64,000 nt of DNA from Guillardia theta CCMP2712. Lineage: Eukaryota > Protista > Cryptophyta. The stretch covers positions 1 through 64,000 of the forward strand of contig NW_005434537.1 in the NCBI RefSeq assembly GCF_000315625.1, given 5' to 3'. Positions 1 to 64,000 of the stretch are shown piece by piece. A program made the position numbers and the translations under genes. How positions within the stretch are numbered: the first letter of the stretch is position 1; every line of letters begins with the position of its first letter. The notes below the pieces were generated by a model. That model was not told where the DNA came from. It did no database searches and was given only the letters and a program-made list of their open reading frames with translations.

Positions 1-923
1 CGAGACAAGACTTTTTTATATCGCAGATCCAAAAACCCATAGGACATTTCCCCCTGTTTCTCGACGGATCCTGCCGGCCGGGCCCGTCAGTAGACCGACT
101 GCAGCCTTCAGCCCCGCCTCAGACCCCCTGGAGGCCCGCCAGGAGGCTAAGTGTCCGGAGATTGGCCGGGGGCCTGATCTCTCCGGGCGGCCGTGACCGG
201 TCAGCGGACCGTGTCAGCAGGCCCGTGACATGTCAGCCGGCTGACAGGGTCCGTGACCCGGCTGACAGGCTCACCTGACCGGTCACGTGACACATCACGT
301 GACCGAGACAAGACTTCTCCCAGGGGGAAGAAAACCTCCCTTGACCCCCCTGTTTCTCGACGGATCCTGCCGGCCGGGCCCGTCAGTAGACCGACTGCAG
401 CCTTCAGCCCCGCCTCAGACCCCCTGGAGTGCTCGCCAGGAGGCTAAGTGTCCGGAGATTGGCCGGGGGCCCGATCTCTCCGGGCGGCCGTGACCGGTCA
501 GCGGACCGTGTCAGCAGGCCCGTGACATGTCAGCCGGCTGACAGGGGCCGTGACCCGGCTGACAGGCTCACCTGACCGGTCACGTGACACATCACGTGAC
601 CGAGACAAGACTTTTTTATATCGCAGATCCAAAAACCCATAGGACATTTCTCCCAGGGGGAAGAAAACCTCCCTTGACCCCCCTGTTTCTCGACGGATCC
701 TGCCGGCCGGGCCCGTCAGTAGACCGACTGCAGCCTTCAGCCCCGCCTCAGACCCCCTGGAGGCCCGCCAGGAGGCTAAGTGTCCGGAGATTGGCCGGGG
801 GCCTGATCTCTCCGGGCGGCCGTGACCGGTCAGCGGACCGTGTCAGCAGGCCCGTGACATGTCAGCCGGCTGACAGGGGCCGTGACCCGGCTGACAGGCT
901 CACCTGACCGGTCACGTGACACA
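1..923. repeat. 332-bp GC-rich tandem satellite, left block (~3 monomers, two with internal deletions)
   Basis: Same monomer as 50427-63193 (…gtcacgtgacacatcacgtgaccgagacaagacttttttatatcgcagatcc…); ~29-bp deletion near 50 and ~36-bp deletion near 316; match to consensus stops after gtgacaca at 923. Confidence 0.97.
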
Positions 924-1044
924 GAGCCTTTGCAACCGGTGGAGCCTGCAGAGCCTGAGCGAAGCTCTGTGGTGACGGTGGGCGATTCACGGCCTGGACA
1001 TTTTGTTTGTACCTTGTCCCGATTCGGGGTTGACTTTTCGGCAT
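924..1044 (-). pseudogene. 5' part of a viral gene truncated by the left satellite junction
   Basis: ATG at 1044 (MPKSQPRIGTRYK…) has a TATTTAA box upstream (1090-1096) and runs without a stop into the satellite; an alternative open + strand frame ending near 1048 cannot be excluded. Confidence 0.45.
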
Positions 1045-1099
1045 GGTAAGATACGCGAAAGAGCAGTGCCAGGCGTTTGCAGCGCACCCTTAAATACGG

Positions 1100-2938
1100 T
1101 CACCTCCGCCTGCCCCTGCACTGGCGGGCCTCTGCCCTCTCTGCCTCGCAGGCGCGGGCCGCCCTGCAGTAGTCCCCGACGTCGCGGACGAAGCGGGAGA
1201 CGTGGGCGGGGAGGGCGTGCCTGGAGCAGAGGGAGACCTGGACGCGGACGCCAAAGTCGGCGAAGAGGAGGGTGGCCCGCTCGAGGCCGTTGGTCTTGCT
1301 GCAGTGGAGGCAGCGCCTGGGGGTGGGGCGGGGCGGGGGCGGGGTGGGGCGGTGCCCGCAGTCGACGCAGGTGAACTCCGTGCCGCTGAAGGCCCAGCGC
1401 TTGCACCCGCCGCAGACAGGGCAGAGGTAGTAGGTGACGCCCTGCACGACGAGGACCTTCCCGAGCAAGTCCACGGCGACGACGGGGAGGTGGGAGGCGC
1501 AGGAGACGCAGATCAGCCTGCCGGTGTGCATGCAGAGGCGGAGCTTCGTGGAAATGGCGTCGGCGTTGGGCTTGTTGCAGCAGCGGAGGCAGAGGTGCAC
1601 GCGGGAGACGCTGGCGAGCTGGGCGTGGTCCTGTCCGTAGGTCTCGAGCAGCATGCGGGCCTGCGTGGCGGCGAGGTTGCAGGGCAGCGGGTGGACACGG
1701 CAGCGGGCGTGGAGGTGCTCGATGAGGTGGAAGTCCTCCACGGAGAGGTGGGGGTGGAACTCGGAGTAGACGCTCCAGAGCACGCCGGGGGCCTGCGCGA
1801 CGTGCATCTCCCGGGCGACTTCGAAGAGGTGCGACTGGGATGGGGCGATGCGCTTCCATTTGGAGACGGGGGGCTGCGGGGTTTGGAGCGCCTCTTGGCC
1901 TGGCTTGGTCAGGTACGGGCAGGGAGGGTCCTGTCCACCTGGGGTGTGCAGCGGCTCCTGGTGGGGGGTGTTCGGGGGGCGCACCGGGTACGGCTTCCAG
2001 GGCAGTGCCCAGAACGCGTGGCCCTCCGCGTCGGCCCTGGCCCTCCCCATGCGGAACTTGCACGTCCGGACGCAGCGCTCGACGAAGGTGGCGGCGACGG
2101 AGCTCAGGGAGTCCCACGTCCAGCGGGAGTCCTGGAGGCCCTCCTGCCGAAACCCGTCGCAGATGTTGGGGCAGATCTCCATGAAGGTGGCCATGCCGTG
2201 GACGTGGGAGATGGCGTCGAGTTCTGTCGTCAGGTACGTTCCGCAGGCGTGCCAGAGGTACTCCATCATCGACAGCTTGAGCAGCGGGAGGTGGCCCTGC
2301 AGGAACTCCGCCTGAGCGCGCAGCGGGGCGCAGAGCAGGGCGCGCAGCTCCCCGGCGAGCCTCACCCTGCAGCGGAAGGCGGGGCGCTTGGCCGTGCTCG
2401 GGTAGAGCCCCAGCAGCAGGCCGTGCAGGATGTTGATGAGCACGGTCGCGTGGGGGTGGGCGAATGCGTCCTTGTCGAGGAACGCAACGCGGTTCCGCTT
2501 CAGGCAGGGCATGCTGTTGCAGATGACGTTGACGATGAGGTTCGTCTTCCAGTCGCGGTGCGCCAGGCTCTGCAGGATGAAGCGCCCGATGTCCGGCAGG
2601 TTCTTATGGTGGTAGGCCGAGGACGGGTGCGGGACGAGCGACTCCCGCGGCACGCTCTTGTAGAGCCCCGGCGCTGTGGTGGCCAGCCAGCACGCCAGCA
2701 GGCGAGTGTCGATGAGCAGCTGCGCCCTCGTCTCTCCGGCGTGGAGGAGCACATGCAGCCTCGCAAGCTCCGCGTCCAGGACTGGGTCCTCCGGACAGAA
2801 ACTGCCTACTTCTTGGGATGATTCTTGGAAGGTTTCCTGGAATCCCCCCCCTGGGACCCACCCTCCGCGGGGCGGCAGGTCGGCCTCCGACAGGCACCCG
2901 AGTGGGTGGATGTCGAGCGGCTCCCTCCCCGGTCGCAT
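1100..2938 (-). CDS. Large viral protein with C-terminal multi-CxxC zinc-binding region
   Basis: C-terminal part of the 947-aa ORF; start placed at MRPGREP because the upstream part overlaps the next gene; CLRC, CVSC, CPVC, CVDC, CLHC motifs; strong GC3 bias. Confidence 0.8.
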   Translation of the reverse strand: MRPGREPLDIHPLGCLSEADLPPRGGWVPGGGFQETFQESSQEVGSFCPEDPVLDAELARLHVLLHAGETRAQLLIDTRLLACWLATTAPGLYKSVPRESLVPHPSSAYHHKNLPDIGRFILQSLAHRDWKTNLIVNVICNSMPCLKRNRVAFLDKDAFAHPHATVLINILHGLLLGLYPSTAKRPAFRCRVRLAGELRALLCAPLRAQAEFLQGHLPLLKLSMMEYLWHACGTYLTTELDAISHVHGMATFMEICPNICDGFRQEGLQDSRWTWDSLSSVAATFVERCVRTCKFRMGRARADAEGHAFWALPWKPYPVRPPNTPHQEPLHTPGGQDPPCPYLTKPGQEALQTPQPPVSKWKRIAPSQSHLFEVAREMHVAQAPGVLWSVYSEFHPHLSVEDFHLIEHLHARCRVHPLPCNLAATQARMLLETYGQDHAQLASVSRVHLCLRCCNKPNADAISTKLRLCMHTGRLICVSCASHLPVVAVDLLGKVLVVQGVTYYLCPVCGGCKRWAFSGTEFTCVDCGHRPTPPPPRPTPRRCLHCSKTNGLERATLLFADFGVRVQVSLCSRHALPAHVSRFVRDVGDYCRAARACEAERAEARQCRGRRR

Positions 2939-3000
2939 CACGGCGATGCTGTCCAGGGGGTTGCCGGCCGGGCCCTGCGGCCTCCTCGCGGGGGCGAGCC

Positions 3001-3933
3001 TCACGGCCCAGGAGGGGTCGATCGAAAATCCTCCCACGCCACGCGGTGCTGCTTCAGGTGCTTCACCCCGACGTTGTTCAGGACAACGGAGTAGCGGTTC
3101 CGCTGGTGGGAGACGATGGGGAGCGGCATGCAGTGCACCGGCCCGCCGATGGGGCACGAGAGCATCACCTGCCTCGCGTACTCCCCGGGCTGGTCGCAGA
3201 TGTTGCCGTGGCTCTGGATCACCCCGTTGAAGCGGTTCCCTTGGTACACGATGTCGTAGAACATGCTCTGCGTGAGCTTCCGAAGGCACAGGACACAGAG
3301 CTGCTGCTCGTTCGGGAGGGGCTCGTTCGGCAGCCGGAACTCCACGCAGGTGAAGGGGAGCGCGGGGTCGATGAACATGCACTCGCAATTGATGCCCATG
3401 GAGCACGGCCGCTCGTCCGGGTGCGGCTCCCGCATGTGCGTTTCCTCCCACGCCTTCGTCACGATCTTCACCGGCGGGACCTGCGAGAAGCAGCTCTCGT
3501 CGTACGCCCCGAACAGGTTCTGCATCATCTTGATGTAGGGCTGCCGTGAGATGACGCTGTCCAGCGAGAGGGTCTGCGCCGGGCCGCTGCTGCCGCTCTC
3601 GTGGATCGCGCAGCGCAGCTCGTTGTAGACCCCGGACTCTTGCGATGGCATCCCCTCGAGGTCCTCGGGCGTCACCTCCGGGCAGGGCGCTGGTTCTTCG
3701 GCGCCGAGGGAAAAGACGGACTCCACTGGTTCTATGGGGATGGACTCTGCTTTCTTTTCCTTTTTCGTCTCTGCCTTCACCTCTGTCTTTTTCTCTGTCT
3801 TTGCCTCTGCCTTCGCCTCTGCCTTCTTCTCCACCACCAGACGCTTCTTCTTCTTCTTCGATGCGGACGGTTCGGACTCCACCGGTTGGCCCTGGCTGCG
3901 CTTGGCACCCACCCAGGACTCCGGGATGTTCAT
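3001..3933 (-). CDS. Cys-rich viral protein with Lys/Glu-rich N-terminus and NLS-like KKKKKR
   Basis: ORF from MNIPESW; REPHPDERPCSMGINCEC and LCVLC motifs. Confidence 0.8.
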   Translation of the reverse strand: MNIPESWVGAKRSQGQPVESEPSASKKKKKRLVVEKKAEAKAEAKTEKKTEVKAETKKEKKAESIPIEPVESVFSLGAEEPAPCPEVTPEDLEGMPSQESGVYNELRCAIHESGSSGPAQTLSLDSVISRQPYIKMMQNLFGAYDESCFSQVPPVKIVTKAWEETHMREPHPDERPCSMGINCECMFIDPALPFTCVEFRLPNEPLPNEQQLCVLCLRKLTQSMFYDIVYQGNRFNGVIQSHGNICDQPGEYARQVMLSCPIGGPVHCMPLPIVSHQRNRYSVVLNNVGVKHLKQHRVAWEDFRSTPPGP

Positions 3934-4026
3934 TCTGTGGCACTCATCCCCTACGAGTGTGTGGGTGGCAGGTGAGGAGCATAGTCTTTCTTTTTTTAAC
4001 AACCCTGTAATATACACACATATATT

Positions 4027-4968
4027 CTAAGGCTGGATCTCGTACTCAAGCTCCACCCTCGCCGTGAAGTTGCAGTGCTTGTTGAGGAGCTCGGTGATGG
4101 CGTCGACGGAGGAGGGGTCGTTCCTTCCGACCATCTCCCCGAACTCCTCCTTGCGGATGGAGTCCCAGTCGCGGCCGTTGAGGCGGTGGAGCTGGACCTG
4201 GAAGGTGTTCAAGTCGCGGGTGGATACCTTGGATAGGACCTTGGTGCGGAGTAAGTTACACATAGTCTTCATCACCTGGGTCGCGAGCTTGTAGTACTGC
4301 CCGTCGACGAGGGGCTGCTCGTCAATGTCAGCGGAGAGTACGTCCTTGTTGCACCTGAGCATCTCGATGACGGGGTGGTCCTTGTTGACGAACATGTAGG
4401 GGCGCTTCTCGAGGTTGATGACACCCTCCGTCTCGAGGTTGTTCTCGTTGTACTCGGGGTACTTGTGCCGCCATTCCAGGCTCTCGCTGGAAGAGTTGTC
4501 GGCCTCGTGGATGACGAGGGCGTTGGTGTTGCTGGTGTTGGGGAGGGCGGTCATGACGTAGCGCTCGCCCGTCTCCGTCGCCTCGTCGGGGTTCAGGCAG
4601 CTGACCGAAACGCCCAGAGAGACGGGGAAGGTGCTCGAGTACTCGAGGATCTTGGCGGTCTTGACCCTGGCGCTGGAGAGCGCGTTGACGGCGGTGGTGT
4701 GGTCGAGCGAGCTGTCAAAGGCGTCGTACAGGCCGAAGACGGCCGCCTGCTTGCCCTCCCTGGGCTTCCAGGTCGCCGCCAGCTCGCCCTGCTTCTTAAA
4801 GTTAGCCATCGTGCCGGAGATGTTGACATGGATCCTTCTGCGGATGGTGATCGGGGTGTTGGACTGGAGGTCCTCGGGGGTAGCATCGCTGCTGAAGACA
4901 TTCTGGTTGTTCTGGGCCATGGCCTGCTGGGAGAGCGCCTGCTGTGAAGCACCTCGCGAAACGTCCAT
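4027..4968 (-). CDS. Viral hypothetical protein, possibly virion structural
   Basis: 313-aa ORF, strong GC3 bias, TATTTAA 35 nt upstream. Confidence 0.8.
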   Translation of the reverse strand: MDVSRGASQQALSQQAMAQNNQNVFSSDATPEDLQSNTPITIRRRIHVNISGTMANFKKQGELAATWKPREGKQAAVFGLYDAFDSSLDHTTAVNALSSARVKTAKILEYSSTFPVSLGVSVSCLNPDEATETGERYVMTALPNTSNTNALVIHEADNSSSESLEWRHKYPEYNENNLETEGVINLEKRPYMFVNKDHPVIEMLRCNKDVLSADIDEQPLVDGQYYKLATQVMKTMCNLLRTKVLSKVSTRDLNTFQVQLHRLNGRDWDSIRKEEFGEMVGRNDPSSVDAITELLNKHCNFTARVELEYEIQP

Positions 4969-5092
4969 CACCACCACCTGTTCATTGCGCTCGATCAGGA
5001 TCTTAAATACGGGCTGGAGGCACGGGTTGGAGGCGTGAGATGGGCGAAGGTGGGGATGGCTATAAAGTTACCGTGCCTTCGATCCTGGGAAC

Positions 5093-5692
5093 ATGCCCAG
5101 ACAGCAGCCCATCCTGGAGACACCAATCCTACTCACACACGCACCCCAAACCCCGGTCCACGCCCTGGTCCGGCTATCGCGGAATCAGGGAAACACGGTA
5201 CTACTCGAGGAGAGGATCAACATCCGGCACCCGCAGTCCCTCTCGCTGTGTGCCCAGGATGGTGTGCGGGAGAGGGTGGCCTGCGATCCGCACGCCCCGC
5301 ACGCCTCGCGGCTGGTGATCCGCAGGGACATCCTCCCCCCGGGAAATACCATAAGTGCCATGCTGGTGCGCATGCGGGACACCGTCACACCCATACCGCT
5401 GGCCACGGATGGGAGGTTTGCCTACTTTTACCAGGTCCAGCACGAGCTCTGCATCAACCCACACCCGGCACCGCCCCCCAACCTCCAGGGTCACATTCGC
5501 ATCAATGGTACGAACCCACTGCTGTTCAACGACCCGAGATACAAACTGGAGATCTGGTTCAAGGAGGGCGAGGTGCAGTCACCTGCATTGAATCCACCTC
5601 CATCGAATCCATCTCCACAGGATTCACCTCAGCCGAATCCTTCCAAAAAGATGCGAAGCATGGAAGAGGAAGATATAAGCTATCTGTCATAG
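5093..5692 (+). CDS. Hypothetical protein
   Basis: 199-aa ORF, TATAAA at 5061. Confidence 0.7.
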   Translation: MPRQQPILETPILLTHAPQTPVHALVRLSRNQGNTVLLEERINIRHPQSLSLCAQDGVRERVACDPHAPHASRLVIRRDILPPGNTISAMLVRMRDTVTPIPLATDGRFAYFYQVQHELCINPHPAPPPNLQGHIRINGTNPLLFNDPRYKLEIWFKEGEVQSPALNPPPSNPSPQDSPQPNPSKKMRSMEEEDISYLS

Positions 5693-5695
5693 GAA

Positions 5696-6754
5696 ATGTC
5701 AGAAACAAGAAATATGGAAGCCCTCTCCAACGTCCTGGATACCGTGACGAGGATAGAGAGCGCGCTGACCTTCACCATAGTGCGCTTCGTGTACAAGACC
5801 GTGGGCGCACACCTCGATGCCGTCTCCATCGCGTTCCTCAGCATCCTGATCACGGCGCTGTCCTACAACACGCTGGCGATCCTCAGAAACAGACCAACGA
5901 CGATCAGCATGCTGCGCACACTGGCCTACATCGCGGAGCTGGTCCGGAAGTTCGCGGCGCTCGTGGGCATCCAGGCCATCATCCGCTCCGTCCAGCCCGC
6001 AGACCCGGAGGCGGCCAGCCTCTTCGAGCAGATCGAGTGCTTCACGGTGTCGCTCTGCATCCTGATCCTGGTCTGCGTGCTGCCGGCGAGCTTCCGGGAA
6101 TCACCCGACGGGCAGCAGTTCCTCCGCCTCGTGCTGTTCATGTTCGCGAGCAACACCGAGTTCGTCGTGCAGAGGGTAAGCTTCGGCTGGACGCTGCCAT
6201 ACCTCAGCATGGCTGGCTTCTTCGCCCTCTCCCGCCTGCAGCACTTCCCGGGTCACAGCGCCATCACCGCCACTGTCCTCAGCGCCGTCATCCTCTCCCT
6301 GACCAACATGATGGTGCTGGCCAGCTGGACCATCTCCGTCACCTCCACGGACAAGTTCCCGCAGATCACGCAGCTCGTCAGCCTCCTCGTCATCTTCGAC
6401 GCCCTCTCCCTCCGGTACCCGGACTTCCACACCATGCGCGACTACGCCGTGTGGCAGGGTGCCGCCCAGATCCACGCGCTCATCGTGGCCCGCGAGGTGA
6501 ACCGCGGCTCGGTCGCCACCGTCGCGATCTTCGTCGCGCTCGCGCTCCAGGCCTTCCGCCTTTACCTCCCCCGCACCACCGCCCTCTCCGAGCTCACCGT
6601 CCTCATCCTCATCAACACCATCCTCGGGATGGTGCAGCAGGCCGTCAACGCCCTGCACATGGCCGACACCGTCGTCGTGATCGTCCTGTGGATCACCGTC
6701 ATCCACATCCTCATCACGGCGGTCAATCGGTGGAGGGAGAGAGCAGACTCGTAA
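5696..6754 (+). CDS. Multi-pass membrane protein
   Basis: 352 aa with about 9-10 hydrophobic segments; GC3-biased. Confidence 0.8.
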   Translation: MSETRNMEALSNVLDTVTRIESALTFTIVRFVYKTVGAHLDAVSIAFLSILITALSYNTLAILRNRPTTISMLRTLAYIAELVRKFAALVGIQAIIRSVQPADPEAASLFEQIECFTVSLCILILVCVLPASFRESPDGQQFLRLVLFMFASNTEFVVQRVSFGWTLPYLSMAGFFALSRLQHFPGHSAITATVLSAVILSLTNMMVLASWTISVTSTDKFPQITQLVSLLVIFDALSLRYPDFHTMRDYAVWQGAAQIHALIVAREVNRGSVATVAIFVALALQAFRLYLPRTTALSELTVLILINTILGMVQQAVNALHMADTVVVIVLWITVIHILITAVNRWRERADS

Positions 6755-6832
6755 TCTGTAACCACCTAAGCGCTTCCGAACAATATATAAACATAGACCC
6801 AATGCACCCCGCATACAGCGCCCCGGCCCGCG

Positions 6833-9800
6833 ATGGAGGGGACGACGCAGGAGAGCCGCAGCTACACCAACAACTTCATGCTCCCGCAGGGGGACGTCGG
6901 GGTCAACCTCGGGGGCACGATGACGGCCAACTCGACGACCCCGACGATCCAGGACTACGAGGCCGTCTTCGGCCCCGCGGCACGGCAGATCAAGGAGGAC
7001 ACGCAGCGTCACAAGCGGCACCAGAGGTGGCACCTTCCCGACGTCCTCAAGGGCTCGAACACCTTCCTCGCGGACCGCGTGGACGGGCTCATCACCGACG
7101 CCACCAACTCTCCTTTTACTAGGAATATCCTCCCCTACGTCTACCTCGAAAACCCCGACCAGAAGCTCAAGTGGAACGTCTGGAGGTTCGACGAGGGCCT
7201 GGCCACGCGCGTGCCCTACGAGTCGGCAGCCAGGGTCTTGACTCAAAGTAAGACCAGCCAGGCCGCGTACATTACCAGGAACGGCATGGCGATCCAGATG
7301 GAGCACAACTTCATGATGTCGCCGGCTGGACGCGAGAATTTCAAGCGCCAGTTAATGCAGCTGGTAGGATCCATACAGATGTCCAACGACCTCGACGTCC
7401 ACCACGCGCTGCTCCTCGCCCCCAACTACGAGGCCCACCTCCGCGAAAAGTACTACACCACCGAGAAGACGACACTGCAGCTCATCCGTCAGTACGTCGA
7501 CAGCTACGGGCTCATGCAGAAGCACCCCAACGCTCTTGACATCATGATCGAGGACGCGAAGAACACCCTGAAGACCTGGGGCTCGCCCCCACCCACCTTC
7601 CTGATGTGCAACGGCGCCCTGACCATGCAGATGACCTTCAACCCGGAGAAGACGCAGTACCTCACCAACGGGACCGGTGGTCCTCTTCTTTTGAAGCAGG
7701 GACCGGATTTGCCGTCCTATAGGGGGCTGAGTATCATTCACTCCAGGAAGTTCTCCATGAACACCGGCGAGCCGCCCAGGGACGTCCTCCGCAGAAGGTC
7801 CCGCGTCGCCGAGCACTACCGCATCAACGGCACCGTCCGCGAGCTCAGGGACAACAAGTGGCGCTTCTACGACCAGTCCAAGGATGGGACCTTCGACCTC
7901 ACCTTCAGGGAGCTGCTCGAGCACTCGTGGATCGACTCGGATATTGCAGGCAACGTCACCAAGGATCACCGTCCACGACCCACCGTCGTCCGTCCAAACC
8001 GGGAACCATACAATAATCCCGATTTTAAGCTCCTCTCCGCCCCTCTCCAGCTCACCTCCCCAAACCTTACCGCGGGCGACATCGGGGTGCACTATCCAGA
8101 GCAGGCGGCCAAGGAAGCGGAGGGCTACCGCAGGCTGCGGGCGGAGGGTAACCCCTACCACGCCCACGACCTGAACGCACTGAGGGTGCGGGACAGCATG
8201 GACGGTGCGCTGGCCGTATCGGCGGGCCTGGGTGGCATCGCCCCCTCCCACGCCATGGCAGTAGAAAACGTTTCCACGATGCTCGCCGGCAACAGCGGCG
8301 TGCTGCACTGGGCGGCGCACCAGTTCCGCTCGCTCCGCGCCTCGCTGAAGGCACCCGAGGGTAAGCAGGACGTGCTGGCGCGGGAGGCCGTGCTGCTCAA
8401 GGCCAAGCGCCTGACGCTCAAGGGTGATTCCCTCCACATTGGGTACCAGACGATCCCCAAGGACGAAATCACCGAAGCCCAGGCGGAGTTCAGGAAGCGT
8501 CCCTGGACGGCACTGGAGATGTCGGCGGCGGTGGGGGTCGTCGGCTCAGTGCTCTTCAACGGCATCCGCGCCCCCAACGCGCTCAACCCCCAGGTCCCGG
8601 AGTCTGCGGCGCGGGAGTTCGTCCCTTTCATCCAGTCTTGCTTCTGCCACTCGATGATGGACTCACCCCTCTGCAACGCGCTGCTCTCCCACGTCAACGT
8701 CCCGCTCGACCTCCAGGGGGAGTTCCTCTCCTTCCTGGGCCTCGCCGACCTTGGCAACCGGGAGGAGCTGGCCGCCGCCCAGGCCGATCGCGACAGCCCC
8801 TACTGCTCCGTGCTCATGGTCAAGTACATCTCCCATGCCCACCCCGACGCTGGCGTGCGGGAGCGCTGTGTCAAGGTCCTGGAGTCCTTGGCCCCCGAAG
8901 TCTCCCGCCAGCTCGATGACACGCTCCTCGACTACAGCAACAAGGTGATTGACTCCCTGGAATCCGGGGCTCAGGCAGGCCTGGACGTCCGCTTCCTCAC
9001 CGGCCTGCTCCAGCGCTCCACCTCCGAGCGCCTGCAGGCCCCGGCGCAGAGCCGCCTGCACACCCTCGCGACCTCGACGATGCACGTCAACGCCTCCGGG
9101 GACACCATCAGCAGCTCCCCCATCTTCAATCGGGAGCGCGACGACGAGACCCGCGCCCTGCTCGCCTCCAACGGGCTGAAGCTCGACTCCGACGCCGTGC
9201 TGGGCACCGAGTTCCGCTGCTACCCCTTCCCGCTCACCTCCGCCGACCTCTCCTCCGTCGACAGCATCCTGCAGCACAGCCGATTGGCGGAGTACCAGTC
9301 TCCTTCCCTCGACGTGGAGGCACTCAGAAAGGACGTCCAGTGCTTTTTTGAAGCTCAAGACAGCCGCGACCATCTCCTCTCCCACCTCTACAGGCTTGCC
9401 TTCGCCAGGATGTTCACCAGCGTCATGCACTACGCTAACGACGCCGCCGCCCCGGGCTGCGTGCTCGCCGCCAAGAGCGCGGTGGGGAACGTCAGGCACA
9501 CCCTCGGGGCCAGGATCACCAGCTCCCCACTTGTCATCGATACACCAAAGATTGGACTCAACTTTGAAAACACAAACAACGCAATGACGTTCGACGATAT
9601 CTATAACACCATTGTATCTGACCATGAGACGAACGCGACGCAGACCGTTATCAATGAGCTTCAGAGGCGTAGTCCAGAATATCATCCTCCTAGACCAGGT
9701 GGAGGAGGTCCAGTCGTTACGACCTACAGACCAGCCCCCGTCCCCCCACCAGCACCCCCCACCGGATTTGTCGGAGCCCCAAACCGGAACCCCCTCCTGG

Positions 9801-10609
9801 ACTGGTACGTGGATATCGTGTGCGTGCGCCCGAACATCGAGCACAACATGCTGGCGGCGATCATGGGGAGGGGCGGGACGGGCGAGCTGGGGGCGACGTA
9901 CTGGGGCCAGACGGAGATGACGTGCTACGACGACGGGCAGCACGGCATCTGGGGCATGCAGTACAAGTACCACGCCAAGGCCCTCGTCCACAACGAGCGC
10001 AACCTGATCCGCCTGTGGGACATCTGCTTCGACGGCTACAACGGCGGGATGGACGACACGGTGGTGGATTGGAGGGATGGTGACGATCTTGAACAGTTCA
10101 GGAAGGACACGAGCTCGATTGACAAACCCTACGAAGGAAAGAGTATGTTCATCATGTCGTTCTTCGTACCTCACAACCACCCCGAAATCACAAAGATCAA
10201 GCAGCCCTGGCCCAACCCCATCGTGTTCTACGACCCGCACTCGGCCAACACCAACGACCGCCTGCCGATCGACCCGGACAACCTGTACAACACGGTGAAG
10301 CCGGAGATGCGGGTGTTTACCAAGGACTGGTACCGCGACAAGTACCTGCACTACCTCGCGCTGCTCCCCAACTTCAACCAGCTTCACGCGCTGAGGAAGG
10401 TGGCGGGGCAACAGACGGTGCAGAACGAGACGAACGTCTGCGCGCTCAGCTTCCACGGCGACGTCGTCACGTGCGCACTGGGAGGGTCGGAGATCAGCAA
10501 GGTCCACGGCGCCGGCCACCTGGGCCACTCCTTCCAGGGCGTGGCGAGCGTCAGGGAGGGCAAGGGGCTCAGGCCCATGATGCAGCCCTCGTTGACAAGG
10601 CTGATTTGA
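6833..10609 (+). CDS. MCP: Major capsid protein, HK97-fold, mirusvirus-like, with large central insertion
   Basis: 1258 aa; N-terminal RVPYESAARVLTQSK…RNGMAIQMEHNFMMSPAGRENFKRQLMQLVGSIQMSNDLDVHHALL and C-terminal RPNIEHNMLAAIMGRGG…GATYWG…DDGQHG blocks resemble mirusvirus MCPs as I recall them; co-occurs with assemblin and triplex-like genes. Confidence 0.75.
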   Translation: MEGTTQESRSYTNNFMLPQGDVGVNLGGTMTANSTTPTIQDYEAVFGPAARQIKEDTQRHKRHQRWHLPDVLKGSNTFLADRVDGLITDATNSPFTRNILPYVYLENPDQKLKWNVWRFDEGLATRVPYESAARVLTQSKTSQAAYITRNGMAIQMEHNFMMSPAGRENFKRQLMQLVGSIQMSNDLDVHHALLLAPNYEAHLREKYYTTEKTTLQLIRQYVDSYGLMQKHPNALDIMIEDAKNTLKTWGSPPPTFLMCNGALTMQMTFNPEKTQYLTNGTGGPLLLKQGPDLPSYRGLSIIHSRKFSMNTGEPPRDVLRRRSRVAEHYRINGTVRELRDNKWRFYDQSKDGTFDLTFRELLEHSWIDSDIAGNVTKDHRPRPTVVRPNREPYNNPDFKLLSAPLQLTSPNLTAGDIGVHYPEQAAKEAEGYRRLRAEGNPYHAHDLNALRVRDSMDGALAVSAGLGGIAPSHAMAVENVSTMLAGNSGVLHWAAHQFRSLRASLKAPEGKQDVLAREAVLLKAKRLTLKGDSLHIGYQTIPKDEITEAQAEFRKRPWTALEMSAAVGVVGSVLFNGIRAPNALNPQVPESAAREFVPFIQSCFCHSMMDSPLCNALLSHVNVPLDLQGEFLSFLGLADLGNREELAAAQADRDSPYCSVLMVKYISHAHPDAGVRERCVKVLESLAPEVSRQLDDTLLDYSNKVIDSLESGAQAGLDVRFLTGLLQRSTSERLQAPAQSRLHTLATSTMHVNASGDTISSSPIFNRERDDETRALLASNGLKLDSDAVLGTEFRCYPFPLTSADLSSVDSILQHSRLAEYQSPSLDVEALRKDVQCFFEAQDSRDHLLSHLYRLAFARMFTSVMHYANDAAAPGCVLAAKSAVGNVRHTLGARITSSPLVIDTPKIGLNFENTNNAMTFDDIYNTIVSDHETNATQTVINELQRRSPEYHPPRPGGGGPVVTTYRPAPVPPPAPPTGFVGAPNRNPLLDWYVDIVCVRPNIEHNMLAAIMGRGGTGELGATYWGQTEMTCYDDGQHGIWGMQYKYHAKALVHNERNLIRLWDICFDGYNGGMDDTVVDWRDGDDLEQFRKDTSSIDKPYEGKSMFIMSFFVPHNHPEITKIKQPWPNPIVFYDPHSANTNDRLPIDPDNLYNTVKPEMRVFTKDWYRDKYLHYLALLPNFNQLHALRKVAGQQTVQNETNVCALSFHGDVVTCALGGSEISKVHGAGHLGHSFQGVASVREGKGLRPMMQPSLTRLI

Positions 10610-10651
10610 TTTATGATTAAATTTATTGACTTCCGATAATACGAAATTGTA

Positions 10652-10658
10652 TATTTAA
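10652..10658 (+). promoter_or_regulatory. TATTTAA promoter box (representative of 18 sites in the viral insert)
   Basis: Same heptamer 27-46 nt upstream of ATG and in sense orientation at 1090, 5003, 10652, 14318, 15722, 19603, 21369, 23383, 24006, 25559, 26908, 36255, 39270, 39978, 44279, 45775, 47486, 49114. Confidence 0.8.
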
Positions 10659-10695
10659 GCCCTCGTGGGTAAGTTGCCATGCGCTGCTCTCCACC

Positions 10696-11268
10696 ATGTT
10701 TGTGCAGATACACTGTGCTTATGTTACTGTGATTATCACCAACAACAAGAGGATCCCAAGGGTGATTACCTGTATTGGGAAGCAGCTGTGCTTGCACGAC
10801 TGTGACCAATACCTTGATATCAAGGCCATGTGCCACATCACATTGCCAATAGACTCCCTTGTTGAAATTTGCGATGTCATTGTTCTCAACAACACCGACA
10901 TTCCAGCACTTCGAAAGAGGTTCCATTTTGTAAAGGGTTTTCCTATCGACAAGTTTTTCAACGCAAACCTTGAGAAGATCAGGCAATTGGCATTGACCCT
11001 CACCTCCGAGCAGCAAAGCGAGATCAAGCGTCTCCAGACCTCTCTTCGTGCCAAGAAGTGCATCCTCTTTGATCTCTGCAGAACGGCAGTCGTTCAGATT
11101 GACGAACGCCTGAATATCGGTGACCTCGACCAGGAGAAACTAACTCGTATCGTCGACCCGGTGAAGAGCGAGGTCAGCCTTTTCAAGGGAATCTACGAGC
11201 AGCTTGCCTCGTACTGTGGCCTGGACTTCAGTGCTCTTGGTGATTGGGAAGTTGTCATCGAGGCCTAA
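10696..11268 (+). CDS. Hypothetical protein, paralog of 49147-49713
   Basis: 190 aa, AT-richer; TATTTAA at 10652-10658; N-terminus aligns by eye with the 49147 ORF. Confidence 0.8.
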   Translation: MFVQIHCAYVTVIITNNKRIPRVITCIGKQLCLHDCDQYLDIKAMCHITLPIDSLVEICDVIVLNNTDIPALRKRFHFVKGFPIDKFFNANLEKIRQLALTLTSEQQSEIKRLQTSLRAKKCILFDLCRTAVVQIDERLNIGDLDQEKLTRIVDPVKSEVSLFKGIYEQLASYCGLDFSALGDWEVVIEA

Positions 11269-11354
11269 TCATGCGGTAGCCATTGTTTTGGTGATTATTC
11301 AGTAAAATCCTTCTTTAAATTTACTTACTTCCGATAACACAAGACTGTGCTCAT

Positions 11355-12224
11355 TCAGGGAGGGACTACGGCCACCTGGGCCTGGAGCTCCTCCAGCGCC
11401 ATAATACGGGCCTCCGCCTTGGGCGCCGTCTCCGAGCAGGGCGCTTCGGAGGCGTCGGAACCAGCGCGGACCATGTAGCGGAGGGGGAGGATGAAGCGCC
11501 CGGTCCCGGGGATGGTCTTGTACTGACTCTTCTGCGAGGCGGTGCTGGCGCGGTCACCATACCCGACCCTGGCCTGGTCGTGCTTGACCTCGCCGCAGCC
11601 GCGGGTGCGGAACGAACCACCTCCGCGGGTCGCCTCCTCCCGCTCGGGCTTGGGCTTGTGCTCCACGAAGAAGGTCATGTAGACCACGCCCGTGCTGTCG
11701 GTCGTGACCTCGGTGTATGGGTCCTCCGGGAGCTCGTTGCGCTCGACCGCGCGCTTCACCGTGATCTGGAACTTGCCCAGACCGTTCTGGTCGATCGTCT
11801 GGCTGTTGCGGTAGATCGGCACGCTCCAGGGGACGCCGTCGGTGCTGTCGGGGTTGAGAGGGGTGTCGCTGTCCTTGTCATCCTCGGGGAACTTGGGCTC
11901 CTTCGTGTGGATGAGCACGGCGATGGAGTAGTCGTTGGTGTCGGTATCACCGGACTCGGCGGTCTTCACGGACATGTTGCTGATGCGGGAGAGCAGGACT
12001 CCCTCCTCTGCAATAACCCGGTAGGCCTTTCTGTCGCCCTCGTCCAGGAGGAAGGTCTCGACGTCATAGGCTTCGCCGAAGCACAGCCTCTCGTACTCTC
12101 CAAACTCCGAGCTCCGCTTCCCCTTGCAGAAGTCCAGGTCGAAGCTTACCCTGTACTCCACCCCGTCCTGCCCGGTGGTGGCGTACTGCAGCGTGATCTT
12201 CTTGTCCGTGCTCTCGGCTAGCAT
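11355..12224 (-). CDS. Hypothetical protein (beta-rich, TRGG/TRG motifs near C-terminus)
   Basis: 289-aa ORF, strong GC3 bias. Confidence 0.8.
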   Translation of the reverse strand: MLAESTDKKITLQYATTGQDGVEYRVSFDLDFCKGKRSSEFGEYERLCFGEAYDVETFLLDEGDRKAYRVIAEEGVLLSRISNMSVKTAESGDTDTNDYSIAVLIHTKEPKFPEDDKDSDTPLNPDSTDGVPWSVPIYRNSQTIDQNGLGKFQITVKRAVERNELPEDPYTEVTTDSTGVVYMTFFVEHKPKPEREEATRGGGSFRTRGCGEVKHDQARVGYGDRASTASQKSQYKTIPGTGRFILPLRYMVRAGSDASEAPCSETAPKAEARIMALEELQAQVAVVPP

Positions 12225-12369
12225 GCCGTGCCTGGTGGCAGGGATGTGGGAGTGGGGTAGTTTAAAAAGGGGTTCGCTACGTCCCCCATTTTTTTTATTT
12301 TTTTTTCTTTATTTTTTTAGCCCTTCAAAAAAAGTAGCCCGTCCGCTCCCGCCCTTTCCGAAGCGCGCG

Positions 12370-13197
12370 ATGCCATGCAGGGTGCGGCTGGACGATAGCA
12401 CCAGTCCGCGTACCACCCCGGACATCTTCTTCTACCTCCGGATCTACAAGGACCTCATCAAGGGGATGGAGCACATTGACTGCAGCACGGAGAACTTCCT
12501 AGGAAGACTGGACGCGGATCTCATGTCCTACTTCTTCCGCGGGCAGATATGCGGGGCTGCCAGCAAGGAGGACGCCGTCGAGTGCGTTGGCATGGCCCTC
12601 CGCCTCGCGAGCTGCAGCCGGGCTCATCGCCGCTGGGTCCAGGCATTCATGACCACTGCCGACTTTCTCGGGGCATACCACAGCCATCTACTGAACTTCA
12701 TCCGCATGGACCAGCGCAGGGCCCAACACCGCGCCAACCAGCTCGAGCTCCTCCGTGCGCTCAGAAACACACACGCACCCAGACCCACGAAAAACCAACC
12801 GATCACCTTCCAGGAAGTCACCCGCATCCTGCGACTGACGATGCTCTCCAACTGCACCTTCTGCGGGGGAACCAGCGGCATCCTCTTCCATGAACTCAGC
12901 TGCAGGGTGTGCTTCGACTGCAAGCGCACCAGGATCGTCAGCGACGCGGACGTCCGCTCCAGACACGGGCTCAGCAGCGGCGAGATCTGCGCGCTCAACT
13001 GCCTCATCCCCCATGAAAGGCTGCACCTCACCTGCATACAGAGCAGCACCGCAGGGCACTGCAGGGACTATTCCGTCAACGTCCACTACTACCTCACCAG
13101 TGAGGCCGAGTCCCACCTCCAACACGCCCGCTCCCTCGCCGCTGACATGGGATGGGTGAGAGGCAACTGCGCCTGCGGGGGTGGATCCCATGTGTAA
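12370..13197 (+). CDS. F-box-like/Zn-finger protein
   Basis: FLGRLDADLMSYFF…LRLASCSRAHRRWV resembles a degenerate F-box; CTFC…CFDC zinc ribbon. Confidence 0.55.
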   Translation: MPCRVRLDDSTSPRTTPDIFFYLRIYKDLIKGMEHIDCSTENFLGRLDADLMSYFFRGQICGAASKEDAVECVGMALRLASCSRAHRRWVQAFMTTADFLGAYHSHLLNFIRMDQRRAQHRANQLELLRALRNTHAPRPTKNQPITFQEVTRILRLTMLSNCTFCGGTSGILFHELSCRVCFDCKRTRIVSDADVRSRHGLSSGEICALNCLIPHERLHLTCIQSSTAGHCRDYSVNVHYYLTSEAESHLQHARSLAADMGWVRGNCACGGGSHV

Positions 13198-13305
13198 CAG
13201 CACAGTAAGCTTAATATGGCGAGCGGTTTATTAAAAACAACAATGTGTGCTCTTTACGGTAGATTACGGGAAGGAGTACTAATCTTCCTACTCCTCATCG
13301 TCCTC

Positions 13306-14286
13306 CTAAACCAGTTCCAAAAGCTCTGGATCACTGTCAGACTCCGTGTCGTTGTCAATCGCCGTATGGTAGACAGAGCTTGTGTTGGGGACATGTCCGT
13401 CGGAGGATTCCATATTCTTTGGAGTCTTACGTTCTCTGTTATTCTTCTCATCCTTGTCTGTTTTACGTTTTTTCTCTTTGGGGACAGCTTCTTCGTTGGC
13501 GGCAGGGTTTGAGCTGATGGCATATCCATTGTGATGTACCAAACTCTTTGCAAGATTAAAGATCTTGCCATTTTCCTTAGGAGTGTTTTTATCACTCTTC
13601 TTCAGGATTGAATTGCCATGTGACATGGCATACACGAAATCACGGATAAACTTTTGATCAAATTGTTTCTGCAAGTACATTTCGCAGGACCAACGGAGAA
13701 TAAGTTTAAGATGTATCTTATAAAATGGCAAAGCAGTAGTTTTCTTCCTCTCCACTTTCAACATTATTTCAACTTTGTCCAGTAATGTGAAAAGGTATTG
13801 GATAGCATACCAGATATGATCATGTTTGTTGATGAAATTCGTAACATCGGTCGTCTGATGGGCACAATAATTGTTCGCATTGCTCTTCGTATTTTTGATG
13901 TTATTCGTGCAGCGGCAGATGTTGCAAATATCCGTGTCCGTATCCATAGTCTCTGGTTCACAATCATTCATTTTTTTCCTGAGATTAGGCAAATTAGAGA
14001 AGGATACTTGTTCAGGATCCTGCACCCCGGGATTGGTGATGTTGAGAACTTCAAGAATGATTTGTTGAACCTCCGGATCCATTACATTTTGGGGTTCTGC
14101 TTCGATCTGGCTTTGCGACTCAGGTGTATCTTCTTCCTCATCGTTCTCCGCAGAAATATTTGGAGAAGTTGTTGGTGAAGCGGTGCTCCTTGCAGAAATA
14201 TTTGGAGAAGTTGTTGATGGAGTGGTTGACTTCCAACCAGAAACAGCAACCACACATGTGAAAAGGGAACCAAATGTCAGTGGCAT
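13306..14286 (-). CDS. AT-rich hypothetical protein with TTSPNISA repeat
   Basis: ORF with TATTTAA 32 nt upstream of MPLTFG; CNICRC; basic KEKKRK. Confidence 0.7.
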   Translation of the reverse strand: MPLTFGSLFTCVVAVSGWKSTTPSTTSPNISARSTASPTTSPNISAENDEEEDTPESQSQIEAEPQNVMDPEVQQIILEVLNITNPGVQDPEQVSFSNLPNLRKKMNDCEPETMDTDTDICNICRCTNNIKNTKSNANNYCAHQTTDVTNFINKHDHIWYAIQYLFTLLDKVEIMLKVERKKTTALPFYKIHLKLILRWSCEMYLQKQFDQKFIRDFVYAMSHGNSILKKSDKNTPKENGKIFNLAKSLVHHNGYAISSNPAANEEAVPKEKKRKTDKDEKNNRERKTPKNMESSDGHVPNTSSVYHTAIDNDTESDSDPELLELV

Positions 14287-14432
14287 GTTGTGCGTGATTG
14301 CAAACAGCATCGTATCCTTAAATACAGATACAAACAGCAGAATATTTTGACGATTTTTACTCCAGAACAATCAACGTCTACGAACTACGTGGTGTGAACC
14401 AAACGATCAAGTTCACAGGCGTCCTTGTGTGG

Positions 14433-15695
14433 TCAGACGGGATTCAATGGCGGGACATTAATCCAGAAAGCCACAAACTGTTGCAATCTGTTCTTCAAAA
14501 GCAATGAACCAGTCCATGAATTATAACTTTTCATCGCTTCTTCTATCCCGCCATAGTTCTTCTCCGCGAAGTACTCCTGGAATTTCTCCCTGCCATTGGG
14601 GTCGTCCTTGCACTCCTGTATCTTGGCGAGCATCTCATCGACGATGCCTTTGCGGAAAGCTGCCCTGTGCTTCGCTTCCTGCTTCTTCCTTTCCTTGTCA
14701 GCAACCGCTTTCTGCTCCTTCGTATCGTCGTCAGAAATGACGATGGCTGCGATGGGACGCTGTGGCTGGGGCAGCTCCTGCACTGGCTGGGTCGGTGTGA
14801 CCGGCTGATCCGCGGTAACCTGCCGCTCCTCGGTGAGAGTACGACGACGTTTTTCGCCGGGTGGCTGCTGATCCTGATCTTGCACAGGTTGAATGGATTC
14901 GGCTGAGGTGGACGTAACCTTTGCTTTCTTGGCTGAAAAGCCTTTCTTCTTGATGGATTTGGATTTGGCTTTCATACAGTTAGGGAATAAAATTTTGAAC
15001 GTATATTTGATTTGTGTTTCGTAATCTCTACAGTTCTGTTTCAGCAAGGTCACATCATGTACGAAATAATTATTCTCGTCATCTTCAACACCACCCTTCT
15101 CCATTGCCTTGATCTTCTGACCCTTCTCCATTTCCTTGATCTTCTGACCCTTCTCCATTTCCTTGATCTTCTTATCCTTCTCCATTGCCTTGATCTTCTT
15201 ATGAAGTCTGTCTGCACTGTATTGAATCCCCTTTTCTTGTGATTCAAAATCTTTGATCAATGATCTTGATCTTCCTGGAACGCATACACCAAATTCATCA
15301 AGCGTAGGTATCATATCCTTTGTCATCTCTCTGGATTTTTCCCATTGTTCAACACTAGAGGATCTCATGTTTGTAACAAGTTTCATCTTCTTGTTATCCG
15401 AATCCAATGAGAAATTCTTGACTACAGTATCGATGGCCTTCTGTTTCATGGCCTCGTTTTCATCTTCTATCTCACTGTTTTGCTTGTTGACTCTGCTCAA
15501 ATCTTGCATGTAAACAGTTCTGTCTTTGTACTTTGCAATATCAGGTATGTCCACCAGCTTTTTGGGTTTGAAATGTTCCCAGAAACACTCGATGATGCCG
15601 CAGAGCATCGCCACGGGAAAGTAGAAGACCACATCGGACCTAGTGCCGCTGATGTTGAATTCCAACAAATTGAAGTAATCGAAAAATTCAACCAT
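14433..15695 (-). CDS. AT-rich Lys/Glu-rich protein with 27-bp tandem repeats (KIKEMEKGQ)
   Basis: Start placed at MVEFFDY 27 nt after TATTTAA (15722-15728); repeats at ~15095-15200. Confidence 0.75.
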   Translation of the reverse strand: MVEFFDYFNLLEFNISGTRSDVVFYFPVAMLCGIIECFWEHFKPKKLVDIPDIAKYKDRTVYMQDLSRVNKQNSEIEDENEAMKQKAIDTVVKNFSLDSDNKKMKLVTNMRSSSVEQWEKSREMTKDMIPTLDEFGVCVPGRSRSLIKDFESQEKGIQYSADRLHKKIKAMEKDKKIKEMEKGQKIKEMEKGQKIKAMEKGGVEDDENNYFVHDVTLLKQNCRDYETQIKYTFKILFPNCMKAKSKSIKKKGFSAKKAKVTSTSAESIQPVQDQDQQPPGEKRRRTLTEERQVTADQPVTPTQPVQELPQPQRPIAAIVISDDDTKEQKAVADKERKKQEAKHRAAFRKGIVDEMLAKIQECKDDPNGREKFQEYFAEKNYGGIEEAMKSYNSWTGSLLLKNRLQQFVAFWINVPPLNPV

Positions 15696-15742
15696 GATGC
15701 GCGATACCCGACCGCGGTGGCTTAAATACGATGCCCTGTGCA

Positions 15743-16708
15743 CTACAGACTGGGCGCGGGGGCGTGGCGGCTGGCGGCGTCGAACATGGCGACCTCGATG
15801 ACGCCCTTGGGGTTGAAGTTGACGATTGCGGCCCCCGCCGCCCGGTACCCCATGGAGTGGACTGCGTTGATGTACTTCTTGATCTGGTTCTCGAACTTTC
15901 TCCACTGCGCGCACACCTTGAGCTCGACGAGGTAGTTCCCCGTCGCCAGCTCGACGAGGAGGTCCAGCTCGCCGATCTTGGCCATCTCCCCACCCGGGAG
16001 GCGCTGTACGCAGTGGAAGTGTGAGATGTGCGGGACCTGTCTCCTCGCCATCTCCATCTTGATGCAGTTGTGGTAGACCGCCTCCTGGTGGCTCACCCCC
16101 AGGGTGTTGGCGATGCACTGGCACATGAGGAGGAAGTTCAGCCACTCCCTGTTGGTCTCCACCCCCTGCGTCTGGCCCCCGTAGATCACCAGCGGCCAGG
16201 TGCATGCCGGGTCGGACGGGTTGATGGGCCGCAGCAACGGGTAGGTCGTGTCCGACGGGTCTGCAGGCGGGTCACCGGGCTCGAACATGATCACGTCCGG
16301 TGTCTCTTCCTTGTCTTGCTCCCTCCCTTCCTCCTCCACGCGGAACCCGTCCACCCGCGCAATAATGCCGTGCGCCATGCTCCTGAGCAGCCGGGTGAGG
16401 TGGGCCTCGACGAAGCCCCGCAGCGTCTGGTCGCCGCCGATCCTGGTGCGCTCCGCCACGCAGCAGAAGCCGGAGATGTGCCGGTTCCCGGCCTCCTTCC
16501 CCCTCCTCTCCAGGTCCTTCAGCAGCACGACCAGGCAGCTCTCCGCCCGGATCGTGGCGCGGAAGACGTTCCGGGAGTTGTGCCTCAGGACGATCTCCTT
16601 CCCCACCAGGTTGTAGTCCGCGGGCATAACGTTCGACAGGATCTCGTACCCAAAGGTGCTCCACTCGTAGCCGTGGGGGCGCCGGGCCTTCTTCAGGCGG
16701 GACAGCAT
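15743..16708 (-). CDS. PD-(D/E)xK nuclease, GxxExxY family
   Basis: LGVSHQEAVYHNCIKMEM, GELDLLVE, LVELKV, QIKKY, GAAIVNF motifs in C-terminal half. Confidence 0.75.
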   Translation of the reverse strand: MLSRLKKARRPHGYEWSTFGYEILSNVMPADYNLVGKEIVLRHNSRNVFRATIRAESCLVVLLKDLERRGKEAGNRHISGFCCVAERTRIGGDQTLRGFVEAHLTRLLRSMAHGIIARVDGFRVEEEGREQDKEETPDVIMFEPGDPPADPSDTTYPLLRPINPSDPACTWPLVIYGGQTQGVETNREWLNFLLMCQCIANTLGVSHQEAVYHNCIKMEMARRQVPHISHFHCVQRLPGGEMAKIGELDLLVELATGNYLVELKVCAQWRKFENQIKKYINAVHSMGYRAAGAAIVNFNPKGVIEVAMFDAASRHAPAPSL

Positions 16709-16822
16709 GGGGTTCCGTGTGGTTCCGTGTAAACGGGCCCGCAAGTGCGGCGCTTGCAGGTCTTTTTTTTAGAACGTTTATTAATCAAAGCCACTTTTTA
16801 ACACAAAACAAGACCCTATGAA

Positions 16823-17536
16823 CTACATGAAGCAGCAGCCATGCAGACTCCGGCACGCCGTCTCGCGGCAGATGTGCCCGACGATGCCGTCGTAGCTGGT
16901 GTCGATGAAGGGCTTGACCCTGGAGCTGGCGAAGCAGCGCATGCAGCAGTAGAGCCTCCGCCCCGAGTTGATGCAGCGCGTCTCGGCGACCAGGCCCTCC
17001 GTCCTGCTGATCCTCCCAGGTAGCATGCTGAGCTCGAGGGTGTTGGTGTGGAACTGGAGCAGGTTCCCGGCGTAAGCAGGGTCGACGGGGATGTAGGTGA
17101 GGTAGCGGTTCCCAAAGCGTGGTAACCCGGTCTTGTACATCTTCAGGAAGATCTCGATCGGGTCGACCTGAAGCAACCATTCGGCCCACGCCGCCATGTC
17201 CGCCTCCGGCTCGAACCCGGTGAAGCCGTACACGCCTGGGGGCTGCGGTGTGGGAGTGAATGGGACCAGCGCGAGAGTGTCGTCGCTGGGTCCGTCCTCG
17301 GGAGGTGGAGAATCGATAGAGTCACCAGAAAGGTCATCCTCCCCGTCCTCCTGGTTACCGTAATAATCACTGAAACCGTAAGGGAAGGTCATCTCATCAT
17401 CCATCATTTCGTCGTCTTCGAAGAAGTCATCATCTTCCTCTGCTGGAAAAAGCTCAAGGGGAGACCAGGCTTGCATATCCTCATGGCAATACAGAAGATC
17501 GGTTGGGGTGTCGGTGAGTTCCTTCGCGGATGACAT
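16823..17536 (-). CDS. Protein with acidic N-terminus and Cys/His-rich C-terminus
   Basis: EEDDDFFEDDEMMDDE; CCMRC…HIC…C…HGCC. Confidence 0.7.
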   Translation of the reverse strand: MSSAKELTDTPTDLLYCHEDMQAWSPLELFPAEEDDDFFEDDEMMDDEMTFPYGFSDYYGNQEDGEDDLSGDSIDSPPPEDGPSDDTLALVPFTPTPQPPGVYGFTGFEPEADMAAWAEWLLQVDPIEIFLKMYKTGLPRFGNRYLTYIPVDPAYAGNLLQFHTNTLELSMLPGRISRTEGLVAETRCINSGRRLYCCMRCFASSRVKPFIDTSYDGIVGHICRETACRSLHGCCFM

Positions 17537-17840
17537 GTCAGGCCGGCGTGGGAGATGTGGGAGGGAACGGATGGGTCGCGTTCTTATAGGCGCTGCAGGG
17601 AATTGCGACCCAAGATGATTGCGTCCCATGTCATTACGACCCATTTTCTTAATTTTTTTTGGAATTGCGACCCTCTCTTCCTTTTTTTTTATTCTGTTTT
17701 TTTACCATACCTCTTTTTTAATGAATTGTTTTTTTTGATGGATTGGCCATGCATGGAAAGCGCCTGGGCCATCCCCGGGAAGATATAACAAGCTCCCCAC
17801 AATCCACCGCCAAACCCTACCCCCACCGAATCTCCTGAGG

Positions 17841-19079
17841 ATGTCGCTCTTCAGCCTGATCGTGAAGAGCATCGTCTTCGCAAGCTGCACACTCGTCTCG
17901 CTCTACTCCACCAACGAGAGGCACATCACGCTGGACCAGCAGGTCACCAACTCGAGCGTCTGCGTGCTGCTGGGCTGCACCTATTTCCTGGCCATCAAGG
18001 TCGTCTCCCTCGTCATCGCCAGGATGACCAACCGCGACCGCGACCCCAACTACAACGAGGTGGAGCCGGCCGAGGACCGCGAGCTGGAAGAGGCGATCCG
18101 CGACCTCGAGCGTCAGGAGAACGAAGAGACGGACCAGAACGAGGAGGAGACGAGAAGGAAGCACCAGGAGACCATGCGCAAGGCCCAGGAGTTCACGCTC
18201 GACCTCGACGGCACAAGGGACAACGAGAGCACGGCGCGCTCCTTCCGCTCGTCCGTGGCACTTCCGCTCCGTGCCAAGAAGGAAGAGACCGTCACCGAGT
18301 TCCAGGAGATCATGGAGGTCTACCGCGTCGTCTACTTCATCGGGCTGAGCATCTTCGTCGCCTCATACACCGTGGACATGACCAACGGGCTCTCGGGCAT
18401 GTCGCTCATCACAGGCATCATCATCACGCAGGTCCCGGAGACGATATCCTTCATGCGGCACCGGAACCCCGAGCCCCACGTCGCCGTCAACCGCTGCTTC
18501 AGCCTCTTCTCCTTCATCTGCGTCGTCGCCGCCATCCTCGCCTTCGCCCTCAACGCCTGTGCCAACCACACCGCCCCGGATGACCTCGTCCTCTGCACCC
18601 GCATCGAGAACCCGAGGGTCGACGTCCTCTTCGGCATTGCCCTGCCCCTGGGCGCCACCCTCCCGGTCATCCAGGCGCAGCACACTCGCATGAACCGCGT
18701 GACGCTCTACAAGGCCGCCCCCTTCGCCTGCTGCATCGCCTGGGTCGTCTGGATGTTCGTTGGGGCGGACAAGATCAACAACATCACAGGAAACAGCCCC
18801 CGCGACATCATCCTCTTCCTCCTCAACCCGTTCGTCAAGGGATGCGCCGTCATCACCCTCCTCTCCGGATGCATGCAGAACAGGCGCATCGAGACCGCCA
18901 CCCTCCTCGTCTTCATCCTCTTCTGCAAGGAGGTCCACCAGCACAGCCAGGACAGTGAGATGATGAAGTCGCTCGTCGTCGGGCTCGCATTCAGCTCCAT
19001 CTCCCTCGCCGTCTGCATCATGAAGCACGTCCCCCTCGTCTCCGAGTCCCTCACCAGGATGGCGGCGTACAGGGTGTAG
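17841..19079 (+). CDS. Multi-pass membrane protein
   Basis: 412 aa, about 10 hydrophobic segments and an acidic cytosolic loop. Confidence 0.8.
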   Translation: MSLFSLIVKSIVFASCTLVSLYSTNERHITLDQQVTNSSVCVLLGCTYFLAIKVVSLVIARMTNRDRDPNYNEVEPAEDRELEEAIRDLERQENEETDQNEEETRRKHQETMRKAQEFTLDLDGTRDNESTARSFRSSVALPLRAKKEETVTEFQEIMEVYRVVYFIGLSIFVASYTVDMTNGLSGMSLITGIIITQVPETISFMRHRNPEPHVAVNRCFSLFSFICVVAAILAFALNACANHTAPDDLVLCTRIENPRVDVLFGIALPLGATLPVIQAQHTRMNRVTLYKAAPFACCIAWVVWMFVGADKINNITGNSPRDIILFLLNPFVKGCAVITLLSGCMQNRRIETATLLVFILFCKEVHQHSQDSEMMKSLVVGLAFSSISLAVCIMKHVPLVSESLTRMAAYRV

Positions 19080-19121
19080 GCAGGGTACACACGTCTTTTA
19101 CTCGTAATAAAAAGAACGACA

Positions 19122-19571
19122 TTACTCAAACCCATACATGTTGTCCAACAAGACACTTGGAACGGGAGGGATTTCGACAATATCCGAGACCCACTCTACA
19201 CTATACAAAGTGTTTTCGGAAGATTCCGGTGCCTGGTCATTCATCGGAGTAGCTTCAGCGTGATTCTTTGAACGTTTTCCTGCATATACCCGAACGATAC
19301 ATTTCCGCTTCCTGAGATCCAACATCGTTTTTTTGAACTCTTGACGGTTGTTCTGGAGTTGATCAAAGCAGTGCGTCAACATTTCATTCTTCACAAGGCG
19401 GCTTTTCCGAAGTAGAACATACTCATTATAGTTCACGTGAATAATCCCAGGTCCAGGGGACGGGGCGTGTCCCTTGCCATGACATTTAAACTCCACACCT
19501 AGGATATTCATAAATCGACGTCTGCCTGAGTTGTAGACCTTTTTGTTGATGTAATCAATACAATATGACAT
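19122..19571 (-). CDS. AT-rich hypothetical protein
   Basis: Start MSYCIDY 32 nt after TATTTAA (19603-19609). Confidence 0.6.
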   Translation of the reverse strand: MSYCIDYINKKVYNSGRRRFMNILGVEFKCHGKGHAPSPGPGIIHVNYNEYVLLRKSRLVKNEMLTHCFDQLQNNRQEFKKTMLDLRKRKCIVRVYAGKRSKNHAEATPMNDQAPESSENTLYSVEWVSDIVEIPPVPSVLLDNMYGFE

Positions 19572-19682
19572 GACTGCATACATGTGCCGAGACATAAATA
19601 TCTTAAATATATTCATACTACCTGAAAAAGTTGTAACGATGAAAGATTTTTGTTCTAAACATAAACACACAAACACAACACT

Positions 19683-20417
19683 TTATTCGAACTTACAAAC
19701 TCTACCAAAGAATCGATCTATTGTGGCATTGCCCTTTGGCGGCTCGGCAACAACCTTCTTCACCGTCTTCCTGGGTGCTGCCACAAGCCTCCTGGCGTGC
19801 GCCTCCCTTTCCTTGTCCAGTACTTTCCGCATGCTCTCCCCGTTGTCCCTTAGCCGCTTCTTCCTCTCTGCCTCTTCCATCTCCCTGACGAAGGAGAACG
19901 CGGGCGAGACGGGCCGCGGCAGGGGTGCGCAGACGGGGGTCTTGCCCGCCCTCACGATGCCGGCAGTAAACCTGGGGGCAACATGCGATTCTTCTTGCAT
20001 CTCTCCCTTTTTCCTCCGCGAGGGAGGCGGCCGCTTCTCCCTGCAGGGCGACATTGCCCGGAGTCGCTCCTGGACCTCCTCCGCAGTAAGCTCCGGTGCC
20101 TCCGATCGACTTGCACCCAACCCAAAGTCGAGCGGATACTGCCTCCCCAGTGCTTCCCTCCGTTCCCGGCTTTTACCCAGCATGCGGTGCAGCTCGCGCA
20201 TGGCTCTGCTGCTTTCGTCGTCTTCGTCCTCCGCGGAAGCCTCCCCTGCATCCTCCTCTTCAGAGCTGCTGTCATGTTTCAATTCTCTGTATACCCCCAG
20301 GTCCACACTCCCACACTCGCCATCATCATCAATGAACCGCCTGTCCTCCGAATCCTCGCTCTCACACCCCTCGCTCTCGTCGTCCTCTTCCGGCTCGCTC
20401 TCCAGGTAGTGGGACAT
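19683..20417 (-). CDS. Acidic/basic low-complexity protein with C-terminal PIP-box-like motif
   Basis: YLESEPEEDD…DRRFIDDD N-terminus; ends with NATIDRFF. Confidence 0.7.
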   Translation of the reverse strand: MSHYLESEPEEDDESEGCESEDSEDRRFIDDDGECGSVDLGVYRELKHDSSSEEEDAGEASAEDEDDESSRAMRELHRMLGKSRERREALGRQYPLDFGLGASRSEAPELTAEEVQERLRAMSPCREKRPPPSRRKKGEMQEESHVAPRFTAGIVRAGKTPVCAPLPRPVSPAFSFVREMEEAERKKRLRDNGESMRKVLDKEREAHARRLVAAPRKTVKKVVAEPPKGNATIDRFFGRVCKFE

Positions 20418-20623
20418 GGCTCTCGTCGGGCGGACGGGCCGGTCTGGCAAAAAAGGCGGGTCGGTAAAAAAAAGCGGGAAATTAAAAAAAAACTACCCAT
20501 GAACTCTGGCCCCGGAAATAGTTTTTTTTTGGGGAGGGGCCGTATTTCTTAGTTCGTGGAATTCTGCCCCTCACTTTGTCCACATTCTACGCTCCCCTCC
20601 CACGCTCCCGCTTCCCTCCCGCG

Positions 20624-21355
20624 ATGGACATCAACGATCTCCTAAACAAGCCGGTGACGATGAAGCTCACCAAGGATCACATCTTCACGATCAAGTCGTC
20701 TACCTTCCCCGACCTTCTCCCCGACATCTTCTTCCGGAAGGCGATCGAGGACGGCTCCTTTGCGTTGCTCCGCGAGAAGCAGCTCTTCATCAGCGACGAG
20801 GGCTGCAGCATCCCCGTGGTCACCGTCAACGGCATAGAGTTTCATATCATAGAGTTTCACATCTTCGTCAAGGAGGACAAAGGCACCGAGCCCGAACCAC
20901 GAGAGTTCGAGGACAAGATTGCAAGCCTCGTCATATCCGCCATGCAGCAGCGCTGGGCGATGAAGGGCACGAGACGGCAGTCGGCGCTGGATACCCAAAG
21001 GGCGCTCAGGATCATGAGCAACATCTTCAACTCCCTATGCATCGACACCCCGCTGCAGTGCAAGATCGACAACCTCGCGAGGAGGAGGAGGATGATAACC
21101 TCCCATACCGATAAGACGCTACTCACGCAGGATGGGAAGTACTACATGCGTTTCGTCGGGTCCAATGAGCGCGTCCTAGGCATCAAACTCAGGAGCCTGC
21201 GGGATGCCAAGAGGCGGTCGGAGGAGAAGCGCATCGCCAGGAGGCAGGGCGTGGAGATGCCGAAGAGGACGAAGCCCCTGCCACCCGTTAAACAGGAGTC
21301 ACCAAAGCTGATGCAAGCGCCGGATACTTGGTTTCCAGTTGTGTGGAATTTATAA
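20624..21355 (+). CDS. Hypothetical protein
   Basis: 243-aa ORF from MDINDLL, basic C-terminus. Confidence 0.7.
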   Translation: MDINDLLNKPVTMKLTKDHIFTIKSSTFPDLLPDIFFRKAIEDGSFALLREKQLFISDEGCSIPVVTVNGIEFHIIEFHIFVKEDKGTEPEPREFEDKIASLVISAMQQRWAMKGTRRQSALDTQRALRIMSNIFNSLCIDTPLQCKIDNLARRRRMITSHTDKTLLTQDGKYYMRFVGSNERVLGIKLRSLRDAKRRSEEKRIARRQGVEMPKRTKPLPPVKQESPKLMQAPDTWFPVVWNL

Positions 21356-21407
21356 AAACATGGTCTAATATTTAAGACCGAACACAAACAATCTCATCAA
21401 CTACAAC

Positions 21408-22040
21408 ATGTTCTCCAAAGTCATATATGATATGCAGAATACCACACAAGAACCTTCGAGCAAACGTTTGAAGGTCGCATCCTCACCGCCAGAGGTCAAG
21501 CTCGCCTGCAAAGGTGACGGTAGAGGCATGCACATCATGACATTCTGCAACGAAACGTTCTACGCCTTCGCAGCCGCAAAGCTCGCCGAGATGGGCGAAA
21601 AACTTGCCCAGGCCAAGGCTGCAATGGACGCTGATCCAGAAAGTAATCATAAGTACGTCTACAAACACATGGACTCCGCTGTCGACAAGCTCAAAGAAGC
21701 AGTCGAGAAGGCAAAGCTTGCAGACACAATCATCACACCTTCCGCGAGCGAGGGAATCCAGAGCCATCTATGGGAGCGGGTGAACCCATACAAATGGAGG
21801 TGTTATTACTCGCATGCCCCCATCTTCACATGCAACCACTTCAGCTTCGTGGTTGACGTCTACCACGACAGACAGCTTACGATGCAGCATGCGGATGCAG
21901 TCCATTACATTCGACCCTACACACAACGCGATAATCAGCACGACCATATCAGCTCTGATGAACTGCTCAAGCTGATAATCGAGAAGAGCATTTCACACGA
22001 GGTCGTAGATGTGGATGTGTGGTACAATAAGCAGACCTAG
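21408..22040 (+). CDS. Hypothetical protein with NLS-like PSSKRLK
   Basis: 210-aa ORF; TATTTAA at 21369-21375. Confidence 0.75.
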   Translation: MFSKVIYDMQNTTQEPSSKRLKVASSPPEVKLACKGDGRGMHIMTFCNETFYAFAAAKLAEMGEKLAQAKAAMDADPESNHKYVYKHMDSAVDKLKEAVEKAKLADTIITPSASEGIQSHLWERVNPYKWRCYYSHAPIFTCNHFSFVVDVYHDRQLTMQHADAVHYIRPYTQRDNQHDHISSDELLKLIIEKSISHEVVDVDVWYNKQT

Positions 22041-22230
22041 ATGTGTGGTACAATTAGTATACCTAAATGTGTGGTACGATAAGTAATAAAACTCTGTGCT
22101 CACTATATCACCAAGCTCACATTGGATACACTCAAGATTAGACGATTGCATCACTTGACGATGCTTATTTCGGCACGCGGCTGCATATAAACACGTGCGT
22201 CCACCCTTCAAAAAAAAAAAACCTTTTTTT

Positions 22231-22566
22231 ATGGAGGGGGAGGGGGGTTCTATTTCAAGGATCCTGGGCCTCGCCACCTTCAATCTAGCCAACGACGGCG
22301 TGGCGTTGATCTTCTGGGTAACGGGATGGAAGCTTTTCACTATAGCGTTCGAGGGTGTGACGACGGGAGGGTACGTTGCGATCTTCCTCTCGGTGGTCCT
22401 GTATCGCCTGGTGGTGTACCTCTACCGGAACCACGTCCTGACGCAGAGTCCGTTCCCTGCACAACAACAGAATATCCATGCAGTCCATCACGCGACGCAC
22501 CAAGTGACTCCCTTCGACGAATTCTCCATGAGGAGGCTGGAATGGAGACCGATCTTGCAGAGGTAA
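22231..22566 (+). CDS. Small membrane protein
   Basis: Two hydrophobic segments; ATATAAA near 22185. Confidence 0.55.
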   Translation: MEGEGGSISRILGLATFNLANDGVALIFWVTGWKLFTIAFEGVTTGGYVAIFLSVVLYRLVVYLYRNHVLTQSPFPAQQQNIHAVHHATHQVTPFDEFSMRRLEWRPILQR

Positions 22567-22595
22567 CAGCACAGGGCCTGGCCCTTCACATCAGC

Positions 22596-22910
22596 ATGGC
22601 GGAGGACTTCCTCACTGAGTTCCTCCGACTGAGGGCGATGCCCATCACCATCGGCTGCGCCGCCAACATCGCCAACACGATCGACGCCTTCATGTACCAC
22701 ATCGAGATGGCCAAGGCTGTGCTCACAGACCTCACCTACGCGCGCGGCACTGCCCCAATGAAGGCCATCGTCGCGCGGTACGAAACTATTTTGTACAACC
22801 TTGAAAAGGAGATGCGGGAGCAGAGGCTGGATTACTTCCAGGAGATCTGCGATAGGAGGGAGGAAAAAGAGAGAGAAGGAGAGATAAGGAGAGACGGAGA
22901 GACAAACTGA
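22596..22910 (+). CDS. Small helical hypothetical protein
   Basis: GC3-biased ORF from MAEDFLTEF. Confidence 0.55.
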   Translation: MAEDFLTEFLRLRAMPITIGCAANIANTIDAFMYHIEMAKAVLTDLTYARGTAPMKAIVARYETILYNLEKEMREQRLDYFQEICDRREEKEREGEIRRDGETN

Positions 22911-22965
22911 ACCGTGATTTATTGTGAATACAGTCAGGTCACACTACCCTATTACTCCAGCCACC

Positions 22966-23346
22966 CTAGTACATCAGTCCGGTGCTGTTCAGGGCCGCGT
23001 CCAGCTCCACGATCTCCTCTGCCAGGATCGTGGCCTCCTCCCGGATCTTTCCGAGATCATGAACGAATTCACGGAGGAGATTTTCGATGACGTAGAGCTC
23101 GTGGAAGTCGGCCTTGTGAATCAGGGGGAGACGATCCATGCAGTGCCTCTCGGTCGTCTCTCTGAGCATGTTGTTCAGCTGAACGATCCTCAAGTTGTTC
23201 GCATTGATGTGCTTGCGCATCTCAATGCGGTAGCAGACATGCTTGACCATGGAGGACAGGGGCTCGTTATAGAGCTTACTGAACTGAAAGATAGTCAGCT
23301 TTTGGTGGGGCTGGTGTGCCTCGACGTTGTTAGTGATGGTAAACAT
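22966..23346 (-). CDS. Small coiled-coil protein
   Basis: Start MFTITNN 37 nt after TATTTAA (23383-23389). Confidence 0.65.
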   Translation of the reverse strand: MFTITNNVEAHQPHQKLTIFQFSKLYNEPLSSMVKHVCYRIEMRKHINANNLRIVQLNNMLRETTERHCMDRLPLIHKADFHELYVIENLLREFVHDLGKIREEATILAEEIVELDAALNSTGLMY

Positions 23347-23390
23347 ATCCGTTTCAAGATGGCACTGCAATCTGCAATCCATTTAAATAC

Positions 23391-23888
23391 TCACAAACCG
23401 AACGCCACGCCCCAGTCCTTGAGGATCTCCGCGCTGGAGGGCACGGGGAAGGCATTGGACTGATTTGAATGCGGGGCATCCCTGCCGTAGATCTTGCATC
23501 CCTGCCTGGCGCCCTTCCTGACGATGCTCACCTCGAGGACCTTCTTCTTCCCCGCGCGGAGGCGCTCGCCCTCCCCCCTGCCCGACTGGTTGATATCCAC
23601 GACGTACCCAAGCGACAGCTCGCTGGCGGTCCTGTCCCGCACCCACTCCTGCGCGATGGCGCCCTCCACCTCGTCCGGGCTGAGCTCCATGACGCAGTTC
23701 AGGCGCCCCTCCCGGTCCTTGAAGGCGGAGACGACGCTCCCGATGCCCACCCCCTTGTGCTCGATCTTGACCGGCAGGCCGACCATCTCCCGCCCTGCGA
23801 TGATCTCGTCGATCTCGCTATCCTTGAGGTGCAGCCCGTTGTAGCCCTCACCCTCCCCCGTCGGGTTGGCGATGCCGCAGATGAGCAT
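23391..23888 (-). CDS. Capsid maturation protease, herpes assemblin/HK97 prohead protease (SH clan) like
   Basis: LPVKIEH…IGSV (catalytic His), ELSLGY (catalytic Ser), LEVSIVRKGARQGC (oxyanion Arg motif). Confidence 0.85.
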   Translation of the reverse strand: MLICGIANPTGEGEGYNGLHLKDSEIDEIIAGREMVGLPVKIEHKGVGIGSVVSAFKDREGRLNCVMELSPDEVEGAIAQEWVRDRTASELSLGYVVDINQSGRGEGERLRAGKKKVLEVSIVRKGARQGCKIYGRDAPHSNQSNAFPVPSSAEILKDWGVAFGL

Positions 23889-24130
23889 TTTGGAACGGGT
23901 AAGAACAACGATCGCTTTTATGCATCCCGGGAGTCATACGGAGCAACAAATGCACAACAAAAAAACCGAGTGCATCCGTGGAGCGAGAGGGGGCATGGAG
24001 TAGCGTATTTAAGGCCCCGGGAGGTTGACGTCCCGAGATGAAGGTGAAGGTTGCGGTAACAAGAACGGGAAGTATTGTTCGTGTTTGTACTTAGCACACA
24101 TTATAATTAGGGATTACGGCTTAATAGCAC

Positions 24131-25012
24131 TTAAAACAGGCAGTGTGGGTTGACGTTCTCCTTGTCTTTAGCAATCGCCTTACTAATCTTGAATCGTTTG
24201 GACCCTTTCTTCTGAATCGATATCGCAGGGGAGCTGGCAAAGCCGGAAGCGTCCACCTGCATGAAGCTCAGGTAGCTGCCCATCTCTGTCGGTGTCACCC
24301 CCGCGTTGCGCAGGTCTACCTCGAGCGACGGATCCTTCCTATCCAAGGGGCAGGTATAGGGGGAGGAATAGACGTTGACCTTGCGCACAGAAGGATCCAT
24401 CACACAGTCCAGGACCCTTAGACTCTGCACCCCCAGGTCCCCAACGTAGGTCTTCAAGGCCGGATAGGCGGAGTACACGGCCTGTCCCTTGGCCCTCACG
24501 AAACCGATGAAAAAGTCCCGAAACCACCCGCAGTCGCTGGAGGTCATCATCACGCTGAGCGCCACACTCACGGACGAGCCTCGCATGCAGCACCTAGCAA
24601 ACACGTACACCTGGTGCCTGAGCCTACCATGCAGGAACTCCACCATGTCGTTGAGCAGCGGGAGGAGCGCGACGTCCGGGGATTCGTTACCCCAGTCCCC
24701 GTGGGCATAGAGCCAAAGGCAGCGGATGTCCTCGCAGTAGACACGGATGGGCGGGGGGCACGGGAACCAGGCGTCCGGTGGGAGCGCGTCGCATAGCCGT
24801 GCGTAGACCCCACGCACCCAAGGCTGACTCTCCAACTTTGCCATCCCAAGGCCCCCGTCGACCATGTCGTCACCCAGGACCTCCAAAAGCCGCACGGGAA
24901 ACTTGGGATGAAGGCCGTGGCACCCGCTCTTCACGCTCTCGACCTCACCCGGAGGCACAAAGTAGGGCACCAGCGAGATCCTCTTCTGTGGCACGAGCGC
25001 GAGGAGCACCAT
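24131..25012 (-). CDS. Hypothetical protein
   Basis: C-terminal part of the 409-aa ORF, start placed at MVLLALVPQ because the Ser-rich 5' part overlaps a better-coded ORF. Confidence 0.65.
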   Translation of the reverse strand: MVLLALVPQKRISLVPYFVPPGEVESVKSGCHGLHPKFPVRLLEVLGDDMVDGGLGMAKLESQPWVRGVYARLCDALPPDAWFPCPPPIRVYCEDIRCLWLYAHGDWGNESPDVALLPLLNDMVEFLHGRLRHQVYVFARCCMRGSSVSVALSVMMTSSDCGWFRDFFIGFVRAKGQAVYSAYPALKTYVGDLGVQSLRVLDCVMDPSVRKVNVYSSPYTCPLDRKDPSLEVDLRNAGVTPTEMGSYLSFMQVDASGFASSPAISIQKKGSKRFKISKAIAKDKENVNPHCLF

Positions 25013-25034
25013 CGTCGCATCCACCCGCTCCGAC

Positions 25035-25406
25035 TCAAGGAAGAGGCGCACACACTCCTCCGGGGAGGTGAGTCGAAGCTTGAAAGGAGCCCCTCCGGTA
25101 GTTCCCGTGGAGCAAGAAGGCACGGTCAAGATCCCGGTAGCACTCCCTTCCAGCGAGGTGGGAGGCGGGCCTCCGCTGTCCAGCACCGTAGGCGTGGAGG
25201 ATGATGAGGATTTGGAGGGCCTGGAGGGCGACGAGCAAGGCGAGCAAGATGCAGGCGAGGCCTTGGAGGAAGGAAACGGCGGGTCGTTGGACGACGTGGA
25301 AGGTTCGGTAGATGTTGAAGATGAAAACATTCTTCGAAGATCTCTGGTTTCTGGGATCAAAACTTTTCTGCTGTTCCCTTTGCGTGTACAAGACGGTGGG
25401 TCCCAT
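25035..25406 (-). CDS. Small single-pass membrane protein
   Basis: LACILLALLVALQALQILIILH encoded almost entirely by C-ending codons; TATAAAA upstream at ~25462-25468. Confidence 0.6.
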   Translation of the reverse strand: MGPTVLYTQREQQKSFDPRNQRSSKNVFIFNIYRTFHVVQRPAVSFLQGLACILLALLVALQALQILIILHAYGAGQRRPASHLAGRECYRDLDRAFLLHGNYRRGSFQASTHLPGGVCAPLP

Positions 25407-25601
25407 GCAATGGCGGCGGGAGGCGCGTGGGAGGGTGCGGAAATCCGCGGCCCGTCCCGCCTTTTATAAGCGGGGGATTTTTTAGTTGTTTTTTTTAGTT
25501 TTTTTTAGTTTTCCTTTTTTATTTTTTTTCTATGAACGCTGCGCTGAAACTGGTTTTATATTTAAGAGTAATATCGATGCAACCTACACCTGAAAACAAT
25601 C

Positions 25602-25913
25602 ATGTTTCAAAACATCATCCTTTCTGCTGAACAACGTACCGAGGCTGTCATTGCACTGGACAAACTCATGGCCAGATGGAGCAATTTGTACGTCACACCG
25701 AGTTCAATTGTGTACGACTCGCAATACAACGAGCTTCCATGCTTTGTCCGGCAAATCATTGAGGAGCGTTTTCCCCTCCCTACCGATGAGAGAGAAGTGC
25801 CAGAAGCTCACCGCCTTTACGTGCTCGAGAACCTTCGTCGCACACTCCGTGGCATCGATTACCTGTATGGAACCCATCAAAGCATCCTCGAGGGTGCTTT
25901 CCAAATGAGCTAG
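25602..25913 (+). CDS. Hypothetical protein
   Basis: 103 aa; TATTTAA at 25559-25565. Confidence 0.65.
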   Translation: MFQNIILSAEQRTEAVIALDKLMARWSNLYVTPSSIVYDSQYNELPCFVRQIIEERFPLPTDEREVPEAHRLYVLENLRRTLRGIDYLYGTHQSILEGAFQMS

Positions 25914-25973
25914 ACGTTAGCACTTGCACGCGTAGTCAGAATGATTAAAGTTCATTCGTAATTCTTTATTTTT

Positions 25974-26273
25974 TTATACGCTTTTATTTTTTTTTTCTAT
26001 GAACAATGCGCTCGCATCATCCCCCAGGCTCCTCTTCCTGTCCAATCTTTCCCTCACATTAATAAGATCCATGATCTGCCTCTGCAACCCCGCCGCCTCG
26101 TCGATGCACATCCAGTAGAAGTCCCGCAGGATCTCCGACTTCATGTCGAGCTGCTGCTCCATGCCCAGGAAGGTGCAGATATTGTGGGCGCGGTGCAGGA
26201 TATTCTGCATCTTCAACTCCAGGGACGCGATCCTGCCGTACAGATCGGAAGTGTCTCCCATTGTACCCTCCAT
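25974..26273 (-). CDS. Small coiled-coil protein
   Basis: 99-aa GC3-biased ORF. Confidence 0.6.
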   Translation of the reverse strand: MEGTMGDTSDLYGRIASLELKMQNILHRAHNICTFLGMEQQLDMKSEILRDFYWMCIDEAAGLQRQIMDLINVRERLDRKRSLGDDASALFIEKKNKSV

Positions 26274-26396
26274 GTTGATTGTATACCAACCAAGGCCCCA
26301 TCGACGCGGCTGTACGAAGGCAAACCCTCTCTCTTTTTAACCAAAAAAAAAGGTAGTTATACCCAGTCCATCCCATGGCAGGCAGCAAAGGAGAGC

Positions 26397-26891
26397 ATGC
26401 TGGAGGCGATGGAGACGGGCTGGCCGCAGCTTCACCCCATGCACATGACGCTCTCGGAGAGGATTATGCAGGAGCAGGAGAGCAAGTCCGGGGTGGGGGT
26501 TGTAGGCAGATCAAACCTGCACACCGTCTTCGTTATTCATTCCAGAGGAGAGGGGCTGACGCTCAAAACGATGGGAGAGGCACTTGAAATCCTCCAAGAT
26601 ACAGCCCCTGGGGTTCAGCTCCCCCACCGCCACCACGGGCTGTTCGAATGGGAGGGGCAGGACAAAAGCAACATCGTCCTCCAGAGCGACCAGCTCGACC
26701 TCCCCTACATCTTCGACAACAAGCCGCTCGACAGCTACGAGCAGCAGCAGATCGCCGTCCTCCCCGCCGCCGACCTCGTCGTCACCGCCAAGGAGAACCA
26801 CCTCCCGGACTCCGAGCACCGCATAGTACGCTCCATCGTCGAGGCGCTCAGGGCGTGCGGGGTGCAGGTGTCAACATCGGAACGTTTTTAG
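26397..26891 (+). CDS. Hypothetical protein
   Basis: GC3-biased ORF from MLEAMET. Confidence 0.65.
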   Translation: MLEAMETGWPQLHPMHMTLSERIMQEQESKSGVGVVGRSNLHTVFVIHSRGEGLTLKTMGEALEILQDTAPGVQLPHRHHGLFEWEGQDKSNIVLQSDQLDLPYIFDNKPLDSYEQQQIAVLPAADLVVTAKENHLPDSEHRIVRSIVEALRACGVQVSTSERF

Positions 26892-26951
26892 TTTTGCTCT
26901 TGTAATGTATTTAAATAAAACCGACTTCTGGGAAAGCATCTGATCTGATAT

Positions 26952-27485
26952 ATGTTTCGACCATTATCTCGATCGCGCAAGCATCAAGTCGTTATGTGTT
27001 ACGCCCCATACCGCTTCTATCTCCAGAAGCAGGTCGAAGAGGCACAGATTGTTGTAGACAAAACCATGCAAGAACTCAAAGAAATCAGAAGCGAACTTGC
27101 AAGTCGCCGACTTGAAGTCTCCGGAACAGTGCGAATGTATCGCAACAGGCAGATCAGCAGGCTGATTACCAAAGAGAAATCACTGCGTCGTTGTTTATAC
27201 CTTAAGCAGATCGACCAATCCGAGAAGCAGGCAAAATTGCGTTTTTATGACCAATCCCAGGCCATCAAGCCAAAACTTGACACGATCAAAAAGGAAGTGA
27301 TGGATCTGGAGTCTGCCATCAAATTTCACAAGAAGGCGCTGAAGAAGGCCAAGAAGGCAGAGGACAAGGATGCACACAATTTGAAGATCGCCGACCTCGA
27401 ACAGGAGTACAAAAAGATGTGCAGGGAGGAGCGCAAATTGAGTGCAGAGCACTTCAAACTGGAAAGGGCACTGGGATTGCGTTAA
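26952..27485 (+). CDS. Basic coiled-coil protein
   Basis: 177 aa, Lys/Glu heptads; TATTTAA at 26908-26914. Confidence 0.7.
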   Translation: MFRPLSRSRKHQVVMCYAPYRFYLQKQVEEAQIVVDKTMQELKEIRSELASRRLEVSGTVRMYRNRQISRLITKEKSLRRCLYLKQIDQSEKQAKLRFYDQSQAIKPKLDTIKKEVMDLESAIKFHKKALKKAKKAEDKDAHNLKIADLEQEYKKMCREERKLSAEHFKLERALGLR

Positions 27486-27576
27486 TTCCAATTCCAGTAG
27501 CGTTCCGTAGCGTCCATGCATGCGCACGTAGTAAGCTTCATTAAACGTAAGAAGAATAACTCCCCTACAACTCCAT

Positions 27577-28635
27577 TCACACCGGCAAGCAGGTGAGCGA
27601 AGACACCACCACCACATCCATCCCCGACCCGTTGAACACGGCGGCCTTGAGCTGGTCCTCGTTGCAGATCCCAAAGGTGGAGGAGACGTTGCCGAGCTCG
27701 CGGTTGAGGAGGGTCAGGATGCCCTCGGCGGGTCCCTGCCCGAACCCCTGCCCGGACAGCCTGCACTGCGTCTTCAGCCCAACCAACCCCGCAATGCCCT
27801 GCTGGACGGGGCAGCCGGGCGCTCCCTCCACGATGTCGCCGGGCACGCCGTAGCAGGCGATGGGCTGCGGGAGGCCGAGCACCAGGTGGCACTGCACCGG
27901 CGTCTCCTCCCTGACCGCCTGCTGCAGCCTGGGGTTGGCGGCGTGGGAGAGCACCGCGGAGGGGGCGTCCGGCGCGAGCATGGTGGTGGTGAGCGTGACG
28001 GAGCTGATGGGCATCTCCGGGTGCTTCCGCATGCTGACGTTCACCGTCTCCGCCAGCACGGTGCCGTCGAGCGAGACCGTCGACCTCCGCACCCTCAGCG
28101 ACCCCTGCTCGCAGCCCTCCGGGATGCTCCACACGCCCTTGTGCACCTGCACGGAGGCGAAGCGGGTGCTGGTCCCCACGGTCGCCGCCTTGTCGCAGCA
28201 GAAGGAGAGCACCACGCTGGCCTCGGGGCTCTGGGCCTGGATGGCCCTAGAGGCGTACCGCCAAGCCTTGCCCAGCTCCCCGTAGGACCCCATCACGTCC
28301 GCGGCGTCCTGCTCGAGCAGAGAGCCCGAGACGAACGAGTTGGTCTTCAACACGGAGGACGCCCTGCCCGCCACCTGCAAGGAGGGCCTCCTCTCCCCGC
28401 ACGCCTTGATCGTCACCCCGTACAGCGCGAACGGGGACTCCGGCTCCAGGACCTGCACCGCGGGAGTGCAGGACGCTGCCACCCCCTCCCGGTTCAGCTT
28501 GCTCGCCGTGTTGGAGGGCAGCCCCCCGCGAGAGAACAGCCCTGCCATGTCCCTGTGCTTGCCCCACGCCGACTCGAAAGCGCCCCACCTCGCCCGGAGA
28601 TCCACCGAGGATGCAACCTGCGCAGAGCCTGACAT
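27577..28635 (-). CDS. Hypothetical protein
   Basis: 352-aa ORF from MSGSAQV; TATA shared with divergent Snf7 gene at ~28666. Confidence 0.75.
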   Translation of the reverse strand: MSGSAQVASSVDLRARWGAFESAWGKHRDMAGLFSRGGLPSNTASKLNREGVAASCTPAVQVLEPESPFALYGVTIKACGERRPSLQVAGRASSVLKTNSFVSGSLLEQDAADVMGSYGELGKAWRYASRAIQAQSPEASVVLSFCCDKAATVGTSTRFASVQVHKGVWSIPEGCEQGSLRVRRSTVSLDGTVLAETVNVSMRKHPEMPISSVTLTTTMLAPDAPSAVLSHAANPRLQQAVREETPVQCHLVLGLPQPIACYGVPGDIVEGAPGCPVQQGIAGLVGLKTQCRLSGQGFGQGPAEGILTLLNRELGNVSSTFGICNEDQLKAAVFNGSGMDVVVVSSLTCLPV

Positions 28636-28719
28636 ATACGTTTGATCAGGCACCTGAGCTGAATTTATATAGGCTCGGGCCGGCCGCTCCCTCGCAATAC
28701 ACAACCCCCTTTTTAAGGG

Positions 28720-29436
28720 ATGCCAGGCTGCATCGGCGTCTTCGCCTCCGGGTGGATACGCGTCCTACGCCTGACGGGGTTGTACAGGGACGAGGAGGCC
28801 GTCACCGCGCAGGCCATCAACGGCCTGGTCGTCAGCATCGACCACCTGCGGGGCCAGGAGGACGCGCTCGGCAGCGAGCTGTCCGCCCTCACGCAGCAGA
28901 TCAAGGGCAAGCGCTCGGCCGGCATGAAGGCCCTGAAGCCCCTCCTCCTCAAGTGCAAGCAGAAGCGCGTCCGCCTCACCCAGATCGTACGCAAGCGCGA
29001 GTCATTCGAACACCACCTCGACGTCCTGAACAACACGGAGATCGACCAGACGCTCATCACCACCGTGAAGCAAACGGCCACCGCCATGAAGAGCCTCGGG
29101 ATACACAAGCAGATCGACGACGTCGACACCCTCATGTCCGACCTCGAAGACTCCCACCTCGACGCCAAGGAGATGTCCGACCTCATGTCGTCCCGCCTCG
29201 GGAGGGAGGAGGACCTCGACGACGCAGAACTCGAAGAGGAGCTCAAGGCCCTCCTTGAGATCGACGAGGATGACACCGCCTCCTACCTCCTCCCCTCCGC
29301 GCTGCAGGCTCCATCCCGGAAACAGACCATGGTTGAAGTCCCGCAGGTCACTTCCAGCATGGTATACGCAGATAATCCCAAGGAAGATTTGGAAGAGGAA
29401 AAGAGAGTAGAAGTGCCTTTGGTACCCATATCTTAA
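28720..29436 (+). CDS. Snf7/ESCRT-III family protein (Vps32/CHMP4-like)
   Basis: Basic N-terminal helices (LKPLLLKCKQKRVRLTQI), VKQTATAMKSL…IDDVDTLMSDLED…EMSDLMS, DLDDAELEEELKALL. Confidence 0.85.
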   Translation: MPGCIGVFASGWIRVLRLTGLYRDEEAVTAQAINGLVVSIDHLRGQEDALGSELSALTQQIKGKRSAGMKALKPLLLKCKQKRVRLTQIVRKRESFEHHLDVLNNTEIDQTLITTVKQTATAMKSLGIHKQIDDVDTLMSDLEDSHLDAKEMSDLMSSRLGREEDLDDAELEEELKALLEIDEDDTASYLLPSALQAPSRKQTMVEVPQVTSSMVYADNPKEDLEEEKRVEVPLVPIS

Positions 29437-29476
29437 GCACGAGCATATTTATTTACATACAGACCTCGCCTGCGAA

Positions 29477-29977
29477 TCAGGGAGTGCAAAGGTAGTGTAG
29501 AGCATCGCTACAGCTCGAAAAAGTTAGGTCAACGGGGAATTCATCGACGTAGCCCTCCGACTCGTGCTGGAGCCGCTGAATGTGACTCTCTGCCTTGTCC
29601 CCGTAGACCTTCCTAATTCTACTGAGCTGCTCCTCCTTCCCGACGTCCAACCTTACCAGTAAGAACTTCCGGTCCCGGAGCATCAGGAATTCATCCCAGA
29701 ACCTCACATCGTCGATCACCACCCTCTGATCGGGATGAGAGTCAAGCTTCCGCTCCATCAGCTTGATCCACACTCGGTTGTCGATCTCCCGCATCTTCTG
29801 CCCAAAATCCTGGATCAGCGCACGGTCCTTGCCCGTCATGCCAAAGATCTCCCCTGCGTAGCGCTTGATGGGCTCAGCGAAGCTCAGCCTCTTGAAGCCA
29901 TGGTCCCACTCGAGGTTGGACGCCAGGGTCGTCTTCCCCGCGCACATCCTCCCGCAGATGGCGATTCTTTCATGCAT
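29477..29977 (-). CDS. Deoxynucleoside monophosphate kinase (P-loop)
   Basis: GRMCAGKTT Walker A, SFAEPIK, LIQDFG, VVIDDVRF, HESE. Confidence 0.85.
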   Translation of the reverse strand: MHERIAICGRMCAGKTTLASNLEWDHGFKRLSFAEPIKRYAGEIFGMTGKDRALIQDFGQKMREIDNRVWIKLMERKLDSHPDQRVVIDDVRFWDEFLMLRDRKFLLVRLDVGKEEQLSRIRKVYGDKAESHIQRLQHESEGYVDEFPVDLTFSSCSDALHYLCTP

Positions 29978-30041
29978 GGGATAAGGTCCAGGAGAAAGAA
30001 GTTTTGTGACCGAGGAGGTAAAGCTCTTGTTTTTTTTTTCA

Positions 30042-30494
30042 TTAAACATTATCCATCTCCTGCGCCACCCTCTCCTGCACCCTCTGGGCGACGAACTCGT
30101 CGAGCATGAAGTCGACGGGCTGCGGCAGGGCGAAGCTCGTCCGGTGGGGCTCGGAGATCACCATCTGCATGACGGAGCAGAGTTCCTGCCGCACCTTCAG
30201 CAGCGCATCCTCCCTGCTCAGCTCCTCCCTCTTCAGCATAGCGTCGATATCATGGAATATCCTCGCCAGCTGCTCCACCAGAAGCGTGGACATCCTCCCT
30301 ACCGACTCGTACACGCTAGTGATCCTCTCGTTATGCTCGTCCCGCTCGACACTCAGCGCCAAAAACATCACCATCGACAGAAGCCACTGCAGGTAGCTCA
30401 CCGCTGCCACAGTCTCGTTGCCCTCACCGGTAAGCAGAGCAGTAATGAATAGACCAGTGATGACCGTCATTGTGGCTACCTCCACCAGGTTCAT
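30042..30494 (-). CDS. Membrane protein, two TM segments plus coiled coil
   Basis: Hydrophobic N-terminal segments. Confidence 0.6.
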   Translation of the reverse strand: MNLVEVATMTVITGLFITALLTGEGNETVAAVSYLQWLLSMVMFLALSVERDEHNERITSVYESVGRMSTLLVEQLARIFHDIDAMLKREELSREDALLKVRQELCSVMQMVISEPHRTSFALPQPVDFMLDEFVAQRVQERVAQEMDNV

Positions 30495-30594
30495 ATCTTC
30501 ACATCGCTTGCTCCCAGCGAACATTGGCGAGCGAGTGCCTTGGACATATTTTTGGATGCTTAGATGGGGGTAGGGTGGTTAGAGGGGAAGGAGA

Positions 30595-31102
30595 GGGTGG
30601 GGTACTCACTGGTACTAAATTAAGTAATTATATAATACTTATACAGCCAGGCCTCCCAGGGAAGGCCCCCCCCCCTGGCCAGAATTTGGAAACCGTTAAA
30701 CCGTTAAACCGTTAATTTCAACGGTTCTATATATGTATATACATATATAATATACATATATAATATACATACTATATATGTTACTTAATATGTATAGTAC
30801 TAATTAGTACTGTGTTAAACCCTGTTACACTATATACATTAGTACTATATAGTACTAATACATAGAGCGTAACAGAGAATCACAGAGTACTAATTAGTAC
30901 TATATACATTAAGTAATATATATAGTATGTATATTATATATGTATATTATATATATATATTATATATATACGACCGTTAATCTTAACGGTTTAACGGTTT
31001 AACGGTTTCCAGATTCTGGCCAGGGGGGGGGCCTTCCCTGGGAGGCCTGGCTGTATAAGTATTATATAATTACTTAATTTAGTACCAGTGAGTACCCCAC
31101 CC
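30595..31102. other. 508-bp imperfect AT-rich palindrome with AAACCGTT iterons: candidate replication origin or genome-terminus junction
   Basis: gggtggggtactcactggtactaaattaag… is mirrored by …cttaatttagtaccagtgagtaccccaccc; axis in agtactatatagtact at 30848/30849; ORF-free. Confidence 0.9.
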
Positions 31103-31215
31103 CCAAATATCCCATTCACAGGGAGTAGGGGTGGTAAACCACCCCTGTTTTTTTTTGTTTTTCTTGCTTCCCGCGTTCAAGCCCGTCGACTCCCGCGCCG
31201 CCGCTCCCTGCCGCC

Positions 31216-31971
31216 ATGGAGGGGAAGGAGCAGCCGATGCGGGTGGTGAGCTCACTGACGGGGGAGAGCTTCCGTTCCCATGAGGTGTGTGTGATGTGTG
31301 GGGTTCTTCTCGGAACGGGGGATGGTCGTCGGAGCAAGACGGCGCGGACCTTTCAGTGCATGTTAGACAACCGCTGGCGGGAGACGCCGTATGTTTGGGC
31401 TTCGGTGAGAGAGGTGGCGGGGGCGAGGAAGGATCCCAACTACCGCTTGACGGCCTGCACGGCCTGCATCAACTGGATACGGAGGTCGGTGCCGAGCAAC
31501 GAGCACGCAGAGCAGAGCGTGGGGAAGCGGAAGGTGTACCTCCTGATCGACCGGCTGATCTGCTTCTCCCTTGCTCCCGGGGAGGTGGCGTGCCCAGACA
31601 TGCGGAACATGCGGAGGCTTCTTTCCTGCCTCCTTGATGAGAGGGTAGTGGGGAAGGAGCGGGTGGTGAACTACTACCGCGCCGCTGTGCTGCCCGAGCA
31701 CCTGCGTCAGGCGCTGGAGGAGTGCGGCGGTGAGGTGAACTCGTTCATCCGGAGGGTGGTGCTGCGCTGGTTCAGGGACGTCAACAATAGCTCTCCGGTC
31801 TTCCGCCATCCCAACACCGCCTACATCGTGCGGAAAGCGCTGGGGTGGACGAAATGGGATAGCAGCGTGCGGGTATGTATTAAACGTGATGGCAGTGAAT
31901 GGGATGGCGAGGAGGACGAAGATGCAACATTCGGGTGTGATGAGCTCGGGAGCCCCGTCGACGGCGCCTGA
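31216..31971 (+). CDS. Zn-finger-like protein
   Basis: CVMC and CTAC motifs; 251 aa. Confidence 0.75.
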   Translation: MEGKEQPMRVVSSLTGESFRSHEVCVMCGVLLGTGDGRRSKTARTFQCMLDNRWRETPYVWASVREVAGARKDPNYRLTACTACINWIRRSVPSNEHAEQSVGKRKVYLLIDRLICFSLAPGEVACPDMRNMRRLLSCLLDERVVGKERVVNYYRAAVLPEHLRQALEECGGEVNSFIRRVVLRWFRDVNNSSPVFRHPNTAYIVRKALGWTKWDSSVRVCIKRDGSEWDGEEDEDATFGCDELGSPVDGA

Positions 31972-32308
31972 CACCACCCTGGAGGTGTGCTGCGTGGGCA
32001 TCGCCGATCCGCAGTATATGCCCGAAGCGCTGCACGAGGTAGAGCGGAGGGTAAGGGCGGAGGCGCTGGCAGAGGCGGAGGGAGTGCCTTGCGCTGCGCT
32101 GGAGGCCGGGAGCTGGAAGGAGTTTCGCGGGAGCGCGCTGGCCTGGGCCCGTGGGTACCGTTCCTCTCCTCCCTCGGGTTGTGTCCTTCCGCATAACCTT
32201 GGCGTGGTCTCCTTCGTTAGTGGCATGCTATCGTACCGCGTGCCGCAGGTGGAGGCAAGGGAGCCCGAGACGGGGAGGAAGAGGAAGGATCACGAGGATG
32301 AGTGCTAG
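31940..32308 (+). CDS. Hypothetical protein
   Basis: ORF from MSSGAPST followed by AATAAA at ~32317. Confidence 0.55.
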   Translation: MSSGAPSTAPDTTLEVCCVGIADPQYMPEALHEVERRVRAEALAEAEGVPCAALEAGSWKEFRGSALAWARGYRSSPPSGCVLPHNLGVVSFVSGMLSYRVPQVEAREPETGRKRKDHEDEC

Positions 32309-32401
32309 TGTTTTGGAATAAAGCAAGGATGTTTTGTCTCCATCGCCCCCACCACCCCTTCTATGCATGTATATAAATCGCTTGTTTGCCTAGCACCCAA
32401 G

Positions 32402-34747
32402 ATGTCGGCCAGGGTCCGCGTGCGTGCGAGGTTGTCGGGTGCGGCAGGGAGTGACTTGAAGGACGAAATCTTGAACGTGAAGGGGGCAAAGATGCCCTTC
32501 GTCGGAGCGGTGCGCATAGTGTGTGAGAGGAAGGGCGTGGAGCACGACATCATTGAGCACGCGATGGCATGGGTGGGCTGCCGGAACTCGTACTCGGCGG
32601 TGCCGCTGGGGGAGGGGCTGTTCGTGGTGTCGGGAGACCTGGCGGAGGCGGAGGTCAGAGACCTGCAGCTGATGGCGGTGGCGCCCGGTCCTTCTCCGGA
32701 ACAGCTGGCGATGATGGGCGCCCCGCCGAACTCCAAGGACATCCATGTCGGGACGGGGAGGGTGCCGCTGCGTGGCCTGCTGGAAGTGTCCTGCGGGGAC
32801 GTCGGGAGCGTCGAAGAGGATAAGCCCAGGAGCGCGCTGATGAGCATCGGGTACGACCCTGTCCAGCCCGACGTCGAGCTGAAGGTGCAGGCGGTGCCGC
32901 TGCCGGAGGGGATGCGGGGGAGGTTCCGGGAGATGAACCGGGCGGCGCTGCGGGCCTTTGGTGCGATGGAGGAGACGCTCATCCCCATGGGCCAGGACCG
33001 CATCCACCGCTACAACATGCGGCAGAACCTGATCTCACAACGCTTCTACGCGGAGCTGCTGCAGCGCGGGATCAAGCGGCACCCGGAGGGGGTGATGACC
33101 GGGTCGTTTGTGAGCAGCATCGGGAACACGCTCGTGGATCTGTTGACGAACATGGATGTGATCATGCAGGAGAAGATCCGGCTCTCGAGGACGACGGCGC
33201 TCGACGCCTTTGGCATCACCTCGTCCCTGTTCCGGATGACGGGGCTGTCGTTCCACGACCGCATCGACGCGAGGTCAGCGGCCGACTGCCTGGCCAACGT
33301 CGGCGGGCTGTTTGCCTCGGACTTCACCTACGCCAGCGACGTCAAGCCCGTATTGGCGGAGAAGACGCCGCGGGACCTGAAGCCAATCATCGAGAGGGAG
33401 GAGGGGGATGGTTACGTCATCGAGGTGTACGAAGATAGTGAAGAGCAGGAGAAGGTGCCCTCCTACGCGATGAGCGAGGACATCATGGTGCCGTTCTCGG
33501 ATATCTACCTGAGGTCTGCGCGGGCGGGGGATGCTTTTGGAGCTTCTATCGGAGCCAGGATCAAGAATCGCACCCCCGGGGAGTCGCTCTTCAACCACCT
33601 GGACAAGAAGCGCCGGGGCTACATCGAGGGCCTGCGCCACGGGGACTGCGAGGACCTGGCTCACATGGCGATCCTTCAGTTCAGCTACATGCGCCGCTTC
33701 TGCGTGAGGCTGAGTAGCAAGTGCGGGGTGATCTACGACGAGTACCCCGACCTCGAACGCATGGAGCCGGAGAAGTTCGCGGGTGTGGTGCTCGAGTCAC
33801 TCCGCGGGCAGCCCGAGCTAAAGGAGTGGACGGACGACGAGCTCCGGGGCGTGCTGCGGCAGTGCGGGGAGTTTGGGGAGCACATCCATGACACCTCCAT
33901 GCGGGCGGTGCTGATGACGGCCAAGGCGGCGAAGATGTCGGCGTCGGGCAAGCCGATGAACATGCACCCCGCGGGCCACTGCGCGGCAATGATCGTCCGC
34001 GGGAATTCGAGCGTCAAGAGTATTCCGAGCAGCGCCGTCGTCTCCTCCTCTGCCGAAAACGACCAGAGCAGCTACGACCGCATCCTGACGGAGCTGACGA
34101 CGGCGGTAAGGATCGAGAGCTTCGCGGGGCGGGGCGAGGTGGTTGGGCAGCCGAGTGCCTACGTGTCGCAGAAGATCCAGGCGGCGGGAGGACCGCCCAC
34201 CCCGCTGACGGAGGCTGCCTTCTACAATCAGTGCACGATGCTCATGGCGCCGTCGCGGGAGATGAAGCCCTGGATGCACATCGGGAAGCTGGACGGCATC
34301 TTCTGGCACGTGGTGTCGACGATCGGGGACACAATACTGGTGAAGAACTCCGTCGCGGGGGTGCCGATCTCCGAGGCGGTAAGCACCTCCGACCCCTCCC
34401 TGCGCGGTATCAAAATCGACTTTACGGAGGAGGAGAAAAAGGAGACCCTGCTGATGGCGCGCTACGCGCTGCCCCCGATCGAGAGCAGCACCGCCCTGAT
34501 CGGGAAGAAGCTCGACCGCCCTCTGGGACGCTGCCTCTACGGCCCTGACACCATCCCGATTAGCTATGTCCTTGCTCCTAGTAAGGCCGCGGAGGTCGCC
34601 GCCTGGGTGGGGCAGAACCAGGCGCAGCGCTACCAGGTGACACTGGGCGGGAAGATCATCGCTGTTCACCAGATGAACAAGTGCGCGATGAAGGGACTGC
34701 GCGAGAGTCTGATGAAGAAGGACAGGGTCAGTTTTGTGAATCTTTAG
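32402..34747 (+). CDS. Large protein with transglutaminase/papain-like catalytic motifs
   Basis: HGDCEDLA and PAGHCAA motifs; TATATAAA at 32370. Confidence 0.65.
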   Translation: MSARVRVRARLSGAAGSDLKDEILNVKGAKMPFVGAVRIVCERKGVEHDIIEHAMAWVGCRNSYSAVPLGEGLFVVSGDLAEAEVRDLQLMAVAPGPSPEQLAMMGAPPNSKDIHVGTGRVPLRGLLEVSCGDVGSVEEDKPRSALMSIGYDPVQPDVELKVQAVPLPEGMRGRFREMNRAALRAFGAMEETLIPMGQDRIHRYNMRQNLISQRFYAELLQRGIKRHPEGVMTGSFVSSIGNTLVDLLTNMDVIMQEKIRLSRTTALDAFGITSSLFRMTGLSFHDRIDARSAADCLANVGGLFASDFTYASDVKPVLAEKTPRDLKPIIEREEGDGYVIEVYEDSEEQEKVPSYAMSEDIMVPFSDIYLRSARAGDAFGASIGARIKNRTPGESLFNHLDKKRRGYIEGLRHGDCEDLAHMAILQFSYMRRFCVRLSSKCGVIYDEYPDLERMEPEKFAGVVLESLRGQPELKEWTDDELRGVLRQCGEFGEHIHDTSMRAVLMTAKAAKMSASGKPMNMHPAGHCAAMIVRGNSSVKSIPSSAVVSSSAENDQSSYDRILTELTTAVRIESFAGRGEVVGQPSAYVSQKIQAAGGPPTPLTEAAFYNQCTMLMAPSREMKPWMHIGKLDGIFWHVVSTIGDTILVKNSVAGVPISEAVSTSDPSLRGIKIDFTEEEKKETLLMARYALPPIESSTALIGKKLDRPLGRCLYGPDTIPISYVLAPSKAAEVAAWVGQNQAQRYQVTLGGKIIAVHQMNKCAMKGLRESLMKKDRVSFVNL

Positions 34748-34768
34748 GGTTTTTATGAATAGTCTTTT

Positions 34769-35134
34769 TTATTCCTCTCTTTCGATTGCCTCCTCTGACC
34801 TTCCCGGCGTCTGCTGGACGTCTTCGGGAGTGACCGCGGGACTCGCTGCTTCGTTTCCCGCTCCTTCTTCCCCTGCTGTTCCCGTCTCTTCCACTGGCAG
34901 GATGGGAGTGAGCGTCTCTGGAACTTCAGGGACGGGAAGCGGGAGGGGAGTTTGAGAGACAGGCACGCGCTGAAAAAGCGGTTGGGTGAGGGCCGGGAGG
35001 GAAGGGGCGGTGAGCACAGGGAGGGAGGGGGCGGACAGGTGAGAGGGGTGAGTGCCGAGCGTCTGGAAGGAGTACGAGAGCGGGAGCGGTGTGAGTCCGA
35101 CGAGGGCGGCGGCGAGCATGGTTACTGTCTTCAT
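34769..35134 (-). CDS. Small secreted Pro-rich protein
   Basis: Signal-peptide-like MKTVTMLAAALVGL; APSLP repeats; TATATAAAA upstream. Confidence 0.6.
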   Translation of the reverse strand: MKTVTMLAAALVGLTPLPLSYSFQTLGTHPSHLSAPSLPVLTAPSLPALTQPLFQRVPVSQTPLPLPVPEVPETLTPILPVEETGTAGEEGAGNEAASPAVTPEDVQQTPGRSEEAIEREE

Positions 35135-35172
35135 CTTCTAGAGAATTACACCGTGGGAGCGTTTTATATACC

Positions 35173-35790
35173 CTAGGGTGCGGCTGTGAAGGCGCGCAGG
35201 ATACCGTCACATACAGAGTTGAATACGTCGACGACGATCCCGTAGAGCTCCGGGGTGAAGACGACGAGGACGAGATCCTTGGGGTGTGTCCTGACGTGCC
35301 CTCCGACGAAGGTTAGCGCGACCGGGAGAACGAGGATGAGCAGCTCTGTTGCCGTGCGCGCGATGCTCCCACCGACGATGACCCTCCTGCCGATGCCATC
35401 CAGCGTGGTCGCCATGGTGTAGAGCATGTGGACGTTGCAGAAGCAGCCGAGCAGCACCACCAGGCTGGGCTCCAGGGTGACCAGGCGGACGAGCAGCGCG
35501 GTGTACACCACCCACGCCTCCAGGAAGTGCATGACGTACTCCAGGGTCTTCCCGTCGGCCCCCGAGGTGTAGACCAGGCTGGGTAGGAAGCACGCCACCA
35601 GGTGGAAGAGCGTGACGGCCGGGAAGAGGAAGGCCTGCGCTACCGTGAGGCGGTAGCTCTGGGCGGGGCTCTTGTCGAAGTGGAAGCCCCCCACCTCGAC
35701 TAGGGTGGGAATGTAGTAGAAGGCCAGGCAGTAGCACTTCAGCAGCGTCGGGCAGCTGTTGTGGAAGCAGGGGCGGCTTGTGATGGGCAT
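35173..35790 (-). CDS. Multi-pass membrane protein
   Basis: 205 aa, about 5-6 hydrophobic segments. Confidence 0.75.
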   Translation of the reverse strand: MPITSRPCFHNSCPTLLKCYCLAFYYIPTLVEVGGFHFDKSPAQSYRLTVAQAFLFPAVTLFHLVACFLPSLVYTSGADGKTLEYVMHFLEAWVVYTALLVRLVTLEPSLVVLLGCFCNVHMLYTMATTLDGIGRRVIVGGSIARTATELLILVLPVALTFVGGHVRTHPKDLVLVVFTPELYGIVVDVFNSVCDGILRAFTAAP

Positions 35791-35943
35791 CTCTGGAGGC
35801 GGAGGGGCGCGGGGAAGCGCCGCACGCGATTATAGGCCGCTGTTTTTTTTTTGTTCTGTTTTTTTTGACACACGGGAATTATTAATAAACGAACTTTATT
35901 GCAACAGTTATGCAGCTCGGGACTAGAAGTAGACCTTTCACTC

Positions 35944-36213
35944 TTAGTTGCTCAATAAGTCAATCAGCGAGCTGATATGCAAGTTCATGGTCTCGATCTC
36001 ATCCATCACCTTCTTGATGCTGGCGACTTCCGCAGCCAGTTTGCTGTGGATCTCCTGTGGGGTGGCTGTTTCGTCGATCTTGACGATGTTGTCACAGGTG
36101 TCGTTCAACATGGCATGGAAACGATTTTCCTTTTTGAAGCAAATGAGCTCGAACTTAAACATGCTGAATGCGGAAATAATACCGTCGAGCGTGCGTTTGA
36201 TGGACATGGACAT
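35944..36213 (-). CDS. Small helical protein
   Basis: 89 aa; TATTTAA at 36255-36261. Confidence 0.6.
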   Translation of the reverse strand: MSMSIKRTLDGIISAFSMFKFELICFKKENRFHAMLNDTCDNIVKIDETATPQEIHSKLAAEVASIKKVMDEIETMNLHISSLIDLLSN

Positions 36214-36267
36214 CTTTGAAGTGCTTTGGCGTGGTGTGAACTTCTCCGCCGCATTTAAATAAGCGGC

Positions 36268-36822
36268 TCACCGGAACTCGTAATTGACATCGTATCTCAA
36301 TAGTTCTCCCTCCACCTCCTCGCGGACTCGCCTGGCCGCTTCCCTGGGGAAGACGTCTCTGGGATTCTTGCTGTTGAACTTTCGGTGGTACCCGGGAGCC
36401 ATGCCGATGCCCTCCAGTATGACAGTCTTGATCTGCGAATTCTGGGTGAGGATGTGGCGGAGGGCGCTGGTGACGGTCCTGGCGTAGCTCCCCACGATCT
36501 TGTAGCAGGCGACGTTGGCCCTGTGGCGGAGCGGGGCGATGTCCCTGAAGTCGATGATGCTCTGCTCGTTGCCGCCGATGTAGGGGTGGCGCGGCGTCAG
36601 GATCCATTGGGCGGAGGCCAGGCGATCACGATTGAGCTGGACCCAGGTCTCTGAGTCCGTGGATGCAACCACCTGCGGATTCGTGATGTGGTCCGCCACC
36701 TCGTTGATGTAGAGGTTCAACGCCCCCGGGGTTGGCACCCCTTTGAAGCTTGGACCCTTGCCGTGGACGTGCAAGGTGGTGTAGCACTGGGTGTAGGCGA
36801 GGAAGGCCATGGGGCGGTCCAT
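36268..36822 (-). CDS. Hypothetical protein
   Basis: 184-aa GC3-biased ORF. Confidence 0.7.
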   Translation of the reverse strand: MDRPMAFLAYTQCYTTLHVHGKGPSFKGVPTPGALNLYINEVADHITNPQVVASTDSETWVQLNRDRLASAQWILTPRHPYIGGNEQSIIDFRDIAPLRHRANVACYKIVGSYARTVTSALRHILTQNSQIKTVILEGIGMAPGYHRKFNSKNPRDVFPREAARRVREEVEGELLRYDVNYEFR

Positions 36823-36825
36823 GAT

Positions 36826-37218
36826 TCAGAGCCTTTTTTTATATTCGGATAAATAGGACTGCGCCTGAAGATCCTCCCAACCTAGCTTGGCGTAGAGTTC
36901 CAGGATCATCTCGGCGGATCGCCTCATGCAGTCCCTTTCGGTTCCTTCATACTTGATGTGGTAAAGACAGTCGTGGATCTTCTCTAGCTTCTCGATGCTC
37001 GCCCTCACGTGGTACTTCAGCATTGGAAAGTTGTTGATCGCGTTTACCAGCATGCGGTAAAGGGGGATGGGGATGTTGTTTCTGGCAATCCTCTTCTCGA
37101 TTCTCAGTGCCTCCCTCGCGTAGGGATCTTCCAATTCGTTATTCTTGTTCAGAATATCACTGTAGTGGTTCAAGACGTTCATATCATGATTCCACAGGTC
37201 TATGCAGGTCGTGGCCAT
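36826..37218 (-). CDS. Hypothetical protein
   Basis: 130-aa ORF. Confidence 0.65.
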   Translation of the reverse strand: MATTCIDLWNHDMNVLNHYSDILNKNNELEDPYAREALRIEKRIARNNIPIPLYRMLVNAINNFPMLKYHVRASIEKLEKIHDCLYHIKYEGTERDCMRRSAEMILELYAKLGWEDLQAQSYLSEYKKRL

Positions 37219-37406
37219 GGTTTTCTGGGTGGTTCCGGGTTCGTCGGCTTTTTATTGACCCATCTAGAAAAAAAAACTCCCCGTCAAAAAAAATGACATC
37301 GAAAAAAAAAAATAAAATGTCTTATCGAAAAAAAAACTCCCCTGGTCTGTCTTTTTAATTGCCTCCATGTAGCCATCTCCCTGCATTTGCACCATCCTGC
37401 CAAAGG

Positions 37407-38822
37407 ATGAATGCACTCCATCCGCTCGACCTTCCCGCCGAGCCCCTCCAGGAGTATCCCGAGGAGGAGAAGGCCTTCATCATACCCACCGAAAAGTCTT
37501 CAGTCATTGCTAGCGCCTCTATCCCAGCGGACCCCGTCGAGCACGGCCTCCGTGTGCTGTACCGCTGCCTCCTCTCGACCCCCTTCTTCGGGGTGGTGCA
37601 GCAGACGTTCTTCCGGGGCAATGTCACCTGCGCGGACGTGATGCTGGAGACAGACAGGTCGAAGATACGGAAGGTGGAAGTGGCGGACCTGAAGGCCTTC
37701 GTCCGGAAGTACCTCGACCCTCTCAGGAGCTTCCACTTCGGCTGTGAGTACAACCAACCCATCCACCGGGAGCGGATCATGACCCACGGCTTCGCGCCCG
37801 CCTTCCGCGTGCTGAGCCTGGACATCGACTCGGCGATGAGCGTGGAGCCCTTCTGGAAGCAGCAGGCGTTCATGACCTGCCTCCTCGCGAACGCGGTGCT
37901 GCGGCGCTTCATGCCCGCGGAGGCGACCGAGCGCCACGTGCTGGTGTGCTTCACCGGGGGAGGGTGGCATGTCTACTTCGCCTGCGCAAGGCTGGCAAAG
38001 AGTCAGGCGCGGTGGGCGATCGTCGAGAACATCTCCCGCGCCTCGCTGTTTGCGACGGAGCGGGGTGGGGGCAGCAACCCGCGCTTTCGCCGTGACAGGG
38101 AGGGATTCCTGCAGCTTCCGTTCGGCTGTGAGTGGGTGGATGGGGACCTGTTGCATAGGCGGGTGGACGAAGCCCCTGATGTCGTCTGGAAATCGCGGGA
38201 GGATATAGCCTTGCTAGTGGATAACCTGGGTTACTTCCTGCGGGACACGCAGGGGAGGCATCGGGAGTGGCTGGGGGAGAAGGGTCCCATCGTCTCCGTC
38301 CTCCGAAGCGTGCGCCACATCCCCCATACACTGGATGTCAAGGAGAGATTGGATGGCCTTGTGCGGGAGGTGCGGGAGGGAAGGGTGAGGCTGATGGGTC
38401 CGCTGTTCTCGTCGCTATCCCGCATCTCGCAGTTCGAGAACATGCAGGCGAGGAGGAGTTGCGTCGCCGACGCGGCTTGGCTCAAGGGCGCGGTGATGTA
38501 CGCCTGCATCAGCCATGATTGCTTCGTGAGCGGCTACCATGTCGACCAGAACTGCGGCCAGATGCAGCAGATGCTCCGCGGCCCTCTCTCCGCCAAGGTG
38601 AGGGCCTCGGGGGGGTGCTTCCTGTCCTACCCCATCGGGAATCTGTCGGAAGTGCTCCAGGCGACCTACAAGGAGGCCGTCGTGCGCGTCACCGACCTGT
38701 CCGATACCTACGACATCGAGAAGCAGCCAATACTGAAGAAGGGCCTCGTCAGGTTCTACGCCTGGGCAAGGCTAATGCGCCGGAGTACGAATCGAGGAAG
38801 GGATGCCGAGGATAACGATTAA
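37407..38822 (+). CDS. Archaeo-eukaryotic primase catalytic subunit (PriS-like)
   Basis: Motif I LSLDID, motif II FTGGGWHVY, motif III VDQNC…MLRGPLSAK…SYPI. Confidence 0.8.
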   Translation: MNALHPLDLPAEPLQEYPEEEKAFIIPTEKSSVIASASIPADPVEHGLRVLYRCLLSTPFFGVVQQTFFRGNVTCADVMLETDRSKIRKVEVADLKAFVRKYLDPLRSFHFGCEYNQPIHRERIMTHGFAPAFRVLSLDIDSAMSVEPFWKQQAFMTCLLANAVLRRFMPAEATERHVLVCFTGGGWHVYFACARLAKSQARWAIVENISRASLFATERGGGSNPRFRRDREGFLQLPFGCEWVDGDLLHRRVDEAPDVVWKSREDIALLVDNLGYFLRDTQGRHREWLGEKGPIVSVLRSVRHIPHTLDVKERLDGLVREVREGRVRLMGPLFSSLSRISQFENMQARRSCVADAAWLKGAVMYACISHDCFVSGYHVDQNCGQMQQMLRGPLSAKVRASGGCFLSYPIGNLSEVLQATYKEAVVRVTDLSDTYDIEKQPILKKGLVRFYAWARLMRRSTNRGRDAEDND

Positions 38823-38883
38823 GGGCCATTTATTCTAAGATCTAGAAAGGGTAGGTCTACCAAAGAGTCGAATATGACGCTGT

Positions 38884-39234
38884 CTAGTAAAAGAATTTCT
38901 CATTCTTGCTGTCATCCTCAAAGCGTTTGATCTCTTGTTGCATCCGTTTGCTGGTATCGTTGGCAAATAAATGATTGCCTGTAGCGTTGGCAAGGCGGGT
39001 GTGTTGGGCAAGCTGGACCTCGAGAATGTGAATGTGATTGTCAAAGAATTTGACCCTTATGTTGCACGGGATGCGGTCTTCGTAATTCATCTTGAAGTGC
39101 TCAGATTTCCACTCGTAGCGAAAGTGCAATTCGCCTTTGTCGTTCATCTTGGGTGTGAGCGGGACTTCGGTTCTCTTACGCTTGCCATAACCTCCCCAGG
39201 TATACCCTCCAATAGGAATGTTGTAAGTGAACAT
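38884..39234 (-). CDS. AT-rich hypothetical protein with NLS-like KRKR
   Basis: Start MFTYNIP 36 nt after TATTTAA (39270-39276). Confidence 0.6.
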   Translation of the reverse strand: MFTYNIPIGGYTWGGYGKRKRTEVPLTPKMNDKGELHFRYEWKSEHFKMNYEDRIPCNIRVKFFDNHIHILEVQLAQHTRLANATGNHLFANDTSKRMQQEIKRFEDDSKNEKFFY

Positions 39235-39338
39235 TGTCGTTTTCGGTGTCTGATGCTGTGTTGTCCGATTTAAATATGATTTGGAAAAAAAGATAGGAAC
39301 GGGCAAGGTGGGTGGCGGGTTGCTGATTTTTCCTAAGT

Positions 39339-39959
39339 ATGTCCTGGAACAGTCTGGAGGAGTTCATCAGTTTCTTCATCGCGAGCCAGGAGTGCGCGCC
39401 GCTGCCGGTCCTGACGCTCCACGAGGAGAGCGGGGGTGACCGCGTGACGAACGGCTTCGATCTGCTGTTTGAGATGATCCGCCAGTCGATCTACAGCTCG
39501 GCGGCGTTCAGCGACGAGGAGAGGGATGCCATGAAGAGGAAGAAACTGGATCTGCTACGAAGGCTCAGGGCTGCATTGAAGGACATCGACACGGGTTGCT
39601 CCCCCGAGCTCCCGCCCTGGGAGTGGTCGGACGCATCCAAGGAGCGGGTGTACCAGGAGATGTGCCGGTATCTCCGCGACCTTGCCAAGGTGTACGCGAT
39701 GCACGAGGAGATCGACCTGCGCTTTGCCCCCATGGCCGACATCCACCCTTCCCACCCCGTCAACACCGCCGCCGCCGACCACTTCCTCGCGCTGTGCCGG
39801 CTGACCAAGATGGACAGCCCCGACTGGGCCTCTGGAGCTCCGGATGAGTTTAAGAAGCACCTGGATGTTGGCTTAGAAGACCTTGCCCGCCGCCCCTACT
39901 GGCTCAACGTTTGCATCCACGCCTACAAGATCCGCCTGGAGGAGGCGGGGTTGGCTTGA
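39339..39959 (+). CDS. Hypothetical protein
   Basis: 206-aa GC3-biased ORF. Confidence 0.7.
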   Translation: MSWNSLEEFISFFIASQECAPLPVLTLHEESGGDRVTNGFDLLFEMIRQSIYSSAAFSDEERDAMKRKKLDLLRRLRAALKDIDTGCSPELPPWEWSDASKERVYQEMCRYLRDLAKVYAMHEEIDLRFAPMADIHPSHPVNTAAADHFLALCRLTKMDSPDWASGAPDEFKKHLDVGLEDLARRPYWLNVCIHAYKIRLEEAGLA

Positions 39960-40010
39960 ACGTGTCGGGGTGGCGTGTATTTAAGCGACGTGGGGTTGGC
40001 CTGGTTTGAT

Positions 40011-41042
40011 ATGCCATCATCTCTTATGCCGAAACGTATTACAAACAAGGATCCGGATCACCCTTCACAGGCAATGAAGAGGAAAAGGCCCAGTTCACAA
40101 AATAACGGGTCGAACAAGAAGTTAAGGTCCAGTGCAGAAACAAGTGTGGAACCGCAGCCAGTTGTTTCTGATATAATTGCACCTCCCGAGTCTGCAAGCA
40201 GCTCTGCAGTAACAAATTTCTCTGGGCCACCCACCGAGGAATACAGGCAACTCCGCAGTGCGTCTGCATCTTCGAGCATGTCCTCCGTGCGTCGGAACCT
40301 GCTTCCTGCATTCAACAGTTCATCAGATCAGAGGTTTGATCGTCCAGTGATTCTAGAGAATAACCATGAAGAGATCATTCTGGATGCCATCCAGCAGGAG
40401 CCATTCTGGGCCAGGCTCAAGGATTCCATGCCTTCTTGGCCCGATCTCAAGGGCTCCATGCCCCGCATCACCCCCGCGAGGATGATGCTCTTGCTGTCCG
40501 TTCTGGCGATGTTCATCCCGGGATACATGGGACTGGCCCAGCCGTGGAGCCTGAGGTGGAAGGTAAACTTTATGAAGTCCACCGTCAAGGTCCTCGGCGC
40601 TGGACTCGGTGGCTCGAAGGCCATGCTCGTCTACTCTGCGCTGAGCATGTATATCCCTGGCTTCTTCGAGCCCGGCGGCAATCCCATACCAAAACAGGAC
40701 CGCTACGCGCAGCCTCCCATGGGGTTCTGCCCGGCAAACCACACCTTAGCGTTCAGTATGTATGTCATGCCGAATAAGGACCACCGTGTTCAATACCATT
40801 CCCCGGAATTCTGCCCGGTAAACCACACCTTCTGGCGTAACCAAACATGGCGCACCAAAGAAAATATGGGCTTTGACTGGAATGTTCCCCGTGCATTATA
40901 CGACCCTATGCTTCCTTACAGCGTCTTAGCAGCTGTGGCGATGGTTATGGTTCCTTCTATGCATCGAAGGTATGAGTTAGAGCAGCGATTTAGGATGGTT
41001 CCGGCAAGACTTCGGGAAGCCCAAGCAAAACTGAGCAAGTAG
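40011..41042 (+). CDS. Membrane protein with bipartite NLS-like N-terminus
   Basis: KRKRP…KKLR; hydrophobic segments; duplicated FCPxNHT; TATTTAA at 39978-39984. Confidence 0.7.
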   Translation: MPSSLMPKRITNKDPDHPSQAMKRKRPSSQNNGSNKKLRSSAETSVEPQPVVSDIIAPPESASSSAVTNFSGPPTEEYRQLRSASASSSMSSVRRNLLPAFNSSSDQRFDRPVILENNHEEIILDAIQQEPFWARLKDSMPSWPDLKGSMPRITPARMMLLLSVLAMFIPGYMGLAQPWSLRWKVNFMKSTVKVLGAGLGGSKAMLVYSALSMYIPGFFEPGGNPIPKQDRYAQPPMGFCPANHTLAFSMYVMPNKDHRVQYHSPEFCPVNHTFWRNQTWRTKENMGFDWNVPRALYDPMLPYSVLAAVAMVMVPSMHRRYELEQRFRMVPARLREAQAKLSK

Positions 41043-41149
41043 GATCGATGGTAGTCCCCTTTCTTGTATGTGAGTAAATCACGTAGATAATAATACCTGT
41101 GTGTTTTGGCCTCGTATAAAGGGGTTCTTCGAAGGTTTTCTTCAAAAGG

Positions 41150-42880
41150 ATGAATCGCGTGTCTTGGTTATTCTGTGCGTTGGCCCTCTGTCAGCTGCCC
41201 GTGGGGGTCCGTCCGCAGGGCTTCATACCCACGCTGGGGGGCGTCAACGTGATGAGCACGGCGACGCTGCACTCGGCCGCGAGCGTGGAGTACAATTACA
41301 CGAGCAGGGTCTGGTCGATCCACTTGACGTTCGAGAGCGGCTCTGGTGCCACTCCGTACGTGCCTTTCCTCCTTGACCAGCGCTCGCCGACGGGGCCGAG
41401 CCTGAATTTCTTCAGTGAGGTGGCGCCGTGGTGCGGGGTGACCAGAGGGTATTGCTGTTACGGCGACTTCCTGAATTCCACCGTGTACTTCAACGACGCG
41501 CTGTATTCTGCGCTGTCCGGAATTGCAGACTGCGAGGAGCACGTTGGAGAGTGGGCGGCTGTGCTGGCGGGTCCCTTGCTGTCCTCCTACGGCGGGATCC
41601 GGCCATCCTCGCACATTGCCTTTGACTTCCAGACAGGGACGCTCTACATCCCGCACGAAGAGGCGCAAAGATACGGCAAAGAATATCTGGACGAGAACGA
41701 CAAGTATGTGATTGATCTGAGGTTCGCGGCGGTGTTCCAGGGGGGCGGCGGGGAGGGCCTTCTGAACCTGGCGTGGGTCCCGTACCAGGCGGTGCTGCTC
41801 CGGGACATCGACGACCTGTACAAGCGGTCCTACCAGGATGTAAGGGATTGCGTGGATCTGCAGCAGCCCAAGCCCGAGCACTCGTTCTGGCTGGCCAGGT
41901 ACAAGTCCCCGGGTTCGGAGGAGCGGGTGTGCGAGTGGTTCTGCGACATCGGCTACTACAGCTACCCGCTGCACGCTCTGGAGGTGGAGCGGAGGGAGGG
42001 GTACGGCTCGGTGCCGGAGGCGGTGTGTGCGGTCCCGCCCCCAGACGGCATCGCGGTGGGGTACAGCCTGTGGCTGCTGATGAACACGACGGAGCTATCG
42101 CTGGAGCTGGGGCAGGCGGTCGTGCCGCAGAACCTGACGATGGACTCCGCACCCTCTGTGCCGCGTTGGCTGGACTCTCTGGCGGCCAACCTGAGCGCGG
42201 GGCTCGCGCGGGAGGCGGCGGGGATCGCGGGCCGGGCGGTGGGGGTGCGGGCGGTGGCGGAGCTGCGCGACACCAAGTATGCCCGGGAGTGGCGCGTCTA
42301 TATGCAGACGCTGCGGTCGCTTTATGAGAGGAAATTTCCCGGGACTGCCATAGACGGCCTGCAGACGGTGTTCCTGCGGGATGAGCGGTCGGAGCCGTAC
42401 GCTTTCCCTAGCTGGCTGCAGAGCATGGGGGTCTTTGACCAGGAGTCGACGGTGGACATCGGGGTCTACCCCGTCGCAAGGAGGTCCGGGAGGGTGTCCA
42501 TGTCGGTTGGAGGGGGGTCGACGCACTCGAGAAGGCAGCTCTCCGCTCCCCCGCCGATCAACGCGCTGGCGCTGGAGGTGGTCGTCTACCTCGACTCGCA
42601 GGGGTTGACGCTTGGGGACGTGGTGAACTCGATCTTCCAGTCCGGGGTGGCGATGGTGAACAGTACGGAGGTGCGCGGGCTGTGGGGGATGGACATCTAC
42701 GTGCGGGAGATGACGGTGCGGGTGGAGCCTGTGAAGGGGAGATTCAGAGGAGGATTTGTTGTCGTCATCCTCCTCGCAGGGGCCGCCATTTTCCTCCTCT
42801 GCCTTCTCCTGTGCCGGCCCCCCCTGCCATCCTCGTACGAGCGCCTCCGCGCGGTGGGGCGAACTACTGTGGCGGGCTGA
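41150..42880 (+). CDS. Type I membrane glycoprotein (putative envelope protein)
   Basis: Signal peptide, several N-x-S/T sequons, Cys motifs (CCY, CEWFCDIGYY), RRQL site, C-terminal TM FVVVILLAGAAIFLLCLLLC. Confidence 0.75.
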   Translation: MNRVSWLFCALALCQLPVGVRPQGFIPTLGGVNVMSTATLHSAASVEYNYTSRVWSIHLTFESGSGATPYVPFLLDQRSPTGPSLNFFSEVAPWCGVTRGYCCYGDFLNSTVYFNDALYSALSGIADCEEHVGEWAAVLAGPLLSSYGGIRPSSHIAFDFQTGTLYIPHEEAQRYGKEYLDENDKYVIDLRFAAVFQGGGGEGLLNLAWVPYQAVLLRDIDDLYKRSYQDVRDCVDLQQPKPEHSFWLARYKSPGSEERVCEWFCDIGYYSYPLHALEVERREGYGSVPEAVCAVPPPDGIAVGYSLWLLMNTTELSLELGQAVVPQNLTMDSAPSVPRWLDSLAANLSAGLAREAAGIAGRAVGVRAVAELRDTKYAREWRVYMQTLRSLYERKFPGTAIDGLQTVFLRDERSEPYAFPSWLQSMGVFDQESTVDIGVYPVARRSGRVSMSVGGGSTHSRRQLSAPPPINALALEVVVYLDSQGLTLGDVVNSIFQSGVAMVNSTEVRGLWGMDIYVREMTVRVEPVKGRFRGGFVVVILLAGAAIFLLCLLLCRPPLPSSYERLRAVGRTTVAG

Positions 42881-42913
42881 GCGTATTTAGGACGGACGTG
42901 GGAGCCGCGCCGC

Positions 42914-44266
42914 ATGGTTGCTGTGGACCGGATGTCGTACAGGCAGTCTTCGAAGCAGGTAGAGCGCCACAAGCACGTGGGCGAGCTGGATAACCTTCAC
43001 CGTTTCGAGAGCGAGGCCATCGTGACAACCGTGAACGAGATTGCGGAGGGAGGAATGCAGCCGCGGACACGGATTCTTGGGGCGGATGACTGCCATACCC
43101 TGGTCCGGAGCACGCTGACGCTGAGCGGGGCGGACGGATGCGGGAGGGTGCTGGGCTCCGCGATGATGAAGCTCCCTGTCGGGGTGCCGGGCCGGGACGA
43201 CTTTGCCTCGAGCGGAGCGATGCTCTCCCGTCTCCTGGCGCCCGGAAGCAGTCTGTTCGGAGAGCACGAAGAAGTGAGGAGCGCCATGCAGCGGCACCTG
43301 CGCGGGATTTCGGAGGGTGAGGAGATCCAGAAGACAGAAGGGAGAGAGGAGCCCGTGCCCAACAACCTCATGGGCGCGCTGATCTTTGCGGAGGTGGCGA
43401 GGGCCGGGGACCGCTTCGGCCCGTGGGAGGTCCAGTCCAAGATCGGCCCCTGCATGGTCTGCGCGAGGAGCATGGTGCGCGGCAACAGCTCGCACGAGTT
43501 GGAGTGGGCGGCACAGGCGCGGGCTTGCAGGGCCGTGTCCGGGCTCATGGAGAGGGTCGGCCTGGACATCGTCCGCCACTGCATCACGGCGCGGAGGGGC
43601 GCGGAGACCTACACGCTCGACTCGGTCCTCCTCCCCGTCGGCCCGTCCTCCAACGACGCCCTGTGCTGCACGGTGGTGAAGATGGCGGGAGGCGAGGTGC
43701 CGGCGGGCTGGTCGACCCACGTCCACACCGCGGAGTTGAACCAGATCGACACGAGGAAGGGCAGCAACCGCTACGACCTGGTCTGCGCGCAGGCGGCCAA
43801 CCTCCTCCGCCATGCCAAGCAGGTTAGTGCCAAGCACCTGGAGAACCAGGTCCTGCGGGAGGTGCTGCGGATGCGCCCCGAGCCGCTCTCGGACGAAGCG
43901 CGGAGGCTGACGGGCAAGCACAACGGCGCCTACCTCAAGTCGGAGGTGCACCTGCAGCAGCTCAACGACGAGCTGCGGCGGGAGATGACGGCGGCGGAGG
44001 TCGGGGAGGCGGAGGCGTGGGTCGGCCTGGCCATGTCCCGCCGCAGGCCCTACATCCGCTGCGTGCAGGGCTCGATGGCCAAGAACTACGACCCGAGCGG
44101 GCTGGAGGTGTCGACCGTGGGCGCGGAGCTGAACATGAAGTTCTCCTTCTCCGCGCCCTGCGTCACGGAGGCGTTCCAGGGAAGGTCCATCGCCGTGGAG
44201 CTCGGCAACCGCTGGAGGGTGGAGGGCAACACCATAGGGCTGATGCCGAGGCCGTTTGCGGGATAA
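42914..44266 (+). CDS. Hypothetical protein
   Basis: 450-aa GC3-biased ORF; TATTTAG variant box at ~42885. Confidence 0.75.
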   Translation: MVAVDRMSYRQSSKQVERHKHVGELDNLHRFESEAIVTTVNEIAEGGMQPRTRILGADDCHTLVRSTLTLSGADGCGRVLGSAMMKLPVGVPGRDDFASSGAMLSRLLAPGSSLFGEHEEVRSAMQRHLRGISEGEEIQKTEGREEPVPNNLMGALIFAEVARAGDRFGPWEVQSKIGPCMVCARSMVRGNSSHELEWAAQARACRAVSGLMERVGLDIVRHCITARRGAETYTLDSVLLPVGPSSNDALCCTVVKMAGGEVPAGWSTHVHTAELNQIDTRKGSNRYDLVCAQAANLLRHAKQVSAKHLENQVLREVLRMRPEPLSDEARRLTGKHNGAYLKSEVHLQQLNDELRREMTAAEVGEAEAWVGLAMSRRRPYIRCVQGSMAKNYDPSGLEVSTVGAELNMKFSFSAPCVTEAFQGRSIAVELGNRWRVEGNTIGLMPRPFAG

Positions 44267-44315
44267 GTCGTTCTGTTGTATTTAAAGCATACGTGTCCGT
44301 ATCGTCATCCTACAC

Positions 44316-44525
44316 ATGGATATCACTACCTTGTATCTATCTAAGAACTGGACGCCCGAAGCCTTGGGCATGCTGAGTTTTGTGCCGGATGATCTCCGTG
44401 CGCGGGTGAAAGAAATCAGCGAGCGTGATGCGCTTCCTAATGAAGAAAACATTGTTAGGATTGCTGACCTCGAAGCGGCGTGTCGCCTTTTCAACATGGA
44501 CCTGTGGGAGATGATGCTTGAATAA
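44316..44525 (+). CDS. Small hypothetical protein
   Basis: 69 aa; TATTTAA at 44279-44285. Confidence 0.6.
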   Translation: MDITTLYLSKNWTPEALGMLSFVPDDLRARVKEISERDALPNEENIVRIADLEAACRLFNMDLWEMMLE

Positions 44526-44592
44526 GAACCTTCTCCCGTGTATCCCGTTGTAGCCAGTAAAAAATTAAAATCTTAAAGTATCGGTCCACCCC

Positions 44593-45222
44593 TCATCTCA
44601 GCCTTCCTGTAGACAAAGAGCCTGGTGTACTTCTTGCATCTCCTTTTTGGTAAACTAGTAGTCCCGCGTATTCCTTGGAAGGGATGGTCGTGGTTATGAG
44701 CTGCAGCGCCTCCTCCGGGTTCCGGAGGCGGAGCAGCCTTGCGACCATCGGGTCGAAGTGCCACAAGGCGCTGTCCTCCCCGGCGGGCCTGAGCAGCGCC
44801 GTCGTGTGGTGGTGGGCGGTGACGAGGAGGGCCTGGTTGGGCCGCAGGGAGCGGACGGCGGTTCCGAGGTCACGGATGATGCAGCCGCGGTCGCCATCGT
44901 CCTCGAAGCCCTGGATGAAGCCCTCGGGCAGCGCGTCGACGGTCCCCATCACCTCGGTCGCCCCCACTCCCGTTGGGGACTCGATGGCTTCCAAGACGTG
45001 GTAGACAGAGAAGAGCCGTTCCTGCTGGTTGCTGCCCTCGATGAGGATCTTCTGCGTCCGGCTGGCGACCGTCATGATGACGTCCATCTGCGCGCGGGTG
45101 GGCGGGATGCGGACGCCGTAGTCCCCCAGCATGCCGCAGGCGAGGAGGTAGCAGGCCGGGGTGCACATCGTCGCGCCGTGGGGGTAGGTCGCTTGGGATG
45201 GGTAAATGAAGTGGTCGTCCAT
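44593..45222 (-). CDS. Cysteine protease resembling herpes large-tegument deubiquitinase domain (peptidase C76)
   Basis: SQATYPHGATMCTPAC (Gln + catalytic Cys), HTTAL, LWHFDP. Confidence 0.6.
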   Translation of the reverse strand: MDDHFIYPSQATYPHGATMCTPACYLLACGMLGDYGVRIPPTRAQMDVIMTVASRTQKILIEGSNQQERLFSVYHVLEAIESPTGVGATEVMGTVDALPEGFIQGFEDDGDRGCIIRDLGTAVRSLRPNQALLVTAHHHTTALLRPAGEDSALWHFDPMVARLLRLRNPEEALQLITTTIPSKEYAGLLVYQKGDARSTPGSLSTGRLR

Positions 45223-45358
45223 TTCGCAGGGAACGTTTCCTGTCTCCCCCCTTGCTCCTGTGTCCCGTTTTTTGGAGAGAGAGAGAAAAAAAAGTAGCTC
45301 CCGGCGTATAGCTGGGCGCACTTCAGGAGCTACTCCCCAGGTCTGGACGAGAGTTGTC

Positions 45359-45688
45359 ATGACCGAAGACGAAATCCTCGAGCACGTAGAGCAGGCGATG
45401 GACTCTGAGATGCAGGACGTCGAGGTGAAGGCCAAGAAGTCGAGCAAGGGCCGCGCCAAGAAGTCCGAGAGCAAGGGGGTGACCAAGCGCGCCGCGACCG
45501 CCAAGCCGTCAAAGCCGCGCCGCCCCTTCTCCAGGCTCACCGACGAGGTGCTGCAGCAGAGGCAGGACGCCCTGCAGGAGCGCCTCAACGTCTCCAAGGC
45601 GCAGATCACCATCATGAGCAGCAAGTGGCAGAAGTACGAGGACGAGCGGAAGCATCGTGTAGAGGATAAGCAGGAAGATTCGGAGTAG
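45359..45688 (+). CDS. Small basic/coiled-coil protein
   Basis: KAKKSSKGRAKK…KPRRP followed by a coiled coil; AATAAA at ~45698. Confidence 0.7.
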   Translation: MTEDEILEHVEQAMDSEMQDVEVKAKKSSKGRAKKSESKGVTKRAATAKPSKPRRPFSRLTDEVLQQRQDALQERLNVSKAQITIMSSKWQKYEDERKHRVEDKQEDSE

Positions 45689-45823
45689 TGTGCTATGAAT
45701 AAAGCAAGCCGTTCTTTCAAGTGCAAGCCGTGTTTTCCGTGTGCTCCGAAACGAAGAGTCTGCCTCCCTCCCTTTATTTAACCATGCCTTGAGGATTTCG
45801 GTCGAGTTTGGGGTTGGATTGAC

Positions 45824-46534
45824 ATGGAGGCAGAGCAATTTATGAGGATCAAAGACGAGGTGGATACACCCGACTGTCCCTTCAAACCCAAGGAGCGCGG
45901 GAGCGGCAGCTACGAGCGCTGCGTGGTGACCTGCAAGCCCTCCCACGCCTTCAGCGAGGAGATGCAGTCCTTCATTGACAACCAGGTGAACATGCCGCGG
46001 AAGCAGTGGGTGTACGAGGTGATCCGGGGCGAGCGGGAGACGGACAACGTCCTCCTCGACACCCCCGAGTTCGTCTTCCTCCCCGACACCCACGCGCTCA
46101 ACGACGGGAAGACCATCAACTGGCTGGCCGTGGTCAAGGACCGGGGCCTGAAGACCCTCCGCGACCTGCGGGGCTGCCACCTGCCGATGCTCCGCCGCCT
46201 GAGGGTGCAGTGCACCGAGTACATCCTCGCCAACACCGAGTGGAAGCGGCACAACATCATGGCCTACTTCCACTACCTCCCCAGCGTCTTCCAGCTGCAT
46301 GTCCACTTCTGCGCCCCGTACGGGTCCTACACCACCCTCGACGTCTTCAAGGTCCACCCCCTCGACACCGTCATCGGGAACCTGGAGATAGACAGCGAGT
46401 ACTACCGCAAGGCCGTCCTCCCCACCGTGGTGGTGGGCAACTCCGCGCTGCTCGGAGTCTACGGGCTCACCGCCGTGAACAACGACTACAGGAACGTGGA
46501 GTCGCCCGAGATCCAGCCCATAGGATGGAAGTGA
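45824..46534 (+). CDS. Scavenger mRNA decapping enzyme DcpS-like (HIT family)
   Basis: WVYEVI, FVFLPD, LKTLRDL…HLPML, YFHYLPSVFQLHVHF HIT motif. Confidence 0.88.
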   Translation: MEAEQFMRIKDEVDTPDCPFKPKERGSGSYERCVVTCKPSHAFSEEMQSFIDNQVNMPRKQWVYEVIRGERETDNVLLDTPEFVFLPDTHALNDGKTINWLAVVKDRGLKTLRDLRGCHLPMLRRLRVQCTEYILANTEWKRHNIMAYFHYLPSVFQLHVHFCAPYGSYTTLDVFKVHPLDTVIGNLEIDSEYYRKAVLPTVVVGNSALLGVYGLTAVNNDYRNVESPEIQPIGWK

Positions 46535-46611
46535 TGTGAGGGTGTATGCGTTGTCCCTGTCTTGTTTTTAGAACGCTATATAAACCACTGAACATGCCTG
46601 CATCCCGAAAC

Positions 46612-47451
46612 ATGGCGCACAGCATCGCGCAGTACACGGGGACGCGCATCGACTCCTCCGCGAAGCACATCGTCGCCTGCAAGGTGAACGGGAAGGTGTT
46701 TGAGCGGCTGGGGAACCAGGTGAAGCAGCTCACCGATGACAAGTACCGCTACGCCATGCAGAAGGACGAGCTCGTCCTGAGTGTTGCGCTGATGACGGAC
46801 GAGGACGTGGTGAGGGGCGCAGACCGGACGTTCCAGCGCACCTTCGTCAAGCACGCCTACCCTCCCGTGATCACCACCCTGGGGGACAAGCTTCTGGATG
46901 AGCACAAGACGGCCATCCGATTGTATTACCGGAACCTCTCCTTCGAGAACGAGGACGAGGGGATCGTCTACGATAGGAATGGGGTGGATCACTTCTTCCC
47001 CTTCAAGTTCGACTTCGTCGGTGTCAGCGTCGGCACCGCCTATGCCAGCGACCTGACGGGCGACCCCGTGGGCTCCGTCCTGATTGGCGGGATGATGACG
47101 GTGCTGAACGGCCACTTCCCCTGCTACACCGGGGAGCTGGTCCAGTGGTACTTCGACTTCGAATCGGAGGAGTTCGACCCGGACGGGAAGCGGATCGTGC
47201 CTGCTGGGATGGACCACCGTATCCGGTACCCCATCGGCGGAAGGGAGCACTTCTACCAGCAGCGCATGTTCGGGGCGCACGCGGACGCGAACCGGGGGAA
47301 GCAGAACGTGGCGCTGATCAAGCCCTTCCGAAAGATCCGGGACCGAAGAAACTATGCCTACGGGGACAAGGTGAGGGTGATCGGCAGGATCGTGAACGGG
47401 GGGCAGCCCTGGGAGCCCATCGACATCTTCCTGTCCAACACCTTCGTGTAG
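46612..47451 (+). CDS. Putative capsid triplex protein (paralog A)
   Basis: Clear paralog of the next gene; size and tandem pairing fit triplex 1/2; TATATAAA at 46577. Confidence 0.55.
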   Translation: MAHSIAQYTGTRIDSSAKHIVACKVNGKVFERLGNQVKQLTDDKYRYAMQKDELVLSVALMTDEDVVRGADRTFQRTFVKHAYPPVITTLGDKLLDEHKTAIRLYYRNLSFENEDEGIVYDRNGVDHFFPFKFDFVGVSVGTAYASDLTGDPVGSVLIGGMMTVLNGHFPCYTGELVQWYFDFESEEFDPDGKRIVPAGMDHRIRYPIGGREHFYQQRMFGAHADANRGKQNVALIKPFRKIRDRRNYAYGDKVRVIGRIVNGGQPWEPIDIFLSNTFV

Positions 47452-47519
47452 GCCATCGCTTTTTACATCCATGCAAAATCAAAGGTATTTAAGACTGAAG
47501 GGACAGCATCCCGGGAGAT

Positions 47520-48434
47520 ATGGCGAGTGTGGGGCAGATCACGGGCACGCAGGTGCATTCGGGGCCGAAGCACATCCTGCAGTGCCATGTGTCCGAGGAC
47601 GTGCTGCGGATGCTGGCCACCGAGGACACGAGGGAGCGGGTCCACCGCGACAAGATGCTGTACTGCATGCACAAGCACGAGCTCGCGCTGTGCTGCAGCA
47701 TCCCTTACAACACCAGCAACAACATGATGTTCAAGCAAAAGACGGCCTACCCTCCCGTGGTGACCACGCTTGGCTTCATCACCCCAGAGACCCGGAATCT
47801 CATCCGGGCGGTCTACAACGCGCAGACAGTGGAGCAGTTCGAGGAGAGCCGGGAGAACATCATCGCCCGCGCCGCCAGAGACCCGAACTTCAAGTTCTAC
47901 CTCCCACAGTTTACCTTCCAGGGGGTGGCGCAGACCCAGGCGTGGGCGACTTCGAACTTTGGGGACACGATCGGGTCCGTCCTGGTCGCGGGCTTCGCCA
48001 CCGTCATGAATGGCCACTTCCACGCCTACACGGGCGACGTCGTCCACTGGTACTTCGACTTCGAGAGCATCATGTTCGAGGATGACGGGACGAGGAGGCG
48101 GAACGGGGCCTTCAACTCCAATCCAGCGAATGTCAACTTGATCACCGAGGCGAACCCCGACTTCTACAACGCCGATCCGATCCGAATTGGCGAGAAGGCC
48201 GGGGAGCGGAAGGACTACCACGAGATGCGGGAGTACGGCAACTACCCGGAGCTCTACAAGAACCTTGACCGAAGGATCGGAAGCCGGGAGTACAAGCAGA
48301 ACATCATCTACCCGAAGCCCTACCTCTACGACGGCTGCGGGTATGGCGACCGCATCCGCGTCTTCGGGAGGGTGGTGAACGGCGGCAGGCCCTTCGAGCC
48401 CATCGATGTGCTCATCTTCTCGCAGTGTCGTTGA
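47520..48434 (+). CDS. Putative capsid triplex protein (paralog B)
   Basis: Shares AYPPVxTTLG, GSVL…TVxNGHF..YTG..V.WYFDFES, YGD..RV.GR.VNGG.P.EPID with 46612-47451; TATTTAA at 47486-47492. Confidence 0.55.
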   Translation: MASVGQITGTQVHSGPKHILQCHVSEDVLRMLATEDTRERVHRDKMLYCMHKHELALCCSIPYNTSNNMMFKQKTAYPPVVTTLGFITPETRNLIRAVYNAQTVEQFEESRENIIARAARDPNFKFYLPQFTFQGVAQTQAWATSNFGDTIGSVLVAGFATVMNGHFHAYTGDVVHWYFDFESIMFEDDGTRRRNGAFNSNPANVNLITEANPDFYNADPIRIGEKAGERKDYHEMREYGNYPELYKNLDRRIGSREYKQNIIYPKPYLYDGCGYGDRIRVFGRVVNGGRPFEPIDVLIFSQCR

Positions 48435-48457
48435 GTTCATTGAAATAAAATTACAAA

Positions 48458-48967
48458 TTACTTGATTGGTTTCCTGAGCTCGGCCTGGGTCTGCTGCAGC
48501 GAGAGGTGGAACACCTGCACGCAGTCCCTCTCGGACCAGCCCTGGAGGTCGTCCTCGGTGAAGCCGAGCGAGCGCCAGCGGTGGAGCGAGAAGGACCACC
48601 TCGCCATGATCTGCTTTGTCATCCCGATGTCGACGAGCTGGGCGTACGTCACCCCCATGGCCTCGAGGAGGTGGGAGGGTAGCTTGAGCTGCCAGAGCTC
48701 GCTGATGTCGGCGCGGAGGTGGAGGATGGGGTGGACGGGGAAGCAGAGCATGTCGGTGACCATGGGGAGCTGCACGTTGCCGTGCCTGACCCACTCCTCC
48801 GGGCTGGGCTGCAGGGTCTTGAGCTTCTCGGGGGACAGCCCCAGCGAGCGGAGGAACTGCCAGGTCAGGGCCTCGCTTGCGACGACGTGCTTCCAGGCCA
48901 GGACCGAGGAGGGGCGGGACCAGCCGTGGATCATGATGGACTGGTACGGCGTGAGTTCGATGGCCAT
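48458..48967 (-). CDS. Hypothetical protein with repeated L-x-x-(L/M/I)G helical motifs
   Basis: GC3-biased ORF from MAIELTPYQ. Confidence 0.7.
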   Translation of the reverse strand: MAIELTPYQSIMIHGWSRPSSVLAWKHVVASEALTWQFLRSLGLSPEKLKTLQPSPEEWVRHGNVQLPMVTDMLCFPVHPILHLRADISELWQLKLPSHLLEAMGVTYAQLVDIGMTKQIMARWSFSLHRWRSLGFTEDDLQGWSERDCVQVFHLSLQQTQAELRKPIK

Positions 48968-49146
48968 GGCGCGGACTTCGGGGCGGTGCTCTGGGCTTGG
49001 CATTACCTTCACTGATCCCCCCTGTCCGCCGTGTTGCCCGGACCGTACTATTTCCCAGTCTTATACCGTTCCTGCCGGTCCCGGACCCTACATGGCATTT
49101 ACTTATTTTTGTGTATTTAAGGAACGACCCTTCTTGGCTGTTCATC

Positions 49147-49713
49147 ATGTTTTTGCAATATCATACTGCTTTCTACACCGTGATTATCACGGACAACGAG
49201 AAGATTACGGGTGTCGTAACCTGCACTGGCAAGGAGATGTGCATGTCTGATTCCGAACGGTTCGGTCATATCAACGTCATCTGCAAGAACTCCCTCCCGG
49301 TTGACACATGCTTTGCAATTGTAAGAGATATCATAGAAAACCTCCCACTTCAGGACATCCGTCAAAAGTACGGTTACCTGGATGGCTCTCTTCTCGATTG
49401 TTTTGTGACAAATAACTACGAGAAGATCAGGGCTTTTTATGCTGGCCTCACAGATCGGTCTTACGAGACCATCGAGTCGTATTATAACCGCCTCCTCGAG
49501 AAGGAAACACTCATCCGCCAGAACTGTAAGCACTTGGTCAATGAGCTCAACCAGCGTCGCCACATTGACAATATCGGTGAACTGCAATATGCTTCGAGAT
49601 TTGTGAGCCACGAAGTCTACGGACATATGGCCTTATACCAAAATTTCGTGAATTCTTGCAATATGGACTTCAGTGACCTGCCGCTTTCTGAGTCCTGCTG
49701 GAGCCTTACCTGA
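49147..49713 (+). CDS. Hypothetical protein, paralog of 10696-11268
   Basis: MFLQYHTAFYTVIITDNEKITGVVTCTGKEMC vs MFVQIHCAYVTVIITNNKRIPRVITCIGKQLC; TATTTAA at 49114-49120. Confidence 0.8.
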   Translation: MFLQYHTAFYTVIITDNEKITGVVTCTGKEMCMSDSERFGHINVICKNSLPVDTCFAIVRDIIENLPLQDIRQKYGYLDGSLLDCFVTNNYEKIRAFYAGLTDRSYETIESYYNRLLEKETLIRQNCKHLVNELNQRRHIDNIGELQYASRFVSHEVYGHMALYQNFVNSCNMDFSDLPLSESCWSLT

Positions 49714-49883
49714 CCCTCTGCATCTCTCCCTTGAGCGCATAGAGAGTTGAGAGATCGGTGATTGTTGTTTCAGAATCAATAAAGATCTTACGTTCTTGAG
49801 CGTGTTTCCGTTATTTTTTTGGGTTGGGTGGATCACGTCGGGAAGGGGGGGGTGGCATGGCGAAAGGAGGGTAGCGGGGAGCC

Positions 49884-50426
49884 ATGAAGAAGCGCCTCTA
49901 CTCCGCCCTCTCCATCGACGAGCTCTCCTTCCTCCCGGGCGAGGGTGAGAGCGACGCGCCCCCGGCCTTCATCCACAACATCGTCAGCACGACCAAGATC
50001 CGGTCGAGCGTGGTGCCGCTCAACCTGAACTACATCGCGTCCGTGCTGCCCAACAGCTTCTACGACAAGCACAAGTTCGCCGCCATCACGATCCGCATCG
50101 ACAACCCCACCTGCACGGTGCTGCTCTTCAGCTCCGGGAAGCTGGTCCTGACCGGCTCCCAGAGCTGGTACAAGTGCCTGCACGCCTCGCTGAAGATCGT
50201 CGAGATGCTCCGCGCCTACATCATCGGGGTGGACTTCCACGTAGAAGACATCGTCGTCCAGAACATCGTCGGCAACGCCATCATCGACCTCCAGGGAAAT
50301 CGCACCTTGAATCTGGAAAGAATGTACAACGAGCAGTGCTCCAAGTGCACCTTCCAGAAGTCCCTCTTCCCGGGCCTCATCTTCCGCCCGGACAACTCCC
50401 CCGTCGTCCTCCTCTGCTTCGAGAGC
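49884..50426 (+). pseudogene. TBP: TATA-box-binding protein, 3'-truncated by the satellite junction
   Basis: Repeat 1 HNIVST…KFAAITIRIDNPTCTVLLFSSGKLVLTG; repeat 2 QNIVGN…LFPGLIFR…VLLCFES stops just before the expected GKxVxTG. Confidence 0.9.
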
Positions 50427-53400
50427 CAGATCCAAAAACCCATAGGGCATTTCTCCCAGGGGGAAGAAAACCTCCCTTGACCCCCCTGTTTCTCGACGGA
50501 TCCTGCCGGCCGGGCCCGTCAGTAGACCGACTGCAGCCTTCAGCCCCGCCTCAGACCCCCTGGAGGCCCGCCAGGAGGCTAAGTGTCCGGAGATTGGCCG
50601 GGGGCCCGATCTCTCCGGGCGGCCGTGACCGGTCAGCGGACCGTGTCAGCAGGCCCGTGACATGTCAGCCGGCTGACAGGGGCCGTGACCCGGCTGACAG
50701 GCTCACCTGACCGGTCACGTGACACATCACGTGACCGAGACAAGACTTTTTTATATCGCAGATCCAAAAACCCATAGGACATTTCTCCCAGGGGGAAGAA
50801 AACCTCCCTTGACCCCCCTGTTTCTCGACGGATCCTGCCGGCCGGGCCCGTCAGTAGACCGACTGCAGCCTTCAGCCCCGCCTCAGACCCCCTGGAGGCC
50901 CGCCAGGAGGCTAAGTGTCCGGAGATTGGCCGGGGGCCCGATCTCTCCGGGCGGCCGTGACCGGTCAGCGGACCGTGTCAGCAGGCCCGTGACATGTCAG
51001 CCGGCTGACAGGGTCCGTGACCCGGCTGACAGGCTCACCTGACCGGTCACGTGACACATCACGTGACCGAGACAAGACTTTTTTATATCGCAGATCCAAA
51101 AACCCATAGGACATTTCTCCCAGGGGGAAGAAAACCTCCCTTGACCCCCCTGTTTCTCGACGATCCTGCCGGCCGGGCCCGTCAGTAGACCGACTGCAGC
51201 CTTCAGCCCCGCCTCAGACCCCCTGGAGGCCCGCCAGGAGGCTAAGTGTCCGGAGATTGGCCGGGGGCCTGATCTCTCCGGGCGGCCGTGACCGGTCAGC
51301 GGACCGTGTCAGCAGGCCCGTGACATGTCAGCCGGCTGACAGGGGCCGTGACCCGGCTGACAGGCTCACCTGACCGGTCACGTGACACATCACGTGACCG
51401 AGACAAGACTTTTTTATATCGCAGATCCAAAAACCCATAGGGCATTTCTCCCAGGGGAAGAAAACCTCCCTTGACCCCCCTGTTTCTCGACGGATCCTGC
51501 CGGCCGGGCCCGTCAGTAGACCGACTGCAGCCTTCAGCCCCGCCTCAGACCCCCTGGAGGCCCGCCAGGAGGCTAAGTGTCCGGAGATTGGCCGGGGGCC
51601 TGATCTCTCCGGGCGGCCGTGACCGGTCAGCGGACCGTGTCAGCAGGCCCGTGACATGTCAGCCGGCTGACAGGGGCCGTGACCCGGCTGACAGGCTCAC
51701 CTGACCGGTCACGTGACACATCACGTGACCGAGACAAGACTTTTTTATATCGCAGATCCAAAAACCCATAGGACATTTCTCCCAGGGGGAAGAAAACCTC
51801 CCTTGACCCCCCTGTTTCTCGACGGATCCTGCCGGCCGGGCCCGTCAGTAGACCGACTGCAGCCTTCAGCCCCGCCTCAGACCCCCTGGAGGCCCGCCAG
51901 GAGGCTAAGTGTCCGGAGATTGGCCGGGGGCCTGATCTCTCCGGGCGGCCGTGACCGGTCAGCGGACCGTGTCAGCAGGCCCGTGACATGTCAGCCGGCT
52001 GACAGGGGCCGTGACCCGGCTGACAGGCTCACCTGACCGGTCACGTGACACATCACGTGACCGAGACAAGACTTTTTTATATCGCAGATCCAAAAACCCA
52101 TAGGACATTTCTCCCAGGGGAAGAAAACCTCCCTTGACCCCCCTGTTTCTCGACGGATCCTGCCGGCCGGCCCGTCAGTAGACCGACTGCAGCCTTCAGC
52201 CCCGCCTCAGACCCCCTGGAGGCCCGCCAGGAGGCTAAGTGTCCGGAGATTGGCCGGGGGCCCGATCTCTCCGGGCGGCCGTGACCGGTCAGCGGACCGT
52301 GTCAGCAGGCCCGTGACATGTCAGCCGGCTGACAGGGGCCGTGACCCGGCTGACAGGCTCACCTGACCGGTCACGTGACACATCACGTGACCGAGACAAG
52401 ACTTTTTTATATCGCAGATCCAAAAACCCATAGGACATTTCTCCCAGGGGGAAGAAAACCTCCCTTGACCCCCCTGTTTCTCGACGGATCCTGCCGGCCG
52501 GGCCCGTCAGTAGACCGACTGCAGCCTTCAGCCCCGCCTCAGACCCCCTGGAGGCCCGCCAGGAGGCTAAGTGTCCGGAGATTGGCCGGGGGCCCGATCT
52601 CTCCGGGCGGCCGTGACCGGTCAGCGGACCGTGTCAGCAGGCCCGTGACATGTCAGCCGGCTGACAGGGGCCGTGACCCGGCTGACAGGCTCACCTGACC
52701 GGTCACGTGACACATCACGTGACCGAGACAAGACTTTTTTATATCGCAGATCCAAAAACCCATAGGACATTTCTCCCAGGGGAAGAAAACCTCCCTTGAC
52801 CCCCCTGTTTCTCGACGGATCCTGCCGGCCGGGCCCGTCAGTAGACCGACTGCAGCCTTCAGCCCCGCCTCAGACCCCCTGGAGGCCCGCCAGGAGGCTA
52901 AGTGTCCGGAGATTGGCCGGGGGCCTGATCTCTCCGGGCGGCCGTGACCGGTCAGCGGACCGTGTCAGCAGGCCCGTGACATGTCAGCCGGCTGACAGGG
53001 TCCGTGACCCGGCTGACAGGCTCACCTGACCGGTCACGTGACACATCACGTGACCGAGACAAGACTTTTTTATATCGCAGATCCAAAAACCCATAGGACA
53101 TTTCTCCCAGGGGGAAGAAAACCTCCCTTGACCCCCCTGTTTCTCGACGGATCCTGCCGGCCGGGCCCGTCAGTAGACCGACTGCAGCCTTCAGCCCCGC
53201 CTCAGACCCCCTGGAGGCCCGCCAGGAGGCTAAGTGTCCGGAGATTGGCCGGGGGCCTGATCTCTCCGGGCGGCCGTGACCGGTCAGCGGACCGTGTCAG
53301 CAGGCCCGTGACATGTCAGCCGGCTGACAGGGTCCGTGACCCGGCTGACAGGCTCACCTGACCGGTCACGTGACACATCACGTGACCGAGACAAGACTTT

Positions 53401-56400
53401 TTTATATCGCAGATCCAAAAACCCATAGGACATTTCTCCCAGGGGAAGAAATCCTCCCTTGACCCCCCTGTTTCTCGACGGATCCTGCCGGCCGGGCCCG
53501 TCAGTAGACCGACTGCAGCCTTCAGCCCCGCCTCAGACCCCCTGGAGGCCCGCCAGGAGGCTAAGTGTCCGGAGATTGGCCGGGGGCCCGATCTCTCCGG
53601 GCGGCCGTGACCGGTCAGCGGACCGTGTCAGCAGGCCCGTGACATGTCAGCCGGCTGACAGGGGCCGTGACCCGGCTGACAGGCTCACCTGACCGGTCAC
53701 GTGACACATCACGTGACCGAGACAAGACTTTTTTATATCGCAGATCCAAAAACCCATAGGACATTTCTCCCAGGGGGAAGAAAACCTCCCTTGACCCCCC
53801 TGTTTCTCGACGGATCCTGCCGGCCGGGCCCGTCAGTAGACCGACTGCAGCCTTCAGCCCCGCCTCAGACCCCCTGGAGGCCCGCCAGGAGGCTAAGTGT
53901 CCGGAGATTGGCCGGGGGCCTGATCAGGCTCTCCGGGCGGCCGTGACCGGTCAGCGGACCGTGTCAGCAGGCCCGTGACATGTCAGCCGGCTGACAGGGG
54001 CCGTGACCCGGCTGACAGGCTCACCTGACCGGTCACGTGACACATCACGTGACCGAGACAAGACTTTTTTATATCGCAGATCCAAAAACCCATAGGACAT
54101 TTCTCCCAGGGGGAAGAAAACCTCCCTTGACCCCCCTGTTTCTCGACGGATCCTGCCGGCCGGGCCCGTCAGTAGACCGACTGCAGCCTTCAGCCCCGCC
54201 TCAGACCCCCTGGAGGCCCGCCAGGAGGCTAAGTGTCCGGAGATGGGCCCGATCTCTCCGGGCGGCCGTGACCGGTCAGCGGACCGTGTCAGCAGGCCCG
54301 TGACATGTCAGCCGGCTGACAGGGGCCGTGACCCGGCTGACAGGCTCACCTGACCGGTCACGTGACACATCACGTGACCGAGACAAGACTTTTTTATATC
54401 GCAGATCCAAAAACCCATAGGACATTTCTCCCAGGGGAAGAAAACCTCCCTTGACCCCCCTGTTTCTCGACGGATCCTGCCGGCCGGGCCCGTCAGTAGA
54501 CCGACTGCAGCCTTCAGCCCCGCCTCAGACCCCCTGGAGGCCCGCCAGGAGGCTAAGTGTCCGGAGATTGGCCGGGGGCCCGATCTCTCCGGGCGGCCGT
54601 GACCGGTCAGCGGACCGTGTCAGCAGGCCCCGTGACATGTCAGCCGGCTGACAGGGGCCGTGACCCGAGCTGACAGGCTCACCTGACCGGGTCACGTGAC
54701 CACATCACGTGACCGAGACAAGACTTTTTTATATCGCAGATCCAAAAACCCATAGGACATTTCTCCCAGGGGGAAGAAAACCTCCCTTGACCCCCCCTGT
54801 TTCTCGACGGATCTGCCGGCCGGGCCCGTCAGTAGACCGACTGCAGCCTTTCAGCCCCGCCTCAGACCCCTGGAGGCCCGCCAGGAGGCTAAGTGTCCGG
54901 AGATTGGCCGGGGGCCTCAGCTCTCCGGGCGGCCGTGACCGGTCAGCGGACCGTGTCAGCAGGCCCGTGACATGTCAGCCGGCTGACAGGGGCCGTGACC
55001 CGGCTGACAGGCTCACCTGACCGGTCACGTGACACATCACGTGACCGAGACAAGACTTTTTTATATCGCAGATCCAAAAACCCATAGGACATTTCTCCCA
55101 GGGGGAAGAAAACCTCCCTTGACCCCCCTGTTTCTCGACGGATCCTGCCGGCCGGGCCCGTCAGTAGACCGACTGCAGCCTTCAGCCCCGCCTCAGACCC
55201 CCTGGAGGCCCGCCAGGAGGCTAAGTGTCCGGAGATTGGCCGGGGGCCTGATCTCTCCGGGCGGCCGTGACCGGTCAGCGGACCGTGTCAGCAGGCCCGT
55301 GACATGTCAGCCGGCTGACAGGGGCCGTGACCCGGCTGACAGGCTCACCTGACCGGTCACGTGACACATCACGTGACCGAGACAAGACTTTTTTATATCG
55401 CAGATCCAAAAACCCATAGGACATTTCTCCCAGGGGGAAGAAAACCTCCCTTGACCCCCCTGTTTCTCGACGGATCCTGCCGGCCGGGCCCGTCAGTAGA
55501 CCGACTGCAGCCTTCAGCCCCGCCTCAGACCCCCTGAGCCCGCCAGAAGGCTAAGTGTCCGGAGATTGGCCGGGGGCCTTGATCTCTCCGGGCGGCCGTG
55601 ACCGGTCAGCGGACCGTGTCAGCAGGCCCGTGACATGTCAGCCGGCTGACAGGGGCCGTGACCCGGCTGACAGGCTCACCTGACCGGTCACGTGACACAT
55701 CACGTGACCGAGACAAGACTTTTTTATATCGCAGATCCAAAAACCCATAGGACATTTCTCCCAGGGGAAGAAAACCTCCCTTGACCCCCCTGTTTCTCGA
55801 CGGATCCTGCCGGCCGGGCCCGTCAGTAGACCGACTGCAGCCTTCAGCCCCGCCTCAGACCCCCTGGAGGCCCGCCAGGAGGCTAAGTGTCCGGAGATTG
55901 GCCGGGGGCCTGATCTCTCCGGGCGGCCGTGACCGGTCAGCGGACCGTGTCAGCAGGCCCGTGACATGTCAGCCGGCTGACAGGGTCCGTGACCCGGCTG
56001 ACAGGCTCACCTGACCGGTCACGTGACACATCACGTGACCGAGACAAGACTTTTTTATATCGCAGATCCAAAAACCCATAGGACATTTCTCCCAGGGGAA
56101 GAAAACCTCCCTTGACCCCCCTGTTTCTCGACGGATCCTGCCGGCCGGGCCCGTCAGTAGACCGACTGCAGCCTTCAGCCCCGCCTCAGACCCCCTGGAG
56201 GCCCGCCAGGAGGCTAAGTGTCCGGAGATTGGCCGGGGGCCTGATCTCTCCGGGCGGCCGTGACCGGTCAGCGGACCGTGTCAGCAGGCCCGTGACATGT
56301 CAGCCGGCTGACAGGGGCCGTGACCCGGCTGACAGGCTCACCTGACCGGTCACGTGACACATCACGTGACCGAGACAAGACTTTTTTATATCGCAGATCC

Positions 56401-58749
56401 AAAAACCCATAGGACATTTCTCCCAGGGGGAAGAAAACCTCCCTTGACCCCCCTGTTTCTCGACGGATCCTGCCGGCCGGGCCCGTCAGTAGCCTGACGA
56501 CTGCAGCCTTCAGCCCCGCCTCAGACCCCCTGGAGGCCCGCCAGGAGGCTAAGTGTCCGGAGATTGGCCGGGGGCCTGATCTCTCCGGGCGGCCGTGACC
56601 GGTCAGCGGACCGTGTCAGCAGGCCCGTGACATGTCAGCCGGCTGACAGGGGCCGTGACCCGGCTGACAGGCTCACCTGACCGGTCACGTGACACATCAC
56701 GTGACCGAGACAAGACTTTTTTATATCGCAGATCCAAAAACCCATAGGACATTTCTCCCAGGGGGAAGAAAACCTCCCTTGACCCCCCTGTTTCTCGACG
56801 GATCCTGCCGGCCGGGCCCGTCAGTAGACCGACTGCAGCCTTCAGCCCCGCCTCAGACCCCCTGGAGGCCCGCCAGGAGGCTAAGTGTCCGGAGATTGGC
56901 CGGGGGCCTGATCTCTCCGGGCGGCCGTGACCGGTCAGCGGACCGTGTCAGCAGGCCCGTGACATGTCAGCCGGCTGACAGGGGCCGTGACCCGGCTGAC
57001 AGGCTCACCTGACCGGTCACGTGACACATCACGTGACCGAGACAAGACTTTTTTATATCGCAGATCCAAAAACCCATAGGACATTTCTCCCAGGGGGAAG
57101 AAAACCTCCCTTGACCCCCCTGTTTCTCGACGGATCCTGCCGGCCGGGCCGGTCAGTAGACCGACTGCAGCCTTCAGCCCCGCCTCAGACCCCCTGGAGG
57201 CCCGCCAGGAGGCTAAGTGTCCGGAGATTGGCCGGGGGCCTGATCTCTCCGGGCGGCCGTGACCGGTCAGCGGACCGTGTCAGCAGGCCCGTGACATGTC
57301 AGCCGGCTGACAGGGGCCGTGACCCGGCTGACAGGCTCACCTGACCGGTCACGTGACACATCACGTGACCGAGACAAGACTTTTTTATATCGCAGATCCA
57401 AAAACCCATAGGACATTTCTCCCAGGGGGAAGAAAACCTCCCTTGACCCCCCTGTTTCTCGACGGATCCTGCCGGCCGGGCCCGTCAGTAGACCGACTGC
57501 AGCCTTCAGCCCCGCCTCAGACCCCCTGGAGGCCCGCCAGGAGGCTAAGTGTCCGGAGATTGGCCGGGGGCCTGATCTCTCCGGGCGGCCGTGACCGGTC
57601 AGCGGACCGTGTCAGCAGGCCCGTGACATGTCAGCCGGCTGACAGGGGCCGTGACCCGGCTGACAGGCTCACCTGACCGGTCACGTGACACATCACGTGA
57701 CCGAGACAAGACTTTTTTATATCGCAGATCCAAAAACCCATAGGACATTTCTCCCAGGGGGAAGAAAACCTCCCTTGACCCCCCTGTTTCTCGACGGATC
57801 CTGCCGGCCGGGCCCGTCAGTAGACCGACTGCAGCCTTCAGCCCCGCCTCAGACCCCCTGGAGGCCCGCCAGGAGGCTAAGTGTCCGGAGATTGGCCGGG
57901 GGCCTGATCTCTCCGGGCGGCCGTGACCGGTCAGCGGACCGTGTCAGCAGGCCCGTGACATGTCAGCCGGCTGACAGGGGCCGTGACCCGGCTGACAGGC
58001 TCACCTGACCGGTCACGTGACACATCACGTGACCGAGACAAGACTTTTTTATATCGCAGATCCAAAAACCCATAGGACATTTCTCCCAGGGGAAGAAAAC
58101 CTCCCTTGACCCCCCTGTTTCTCGACGGATCCTGCCGGCCGGGCCCGTCAGTAGACCGACTGCAGCCTTCAGCCCCGCGTCAGACCCCCTGGAGGCCCGC
58201 CAGGAGGCTAAGTGTCCGGAGATTGGCCGGGGGCCTGATCTCTCCGGACGGCCGTGACCGGTCAACGGACCGTGTCAGCAGGCCCGTGACATGTCAGCCG
58301 GCTGACAGGGTCCGTGACCCGGCTGACAGGCTCACCTGACCGGTCACGTGACACATCACGTGACCGAGACAAGACTACGTTATATCGCAGATCCACAAAC
58401 CCATAGGACATTTCTCCCAGGGGGAAGAAAACCTCCCTTGACCCCCCTGTTTCTCGACGGATCCTGCCGGCCGGGCCCGTCAGTAGACCGACTGCAGCCT
58501 TCAGCCCCGCCTCAGACCCCCTGGAGGCCCGCCAGGAGGCTAAGTGTCCGGAGATTGGCCGGGGGCCTGATCTCTCCGGGCGGCCGTGACCGGTCAGCGG
58601 ACCGTGTCAGCAGGCCCGTGACATGTCAGCCGGCTGACAGGGGCCGTGACCCGGCTGACAGGCTCACCTGACCGGTCACGTGACACATCACGTGACCGAG
58701 ACAAGACTTTTTTATATCGCAGATCCAAAAACCCATAGGACATTTCTCC
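50427..58749. repeat. 332-bp satellite, ~25 highly homogeneous monomers
   Basis: Period 332 (e.g. 56689, 57021, 57353, 57685), 331 where the G5 run is G4; few SNP variants. Confidence 0.98.
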
Positions 58750-61526
58750 CATAGCGTTGTCGGGTCAAGGAACTTGCTGACAATTGGGATTTGTACCAGA
58801 TCCAGGCATTTTCCAGTACAAAATTGTGTGTGAGTAAAAAATCGAAGGATTGGAAGGTTTGAAAATCCATTTCCAGCGCTGCACGTTCAACGGCAACCGG
58901 GGGTAATTGAGAGCTTAGATAAGTAAACAGTTGTTCCTATTGCCTTTGCATAGGATCACTTGGCCCTTGTATAGTGGAGTAATGATTTGTACCAGAACCT
59001 GATGGGTAGGCGTGGTAGTAATTCAAATGATTTGAACCCAACGGACGCGACACTGAGGGGGGTGGGGGGTACAGGTCTTGGTCTGGTACTGTAATGGGTA
59101 CCTTTTAAAATACATTTAGCAGAGGGGGTCTCCCTCCCCATCTCCCTGCCCTCCGCACTTGCGCATCCCTATCCTTCCCTGTCCATGAGTCTCAGACTCT
59201 CGTCAGACCTTCCCTGATGACCCTCAACTTTCTTTGACGCTTCTGTCTGCCTTGTCCTTCCTCAACTTGCTGGAAATTCAAACTCTGAAACCATGCCCAT
59301 GAGTTGACAAGCACTGAGTTTCTCAGTTTGAATGCGGGAGGAAAGATGATTCATGGAATGAAACTCAGTGGTTCATATTTCAAGCTGATAGATACGAGTC
59401 GTATAGCACTGGCTTATGACTGTCATTTTACTTCTCAATGATACAGCATCAAGAACTTGCTCTCGATCCATCAGTACTTGCAAAGGGTCATTTTTCAGAC
59501 AGAACTTCGAGTTCATCTTTATTTTGCGTCGATCCACACGATGACATCTGTTTGATACACTATGTTTGATGAATATCAAGAAAGAGGCTGAACTGTGCAC
59601 CGCTTGACTGAATTTTCTACAATACTCTTCAATTGTGTAAGAGAGCATGTCACATGTAATCATACCAGGCAAACAAGTCACAGTATCGCTCCAAACCGCG
59701 TTGTGCTTGAAACTGAGACTCTACATGAAGATGTTATCGGACTAGTCGAATGATGTACAACTTTATGGTGATACGTGGTTTAGAACTGTTGCAAAGCGGA
59801 CATGGGAATATGTAGCGGCCTAGGTGATGTTTTCAACGTACTTCAATAAAACAAAGCCAAGTTGTTGCTAACAACATCATCATTTCTCCATGAGCCTGCA
59901 TGACCTGATGTACATGTTAGAGAAGTCGATGCTCATTCATCAAAAGAGTGGTTAGACAAGAAATTGGTAGATGCTTCTGCGCAGCATTCTTGTGTATGTG
60001 GAATCGTGCACACTCACCGTCGTGTGTATGTGGAATCGTGCACACTCACCGTCGATACATTGTCCTTATCATCTGGAATGGTTAACTTTCGCTGCAAGTA
60101 ATGGTTGGAATGCCGGCGATGCATTGCAGCCTGCATAGCACCTGAGCGCTTTGTTCCACTTATCGCTTGGTTCCTTTGTTCCACTTATCGCTTGGTTCCA
60201 AACAATTGATGATATCGCAGCATGCAACTCGCATTGGCCCAAGGGTGTCAAGCGAGGAAAAGATCAGGATGATGGAAGGGCGAGAATGCAGCGAATAAGA
60301 GAAGCTGTTCAGGCTCAGTTTACTTTGTGTAAGAAAATGCCAATGCGTTGTACATGTTAGGTCACAAAGAAAGAGGCAAGAAAGCTCAGGTATGAGACTC
60401 GAGAAGAAAGATTTATTCAAAAGGGTATGTCCATTTTCGTCTGCATGATTCAATCGGATCCAACATCAATTCATTGCTCCTGATACCATGTCAGTCTAGT
60501 CACAACAAAGATATCAGCACCTTGAAAATTTCTTGCTTCGACTCGAGGTGAAGGAAATGAAATATGATTTACAATGCTATAAGGGGTATCGTTTTGTCGC
60601 TCAAAGCGTCTTGATTGTAAGTCATGAAATAGAACACGACATGCAATCAATTTGCAAGTCATGCCTTCATGTGGTACCTCATCACTGCCATTTGATGAAT
60701 GCACTGGTATTCCTTGAAACTCTTTACATGCCTTGGCAATACTCTTGCATATTGCTCAGACCGCCCTCAAGCCCGACTCTTTGCAGCAGATTCCTATGAA
60801 ATAAGTATAGATCATGCTGTCTCCGTGACATGCTTCATGACTTCCTACTTATTGCTCATGAGAGTCAATGTCATCCATCGTACAGCGCCACTAGCGGACA
60901 GTCCGTGCGGAGTACTCCTTATTCAAGCTGCTAAAATCTATGATGATCAACCCTCTTTACATGTGTTTGCAATCACAGAGATGTTTTCAGACTGCTGCGC
61001 TCACACCAGATTCTGCAGGGATTGCCTCTGCTTGTCCTGGTCTGAGCTCTCCTGCTGCAGATGAGTCACGTCTGCGTAACACTCACTTGCTAACCTTGGA
61101 TATGCAACCAGGGAAGGGAAGGGGCAAGGCTTGAGAGCTCCCTCTGATCTACAAGGGTGGTCTATGTTGGTCGGAGGCAGGGTAGGGTCCAAAACTTGAC
61201 CCCATCGGAGAAGGGACTTTCACTGGGAAACAGGTGGGTCCAAAGCATCATAGTTTGAACAGGGGAGGTACCGCATAAACTATTTTGGTACAAGTTTTCC
61301 TAACAGTACTCGAATATGTACCATAAAATTGGTACTGTTGGTACAATTATTTGCTACCAGGAAGTACCCTACCCCCTTAAACAGGTCCCAACCAATTTGA
61401 ATCAGCTCCCAGCCGACTGACCCACCCCAGACCCCAACTGCCATTTGCTATTCACATATGTGGAAGGATACCCCCACAGAAAACTATTGGAAACCAGAGG
61501 GGTCAGTTGAGAGCGACAACGCTATG
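58750..61526. mobile_element. Non-autonomous/decayed DNA transposon-like element with 13-bp TIRs
   Basis: CATAGCGTTGTCG at 58750 and CGACAACGCTATG at 61514-61526; satellite resumes in register; no long ORF; internal tandem duplications near 59990-60054 and 60150-60200. Confidence 0.8.
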
Positions 61527-63193
61527 CCAGGGGGAAGAAAACCCGTGACCGGTCAGCGGACCGTGTCAGCAGGCCCGTGACATGTCAGCCGGCTGACAGG
61601 GGCCTTCAGCCCCGCCTCAGACCCCCTGGAGGCCCGCCAGGAGGCTAAGTGTCCGGAGATTGGCCGGGGGCCTGATCTCTCCGGGCGGCCGTGACCGGTC
61701 AGCGGACCGTGTCAGCAGGCCCGTGACATGTCAGCCGGCTGACAGGGGCCGTGACCCGGCTGACAGGCTCACCTGACCGGTCACGTGACACATCACGTGA
61801 CCGAGACAAGACTTTTTTATATCGCAGATCCAAAAACCCATAGGACATTTCTCCCAGGGGGAAGAAAACCTCCCTTGACCCCCCTGTTTCTCGACGGATC
61901 CTGCCGGCCGGGCCGGTCAGTAGACCGACTGCAGCCTTCAGCCCCGCCTCAGACCCCCTGGAGGCCCGCCAGGAGGCTAAGTGTCCGGAGATTGGCCGGG
62001 GGCCTGATCTCTCCGGGCGGCCGTGACCGGTCAGCGGACCGTGTCAGCAGGCCCGTGACATGTCAGCCGGCTGACAGGGGCCGTGACCCGGCTGACAGGC
62101 TCACCTGACCGGTCACGTGACACATCACGTGACCGAGACAAGACTTTTTTATATCGCAGATCCAAAAACCCATAGGACATTTCTCCCAGGGGGAAGAAAA
62201 CCTCCCTTGACCCCCCTGTTTCTCGACGGATCCTGCCGGCCGGGCCCGTCAGTAGACCGACTGCAGCCTTCAGCCCCGCCTCAGACCCCCTGGAGGCCCG
62301 CCAGGAGGCTAAGTGTCCGGAGATTGGCCGGGGGCCTGATCTCTCCGGGCGGCCGTGACCGGTCAGCGGACCGTGTCAGCAGGCCCGTGACATGTCAGCC
62401 GGCTGACAGGGGCCGTGACCCGGCTGACAGGCTCACCTGACCGGTCACGTGACACATCACGTGACCGAGACAAGACTTTTTTATATCGCAGATCCAAAAA
62501 CCCATAGGACATTTCTCCCAGGGGAAGAAAACCTCCCTTGACCCCCCTGTTTCTCGACGGATCCTGCCGGCCGGGCCCGTCAGTAGACCGACTGCAGCCT
62601 TCAGCCCCGCCTCAGACCCCCTGGAGGCCCGCCAGGAGGCTAAGTGTCGGAGATTGGCCGGGGGCCTGATCTCTCCGGCGGCCGTGACCGGTCAGCGGAC
62701 GTGTCAGCAGGCCCGTGACATGTCAGCCGGCTGACAGGGGCCGTGACCCGGCTGACAGGCTCACCTGACCGGTCACGTGACACATCACGTGACCGAGACA
62801 AGACTTTTTTATTATGATCGCAGATCCAAAAACCCATAGGACATTTCTCCCAGGGGGAAGAAAACCTCCCTTGACCCCCCTGTTTCTCGACGGATCCTGC
62901 CGGCCGGGCCGGTCAGTAGACCGACTGCAGCCTTCAGCCCCGCCTCAGACCCCCTGGAGGCCCGCCAGGAGGCTAAGTGTCCGGAGATTGGCCGGGGGCC
63001 TGATCTCTCCGGGCGGCCGTGACTCGGTGACCGGTCAGCGGACCGTGTCAGCAGGCCCGTGACATGTCAGCCGGCTGACAGGGGCCGTGACCCGGCTGAC
63101 AGGCTCACCTGACCGGTCACGTGACACATCACGTGACCGAGACAAGACTTTTTTATATCGCAGATCCAAAAACCCATAGGACATTTCTCCCAG
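61527..63193. repeat. 332-bp satellite, ~5 monomers, first one rearranged
   Basis: Same monomer; scrambled segment 61543-61605. Confidence 0.97.
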
Positions 63194-64000
63194 TGTCAGA
63201 GCTCATAGGAACCGAGCCCGAGTCAGACAAAGGCCTATGAGGATGAAAGGACAGTTGGCTGTCTCGTGCTCGTGTTCGAAGCTGACTTCTCCTGGATGAC
63301 CCAGGATACTCTACTCCAGTGTGAAGCTGCTGAAAGGACCCCTGTGGAGGCCTTTGTTGCAGCAACCGTGTACCCGTGGGGGACTTACAAGGTAAACAGA
63401 AGGGGTGCGTCTTGTGCAGTACGACCCGTTGGAAACAGCTTGCTGCCATGCAAGGACGGGGTTCTCTTCCCTGCGAGAGAGCATGGTATCCTCTCGAAGG
63501 TCAGAAGGGATGCTTGTCAACTTCCAAGAACAGGACACCCCTCCTTTCTGTAGCCAAGAGACGGCACCCCTGGCTCATTCCTCGAAGCTATAAAAGGATG
63601 AAACTCGTCAGAGCTAGGTGGTCCTCTTCCCCTTTCGTGTGTGTGCCACGATTGTTGAGACGTCTTTGTGTGTATCGTCTTGTCTTGTTTTGTGTGTGTG
63701 TGTGAAAGAAATAAAAGAGAGTTAGATCTCCTTCTGTTTCACCGCTTTCCCTCTTAGTAGAGAAATCCAACGTGAGTTCTTATTGAACTGCGCTTGAAGG
63801 TCCACTCGAGAATCTTCGAGGTGTGACATAAAATTGGTAGCAAGGTTGTGATCGGTGATAGAGATCGAGTCTTCTCTCTTCCCCTCCCTTTCTCCACTGT
63901 TCTTCTGCTTCTTCCTACGCTTACGTCGCGTAGATGTCCGGATACAATACTCGACTCGCAGCTCGCATGCTGGACGAGAATGCTACGGATACTTTGGAAC
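63194..64000 (+). mobile_element. LTR retrotransposon 5' end: LTR 63194-63828, PBS ~63835-63845
   Basis: TGTCA…TGACA termini, TATAAAA at 63589, AATAAA at 63710, TGGTAGCAAGG after a 6-nt spacer (initiator-Met-tRNA-like PBS). Confidence 0.8.

What the first reader, a model, noticed from the sequence alone, without database searches (positions are those of the whole stretch)
924..50426. Intact ~49.5-kb mirusvirus-like genome fragment embedded in a centromere-like satellite array
Seen: ~50 tightly packed, unbroken ORFs with the same satellite on both sides. Established: an HK97-type MCP, assemblin and triplex pair combined with TBP and other eukaryote/giant-virus-like genes is the hallmark of Mirusviricota. 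Inference: a recent endogenisation into satellite heterochromatin. No integrase, PolB, terminase or portal is recognisable and the right end cuts a gene, so this is a captured subgenomic piece, not a defined provirus.
Basis: partly seen in the sequence, partly recalled or inferred. Interest (0 to 1): 0.9.

Follow-up and report, generated by a model that had tools for sequence, protein, structure and literature searches.

The report
Mirusvirus fragment with candidate replication origin
A 49.5-kb piece of a mirusvirus genome, cut through a gene at its right end, lies in this assembly inside a tandem-repeat array of what is likely a cryptophyte alga; such viral leftovers are known, but this one carries a 508-bp palindrome that is likely the spot where the virus starts copying its DNA.

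Summary
Positions 924-50426 are gene-dense viral DNA (52 curated genes, 89% coding) between same-orientation arrays of a 332-bp satellite, with 32 bp of the repeat missing and no target-site duplication. The capsid gene is mirusviral: a natural short homologue folds confidently as HK97, and near-identical named proteins come from Guillardia theta, a published mirusvirus host. It is a fragment: TBP is cut at 50426, where contigs from 4 of 4 public runs continue with viral sequence; the left end likely cuts a gene too. No listed contig bridges either junction, so mis-assembly is not excluded. Triplex identity and 'centromere-like' remain untested, and missing PolB says nothing, because major mirusvirus orders lack it. 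It is the likely bidirectional replication origin; my searches found no mirusvirus origin in print. Verdict: new member of a known kind, with one novel testable feature.

The parts
1..923 (.). Host 332-bp satellite, left array (about 2.8 units, one with a 35-bp deletion); ends at monomer phase 300
924..50426 (.). Mirusvirus genome fragment, 49,503 bp, 58% GC, 52 curated genes, 89% coding
924..1045 (-). Likely 5' stub (40 codons) of a gene cut by the left junction; TATTTAA promoter-like motif 52 nt upstream of its ATG
   Evidence: inferred, no homologue found
1100..2938 (-). Cys-rich 612-aa gene conserved near MCP in relatives (17 of 58 loci); function unknown
3001..3933 (-). 310-aa gene conserved near MCP in relatives (19 of 58 loci)
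4027..4968 (-). 313-aa gene conserved next to MCP (26 of 58 loci); here inverted relative to the relatives listed; possibly the conserved jelly-roll protein (guess, untested)
6833..10609 (+). Major capsid protein, 1258 aa, HK97 fold inferred from tower-less homologue L012 (56% and 45% identical to the two conserved halves); 99.5% identical to a named G. theta protein
10696..11268 (+). Variable accessory gene, paralogue (30%) of 49147-49713; absent from variant contigs in X2 and X6
15743..16708 (-). PD-(D/E)XK (GxxExxY-like) nuclease
   Evidence: (E 1.8e-8)
23391..23888 (-). Likely capsid maturation protease (weak hits: S78 E 7e-4, below Pfam cut-off; TIGR01543 E 3.4e-4; 53% to relatives in L003/L006)
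28720..29436 (+). Snf7 (ESCRT-III), a mirusvirus core gene
   Evidence: (E 2.4e-14)
29477..30049 (-). Deoxynucleoside monophosphate kinase
   Evidence: phrog_139, E 1.2e-28
30595..31102 (.). 508-bp intergenic palindrome centred at 30848/30849: near-perfect outer arms with a G/C box and 8-bp tandem repeats, imperfect 81% AT core; strand skew flips here; candidate bidirectional replication origin
32363..34747 (+). 794-aa protein, 5 homologues found (one named from G. theta); GDCED motif recalled as transglutaminase-like, untested
45824..46534 (+). DcpS-like scavenger decapping enzyme (11 of 58 loci)
   Evidence: (E 5.9e-19)
46612..47451 (+). Candidate triplex protein (ORF opens at 46546; likely start 46612), paralogue of the next gene (35%)
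   Evidence: triplex identity untested
47520..48434 (+). Candidate triplex protein, 18 homologues incl. G. theta (81%) and Hanusia phi
   Evidence: triplex identity untested
49884..50426 (+). TATA-binding protein cut after residue 181 by the right junction
50427..58751 (.). Host 332-bp satellite, right array, 25.1 copies, starts at phase 1

Best explanation
This is a 49.5-kb fragment of a mirusvirus genome that was likely joined, fairly recently and likely by host end-joining repair, into a break in a 332-bp satellite array of a cryptophyte alga (likely Guillardia theta or a close relative), and it carries a palindrome that is likely the virus's bidirectional replication origin. Shown: viral gene set, HK97 fold of an MCP homologue, TBP cut at 50426, blunt junctions with 32 bp of satellite lost and no duplication, the palindrome and the skew switch. 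Inferred: (1) a broken piece of viral DNA from the nucleus was ligated into a double-strand break in the array with no integrase and no homology; (2) the piece cannot make virions alone (no terminase or portal recognised, TBP truncated, about a fifth of a mean mirusvirus genome) and is close to silent; (3) in the free virus, forks start at the palindrome and run both ways (symmetrical repeat boxes for an initiator, AT-rich core for unwinding), leaving G>C and T>A on the leading strands.
For: Mirusvirus: hundreds of unnamed homologues, cryptophyte names among the best; homologue model pLDDT 87.5; 94 PDB hits at E<=1e-3, listed rows all phage, herpes or encapsulin capsids; Z 12.7, rmsd 3.8 over 234 residues to HK97 1ohg. 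Host: (99.5% MCP, near-identical copies on 176-244-kb G. theta records), tree. Fragment: (4 of 4 runs, 3 studies, continue past 50426 in frame with the TBP motif). Single insertion: same orientation and register kept to 32 bp, 99.3-99.5% identity between arrays; longest virus-satellite match 14 bp, so overlap-driven mis-joining has no substrate. Depth hint of two copies of which one ends here: window-identical pieces at 61-71 vs shared pieces mostly 100-130 in X2; X1 contig running beyond the cut 6.0 vs 9-11 upstream. Near silence: 46 of 19.8 million RNA records laid on 1-20000 in X20. Origin: genes pointing away from the palindrome mean skew -0.005, toward -0.31; 17 of 31 vs 1 of 21 positive; best of 51 breakpoints, 0 of 2000 permutations; blind gene calls best of 42, p 1e-4; T-A skew p 0.003; z -36.7; same architecture in distant locus L030; L030 skew in the predicted direction, p 0.011; 7 of 17 non-redundant loci show strand-dependent skew.
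Against: No listed contig bridges either junction (most pieces not shown, and contigs drop rare paths). The window's own MCP model was poor (pLDDT 51.7, residues 1-219 below 50) and gave no Foldseek hit, so the fold rests on a homologue. Triplex pair unverified. Absence of terminase/portal/integrase is weak: the same libraries also miss the MCP. Depth of contigs is not copy number, and X20 is another sample. Origin: function untested; effect vanishes beyond 20 kb from the palindrome (3 vs 3 genes); only 1 of 58 related loci (598 kb) has a long palindrome and it sits at a contig end, with no alignable sequence beyond AT-rich tracts; 10 of 17 loci show no significant skew; herpesvirus origins do not show clean GC-skew switches (PMC1904460 passages); no initiator or helicase gene was recognised in the window.
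Confidence: 0.62

Rival explanations
1. The junctions are real but the piece was copied from another viral copy already resident in the same nucleus (integrated or episomal), i.e. a secondary segmental duplication rather than a fresh capture from an infecting virus.
For: At least two about 99%-identical copies co-occur in the same data sets and in G. theta records; blunt homology-free ends fit either source.
Against: The copies differ in gene content (10696-11268 present or replaced) in the same way as an environmental relative in X6, which looks like strain polymorphism of free viruses rather than post-duplication decay.
Confidence: 0.18
2. Mis-assembly: a stretch of an episomal or elsewhere-integrated viral genome was stitched into the satellite by the assembler or by chimeric reads.
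For: No bridging contig among the pieces listed; 4 of 4 runs show the uncut TBP; satellite monomers carry homopolymer indels typical of error-prone reads.
Against: Two independent false joins would have to keep orientation and register within 32 bp (roughly a 1-in-10 coincidence, my estimate); no virus-satellite homology over 14 bp; depth falls to about single-copy level beyond the cut in X1.
Confidence: 0.15
3. The 332-bp array is the virus's own terminal repeat (as in gammaherpesviruses, recalled) and the insert is a complete small unique region or defined provirus.
For: GC-rich tandem units flank the unique region in the same orientation.
Against: Junction cuts TBP and other copies run straight through it; satellite depth is thousands of times viral depth in X1 and X2; host-type mobile elements sit in the array; relatives lie on contigs of 200-240 kb.
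Confidence: 0.03
4. Separate question, the palindrome only: it is the fused pair of genome ends (terminal inverted repeats or hairpin telomeres joined in a circular or concatemeric form) or a packaging/resolution site, not an internal origin.
For: Imperfect AT-rich centre flanked by tandem repeats resembles poxvirus hairpin termini (recalled); the L030 palindrome lies at the very end of its contig.
Against: Skew polarity (G-rich, T-rich strand leading away on both sides) is that of a replication start, not of a fork meeting point; different unique genes flank the two arms; perfect arms break short-read contigs anyway. If ends also prime replication the two readings merge.
Confidence: 0.25

Closest known systems
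Endogenous mirusvirus clade E03 of cryptophytes (Zhao et al., PMC10827195; Lake Biwa subclade 3, PMC11465185)
   Same: MCP groups with G. theta and Hanusia phi sequences (SH-aLRT 100, quick trees); G. theta is listed as an E03 host; intact gene-dense scaffolds.
   Different: Those papers, in the parts I read, report markers, scaffolds and MAGs; no junctions, satellite context or cis-acting origin. I did not place the MCP against their reference set, so 'E03' is inferred from host names.
AurliV-2 / LE-Chr15 of Aurantiochytrium limacinum (10.1101/2023.06.15.545109; PMC12606086)
   Same: Mirusvirus DNA integrated between host repeat arrays; structural genes poorly expressed.
   Different: AurliV-2 is about 270-300 kb with terminase, portal and PolB, between rDNA/LORE-TEAR arrays at a chromosome end; this is a 49.5-kb piece cut in a gene, in a 332-bp satellite.
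Herpesvirus replication origins (PMC1904460 passages; oriL/oriS architecture recalled)
   Same: Long palindrome, AT-rich core, short repeats, intergenic position between divergent genes.
   Different: No sequence likeness tested or seen; longer; accompanied by a clear fourfold-site skew switch, which herpes origins lack according to that paper; no origin-binding protein recognised.
Giant endogenous viral elements of Chlamydomonas (punuivirus) and Ectocarpus (Ec32EVE) (passages)
   Same: Large, gene-dense viral DNA in an algal chromosome, largely silent.
   Different: Those are Nucleocytoviricota, hundreds of kb, full-length or nearly so; not described in those passages as inserted in a satellite array.

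Membership tests
Mirusviricota | HK97-fold major capsid protein with floor (E-loop, spine helix, P-domain) | tested here: met
   Through homologue L012 (56%/45% identical, E 3e-126/6e-72): pLDDT 87.5, long beta-hairpin 117-161 and helix 169-200, HK97 matches. The window protein's own model was inconclusive.
Mirusviricota | Capsid maturation protease | tested here: inconclusive
   Three weak concordant hits below curated cut-offs; homologues beside MCP in L003, L006; not folded.
Mirusviricota | Triplex 1 and 2 | tested here: inconclusive
   Adjacent 300-aa paralogues found in MCP-bearing loci and cryptophytes; Atlas model unusable (pTM 0.23); no PDB sequence hit; no mirusvirus marker HMM available.
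Mirusviricota | Portal and terminase | tested here: inconclusive
   No hit in 53 curated + 149 alternative ORFs; no terminase-type Walker A in 640 six-frame ORFs; but libraries lack mirusvirus models and terminase may be split. Expected missing in a fragment.
Mirusviricota | Core accessory genes TBP and Snf7 | tested here: met
   Pfam E 5e-25 and 2e-14; listed as core, Snf7 absent from nucleocytoviruses (PMC12768974 section 10).
Defined provirus | Genome ends, att sites or target-site duplication, integrase | tested here: not met
   TBP cut, 32-bp deletion, no duplication or terminal repeat; no integrase hit.
Endogenous viral element (physical insertion) | Reads spanning virus-host junctions | tested here: inconclusive
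   Only contigs were available for DNA runs; none of the listed pieces bridges a junction; no host genome held.
Centromeric satellite | Homogeneous high-copy tandem array | tested here: met
   332-bp unit, 98% matches, 0-2 substitutions per monomer, very high summed depth; no Rfam or tRNA match.
Centromeric satellite | CENH3 occupancy, one array per chromosome | not testable with these tools
   No genome assembly or chromatin data; a subtelomeric or interstitial satellite is equally possible.
Bidirectional viral replication origin | Palindrome with AT-rich core and repeated boxes | tested here: met
   same build in L030.
Bidirectional viral replication origin | Strand-asymmetry switch with G/T-rich leading strands, independent of gene direction | tested here: met
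   fades beyond 20 kb.
Bidirectional viral replication origin | Supports replication initiation in cis | not testable with these tools
   Needs nascent-strand mapping or a replicon assay.

The most novel reading that the evidence does not exclude
The 508-bp palindrome is the first identified replication origin of Mirusviricota: a conserved architecture (G/C box, lineage-specific tandem boxes, AT-rich hairpin core) from which host or viral replisomes fire in both directions in the nucleus, findable across mirusvirus genomes by palindrome plus skew switch; its capture puts a viral origin inside a major host satellite, and AT-rich sectors of that satellite repeatedly trap viral DNA.
Probability: 0.45. 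Interest if true: 0.75.

Novelty: new member of a known kind. Interest (0 to 1): 0.55.

Why it matters
Large mirusvirus lineages lack a DNA polymerase and are predicted to rely on the host nucleus (PMC12768974), but where and how their replication starts is open. A concrete origin candidate in a virus tied to a cultured cryptophyte makes that testable, gives a simple genome-wide prediction for about 1,200 existing genomes, and offers a herpes-like cis element to compare across Duplodnaviria. The insertion itself adds a base-resolved example of integrase-free capture of mirusvirus DNA in a satellite array; that part is incremental.

Tried and rejected
Whole host genome not held and metagenome records not searchable by handle, so missing genes could not be sought elsewhere. 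Viral contigs gave no loci. Full-length MCP model failed; PDB sequence searches for MCP, triplex and protease gave nothing meaningful. Atlas gave no usable hit for the triplex candidate or the 794-aa protein. Complex prediction for the triplex pair was not available. Pfam scan of 66 family representatives from related loci found no terminase or portal to use as a query. No Rfam or tRNA genes. The careful MCP tree did not finish; only quick trees are cited. Earlier scan findings: none returned. Left-end stub has no likeness to the UL92-family gene at the matching place in L001. Sequence alignment of the window and L030 palindromes gave only AT-rich matches. Rejected: PolB absence as proof of fragment; satellite as viral terminal repeat.
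Full report
1. Observation. The window holds a 332-bp satellite at 1-923, 50427-58751 and 61602-63193. Monomers are nearly identical (0-2 substitutions in 27 of 27) and left and right arrays match at 99.3-99.5%. The left array stops at monomer phase 300 and the right starts at phase 1 in the same orientation: 32 bp are missing, nothing is duplicated, and the longest match between satellite and insert is 14 bp. Between them, 52 curated genes cover 88.8% of 49,503 bp. Only 6 of 53 ORFs hit Pfam: PD-(D/E)XK nuclease, prohead protease (weak), Snf7, nucleotide kinase, DcpS, TBP; 149 alternative-frame ORFs hit nothing (149 of 574 such frames, the longest ones).

2. It is mirusvirus DNA. The 1258-aa protein has 627 homologues among 7,994 scored candidates, with Hanusia phi and Rhodomonas salina the only organism names among the 120 listed. 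Its own AlphaFold model (first 1200 aa) was poor and matched nothing. A natural homologue in locus L012 lacks the 620-aa central insert and aligns to both conserved halves (56% and 45%); it folded at pLDDT 87.5, pTM 0.85 and matched HK97-type capsids of phages, herpesviruses and encapsulins (Z 12.7 to HK97 itself). TBP and Snf7 are mirusvirus core genes, Snf7 being unknown in nucleocytoviruses (PMC12768974 section 10). Neighbours of the MCP are conserved in 17, 19 and 26 of 58 related loci. The protease is likely but weakly supported; the 46612/47520 paralogues (35% identical) remain untested as triplex proteins.

3. Host and prior knowledge. Named G. theta proteins are 97-99.5% identical to three consecutive window genes; exact or near-exact copies of other genes lie on records of 176, 191 and 244 kb. 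Quick trees put the MCP in a clade with G. theta and H. phi sequences (SH-aLRT 100). Zhao et al. list G. theta among cryptophyte assemblies with intact mirusvirus MCPs, clade E03. So a mirusvirus in this host is in print.

4. It is a fragment, and one of several copies. TBP stops after residue 181. Contigs in 4 of 4 laid runs (3 samples, 3 studies) continue at exactly 50426 with in-frame TBP sequence. At the left end a TATTTAA motif precedes an ORF that runs into the satellite after 40 codons; the same motif occurs 19 times in the insert, mostly just upstream of genes, and TAT(A/T)TAA precedes the MCP in 21 of 22 related loci that could be scored, so that end likely cuts a gene too. The insert is about a fifth of the mean mirusvirus genome (265 kb). 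PolB absence is uninformative; terminase, portal and integrase were not found, by tools that also miss the MCP. In X2, pieces identical to the window in variable regions have depth 61-71 while shared pieces mostly have 100-130, and a variant lacking gene 10696-11268 has 64.5; in X1 the contig that runs beyond the cut has 6.0 against 9-11 upstream. This fits two copies, one ending here, but contig depth is a weak measure. No listed piece bridges a junction (24 shown with 18,283 hidden; 32 shown with 2,552 hidden), so the insertion is inferred, not shown. One RNA run with the same species label laid 46 of 19.8 million records on 1-20000, 18 of them at 99% or better: near silence in that sample; the right 30 kb were not tested.

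5. Mechanism of insertion (inferred). Blunt joins, a small deletion, preserved register and no integrase point to end-joining repair of a break in the array using a broken piece of nuclear viral DNA. CpG is undepleted in the insert (o/e 0.93; satellite 0.76, neighbouring mobile element 0.57), consistent with a recent event. Both junctions and two host mobile elements fall in the AT-rich 66-bp sector of the monomer (phases 300, 1, 32, 33), a suggestive but small sample.

6. Candidate origin. The largest intergenic gap (30525-31215) holds a 508-bp palindrome, 91% self-complementary, with near-perfect outer arms, a G/C box, 8-bp tandem repeats and an 81% AT imperfect core (fold -223 kcal/mol, z -36.7). 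Cumulative GC skew reaches its minimum at 30515. At fourfold-degenerate sites, genes pointing away from the palindrome average -0.005 and genes pointing toward it -0.31 (17 of 31 vs 1 of 21 positive); of 51 possible breakpoints the palindrome gap is best (t 5.49; 0 of 2000 permutations of the maximum). Blind gene calls repeat this (best of 42, p 1e-4), on each side separately (p 0.005, 0.04), and T-A skew follows (p 0.003). The polarity is that of a leading strand leaving an origin (PMC1904460 passages). A distant relative, L030, has a 389-bp palindrome of the same build with different repeats and skew in the predicted direction (p 0.011); 7 of 17 non-redundant loci of 12 kb or more show strand-dependent skew (3 near-duplicates dropped of 20; joint p 2e-4). 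One long palindrome in 598 kb (1 of 58 loci) is about what one per genome would give. Against: the effect fades beyond 20 kb, L030's palindrome is at a contig end, herpes origins lack clean skew switches, and no initiator was recognised. A fused genome end is the main rival.

7. Literature seen. PMC10827195: parts 1-2 of 5 and passages. PMC12768974: abstract, sections 7, 9, 10, passages, and a term search of 10 supplementary files (0 hits for palindrom, skew, Guillardia; one picture-only file not searched). PMC11465185: section 17 and passages. Passages only: PMC12606086, PMC12220804, PMC1904460, 10.1101/2023.06.15.545109, 10.1101/2025.04.19.649669, 10.64898/2026.10.09.758095, 10.1101/2024.05.11.593484. 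No mirusvirus origin or palindrome was found in searches (listings only; 7 papers hold both mirusvir and palindrom, none on this topic by title) or term searches; no mirusvirus-in-satellite report in searches. The library lacks most subscription papers. Herpes oriL/oriS and poxvirus hairpin architecture, and the transglutaminase motif, are recalled.

8. Verdict. Real mirusvirus DNA, a fragment, probably a true insertion (about 80% including secondary duplication), in a satellite whose centromeric role is unshown. Known kind; the candidate origin is the part worth pursuing. Interest 0.55.

Noticed in passing
window 58752-61527: About 2.8-kb, 45% GC insert in the satellite with perfect 13-bp terminal inverted repeats and no ORF over 121 codons: likely a non-autonomous DNA transposon.
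   Followed up: partly
window 63194-64000: LTR-like sequence (TG...CA ends, about 635 bp, followed by a primer-site-like TGG tract) inserted at monomer phase 33, one base from the transposon's phase 32.
   Followed up: partly
window 46125 to 50450 (run X4): One contig (depth 6.3, 30 letters on the short side, middle unknown) joins viral position 46125 to the satellite: possibly a second virus-satellite junction, possibly an artefact.
   Followed up: no
window, upstream of many genes; related loci upstream of MCP: TAT(A/T)TAA motif about 30-50 nt before start codons; precedes MCP in 21 of 22 scored loci. With viral TBP and a UL92-family gene in L001 (E 6.5e-6) it suggests a beta/gammaherpes-like late promoter system (recalled analogy).
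   Followed up: partly
window 10696-11268 and 49147-49713: Paralogous accessory genes (30% identical) each missing from some variant contigs (X2/X6 and X6), i.e. a variable cassette family.
   Followed up: partly
L012:7562-9535: Natural 657-aa mirusvirus MCP lacking the central tower insert; folds at pLDDT 87.5 and is a convenient structural proxy.
   Followed up: yes
P0281: The public G. theta gene model fuses two upstream viral genes with the MCP into one 1742-aa protein, an annotation artefact.
   Followed up: yes
window 13306-16205: Low-GC (45-48%) block with 27-bp coding tandem repeats (15093-15199), at about half depth in X1 and X2: strain-specific region.
   Followed up: no
run X6 (freshwater metagenome): Holds a relative about 5-7% diverged from the insert together with the same satellite, so virus and repeat co-occur outside culture.
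   Followed up: no

Follow-up and report, generated by a model that had tools for sequence, protein, structure and literature searches.

The window analysed in the present study is a stretch of 64,000 nucleotides, in which a gene-dense, mirusvirus-like segment of 49.5 kb (924..50427, assigned to no strand) with a sawtooth strand bias has a 332-bp tandem array on either side. The named organisms nearest to the proteins of this segment are cryptophyte algae. A capsid-like ORF of 1258 aa (6833-10609), with 644 homologues, has its nearest named homologue in Hanusia phi (75% over residues 1-350), and its neighbours in the Atlas, phage capsid families at a score of 0.85, provide no more than a lead; no sequence match was observed in the PDB, and the predicted model of residues 1-350 failed (pLDDT 48). 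A prohead protease, TBP, and Snf7, all expected of a mirusvirus, were found in the segment: a protease-like gene (23391-23888) with a weak prohead-protease match (Peptidase_S78, E 7e-4, just under its cut-off), a match to phrog_4523 (E 1e-3) in the same test, an Snf7 gene (28720-29436, E 2e-14), and a TBP gene starting at 49884 (E 5e-25) that is cut by the repeat array. TBP and Snf7 are counted among the core functions of mirusviruses in the available part of PMC12768974. The segment also encodes a dNMP kinase (29477-30049), a HIT-type protein, and, on the + strand, a primase-like ORF of 471 aa (37407-38822) with primase-like motifs and Atlas neighbours including archaeo-eukaryotic primase clusters (0.94-0.96, again a lead). 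The products of 46546-47451 and 47520-48434 may be triplex-like proteins. The library search returned no triplex hit in the segment; as it also recognised no polymerase, portal, or terminase, and the array truncates the TBP gene, the segment is probably incomplete. A cryptophyte clade of mirusviruses, E03, with lake relatives, is described in the consulted sections of PMC10827195 and PMC11465185, and we infer that the segment belongs to this clade.

The segment contains an imperfect palindrome of 508 bp (30595..31102, no strand) with its axis at 30848/30849, a candidate bidirectional origin. Alignment of the two arms (30595-30848 and 30849-31102) gave 233 identities, 20 mismatches, and 2 gaps, with 233 of the 255 columns paired, and the pairing ends abruptly outside these limits. 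This is by a wide margin the strongest inverted repeat of the 64-kb window, with a folding energy z of -34 that none of 100 shuffles equalled. The arms differ at 2 positions in the outer 120 nt and at 20 in the inner 134 nt. Each arm carries a conserved box, a predicted protein-binding site: the left box (30631..30685, + strand) comprises a TATAAT word, a CTCCCAGG core at 30653, a G/C tract, and CTGGCCA, and its inverted copy (31012..31066, - strand) has its core at 31037. Three tandem AAACCGTT units follow in the left arm (30690..30715, + strand), and the repeat scan placed three more in the right arm (30983..31008, - strand). Between them lies the AT-rich core (30716..30982, no strand), a predicted unwinding region with 20 arm mismatches and six symmetrically placed AGTACT words; the 200-nt stretch with the highest AT content of the viral segment (30769-30968, 79.5% AT) is inside the palindrome. 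The preliminary description had reported near-perfect outer arms of about 120 bp, a C10/G9 tract and three AAACCGTT units per arm, a mismatched AT-rich inner part with agtact dyads, and a centre at 30848/30849, and each of these points was reproduced. The AAACCGTT units contain TAACGG, a word similar to Myb-type binding sites through which a host factor might be linked to the element.

The element had also been called the only long ORF-free region, with genes diverging from it. The gap at the palindrome is indeed the longest between the 49 ORFs used (691 nt), but other gaps of 477 and 326 nt exist; likewise, the neighbouring genes are divergent, but this is weak evidence because 10 of the 47 gene junctions show this arrangement. 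To the left of the element 16 of 29 genes point away from it and to the right 13 of 19, a weak trend. A second copy of the arm was not found within the 64-kb window, and the likeness of the arm to 22015-22090, the array unit, the LTR, and the host transposon was at chance level. A 26-bp tandem repeat with GGTAC words at 22015-22085 resembles the outer arm, with a similarity that is not significant. To the right of the element, a three-gene block on the + strand (31216..34747) encodes a 251-aa Cys4 protein (31216-31971, + strand) with two CxxC pairs (four conserved cysteines), a 139-aa protein, and a 794-aa protein (32363-34747, + strand). The 251-aa family has at least 150 distant representatives, and a confident model was predicted for this member (pLDDT 84). 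Examined as a candidate initiator, the 251-aa protein gave no fold match at E 0.001 in the PDB or BFVD, and no initiator was recognised, which counts against an origin. A homologue of the 794-aa gene is present in Guillardia theta (39%), and the GDCED and GHCAA words of its product resemble transglutaminase-like catalytic motifs.

The reality of the palindrome was evaluated in contigs of four sequencing runs (X1, X2, X6, and X7), compared over 29000-30716 only, which takes in the left flank and the outer part of the left arm. X2 and X6 are from other studies, and X1 may be related to the source of the window. One X1 contig joins the arm to the reverse complement of the right flank of the window and others join it to the left flank, and therefore these contigs fit a real inverted duplication. 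A diverged copy (about 11%, 36 differences in 325 nt) carries the arm at the same left junction, with four of its five gaps just outside the arm, and arm variants were found in X2 and in the freshwater metagenome X6, in the latter at gene-like depth; variants of the left box are present in X1, X2, and X6. The patchy run X7 gave no cover over the arm. In X1, the summed contig depth, which is not a copy number, was 1170-2857 over the arm compared with about 80-170 in genes, an excess not observed in X2 and X6, and at least four arm variants with other flanks were present, from one virus or several. Long palindromes can originate by fold-back of reads or in assembly, and among the contigs listed none spans the whole element. 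Nevertheless, with 22 arm-to-arm differences, different flanks on the two sides, both flanks joined to the arm in X1, and arm sequence in X2 and X6, an artefact is extremely improbable; the preliminary description had already judged it unlikely.

The 332-bp tandem array is GC-rich (63%), occupies 1-923, 50427-58751, and 61526-63193, and has no Rfam family. Each full array unit contains CTCCCAGG, the core of the conserved box, with 29 copies to the right of 50427, and the overall likeness of the array unit to the arm is at chance level. In X2, one contig joins the array directly to the arm at 30628. The array may be a host satellite that captures viral DNA or a KSHV-like viral terminal repeat. 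In the boldest form of our interpretation, since the array units share the CTCCCAGG core and X2 joins array and arm, it might be a cognate repeat array, terminal-repeat or tether-like, that keeps origin-bearing viral DNA in the host. Two sequences interrupt the array: at 58751-61526 a 2.8-kb element that has GTAC-rich ends and terminal inverted repeats of 12 bp, and at 63193 an LTR-like sequence. Both interruptions occur at the CTCCCAG word of the array unit, which may be a hot spot for breakage or targeting.

The cumulative GC skew of the segment reaches its minimum at 30515-30525. The strand bias was tested at the fourfold-degenerate sites of 48 genes, with gene strand as a covariate and 43 breakpoints, and the palindrome gap was the best breakpoint (t 4.72, 4 of 2000 permutations). 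In a jump-plus-slope fit (R2 0.60), the GC skew jumps by +0.63 (t 6.5) with a slope of -0.146 per 10 kb (t -4.1), and the T-over-A skew jumps in the same direction (+0.44, t 2.9). The silent-site skew decays linearly on both sides of the palindrome, and the jump would be exhausted over about 43 kb. Mean skew was -0.29 for + genes and +0.05 for - genes on the left, and +0.05 for + genes and +0.31 for - genes on the right. Because coding strands are C-rich in this segment (strand term -0.14), outwardly directed transcription would produce a skew of opposite sign. According to the consulted portion of PMC3459929, an upward jump followed by a linear decrease is the pattern of human origins, whereas in budding yeast, whose leading strand is C/A-rich, upward jumps correspond to termination sites. 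Since polarity differs between organisms, the jump alone cannot separate an origin from a fork end point. Herpesvirus origins are often without a clear skew switch, as stated in the accessible text of PMC1904460. The strand bias shows that fork direction has long switched at the element.

The metagenome scan yielded one locus from 259 candidates, L001, the sole relative found and a distant one (10.75 kb, six orthologues at 35-50% protein identity). The three-gene block, including the 794-aa protein, adjoins the element in both sequences and is on the + strand in both, to the right of the element in the window and to its left in L001. No element precedes the block in L001; instead, a gene-free stretch after it contains the AT-richest 200 nt of the contig, around which the best forward (4641-4678, the counterpart of the left box) and reverse (4996-5073, that of the right box) arm matches converge. 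Their summed score of 83 compares with a mean of 55 and a maximum of 73 for shuffled queries, and none of 400 reached it. CTCCCAGG and its complement occur once each, 337 nt apart (384 in the window), TATAAT precedes the left core by 24 nt (22 in the window), and the outer end word of the arm lies 61 nt past the right core (56 in the window). The C tract of the window is a G/A tract in L001, with a T10 run inside the left box and an A7 run inside the right box. No AAACCGTT triplet is present, only two AACCGT words on one side, and the two halves pair poorly (148 identities, 69 mismatches, and 46 gaps). The fold z of -0.6 was obtained on a piece without most of the right box, and the half alignment is therefore the better test of symmetry. 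The search for a syntenic palindrome suggested in the preliminary description thus recovered a homologous box pair with an AT core, but after rather than before the block and not as a near-perfect palindrome. The triple 'iterons' named there are not retained, whereas the GC box, noted merely as a tract, is. Because L001 is without the near-perfect pairing and the triple repeat, these comparisons suggest that the conserved unit is the box pair around the AT core, rather than the hairpin or the iterons.

The change of side is accompanied by a reversal of strand bias. The skews of the three side-changing genes are +0.39, +0.34, and +0.30 in the window but -0.34, -0.18, and -0.42 in L001, whereas three orthologues to the right of the element in both sequences kept their sign (+0.40, +0.12, and +0.21 in the window; +0.20, +0.02, and +0.23 in L001). 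At aligned codons, G-to-C and C-to-G differences stand at 73:11 in the side-changing genes compared with 58:35 in the controls (p 2.6e-4), a result driven mostly by one gene (60:8 of the 73:11), with the controls leaning weakly in the same direction. In L001, a C-rich gene (-0.33) directly to the right of the element displaces the minimum of the cumulative skew to 5614, about 600 nt past the element.

Protein scans of the viral contig collection found no relative. Four loci from pattern scans of viral contigs (0, 2, and 2) were rejected as unrelated chance matches. Among genome contigs, the 794-aa gene gave no locus and the capsid alignment search gave 4 loci. The more distant set comprised five whole marker-bearing contigs (G002:C2, G002:C5, G003:C146, G003:C173, and G004:C51; 290 kb) with capsids 30-60% identical. 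They carry mirusvirus-like genes (capsid, TBP, or protease) and have been assigned to prokaryote genome bins. Neither an arm-profile match at E 0.05 nor a long AT-cored palindrome was observed in these 290 kb or in five 20-kb pieces without marker hits, and G004:C51 contained one 76-nt inverted pair (75%). Because none was found in the 290 kb of more distant contigs, the element is either confined to this lineage or went undetected because the genomes are partial. Searches of open-access papers yielded no mirusvirus replication origin, and neither palindromes nor skew are mentioned in the accessible parts of PMC12768974, PMC12606086, PMC10827195, and bioRxiv 10.1101/2023.06.15.545109.

Since the polarity of strand bias differs between organisms, the element could alternatively be the junction of the two ends of a linear packaged genome, with short inverted terminal repeats or a symmetric terminase site, where forks running off the ends would leave a sharp jump once these were joined. 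If the leading strand were C/A-rich, as the yeast data in the portion consulted describe, a sharp jump decaying inward would also be expected; the single copy in 49.5 kb and the T10 and A7 runs in the boxes of L001 are consistent with such a junction, as is a G-quadruplex-type run overlapping the left edge (30566-30602), although this is one of 15 such motifs in the segment. Herpesvirus pac1/pac2 signals consist of a T-rich run flanked by G-rich runs, with CGCGGCG next to the T-rich run (PMC13595911, in the text available). CGCGGCG is absent from the element in both the window and L001, and the longest T run in the arms of the window is 3, the T10 run of L001 standing beside a G tract; the herpesvirus packaging features invoked in the preliminary description are thus not borne out. 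Moreover, terminal repeats should be near-identical, which the halves of L001 are not, and several arm variants with different flanks in X1 fit a repeated element at least equally well. Junctions of poxvirus hairpin ends contain a concatemer resolution motif and long identical terminal repeats. This motif is absent from both elements, the arms are only 254 nt long, and the halves of L001 are poorly paired, arguing against the poxvirus-type end that had been suggested. Because pac signals are directional, as far as the consulted text describes them, pac words are missing, and the halves of L001 are not identical, the anatomy favours an origin over fused ends, which we consider unlikely.

Two further explanations deserve less weight. 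A transcription control region, such as a bidirectional promoter or enhancer without a role in replication, would let the bias follow transcription, and divergent neighbours, TATAAT words in both boxes, and the presumably Myb-like TAACGG in the repeat units are consistent with it; baculovirus homologous regions (hrs) also act as enhancers. However, the jump survives correction for gene strand with a sign opposite to the coding-strand bias, and + strand orthologs reverse their bias with position, making this explanation improbable on its own, although an enhancer role alongside an origin role is possible. A host MITE or fold-back element inserted in an endogenous virus would share the long terminal arms, AT-rich interior, and absence of an ORF, and both the excess of X1 depth over the arm and the GTAC-rich ends of the host transposon at 58751-61526 point in this direction. 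Yet the palindrome ends have no target-site duplication, and the 21 loose ends listed include only one at the outer boundary of the arm, the right flank of the window itself, and thus no pattern of many insertions with one shared boundary; MITE membership was rejected on these grounds. In addition, a homologous element is present in a metagenome virus contig, L001, the X6 variants are at gene-like depth, the element resembles the host transposon no more than expected by chance (30 of 300 shuffles), and an insertion would leave the jump unexplained. This explanation is already largely refuted and very improbable.

Herein, we propose that the element is probably a bidirectional, sequence-defined origin of replication in a mirusvirus lineage associated with cryptophytes, because the strand bias jumps at the element and three side-changing genes reverse their bias. 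Of the replication and packaging roles combined in the preliminary description, the first is thus supported, by this jump and by the homologue in L001, and the second is not, given the missing pac features. In the mechanism envisaged, a viral or host protein would bind the two boxes in opposite orientation, the AT-rich core would melt, and two forks would depart, using the G/T-rich strand as the leading strand. The decay of the skew might stem from other origins, or from diffuse termination, about 40-45 kb away. The near-perfect hairpin and the triple repeat may reflect later, lineage-specific copying from arm to arm and be dispensable for function. More tentatively, this might be the first sequence-defined mirusvirus origin, a box-pair element occurring about 40-45 kb apart or once per circle that loads the replisome in the algal nucleus, moves between genome positions, and resets mutational bias in each gene that it passes. 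Two large mirusvirus orders are reported to have no DNA polymerase and to depend on the nucleus of the host (PMC12768974, in the sections available). With a defined 0.5-kb element and relatives in culturable cryptophytes, initiation becomes directly testable and a bait sequence is indicated. Furthermore, the reversal of bias in side-changing genes provides a natural control, of a kind rarely available, that connects fork direction in a virus with a cis element.

Among known systems, baculovirus hrs are non-coding, AT-rich, and palindromic, with several dispersed copies per genome at positions that vary between relatives. The element shares these properties, being non-coding, AT-rich, and palindromic, not fixed in position, and possibly present several times per genome, but it forms a single long dyad, not a series of short palindromes, with one copy in 49.5 kb. 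As for hr-like dispersal, one copy was observed in the 64-kb window, and the X1 variants with other flanks may come from one virus or several. The oriL of HSV is a palindrome. The oriS of HSV consists of inverted boxes around an AT-rich spacer (PMC12543377, in the portion consulted), and because symmetric boxes around an easily melted core represent this layout, the anatomy favours an origin. Inversely oriented boxes, an AT-rich spacer, a gene-free gap, and a virus of the same realm are common to the element and oriS/oriL as described in that portion; in contrast, about 380 nt separate the boxes of the element, which are C/G-rich with a homopolymer tract, the OBP box word is absent, and the 60 ORFs scanned in this partial segment contain no UL9-like helicase and no helicase family. 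With herpesvirus pac1/pac2 junctions, as far as described in the source available, the element shares G/C tracts and a G-quadruplex-type run at one edge, but it is two-fold symmetric and lacks CGCGGCG and, in the arms of the window, a T tract. The upward jump and linear decay of GC and TA skew are like the N-shaped profiles of human origins (PMC3459929, same portion), unlike which they extend over tens of kilobases in a viral genome and are tied to a defined sequence element. The element works like a box-pair origin and, judged by their defining sequences, stands outside the herpesvirus ori, pac, poxvirus-end, and MITE families.

What the first reader, a model, noticed from the sequence alone, without database searches (positions are those of the whole stretch)
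50427..63200. One short AT-rich segment of the satellite monomer attracts every insertion and most lesions
Seen: the virus (at cg|cagatcc), the TIR element (catttctcc|) and the LTR element (catttctcccag|) all land within ~30 nt of the 332-bp monomer, the last two 3-4 nt apart. Deletions near 50 and 316 and altered T-tracts at ~58376 and ~62811 map to the same ~70-nt stretch. Inference: the monomer (about two nucleosomes long) has one exposed or break-prone linker that works as a shared landing pad for unrelated viruses and transposons.
Basis: partly seen in the sequence, partly recalled or inferred. Interest (0 to 1): 0.78.

Follow-up and report, generated by a model that had tools for sequence, protein, structure and literature searches.

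The report
Insertion hot spot in satellite monomer
In a 332-bp satellite array, probably of the alga Guillardia theta, all four long insertions (a virus fragment, two transposons and a stray piece of the satellite) have a junction in one 34-nt zone of the repeat unit, which suggests but, with four events, does not prove a preferred break or entry site; ordinary mutations show no such focus.

Summary
On a consensus monomer (position 1 = CAGATCC), the 49.5-kb viral insert resumes at position 1, the TIR element sits at 30|31 and the LTR element at 33|34.

Three corrections:
- The viral insert's left junction is at position 300, so 32 nt of satellite were lost. That junction lies at the loop of an 11-bp-stem palindrome, not in AT-rich DNA.
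- The two "deletions" near 50 and 316 are one event. A 267-nt partial monomer was inserted at position 24-27. That makes four long insertions, three of them within 8 nt.
- "Most lesions" is wrong. The 35 distinct small variants and the eight short structural lesions are spread evenly along the monomer.

Clustering of the four insertions has nominal P of 0.004-0.03, chosen post hoc. All 12 structural events together do not cluster (P = 0.11).

The virus is a truncated mirusvirus-like fragment, a kind already reported in Guillardia theta. The LTR element is a chromodomain Ty3/gypsy element. The TIR element is non-autonomous.

A real break or entry hot spot is plausible (about 0.5). The nucleosome-linker mechanism is untested. 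A genome-wide test could not be run here.

The parts
1..923 (+). Satellite block 1. It starts at monomer position 310 and ends at position 300, at the virus junction. It contains the 267-nt inserted partial monomer.
48..317 (+). 267-nt partial monomer (about positions 57-322) inserted at monomer position 24-27. Four equally good placements (window 48-51 to 314-317) mean 3 nt of junction microhomology.
   Evidence: removing the block restores the consensus across the join.
924..50426 (.). 49,503-bp mirusvirus-like DNA fragment. ORFs are dense, without evident introns and on both strands, and most have no Pfam match. There are no terminal repeats. The right end is cut inside a gene.
   Evidence: PMC12768974; PMC10827195
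6833..10609 (+). 1258-aa capsid-like ORF with conserved N-terminal (1-370) and C-terminal (994-1247) parts and a variable middle. It has more than 600 metagenome homologues, and the cluster (at least 90% identity) of its 92%-identical homologue P0040 holds Guillardia theta GUITHDRAFT_118897.
   Evidence: Fold search of homologue P0064: the top PDB hits are herpesvirus major capsid proteins, but with E about 0.08.
23391..23888 (-). 165-aa ORF with a weak match to the prohead serine protease family Peptidase_S78 (E = 7e-4, 20.2 bits against a cut-off of 21).
28720..29436 (+). Snf7 (ESCRT-III-like) ORF.
   Evidence: PF03357, E = 2.4e-14. PMC12768974 lists Snf7 as a mirusvirus core function not found in nucleocytoviruses.
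45824..46534 (+). DcpS_C / HIT decapping-enzyme-like ORF. Homologues occur in Hanusia phi and Guillardia theta.
49884..50426 (+). TATA-binding-protein ORF, cut by the satellite junction in its second repeat. It reads ...VVLLCFES| and lacks the GK.V.TG motif that the first repeat has.
   Evidence: PF00352, E = 3.9e-25
50427..58749 (+). Satellite block 2, 25 monomers, starting at monomer position 1 and ending at position 30.
57678..57703 (.). Example copy of the monomer's strongest palindrome (positions 286-311): an 11-bp perfect stem with the 4-nt loop CACA. The virus's left junction (position 300) is the last loop base.
57724..57758 (.). Example copy of the junction zone (monomer positions 332-34). 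It holds the virus right junction (332|1), the fragment site (24-27), the TIR site (30|31) and the LTR site (33|34).
58750..61526 (.). 2,777-bp non-autonomous TIR element, with TIRs at 58750-58762 and 61514-61526. GC is about 50%. The longest ORF is 121 aa and has no Pfam match. At most one C is duplicated at the target.
61527..61601 (+). Rearranged monomer remnant right of the TIR element: positions 30-46, then 197-255, then a jump back to 110. The joins have 1-3 nt of microhomology.
61602..63193 (+). Satellite block 3, 4.8 monomers, ending at monomer position 33.
63194..64000 (+). 5' end of a Ty3/gypsy chromovirus. The LTR runs from 63194 to about 63828 (TG...CA). A PBS-like TGGTAGCAAGG starts at 63835 and gag starts at 63935. 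The rest lies outside the window.
   Evidence: One search shows that relative L001 encodes gag-PR-RT-RNaseH-IN-SH3-chromodomain.

Best explanation
A GC-rich 332-bp satellite, in heterochromatin of Guillardia theta or a close relative, has been interrupted four times by long DNA. Each time a junction lies in monomer positions 332-34, and three lie within 8 nt (24-34). I take this short zone to be the place where the monomer is most often cut or entered.

The zone is the 3' edge of the monomer's only low-stability stretch. That stretch sits between an 11-bp-stem palindrome (286-311) and a 7-bp inverted repeat (31-37 / 56-62).

Two routes appear to use it:
1. Double-strand breaks repaired by end-joining that captures whatever DNA is at hand. 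One case is the truncated mirusvirus fragment, with 32 nt lost and its left break at the palindrome loop. The other is the 267-nt satellite fragment, with 1-3 nt microhomologies.
2. Enzymatic integration. One case is the TIR transposon. The other is the chromovirus, whose chromodomain explains why it is in the satellite at all.

Shown: the coordinates, the truncation of the virus, the single-event nature of the 'two deletions', and the identities of the elements. Inferred: that the coincidence reflects a hot spot rather than chance, and what makes the site special.

The hot spot concerns long insertions only. Point mutations and short indels are spread evenly.
For: - All four long insertions have a junction inside a 34-nt arc. 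P = 0.004, or 0.03 with the virus's left junction. Some three of the four within 7 nt: P = 0.005.
- The fourth event was found after the hypothesis was stated and falls 4-7 nt from the TIR and LTR sites.
- The elements arrived by different mechanisms:
  - The virus is cut inside its TBP gene and has no terminal repeats.
  - The TIR element has perfect 13-bp TIRs at both junctions.
  - The LTR boundary is confirmed by L001, a chromodomain Ty3/gypsy element.
- The low-stability zone is centred on positions 315-25, with the sites at its edge.
- The palindrome 286-311 folds as predicted, and the virus junction is at its loop.
- Precedents exist for monomer-level hot spots: PMC8091179 and PMC3154508.
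Against: - There are only four events in one window, and the category 'long insertions' and the arc were chosen after looking.
- With all 12 structural events, the scan P is 0.11 (67 nt) or 0.29 (8 nt).
- Short structural lesions and small variants show no enrichment.
- Sites 26-33 are in a C3AG5 motif with 45-50% AT, not in AT-rich DNA.
- The virus's left junction at the palindrome loop has roughly a 1-in-10 chance of being a coincidence (my estimate).
- The LTR's target duplication is outside the window, and the TIR element's is at most 1 bp, so the integration chemistry is not verified.
- No second locus could be examined.
Confidence: 0.5

Rival explanations
1. Chance. Four insertions happened to fall close together in a 332-bp unit, and nothing is special about the site.
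For: n = 4. The test was defined after seeing the data. All structural events together do not cluster (P = 0.11-0.29). Small variants are uniform.
Against: Three independent events of three different kinds lie within 8 nt (P = 0.005 for some three of four). The fourth event was found after the hypothesis and fell inside the predicted zone.
Confidence: 0.3
2. Two phased nucleosomes per monomer leave one exposed linker at the AT-rich stretch, and anything that needs accessible DNA enters there.
For: The monomer length is 332, about 2 x 166. The only A/T runs (T6 at 321, A5 at 8, A4 at 41) and the lowest duplex stability lie in this zone. There is a direct precedent: the Drosophila 359-bp SAT III holds two nucleosomes, and one of its two linkers carries a unique topoisomerase II cleavage site (PMC3154508).
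Against: There is no internal 166-bp dimer. Periodicity of breakpoints at 166 nt is not distinctive (P = 0.4-0.55 after scanning periods). Three of the four sites are at 24-34, outside the AT-rich core. From general knowledge, retroviral-type integrases tend to prefer nucleosome-wrapped, bent DNA over linkers. Chromatin was not and cannot be tested here.
Confidence: 0.2
3. Separate sequence preferences. The TIR transposase and the chromoviral integrase each recognise a short motif around CTCCCAGGGGG (the 7-bp palindrome CCCAGGG is centred on position 32). The virus and the satellite fragment are unrelated end-joining accidents nearby.
For: The TIR site (30|31) and the LTR site (33|34; a 5-bp duplication would span 29-33) fall within the same 7-bp palindrome. 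In Cuscuta satellite CUS-TR24, LINE insertions hit two adjacent monomer sites because of the endonuclease's target motif (PMC8091179).
Against: About five such 3+1+3 palindromes are expected by chance in 332 nt (my arithmetic). No other copies of either element with flanks were found, so no target consensus can be built. This explanation does not cover the fragment insertion at 24-27 or the virus.
Confidence: 0.25
4. Assembly artefact. The joins between satellite and non-satellite DNA are mis-joins in a hard-to-assemble repeat.
For: One 300-nt stretch of the array (54628-54920) carries eight one-base indels, which suggests locally poor consensus.
Against: The two virus junctions are in the same orientation and phase apart from a 32-nt loss. 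The TIR element's inverted repeats sit exactly at both junctions, with the flanks in phase. The LTR begins at its true first base. Mis-joins would not respect element ends.
Confidence: 0.04

Closest known systems
Cuscuta europaea satellite CUS-TR24 with L1-CS LINE insertions (Vondrak et al. 2021, PMC8091179)
   Same: Insertions into a satellite array map to two adjacent short regions of the monomer. The same monomer also has a region that is often lost at junctions. The monomer sequence is held to shape the array's break-up.
   Different: There, one LINE lineage with a known endonuclease motif (TTCTA / TTTCAA) was mapped over many insertions. Here, four events of three mechanistic kinds (end-joined DNA, TIR element, LTR element) come from one window with no statistics beyond it.
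Drosophila melanogaster 359-bp (1.688, SAT III) satellite: two nucleosomes per repeat and a unique topoisomerase II cleavage site in one linker (as described in PMC3154508)
   Same: The monomer is about two nucleosomes long, with one preferred break site per repeat in a short stretch whose base composition contrasts with the rest.
   Different: The composition is the mirror image: that satellite is AT-rich with a GC-rich site. Cleavage and nucleosome phasing were measured there, and nothing of the kind has been measured here. There it concerns enzyme cleavage, not insertions.
Chromoviruses (Ty3/gypsy elements with a chromodomain at the integrase C-terminus)
   Same: The window's LTR is 88% identical over the aligned columns (flanks included) to that of L001, which encodes gag-PR-RT-RNaseH-IN-SH3-chromodomain. 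From general knowledge, such chromodomains direct integration to heterochromatin, which fits a satellite target.
   Different: Chromodomain tethering explains the choice of region, not the choice of nucleotide within the monomer. The window holds only the first 807 bp of the element.
Endogenous mirusvirus fragments in protist genomes, including Guillardia theta (Zhao et al., PMC10827195; Aurantiochytrium integrant, PMC12606086; core gene set, PMC12768974)
   Same: The insert carries TBP and Snf7 genes and a long capsid-like protein with conserved ends. Cluster mates of that protein's 92%-identical homologue are annotated in G. theta, an assembly listed with mirusvirus capsid homologues (clade E03).
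   Different: This is a 49.5-kb piece cut inside a gene and joined into satellite DNA with loss of 32 nt. The cited text, as far as I read it, does not discuss integration sites or satellite junctions.
Capture of filler DNA at double-strand breaks by end-joining (general knowledge)
   Same: Both the viral fragment and the 267-nt satellite piece have non-terminal ends, small target deletions or 1-3 nt microhomologies, and no target duplication.
   Different: The repair pathway is inferred from the junction anatomy only.

Membership tests
Satellite DNA | Long head-to-tail array of a fixed-length unit with high copy identity | tested here: met
   332-bp period, 25.1 + 4.8 + about 2.8 copies, 97-98% matches. 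Shared variants alternate every second monomer.
LTR retrotransposon, Ty3/gypsy chromovirus | LTR beginning TG, with homology to the LTR of an element that encodes gag-pol | tested here: met
   Homology to the L001 3' LTR starts exactly at TGTCAG, just after L001's polypurine tract. The L001 5' region and gag start match window 63700-64000.
LTR retrotransposon, Ty3/gypsy chromovirus | Polyprotein with RT, RNase H, integrase and a C-terminal chromodomain | tested here: met
   Shown for the relative L001 only: RVT_1, RT_RNaseH, rve, Integrase_H2C2 and Chromo at E = 6e-13. The window's own pol lies outside the window.
LTR retrotransposon, Ty3/gypsy chromovirus | Target-site duplication of 4-6 bp flanking both LTRs | not testable with these tools
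   The 3' end of the element is beyond position 64000.
Cut-and-paste TIR DNA transposon | Terminal inverted repeats exactly at the element's ends | tested here: met
   13/13 complementary bases at 58750-58762 and 61514-61526, at both satellite junctions.
Cut-and-paste TIR DNA transposon | Target-site duplication of a length typical of a superfamily | tested here: inconclusive
   The flanks end at monomer position 30 and resume at 30/31, so at most one C is duplicated. The right flank is rearranged. No superfamily could be assigned.
Cut-and-paste TIR DNA transposon | Transposase gene | tested here: not met
   The longest ORF is 121 aa with no Pfam match. If it is a transposon, it is non-autonomous. 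No other copy was found in the window or in the viral collection.
Mirusviricota | HK97-fold major capsid protein of herpesvirus type | tested here: inconclusive
   The 1258-aa ORF has conserved ends and a variable middle. The model of homologue P0064 has pLDDT 62.8. The top PDB hits are nearly all herpesvirus major capsid proteins, but with E about 0.08 and TM about 0.07. The viral library gave mixed hits. Its G. theta cluster mate is in an assembly reported to hold mirusvirus capsid homologues (PMC10827195).
Mirusviricota | Core accessory functions: TATA-binding protein and Snf7 | tested here: met
   PF00352 at E = 3.9e-25 and PF03357 at E = 2.4e-14. PMC12768974 names both as core functions and reports Snf7 as unknown in nucleocytoviruses.
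Mirusviricota | Capsid maturation protease, portal, terminase and triplex proteins | tested here: inconclusive
   Only a sub-threshold Peptidase_S78 match was found (20.2 bits against a cut-off of 21). No portal or terminase appeared among the 50 ORFs scanned. The fragment covers only part of a genome.
Nucleocytoviricota (giant viruses) | Double jelly-roll capsid (PF04451), A32 ATPase, D5 primase-helicase, family B polymerase | tested here: not met
   None was found among the 50 ORFs scanned against Pfam.
Two-nucleosome satellite with one exposed linker (Drosophila SAT III type) | Phased nucleosomes and a measured cleavage or accessibility site once per monomer | not testable with these tools
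   This needs MNase, ATAC or cleavage mapping. The sequence proxies give no support: there is no 166-bp sub-repeat and no distinctive 166-nt periodicity of breakpoints.

The most novel reading that the evidence does not exclude
Each 332-bp monomer carries one constitutive break or entry site, set by chromatin or by a topoisomerase-type enzyme. This site serves both as the door through which mirusvirus DNA becomes endogenous by end-joining and as the shared target of unrelated transposons. Satellite heterochromatin would then act as a sink that captures and silences invading DNA at a defined nucleotide position.
Probability: 0.15. Interest if true: 0.7.

Novelty: new member of a known kind. Interest (0 to 1): 0.4.

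Why it matters
If the hot spot is real, it would be a case where a single short site in a satellite repeat governs how an array is broken up. It would also bear on how viral DNA becomes endogenous in an alga that can be grown in culture.

The question of chromatin against intrinsic DNA structure against enzyme motif would then be directly testable, by nucleosome and break mapping on a repeat present in many copies.

If it is chance, the window is still a clean example of a mirusvirus fragment end-joined into satellite DNA, next to a chromovirus and a non-autonomous TIR element.

Tried and rejected
- **More copies of the satellite elsewhere.** I searched the viral contigs, metagenome contigs and prokaryotic genome contigs. 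All gave 0 hits.
- **Other copies of the TIR end and LTR end with flanks.** There were none in the window or in the viral contigs. The metagenome scan for the LTR end gave one contig, L001, which ends inside its LTRs and so has no flanks.
The near-identical viral copies seen in protein searches (P0001, P0040, P0163) could therefore not be inspected for their junctions.
- **Dinucleosome periodicity of breakpoints.** The nominal signal at 166 nt vanishes once other periods are considered.
- **Internal 166-bp dimer.** Absent.
- **Lesion enrichment in the AT-rich arc.** Absent.
- **Giant-virus (Nucleocytoviricota) reading of the insert.** No hallmark genes were found.
- **Sequence search of large ORFs against solved structures.** Nothing useful.
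- **A relative of the capsid-like ORF in viral contigs.** None found.
- **tRNA genes in the window.** None, so the primer-binding site could not be matched.
- **Superfamily assignment for the TIR element.** Not possible from 13-bp TIRs and a 0-1 bp duplication.
Full report
**What is in the window**

Tandem Repeats Finder shows a 332-bp repeat at 50-923, 50427-58751 (25.1 copies, 98% matches) and 61602-63193. I built a majority consensus from 13 clean copies and numbered it from CAGATCC as position 1. The monomer is 63.6% G+C. Its only A/T runs are A5 at 8, A4 at 41 and T6 at 321. Its least stable 21-nt windows are centred on positions 315-25. Three stretches of other DNA interrupt the array: 924-50426, 58750-61526, and 63194 to the end of the window.

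**The junctions**

- Its left junction at 923|924 follows ...GGTCACGTGACACA, monomer position 300. The insert therefore replaced 32 nt (301-332).
- The second element begins at 58750 and ends at 61526 with perfect 13-bp inverted repeats (CATAGCGTTGTCG). The flanks end at monomer position 30 and resume at 30/31, so at most one C is duplicated.
- The third element begins TGTCAG at 63194, after monomer position 33.

**The two "deletions" are one insertion**

On the monomer they are 27-55 and 321-24. Both share the breakpoint 24-27.

Removing one 267-nt block (window 48-51 to 314-317, monomer about 57-322) leaves a monomer that matches the consensus across the join. The only differences are three variants elsewhere in that monomer. 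Two independent deletions would have to share a breakpoint to the nucleotide, so a single event is the better reading. A partial monomer was inserted at position 24-27, and three nucleotides of placement ambiguity indicate microhomology. The window therefore has four long insertions, and three of them lie within 8 nt: 24-27, 30|31 and 33|34.

**Other lesions**

Aligning each monomer to the consensus gave 35 distinct small variants in 58 occurrences. Six fall in the 67-nt arc 300..34, which is 17% against 20% expected (P = 0.74).

The common variants are shared between monomers. Some alternate every second copy, so they are array substructure rather than fresh damage:
- loss of one G from the G5 run at 33 (9 copies)
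- T>C at 181 (8 copies)
- G>T at 256 (6 copies)
- C>G at 91 (3 copies)

Of eight short structural lesions, two are in the arc (TTT>ACG at 322-324 and +TATG at 329). Six are outside: +TGA at 102, -TGGCCGG at 169, +CAGG at 185, +GTGACTCG at 199, a 151-nt deletion of 46-196, and a back-jump from 256 to 110. "Most lesions" is therefore not supported.

**Is the clustering more than chance?**

| Test | Result |
|---|---|
| Same, using the virus's left junction | P = 0.12 |
| Four long insertions in the observed arc | P = 0.004 (virus right junction), 0.013 (midpoint), 0.03 (left junction) |
| Some three of the four within 7 nt | P = 0.005 |
| All 12 structural events, 67-nt scan window | P = 0.11 |
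| All 12 structural events, 8-nt scan window | P = 0.29 |

The category and the arc were chosen after looking, so these values are suggestive only. The fourth event is a partial replication, because it was recognised after the hypothesis had been stated.

**Local DNA features**

The strongest palindrome of the monomer is at 286-311, with an 11-bp perfect stem and the 4-nt loop CACA. It is predicted as a hairpin in single-strand folds that are far more stable than shuffled controls (z about -4). The virus's left junction is the last base of that loop. A second inverted repeat, CAGGGGG / CCCCCTG (31-37 / 56-62), has its 5' base at the TIR and LTR sites.

Sites 26-33 have 45-50% A+T. They lie at the edge of the low-stability zone, not in its core. 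These are leads. I estimate the loop coincidence alone at roughly a 1-in-10 chance.

**Test of the nucleosome idea from sequence**

- The monomer has no internal 166-bp repeat; the best shifted self-identity is 0.34.
- Folding breakpoints modulo 166 gives a nominal P of 0.03-0.06. Periods of 72-75 nt score higher, and after scanning all periods P is 0.4-0.55.
- Chromatin itself cannot be tested here.

**What the inserts are**

*Large insert.* Most ORFs in the 49.5-kb insert have no Pfam match. The exceptions are:
- a TATA-binding protein (E = 3.9e-25)
- a DcpS-type decapping enzyme
- Snf7 (E = 2.4e-14)
- a nucleotide-kinase-like P-loop protein
- a PD-(D/E)XK nuclease
- a sub-threshold prohead-protease match

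The TBP gene is cut by the satellite junction in its second repeat, and the insert has no terminal repeats. It is therefore a fragment, not a complete integrated genome.

PMC12768974 lists TBP and Snf7 among mirusvirus core functions and says Snf7 has not been found in nucleocytoviruses. No nucleocytovirus hallmark gene was found.

The 1258-aa ORF at 6833-10609 has more than 600 homologues in metagenomes, with conserved ends and a variable middle. A model of a 1000-aa homologue was of moderate quality (pLDDT 62.8). Its best PDB matches were almost all herpesvirus major capsid proteins, but at E about 0.08, so this is only a hint.

The 92%-identical homologue P0040 belongs to a cluster at 90% identity or more that also holds Guillardia theta CCMP2712 protein GUITHDRAFT_118897. 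The G. theta assembly is listed with mirusvirus capsid homologues in PMC10827195. I conclude that the insert is a mirusvirus-like fragment and that the host is G. theta or a close relative. The host call is indirect, because it rests on viral genes.

*LTR element.* A metagenome contig (L001) carries an LTR that is 88% identical to window 63194-63760 over the aligned columns. Homology starts at the same TG, directly after a polypurine tract. Its 5' region and gag start match the window. Its polyprotein has gag, protease, RT, RNase H, integrase, SH3 and a chromodomain. The window's element is therefore a chromovirus. From general knowledge, chromodomains tether integration to heterochromatin, which explains the choice of region but not the nucleotide.

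*TIR element.* It is 2,777 bp with about 50% G+C. It has no ORF above 121 aa and no Pfam match, so it is non-autonomous. Its superfamily is unknown.

**Mechanism**

I think a real hot spot for long insertions at monomer 332-34 is the most likely reading (about 0.5). It would be used in two ways. One is end-joining repair of breaks, as in the virus fragment (with a 32-nt loss) and the satellite fragment (with microhomology). The other is enzymatic integration, as in the TIR element and the chromovirus. Chance remains a serious rival (about 0.3).

The cause of the site's preference is open. The candidates are a nucleosome linker, intrinsic DNA structure next to palindromes, a topoisomerase-type cut, or short target motifs. 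The rearranged monomer next to the TIR element (61527-61601) and the other internal joins show 1-3 nt microhomologies. This fits microhomology-mediated repair throughout the array.

**Comparison with what is known**

Monomer-level insertion hot spots are known in Cuscuta CUS-TR24, where one LINE lineage hits two adjacent sites because of its endonuclease motif (PMC8091179). A two-nucleosome satellite with one break site in one linker is known in Drosophila SAT III (PMC3154508). Endogenous mirusvirus fragments in G. theta are already reported (PMC10827195). What would be new is the sharing of one site by mechanistically unrelated events. The present evidence for that is four events in one window.

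**Limits**

The satellite is absent from the three searchable collections.
The only consensus built is that of the satellite monomer.

Noticed in passing
window 30595-31102: A near-perfect palindrome of about 508 bp lies inside the viral insert. The outer 80 nt are 100% complementary and the inner arms 87-88%. It is AT-rich, with AACCGTTA repeats, and sits between two divergent ORFs. It could be a replication origin, a foldback element or an assembly foldback.
   Followed up: partly
window 54628-54920: Eight one-base insertions or deletions occur within 300 nt of otherwise clean satellite. This looks like locally poor consensus rather than biology.
   Followed up: no
window 51422-53442: The G5-to-G4 variant at monomer position 33 recurs in every second monomer (51454, 52117, 52779, 53442). 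This points to a dimeric higher-order repeat in part of the array.
   Followed up: partly
window 61527-61601: The monomer just right of the TIR element is scrambled: positions 30-46, then 197-255, then back to 110. The joins have 1-3 nt microhomology, which suggests repair activity next to the element.
   Followed up: partly
window 46546-47451 and 47520-48434: Two adjacent paralogous ORFs (301 and 304 aa) share motifs but have no Pfam match. This is a tandem gene duplication in the viral fragment.
   Followed up: no
window 25499-25545 and 25966-26012: A T-rich motif ending ...TTTTTTTTCTATGAAC..TGCGCT is repeated in a stretch without a long ORF. It may be a viral promoter-like element.
   Followed up: no
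window 15093-15199: A 27-bp tandem repeat (4 copies, in frame) lies inside ORF 14433-16205 on the minus strand.
   Followed up: no
L001 1-6007 (Ga0172376_10020710): This metagenome contig is a nearly complete chromovirus that begins and ends inside its LTRs. It shows that a close relative of the window's element occurs in an environmental sample.
   Followed up: yes
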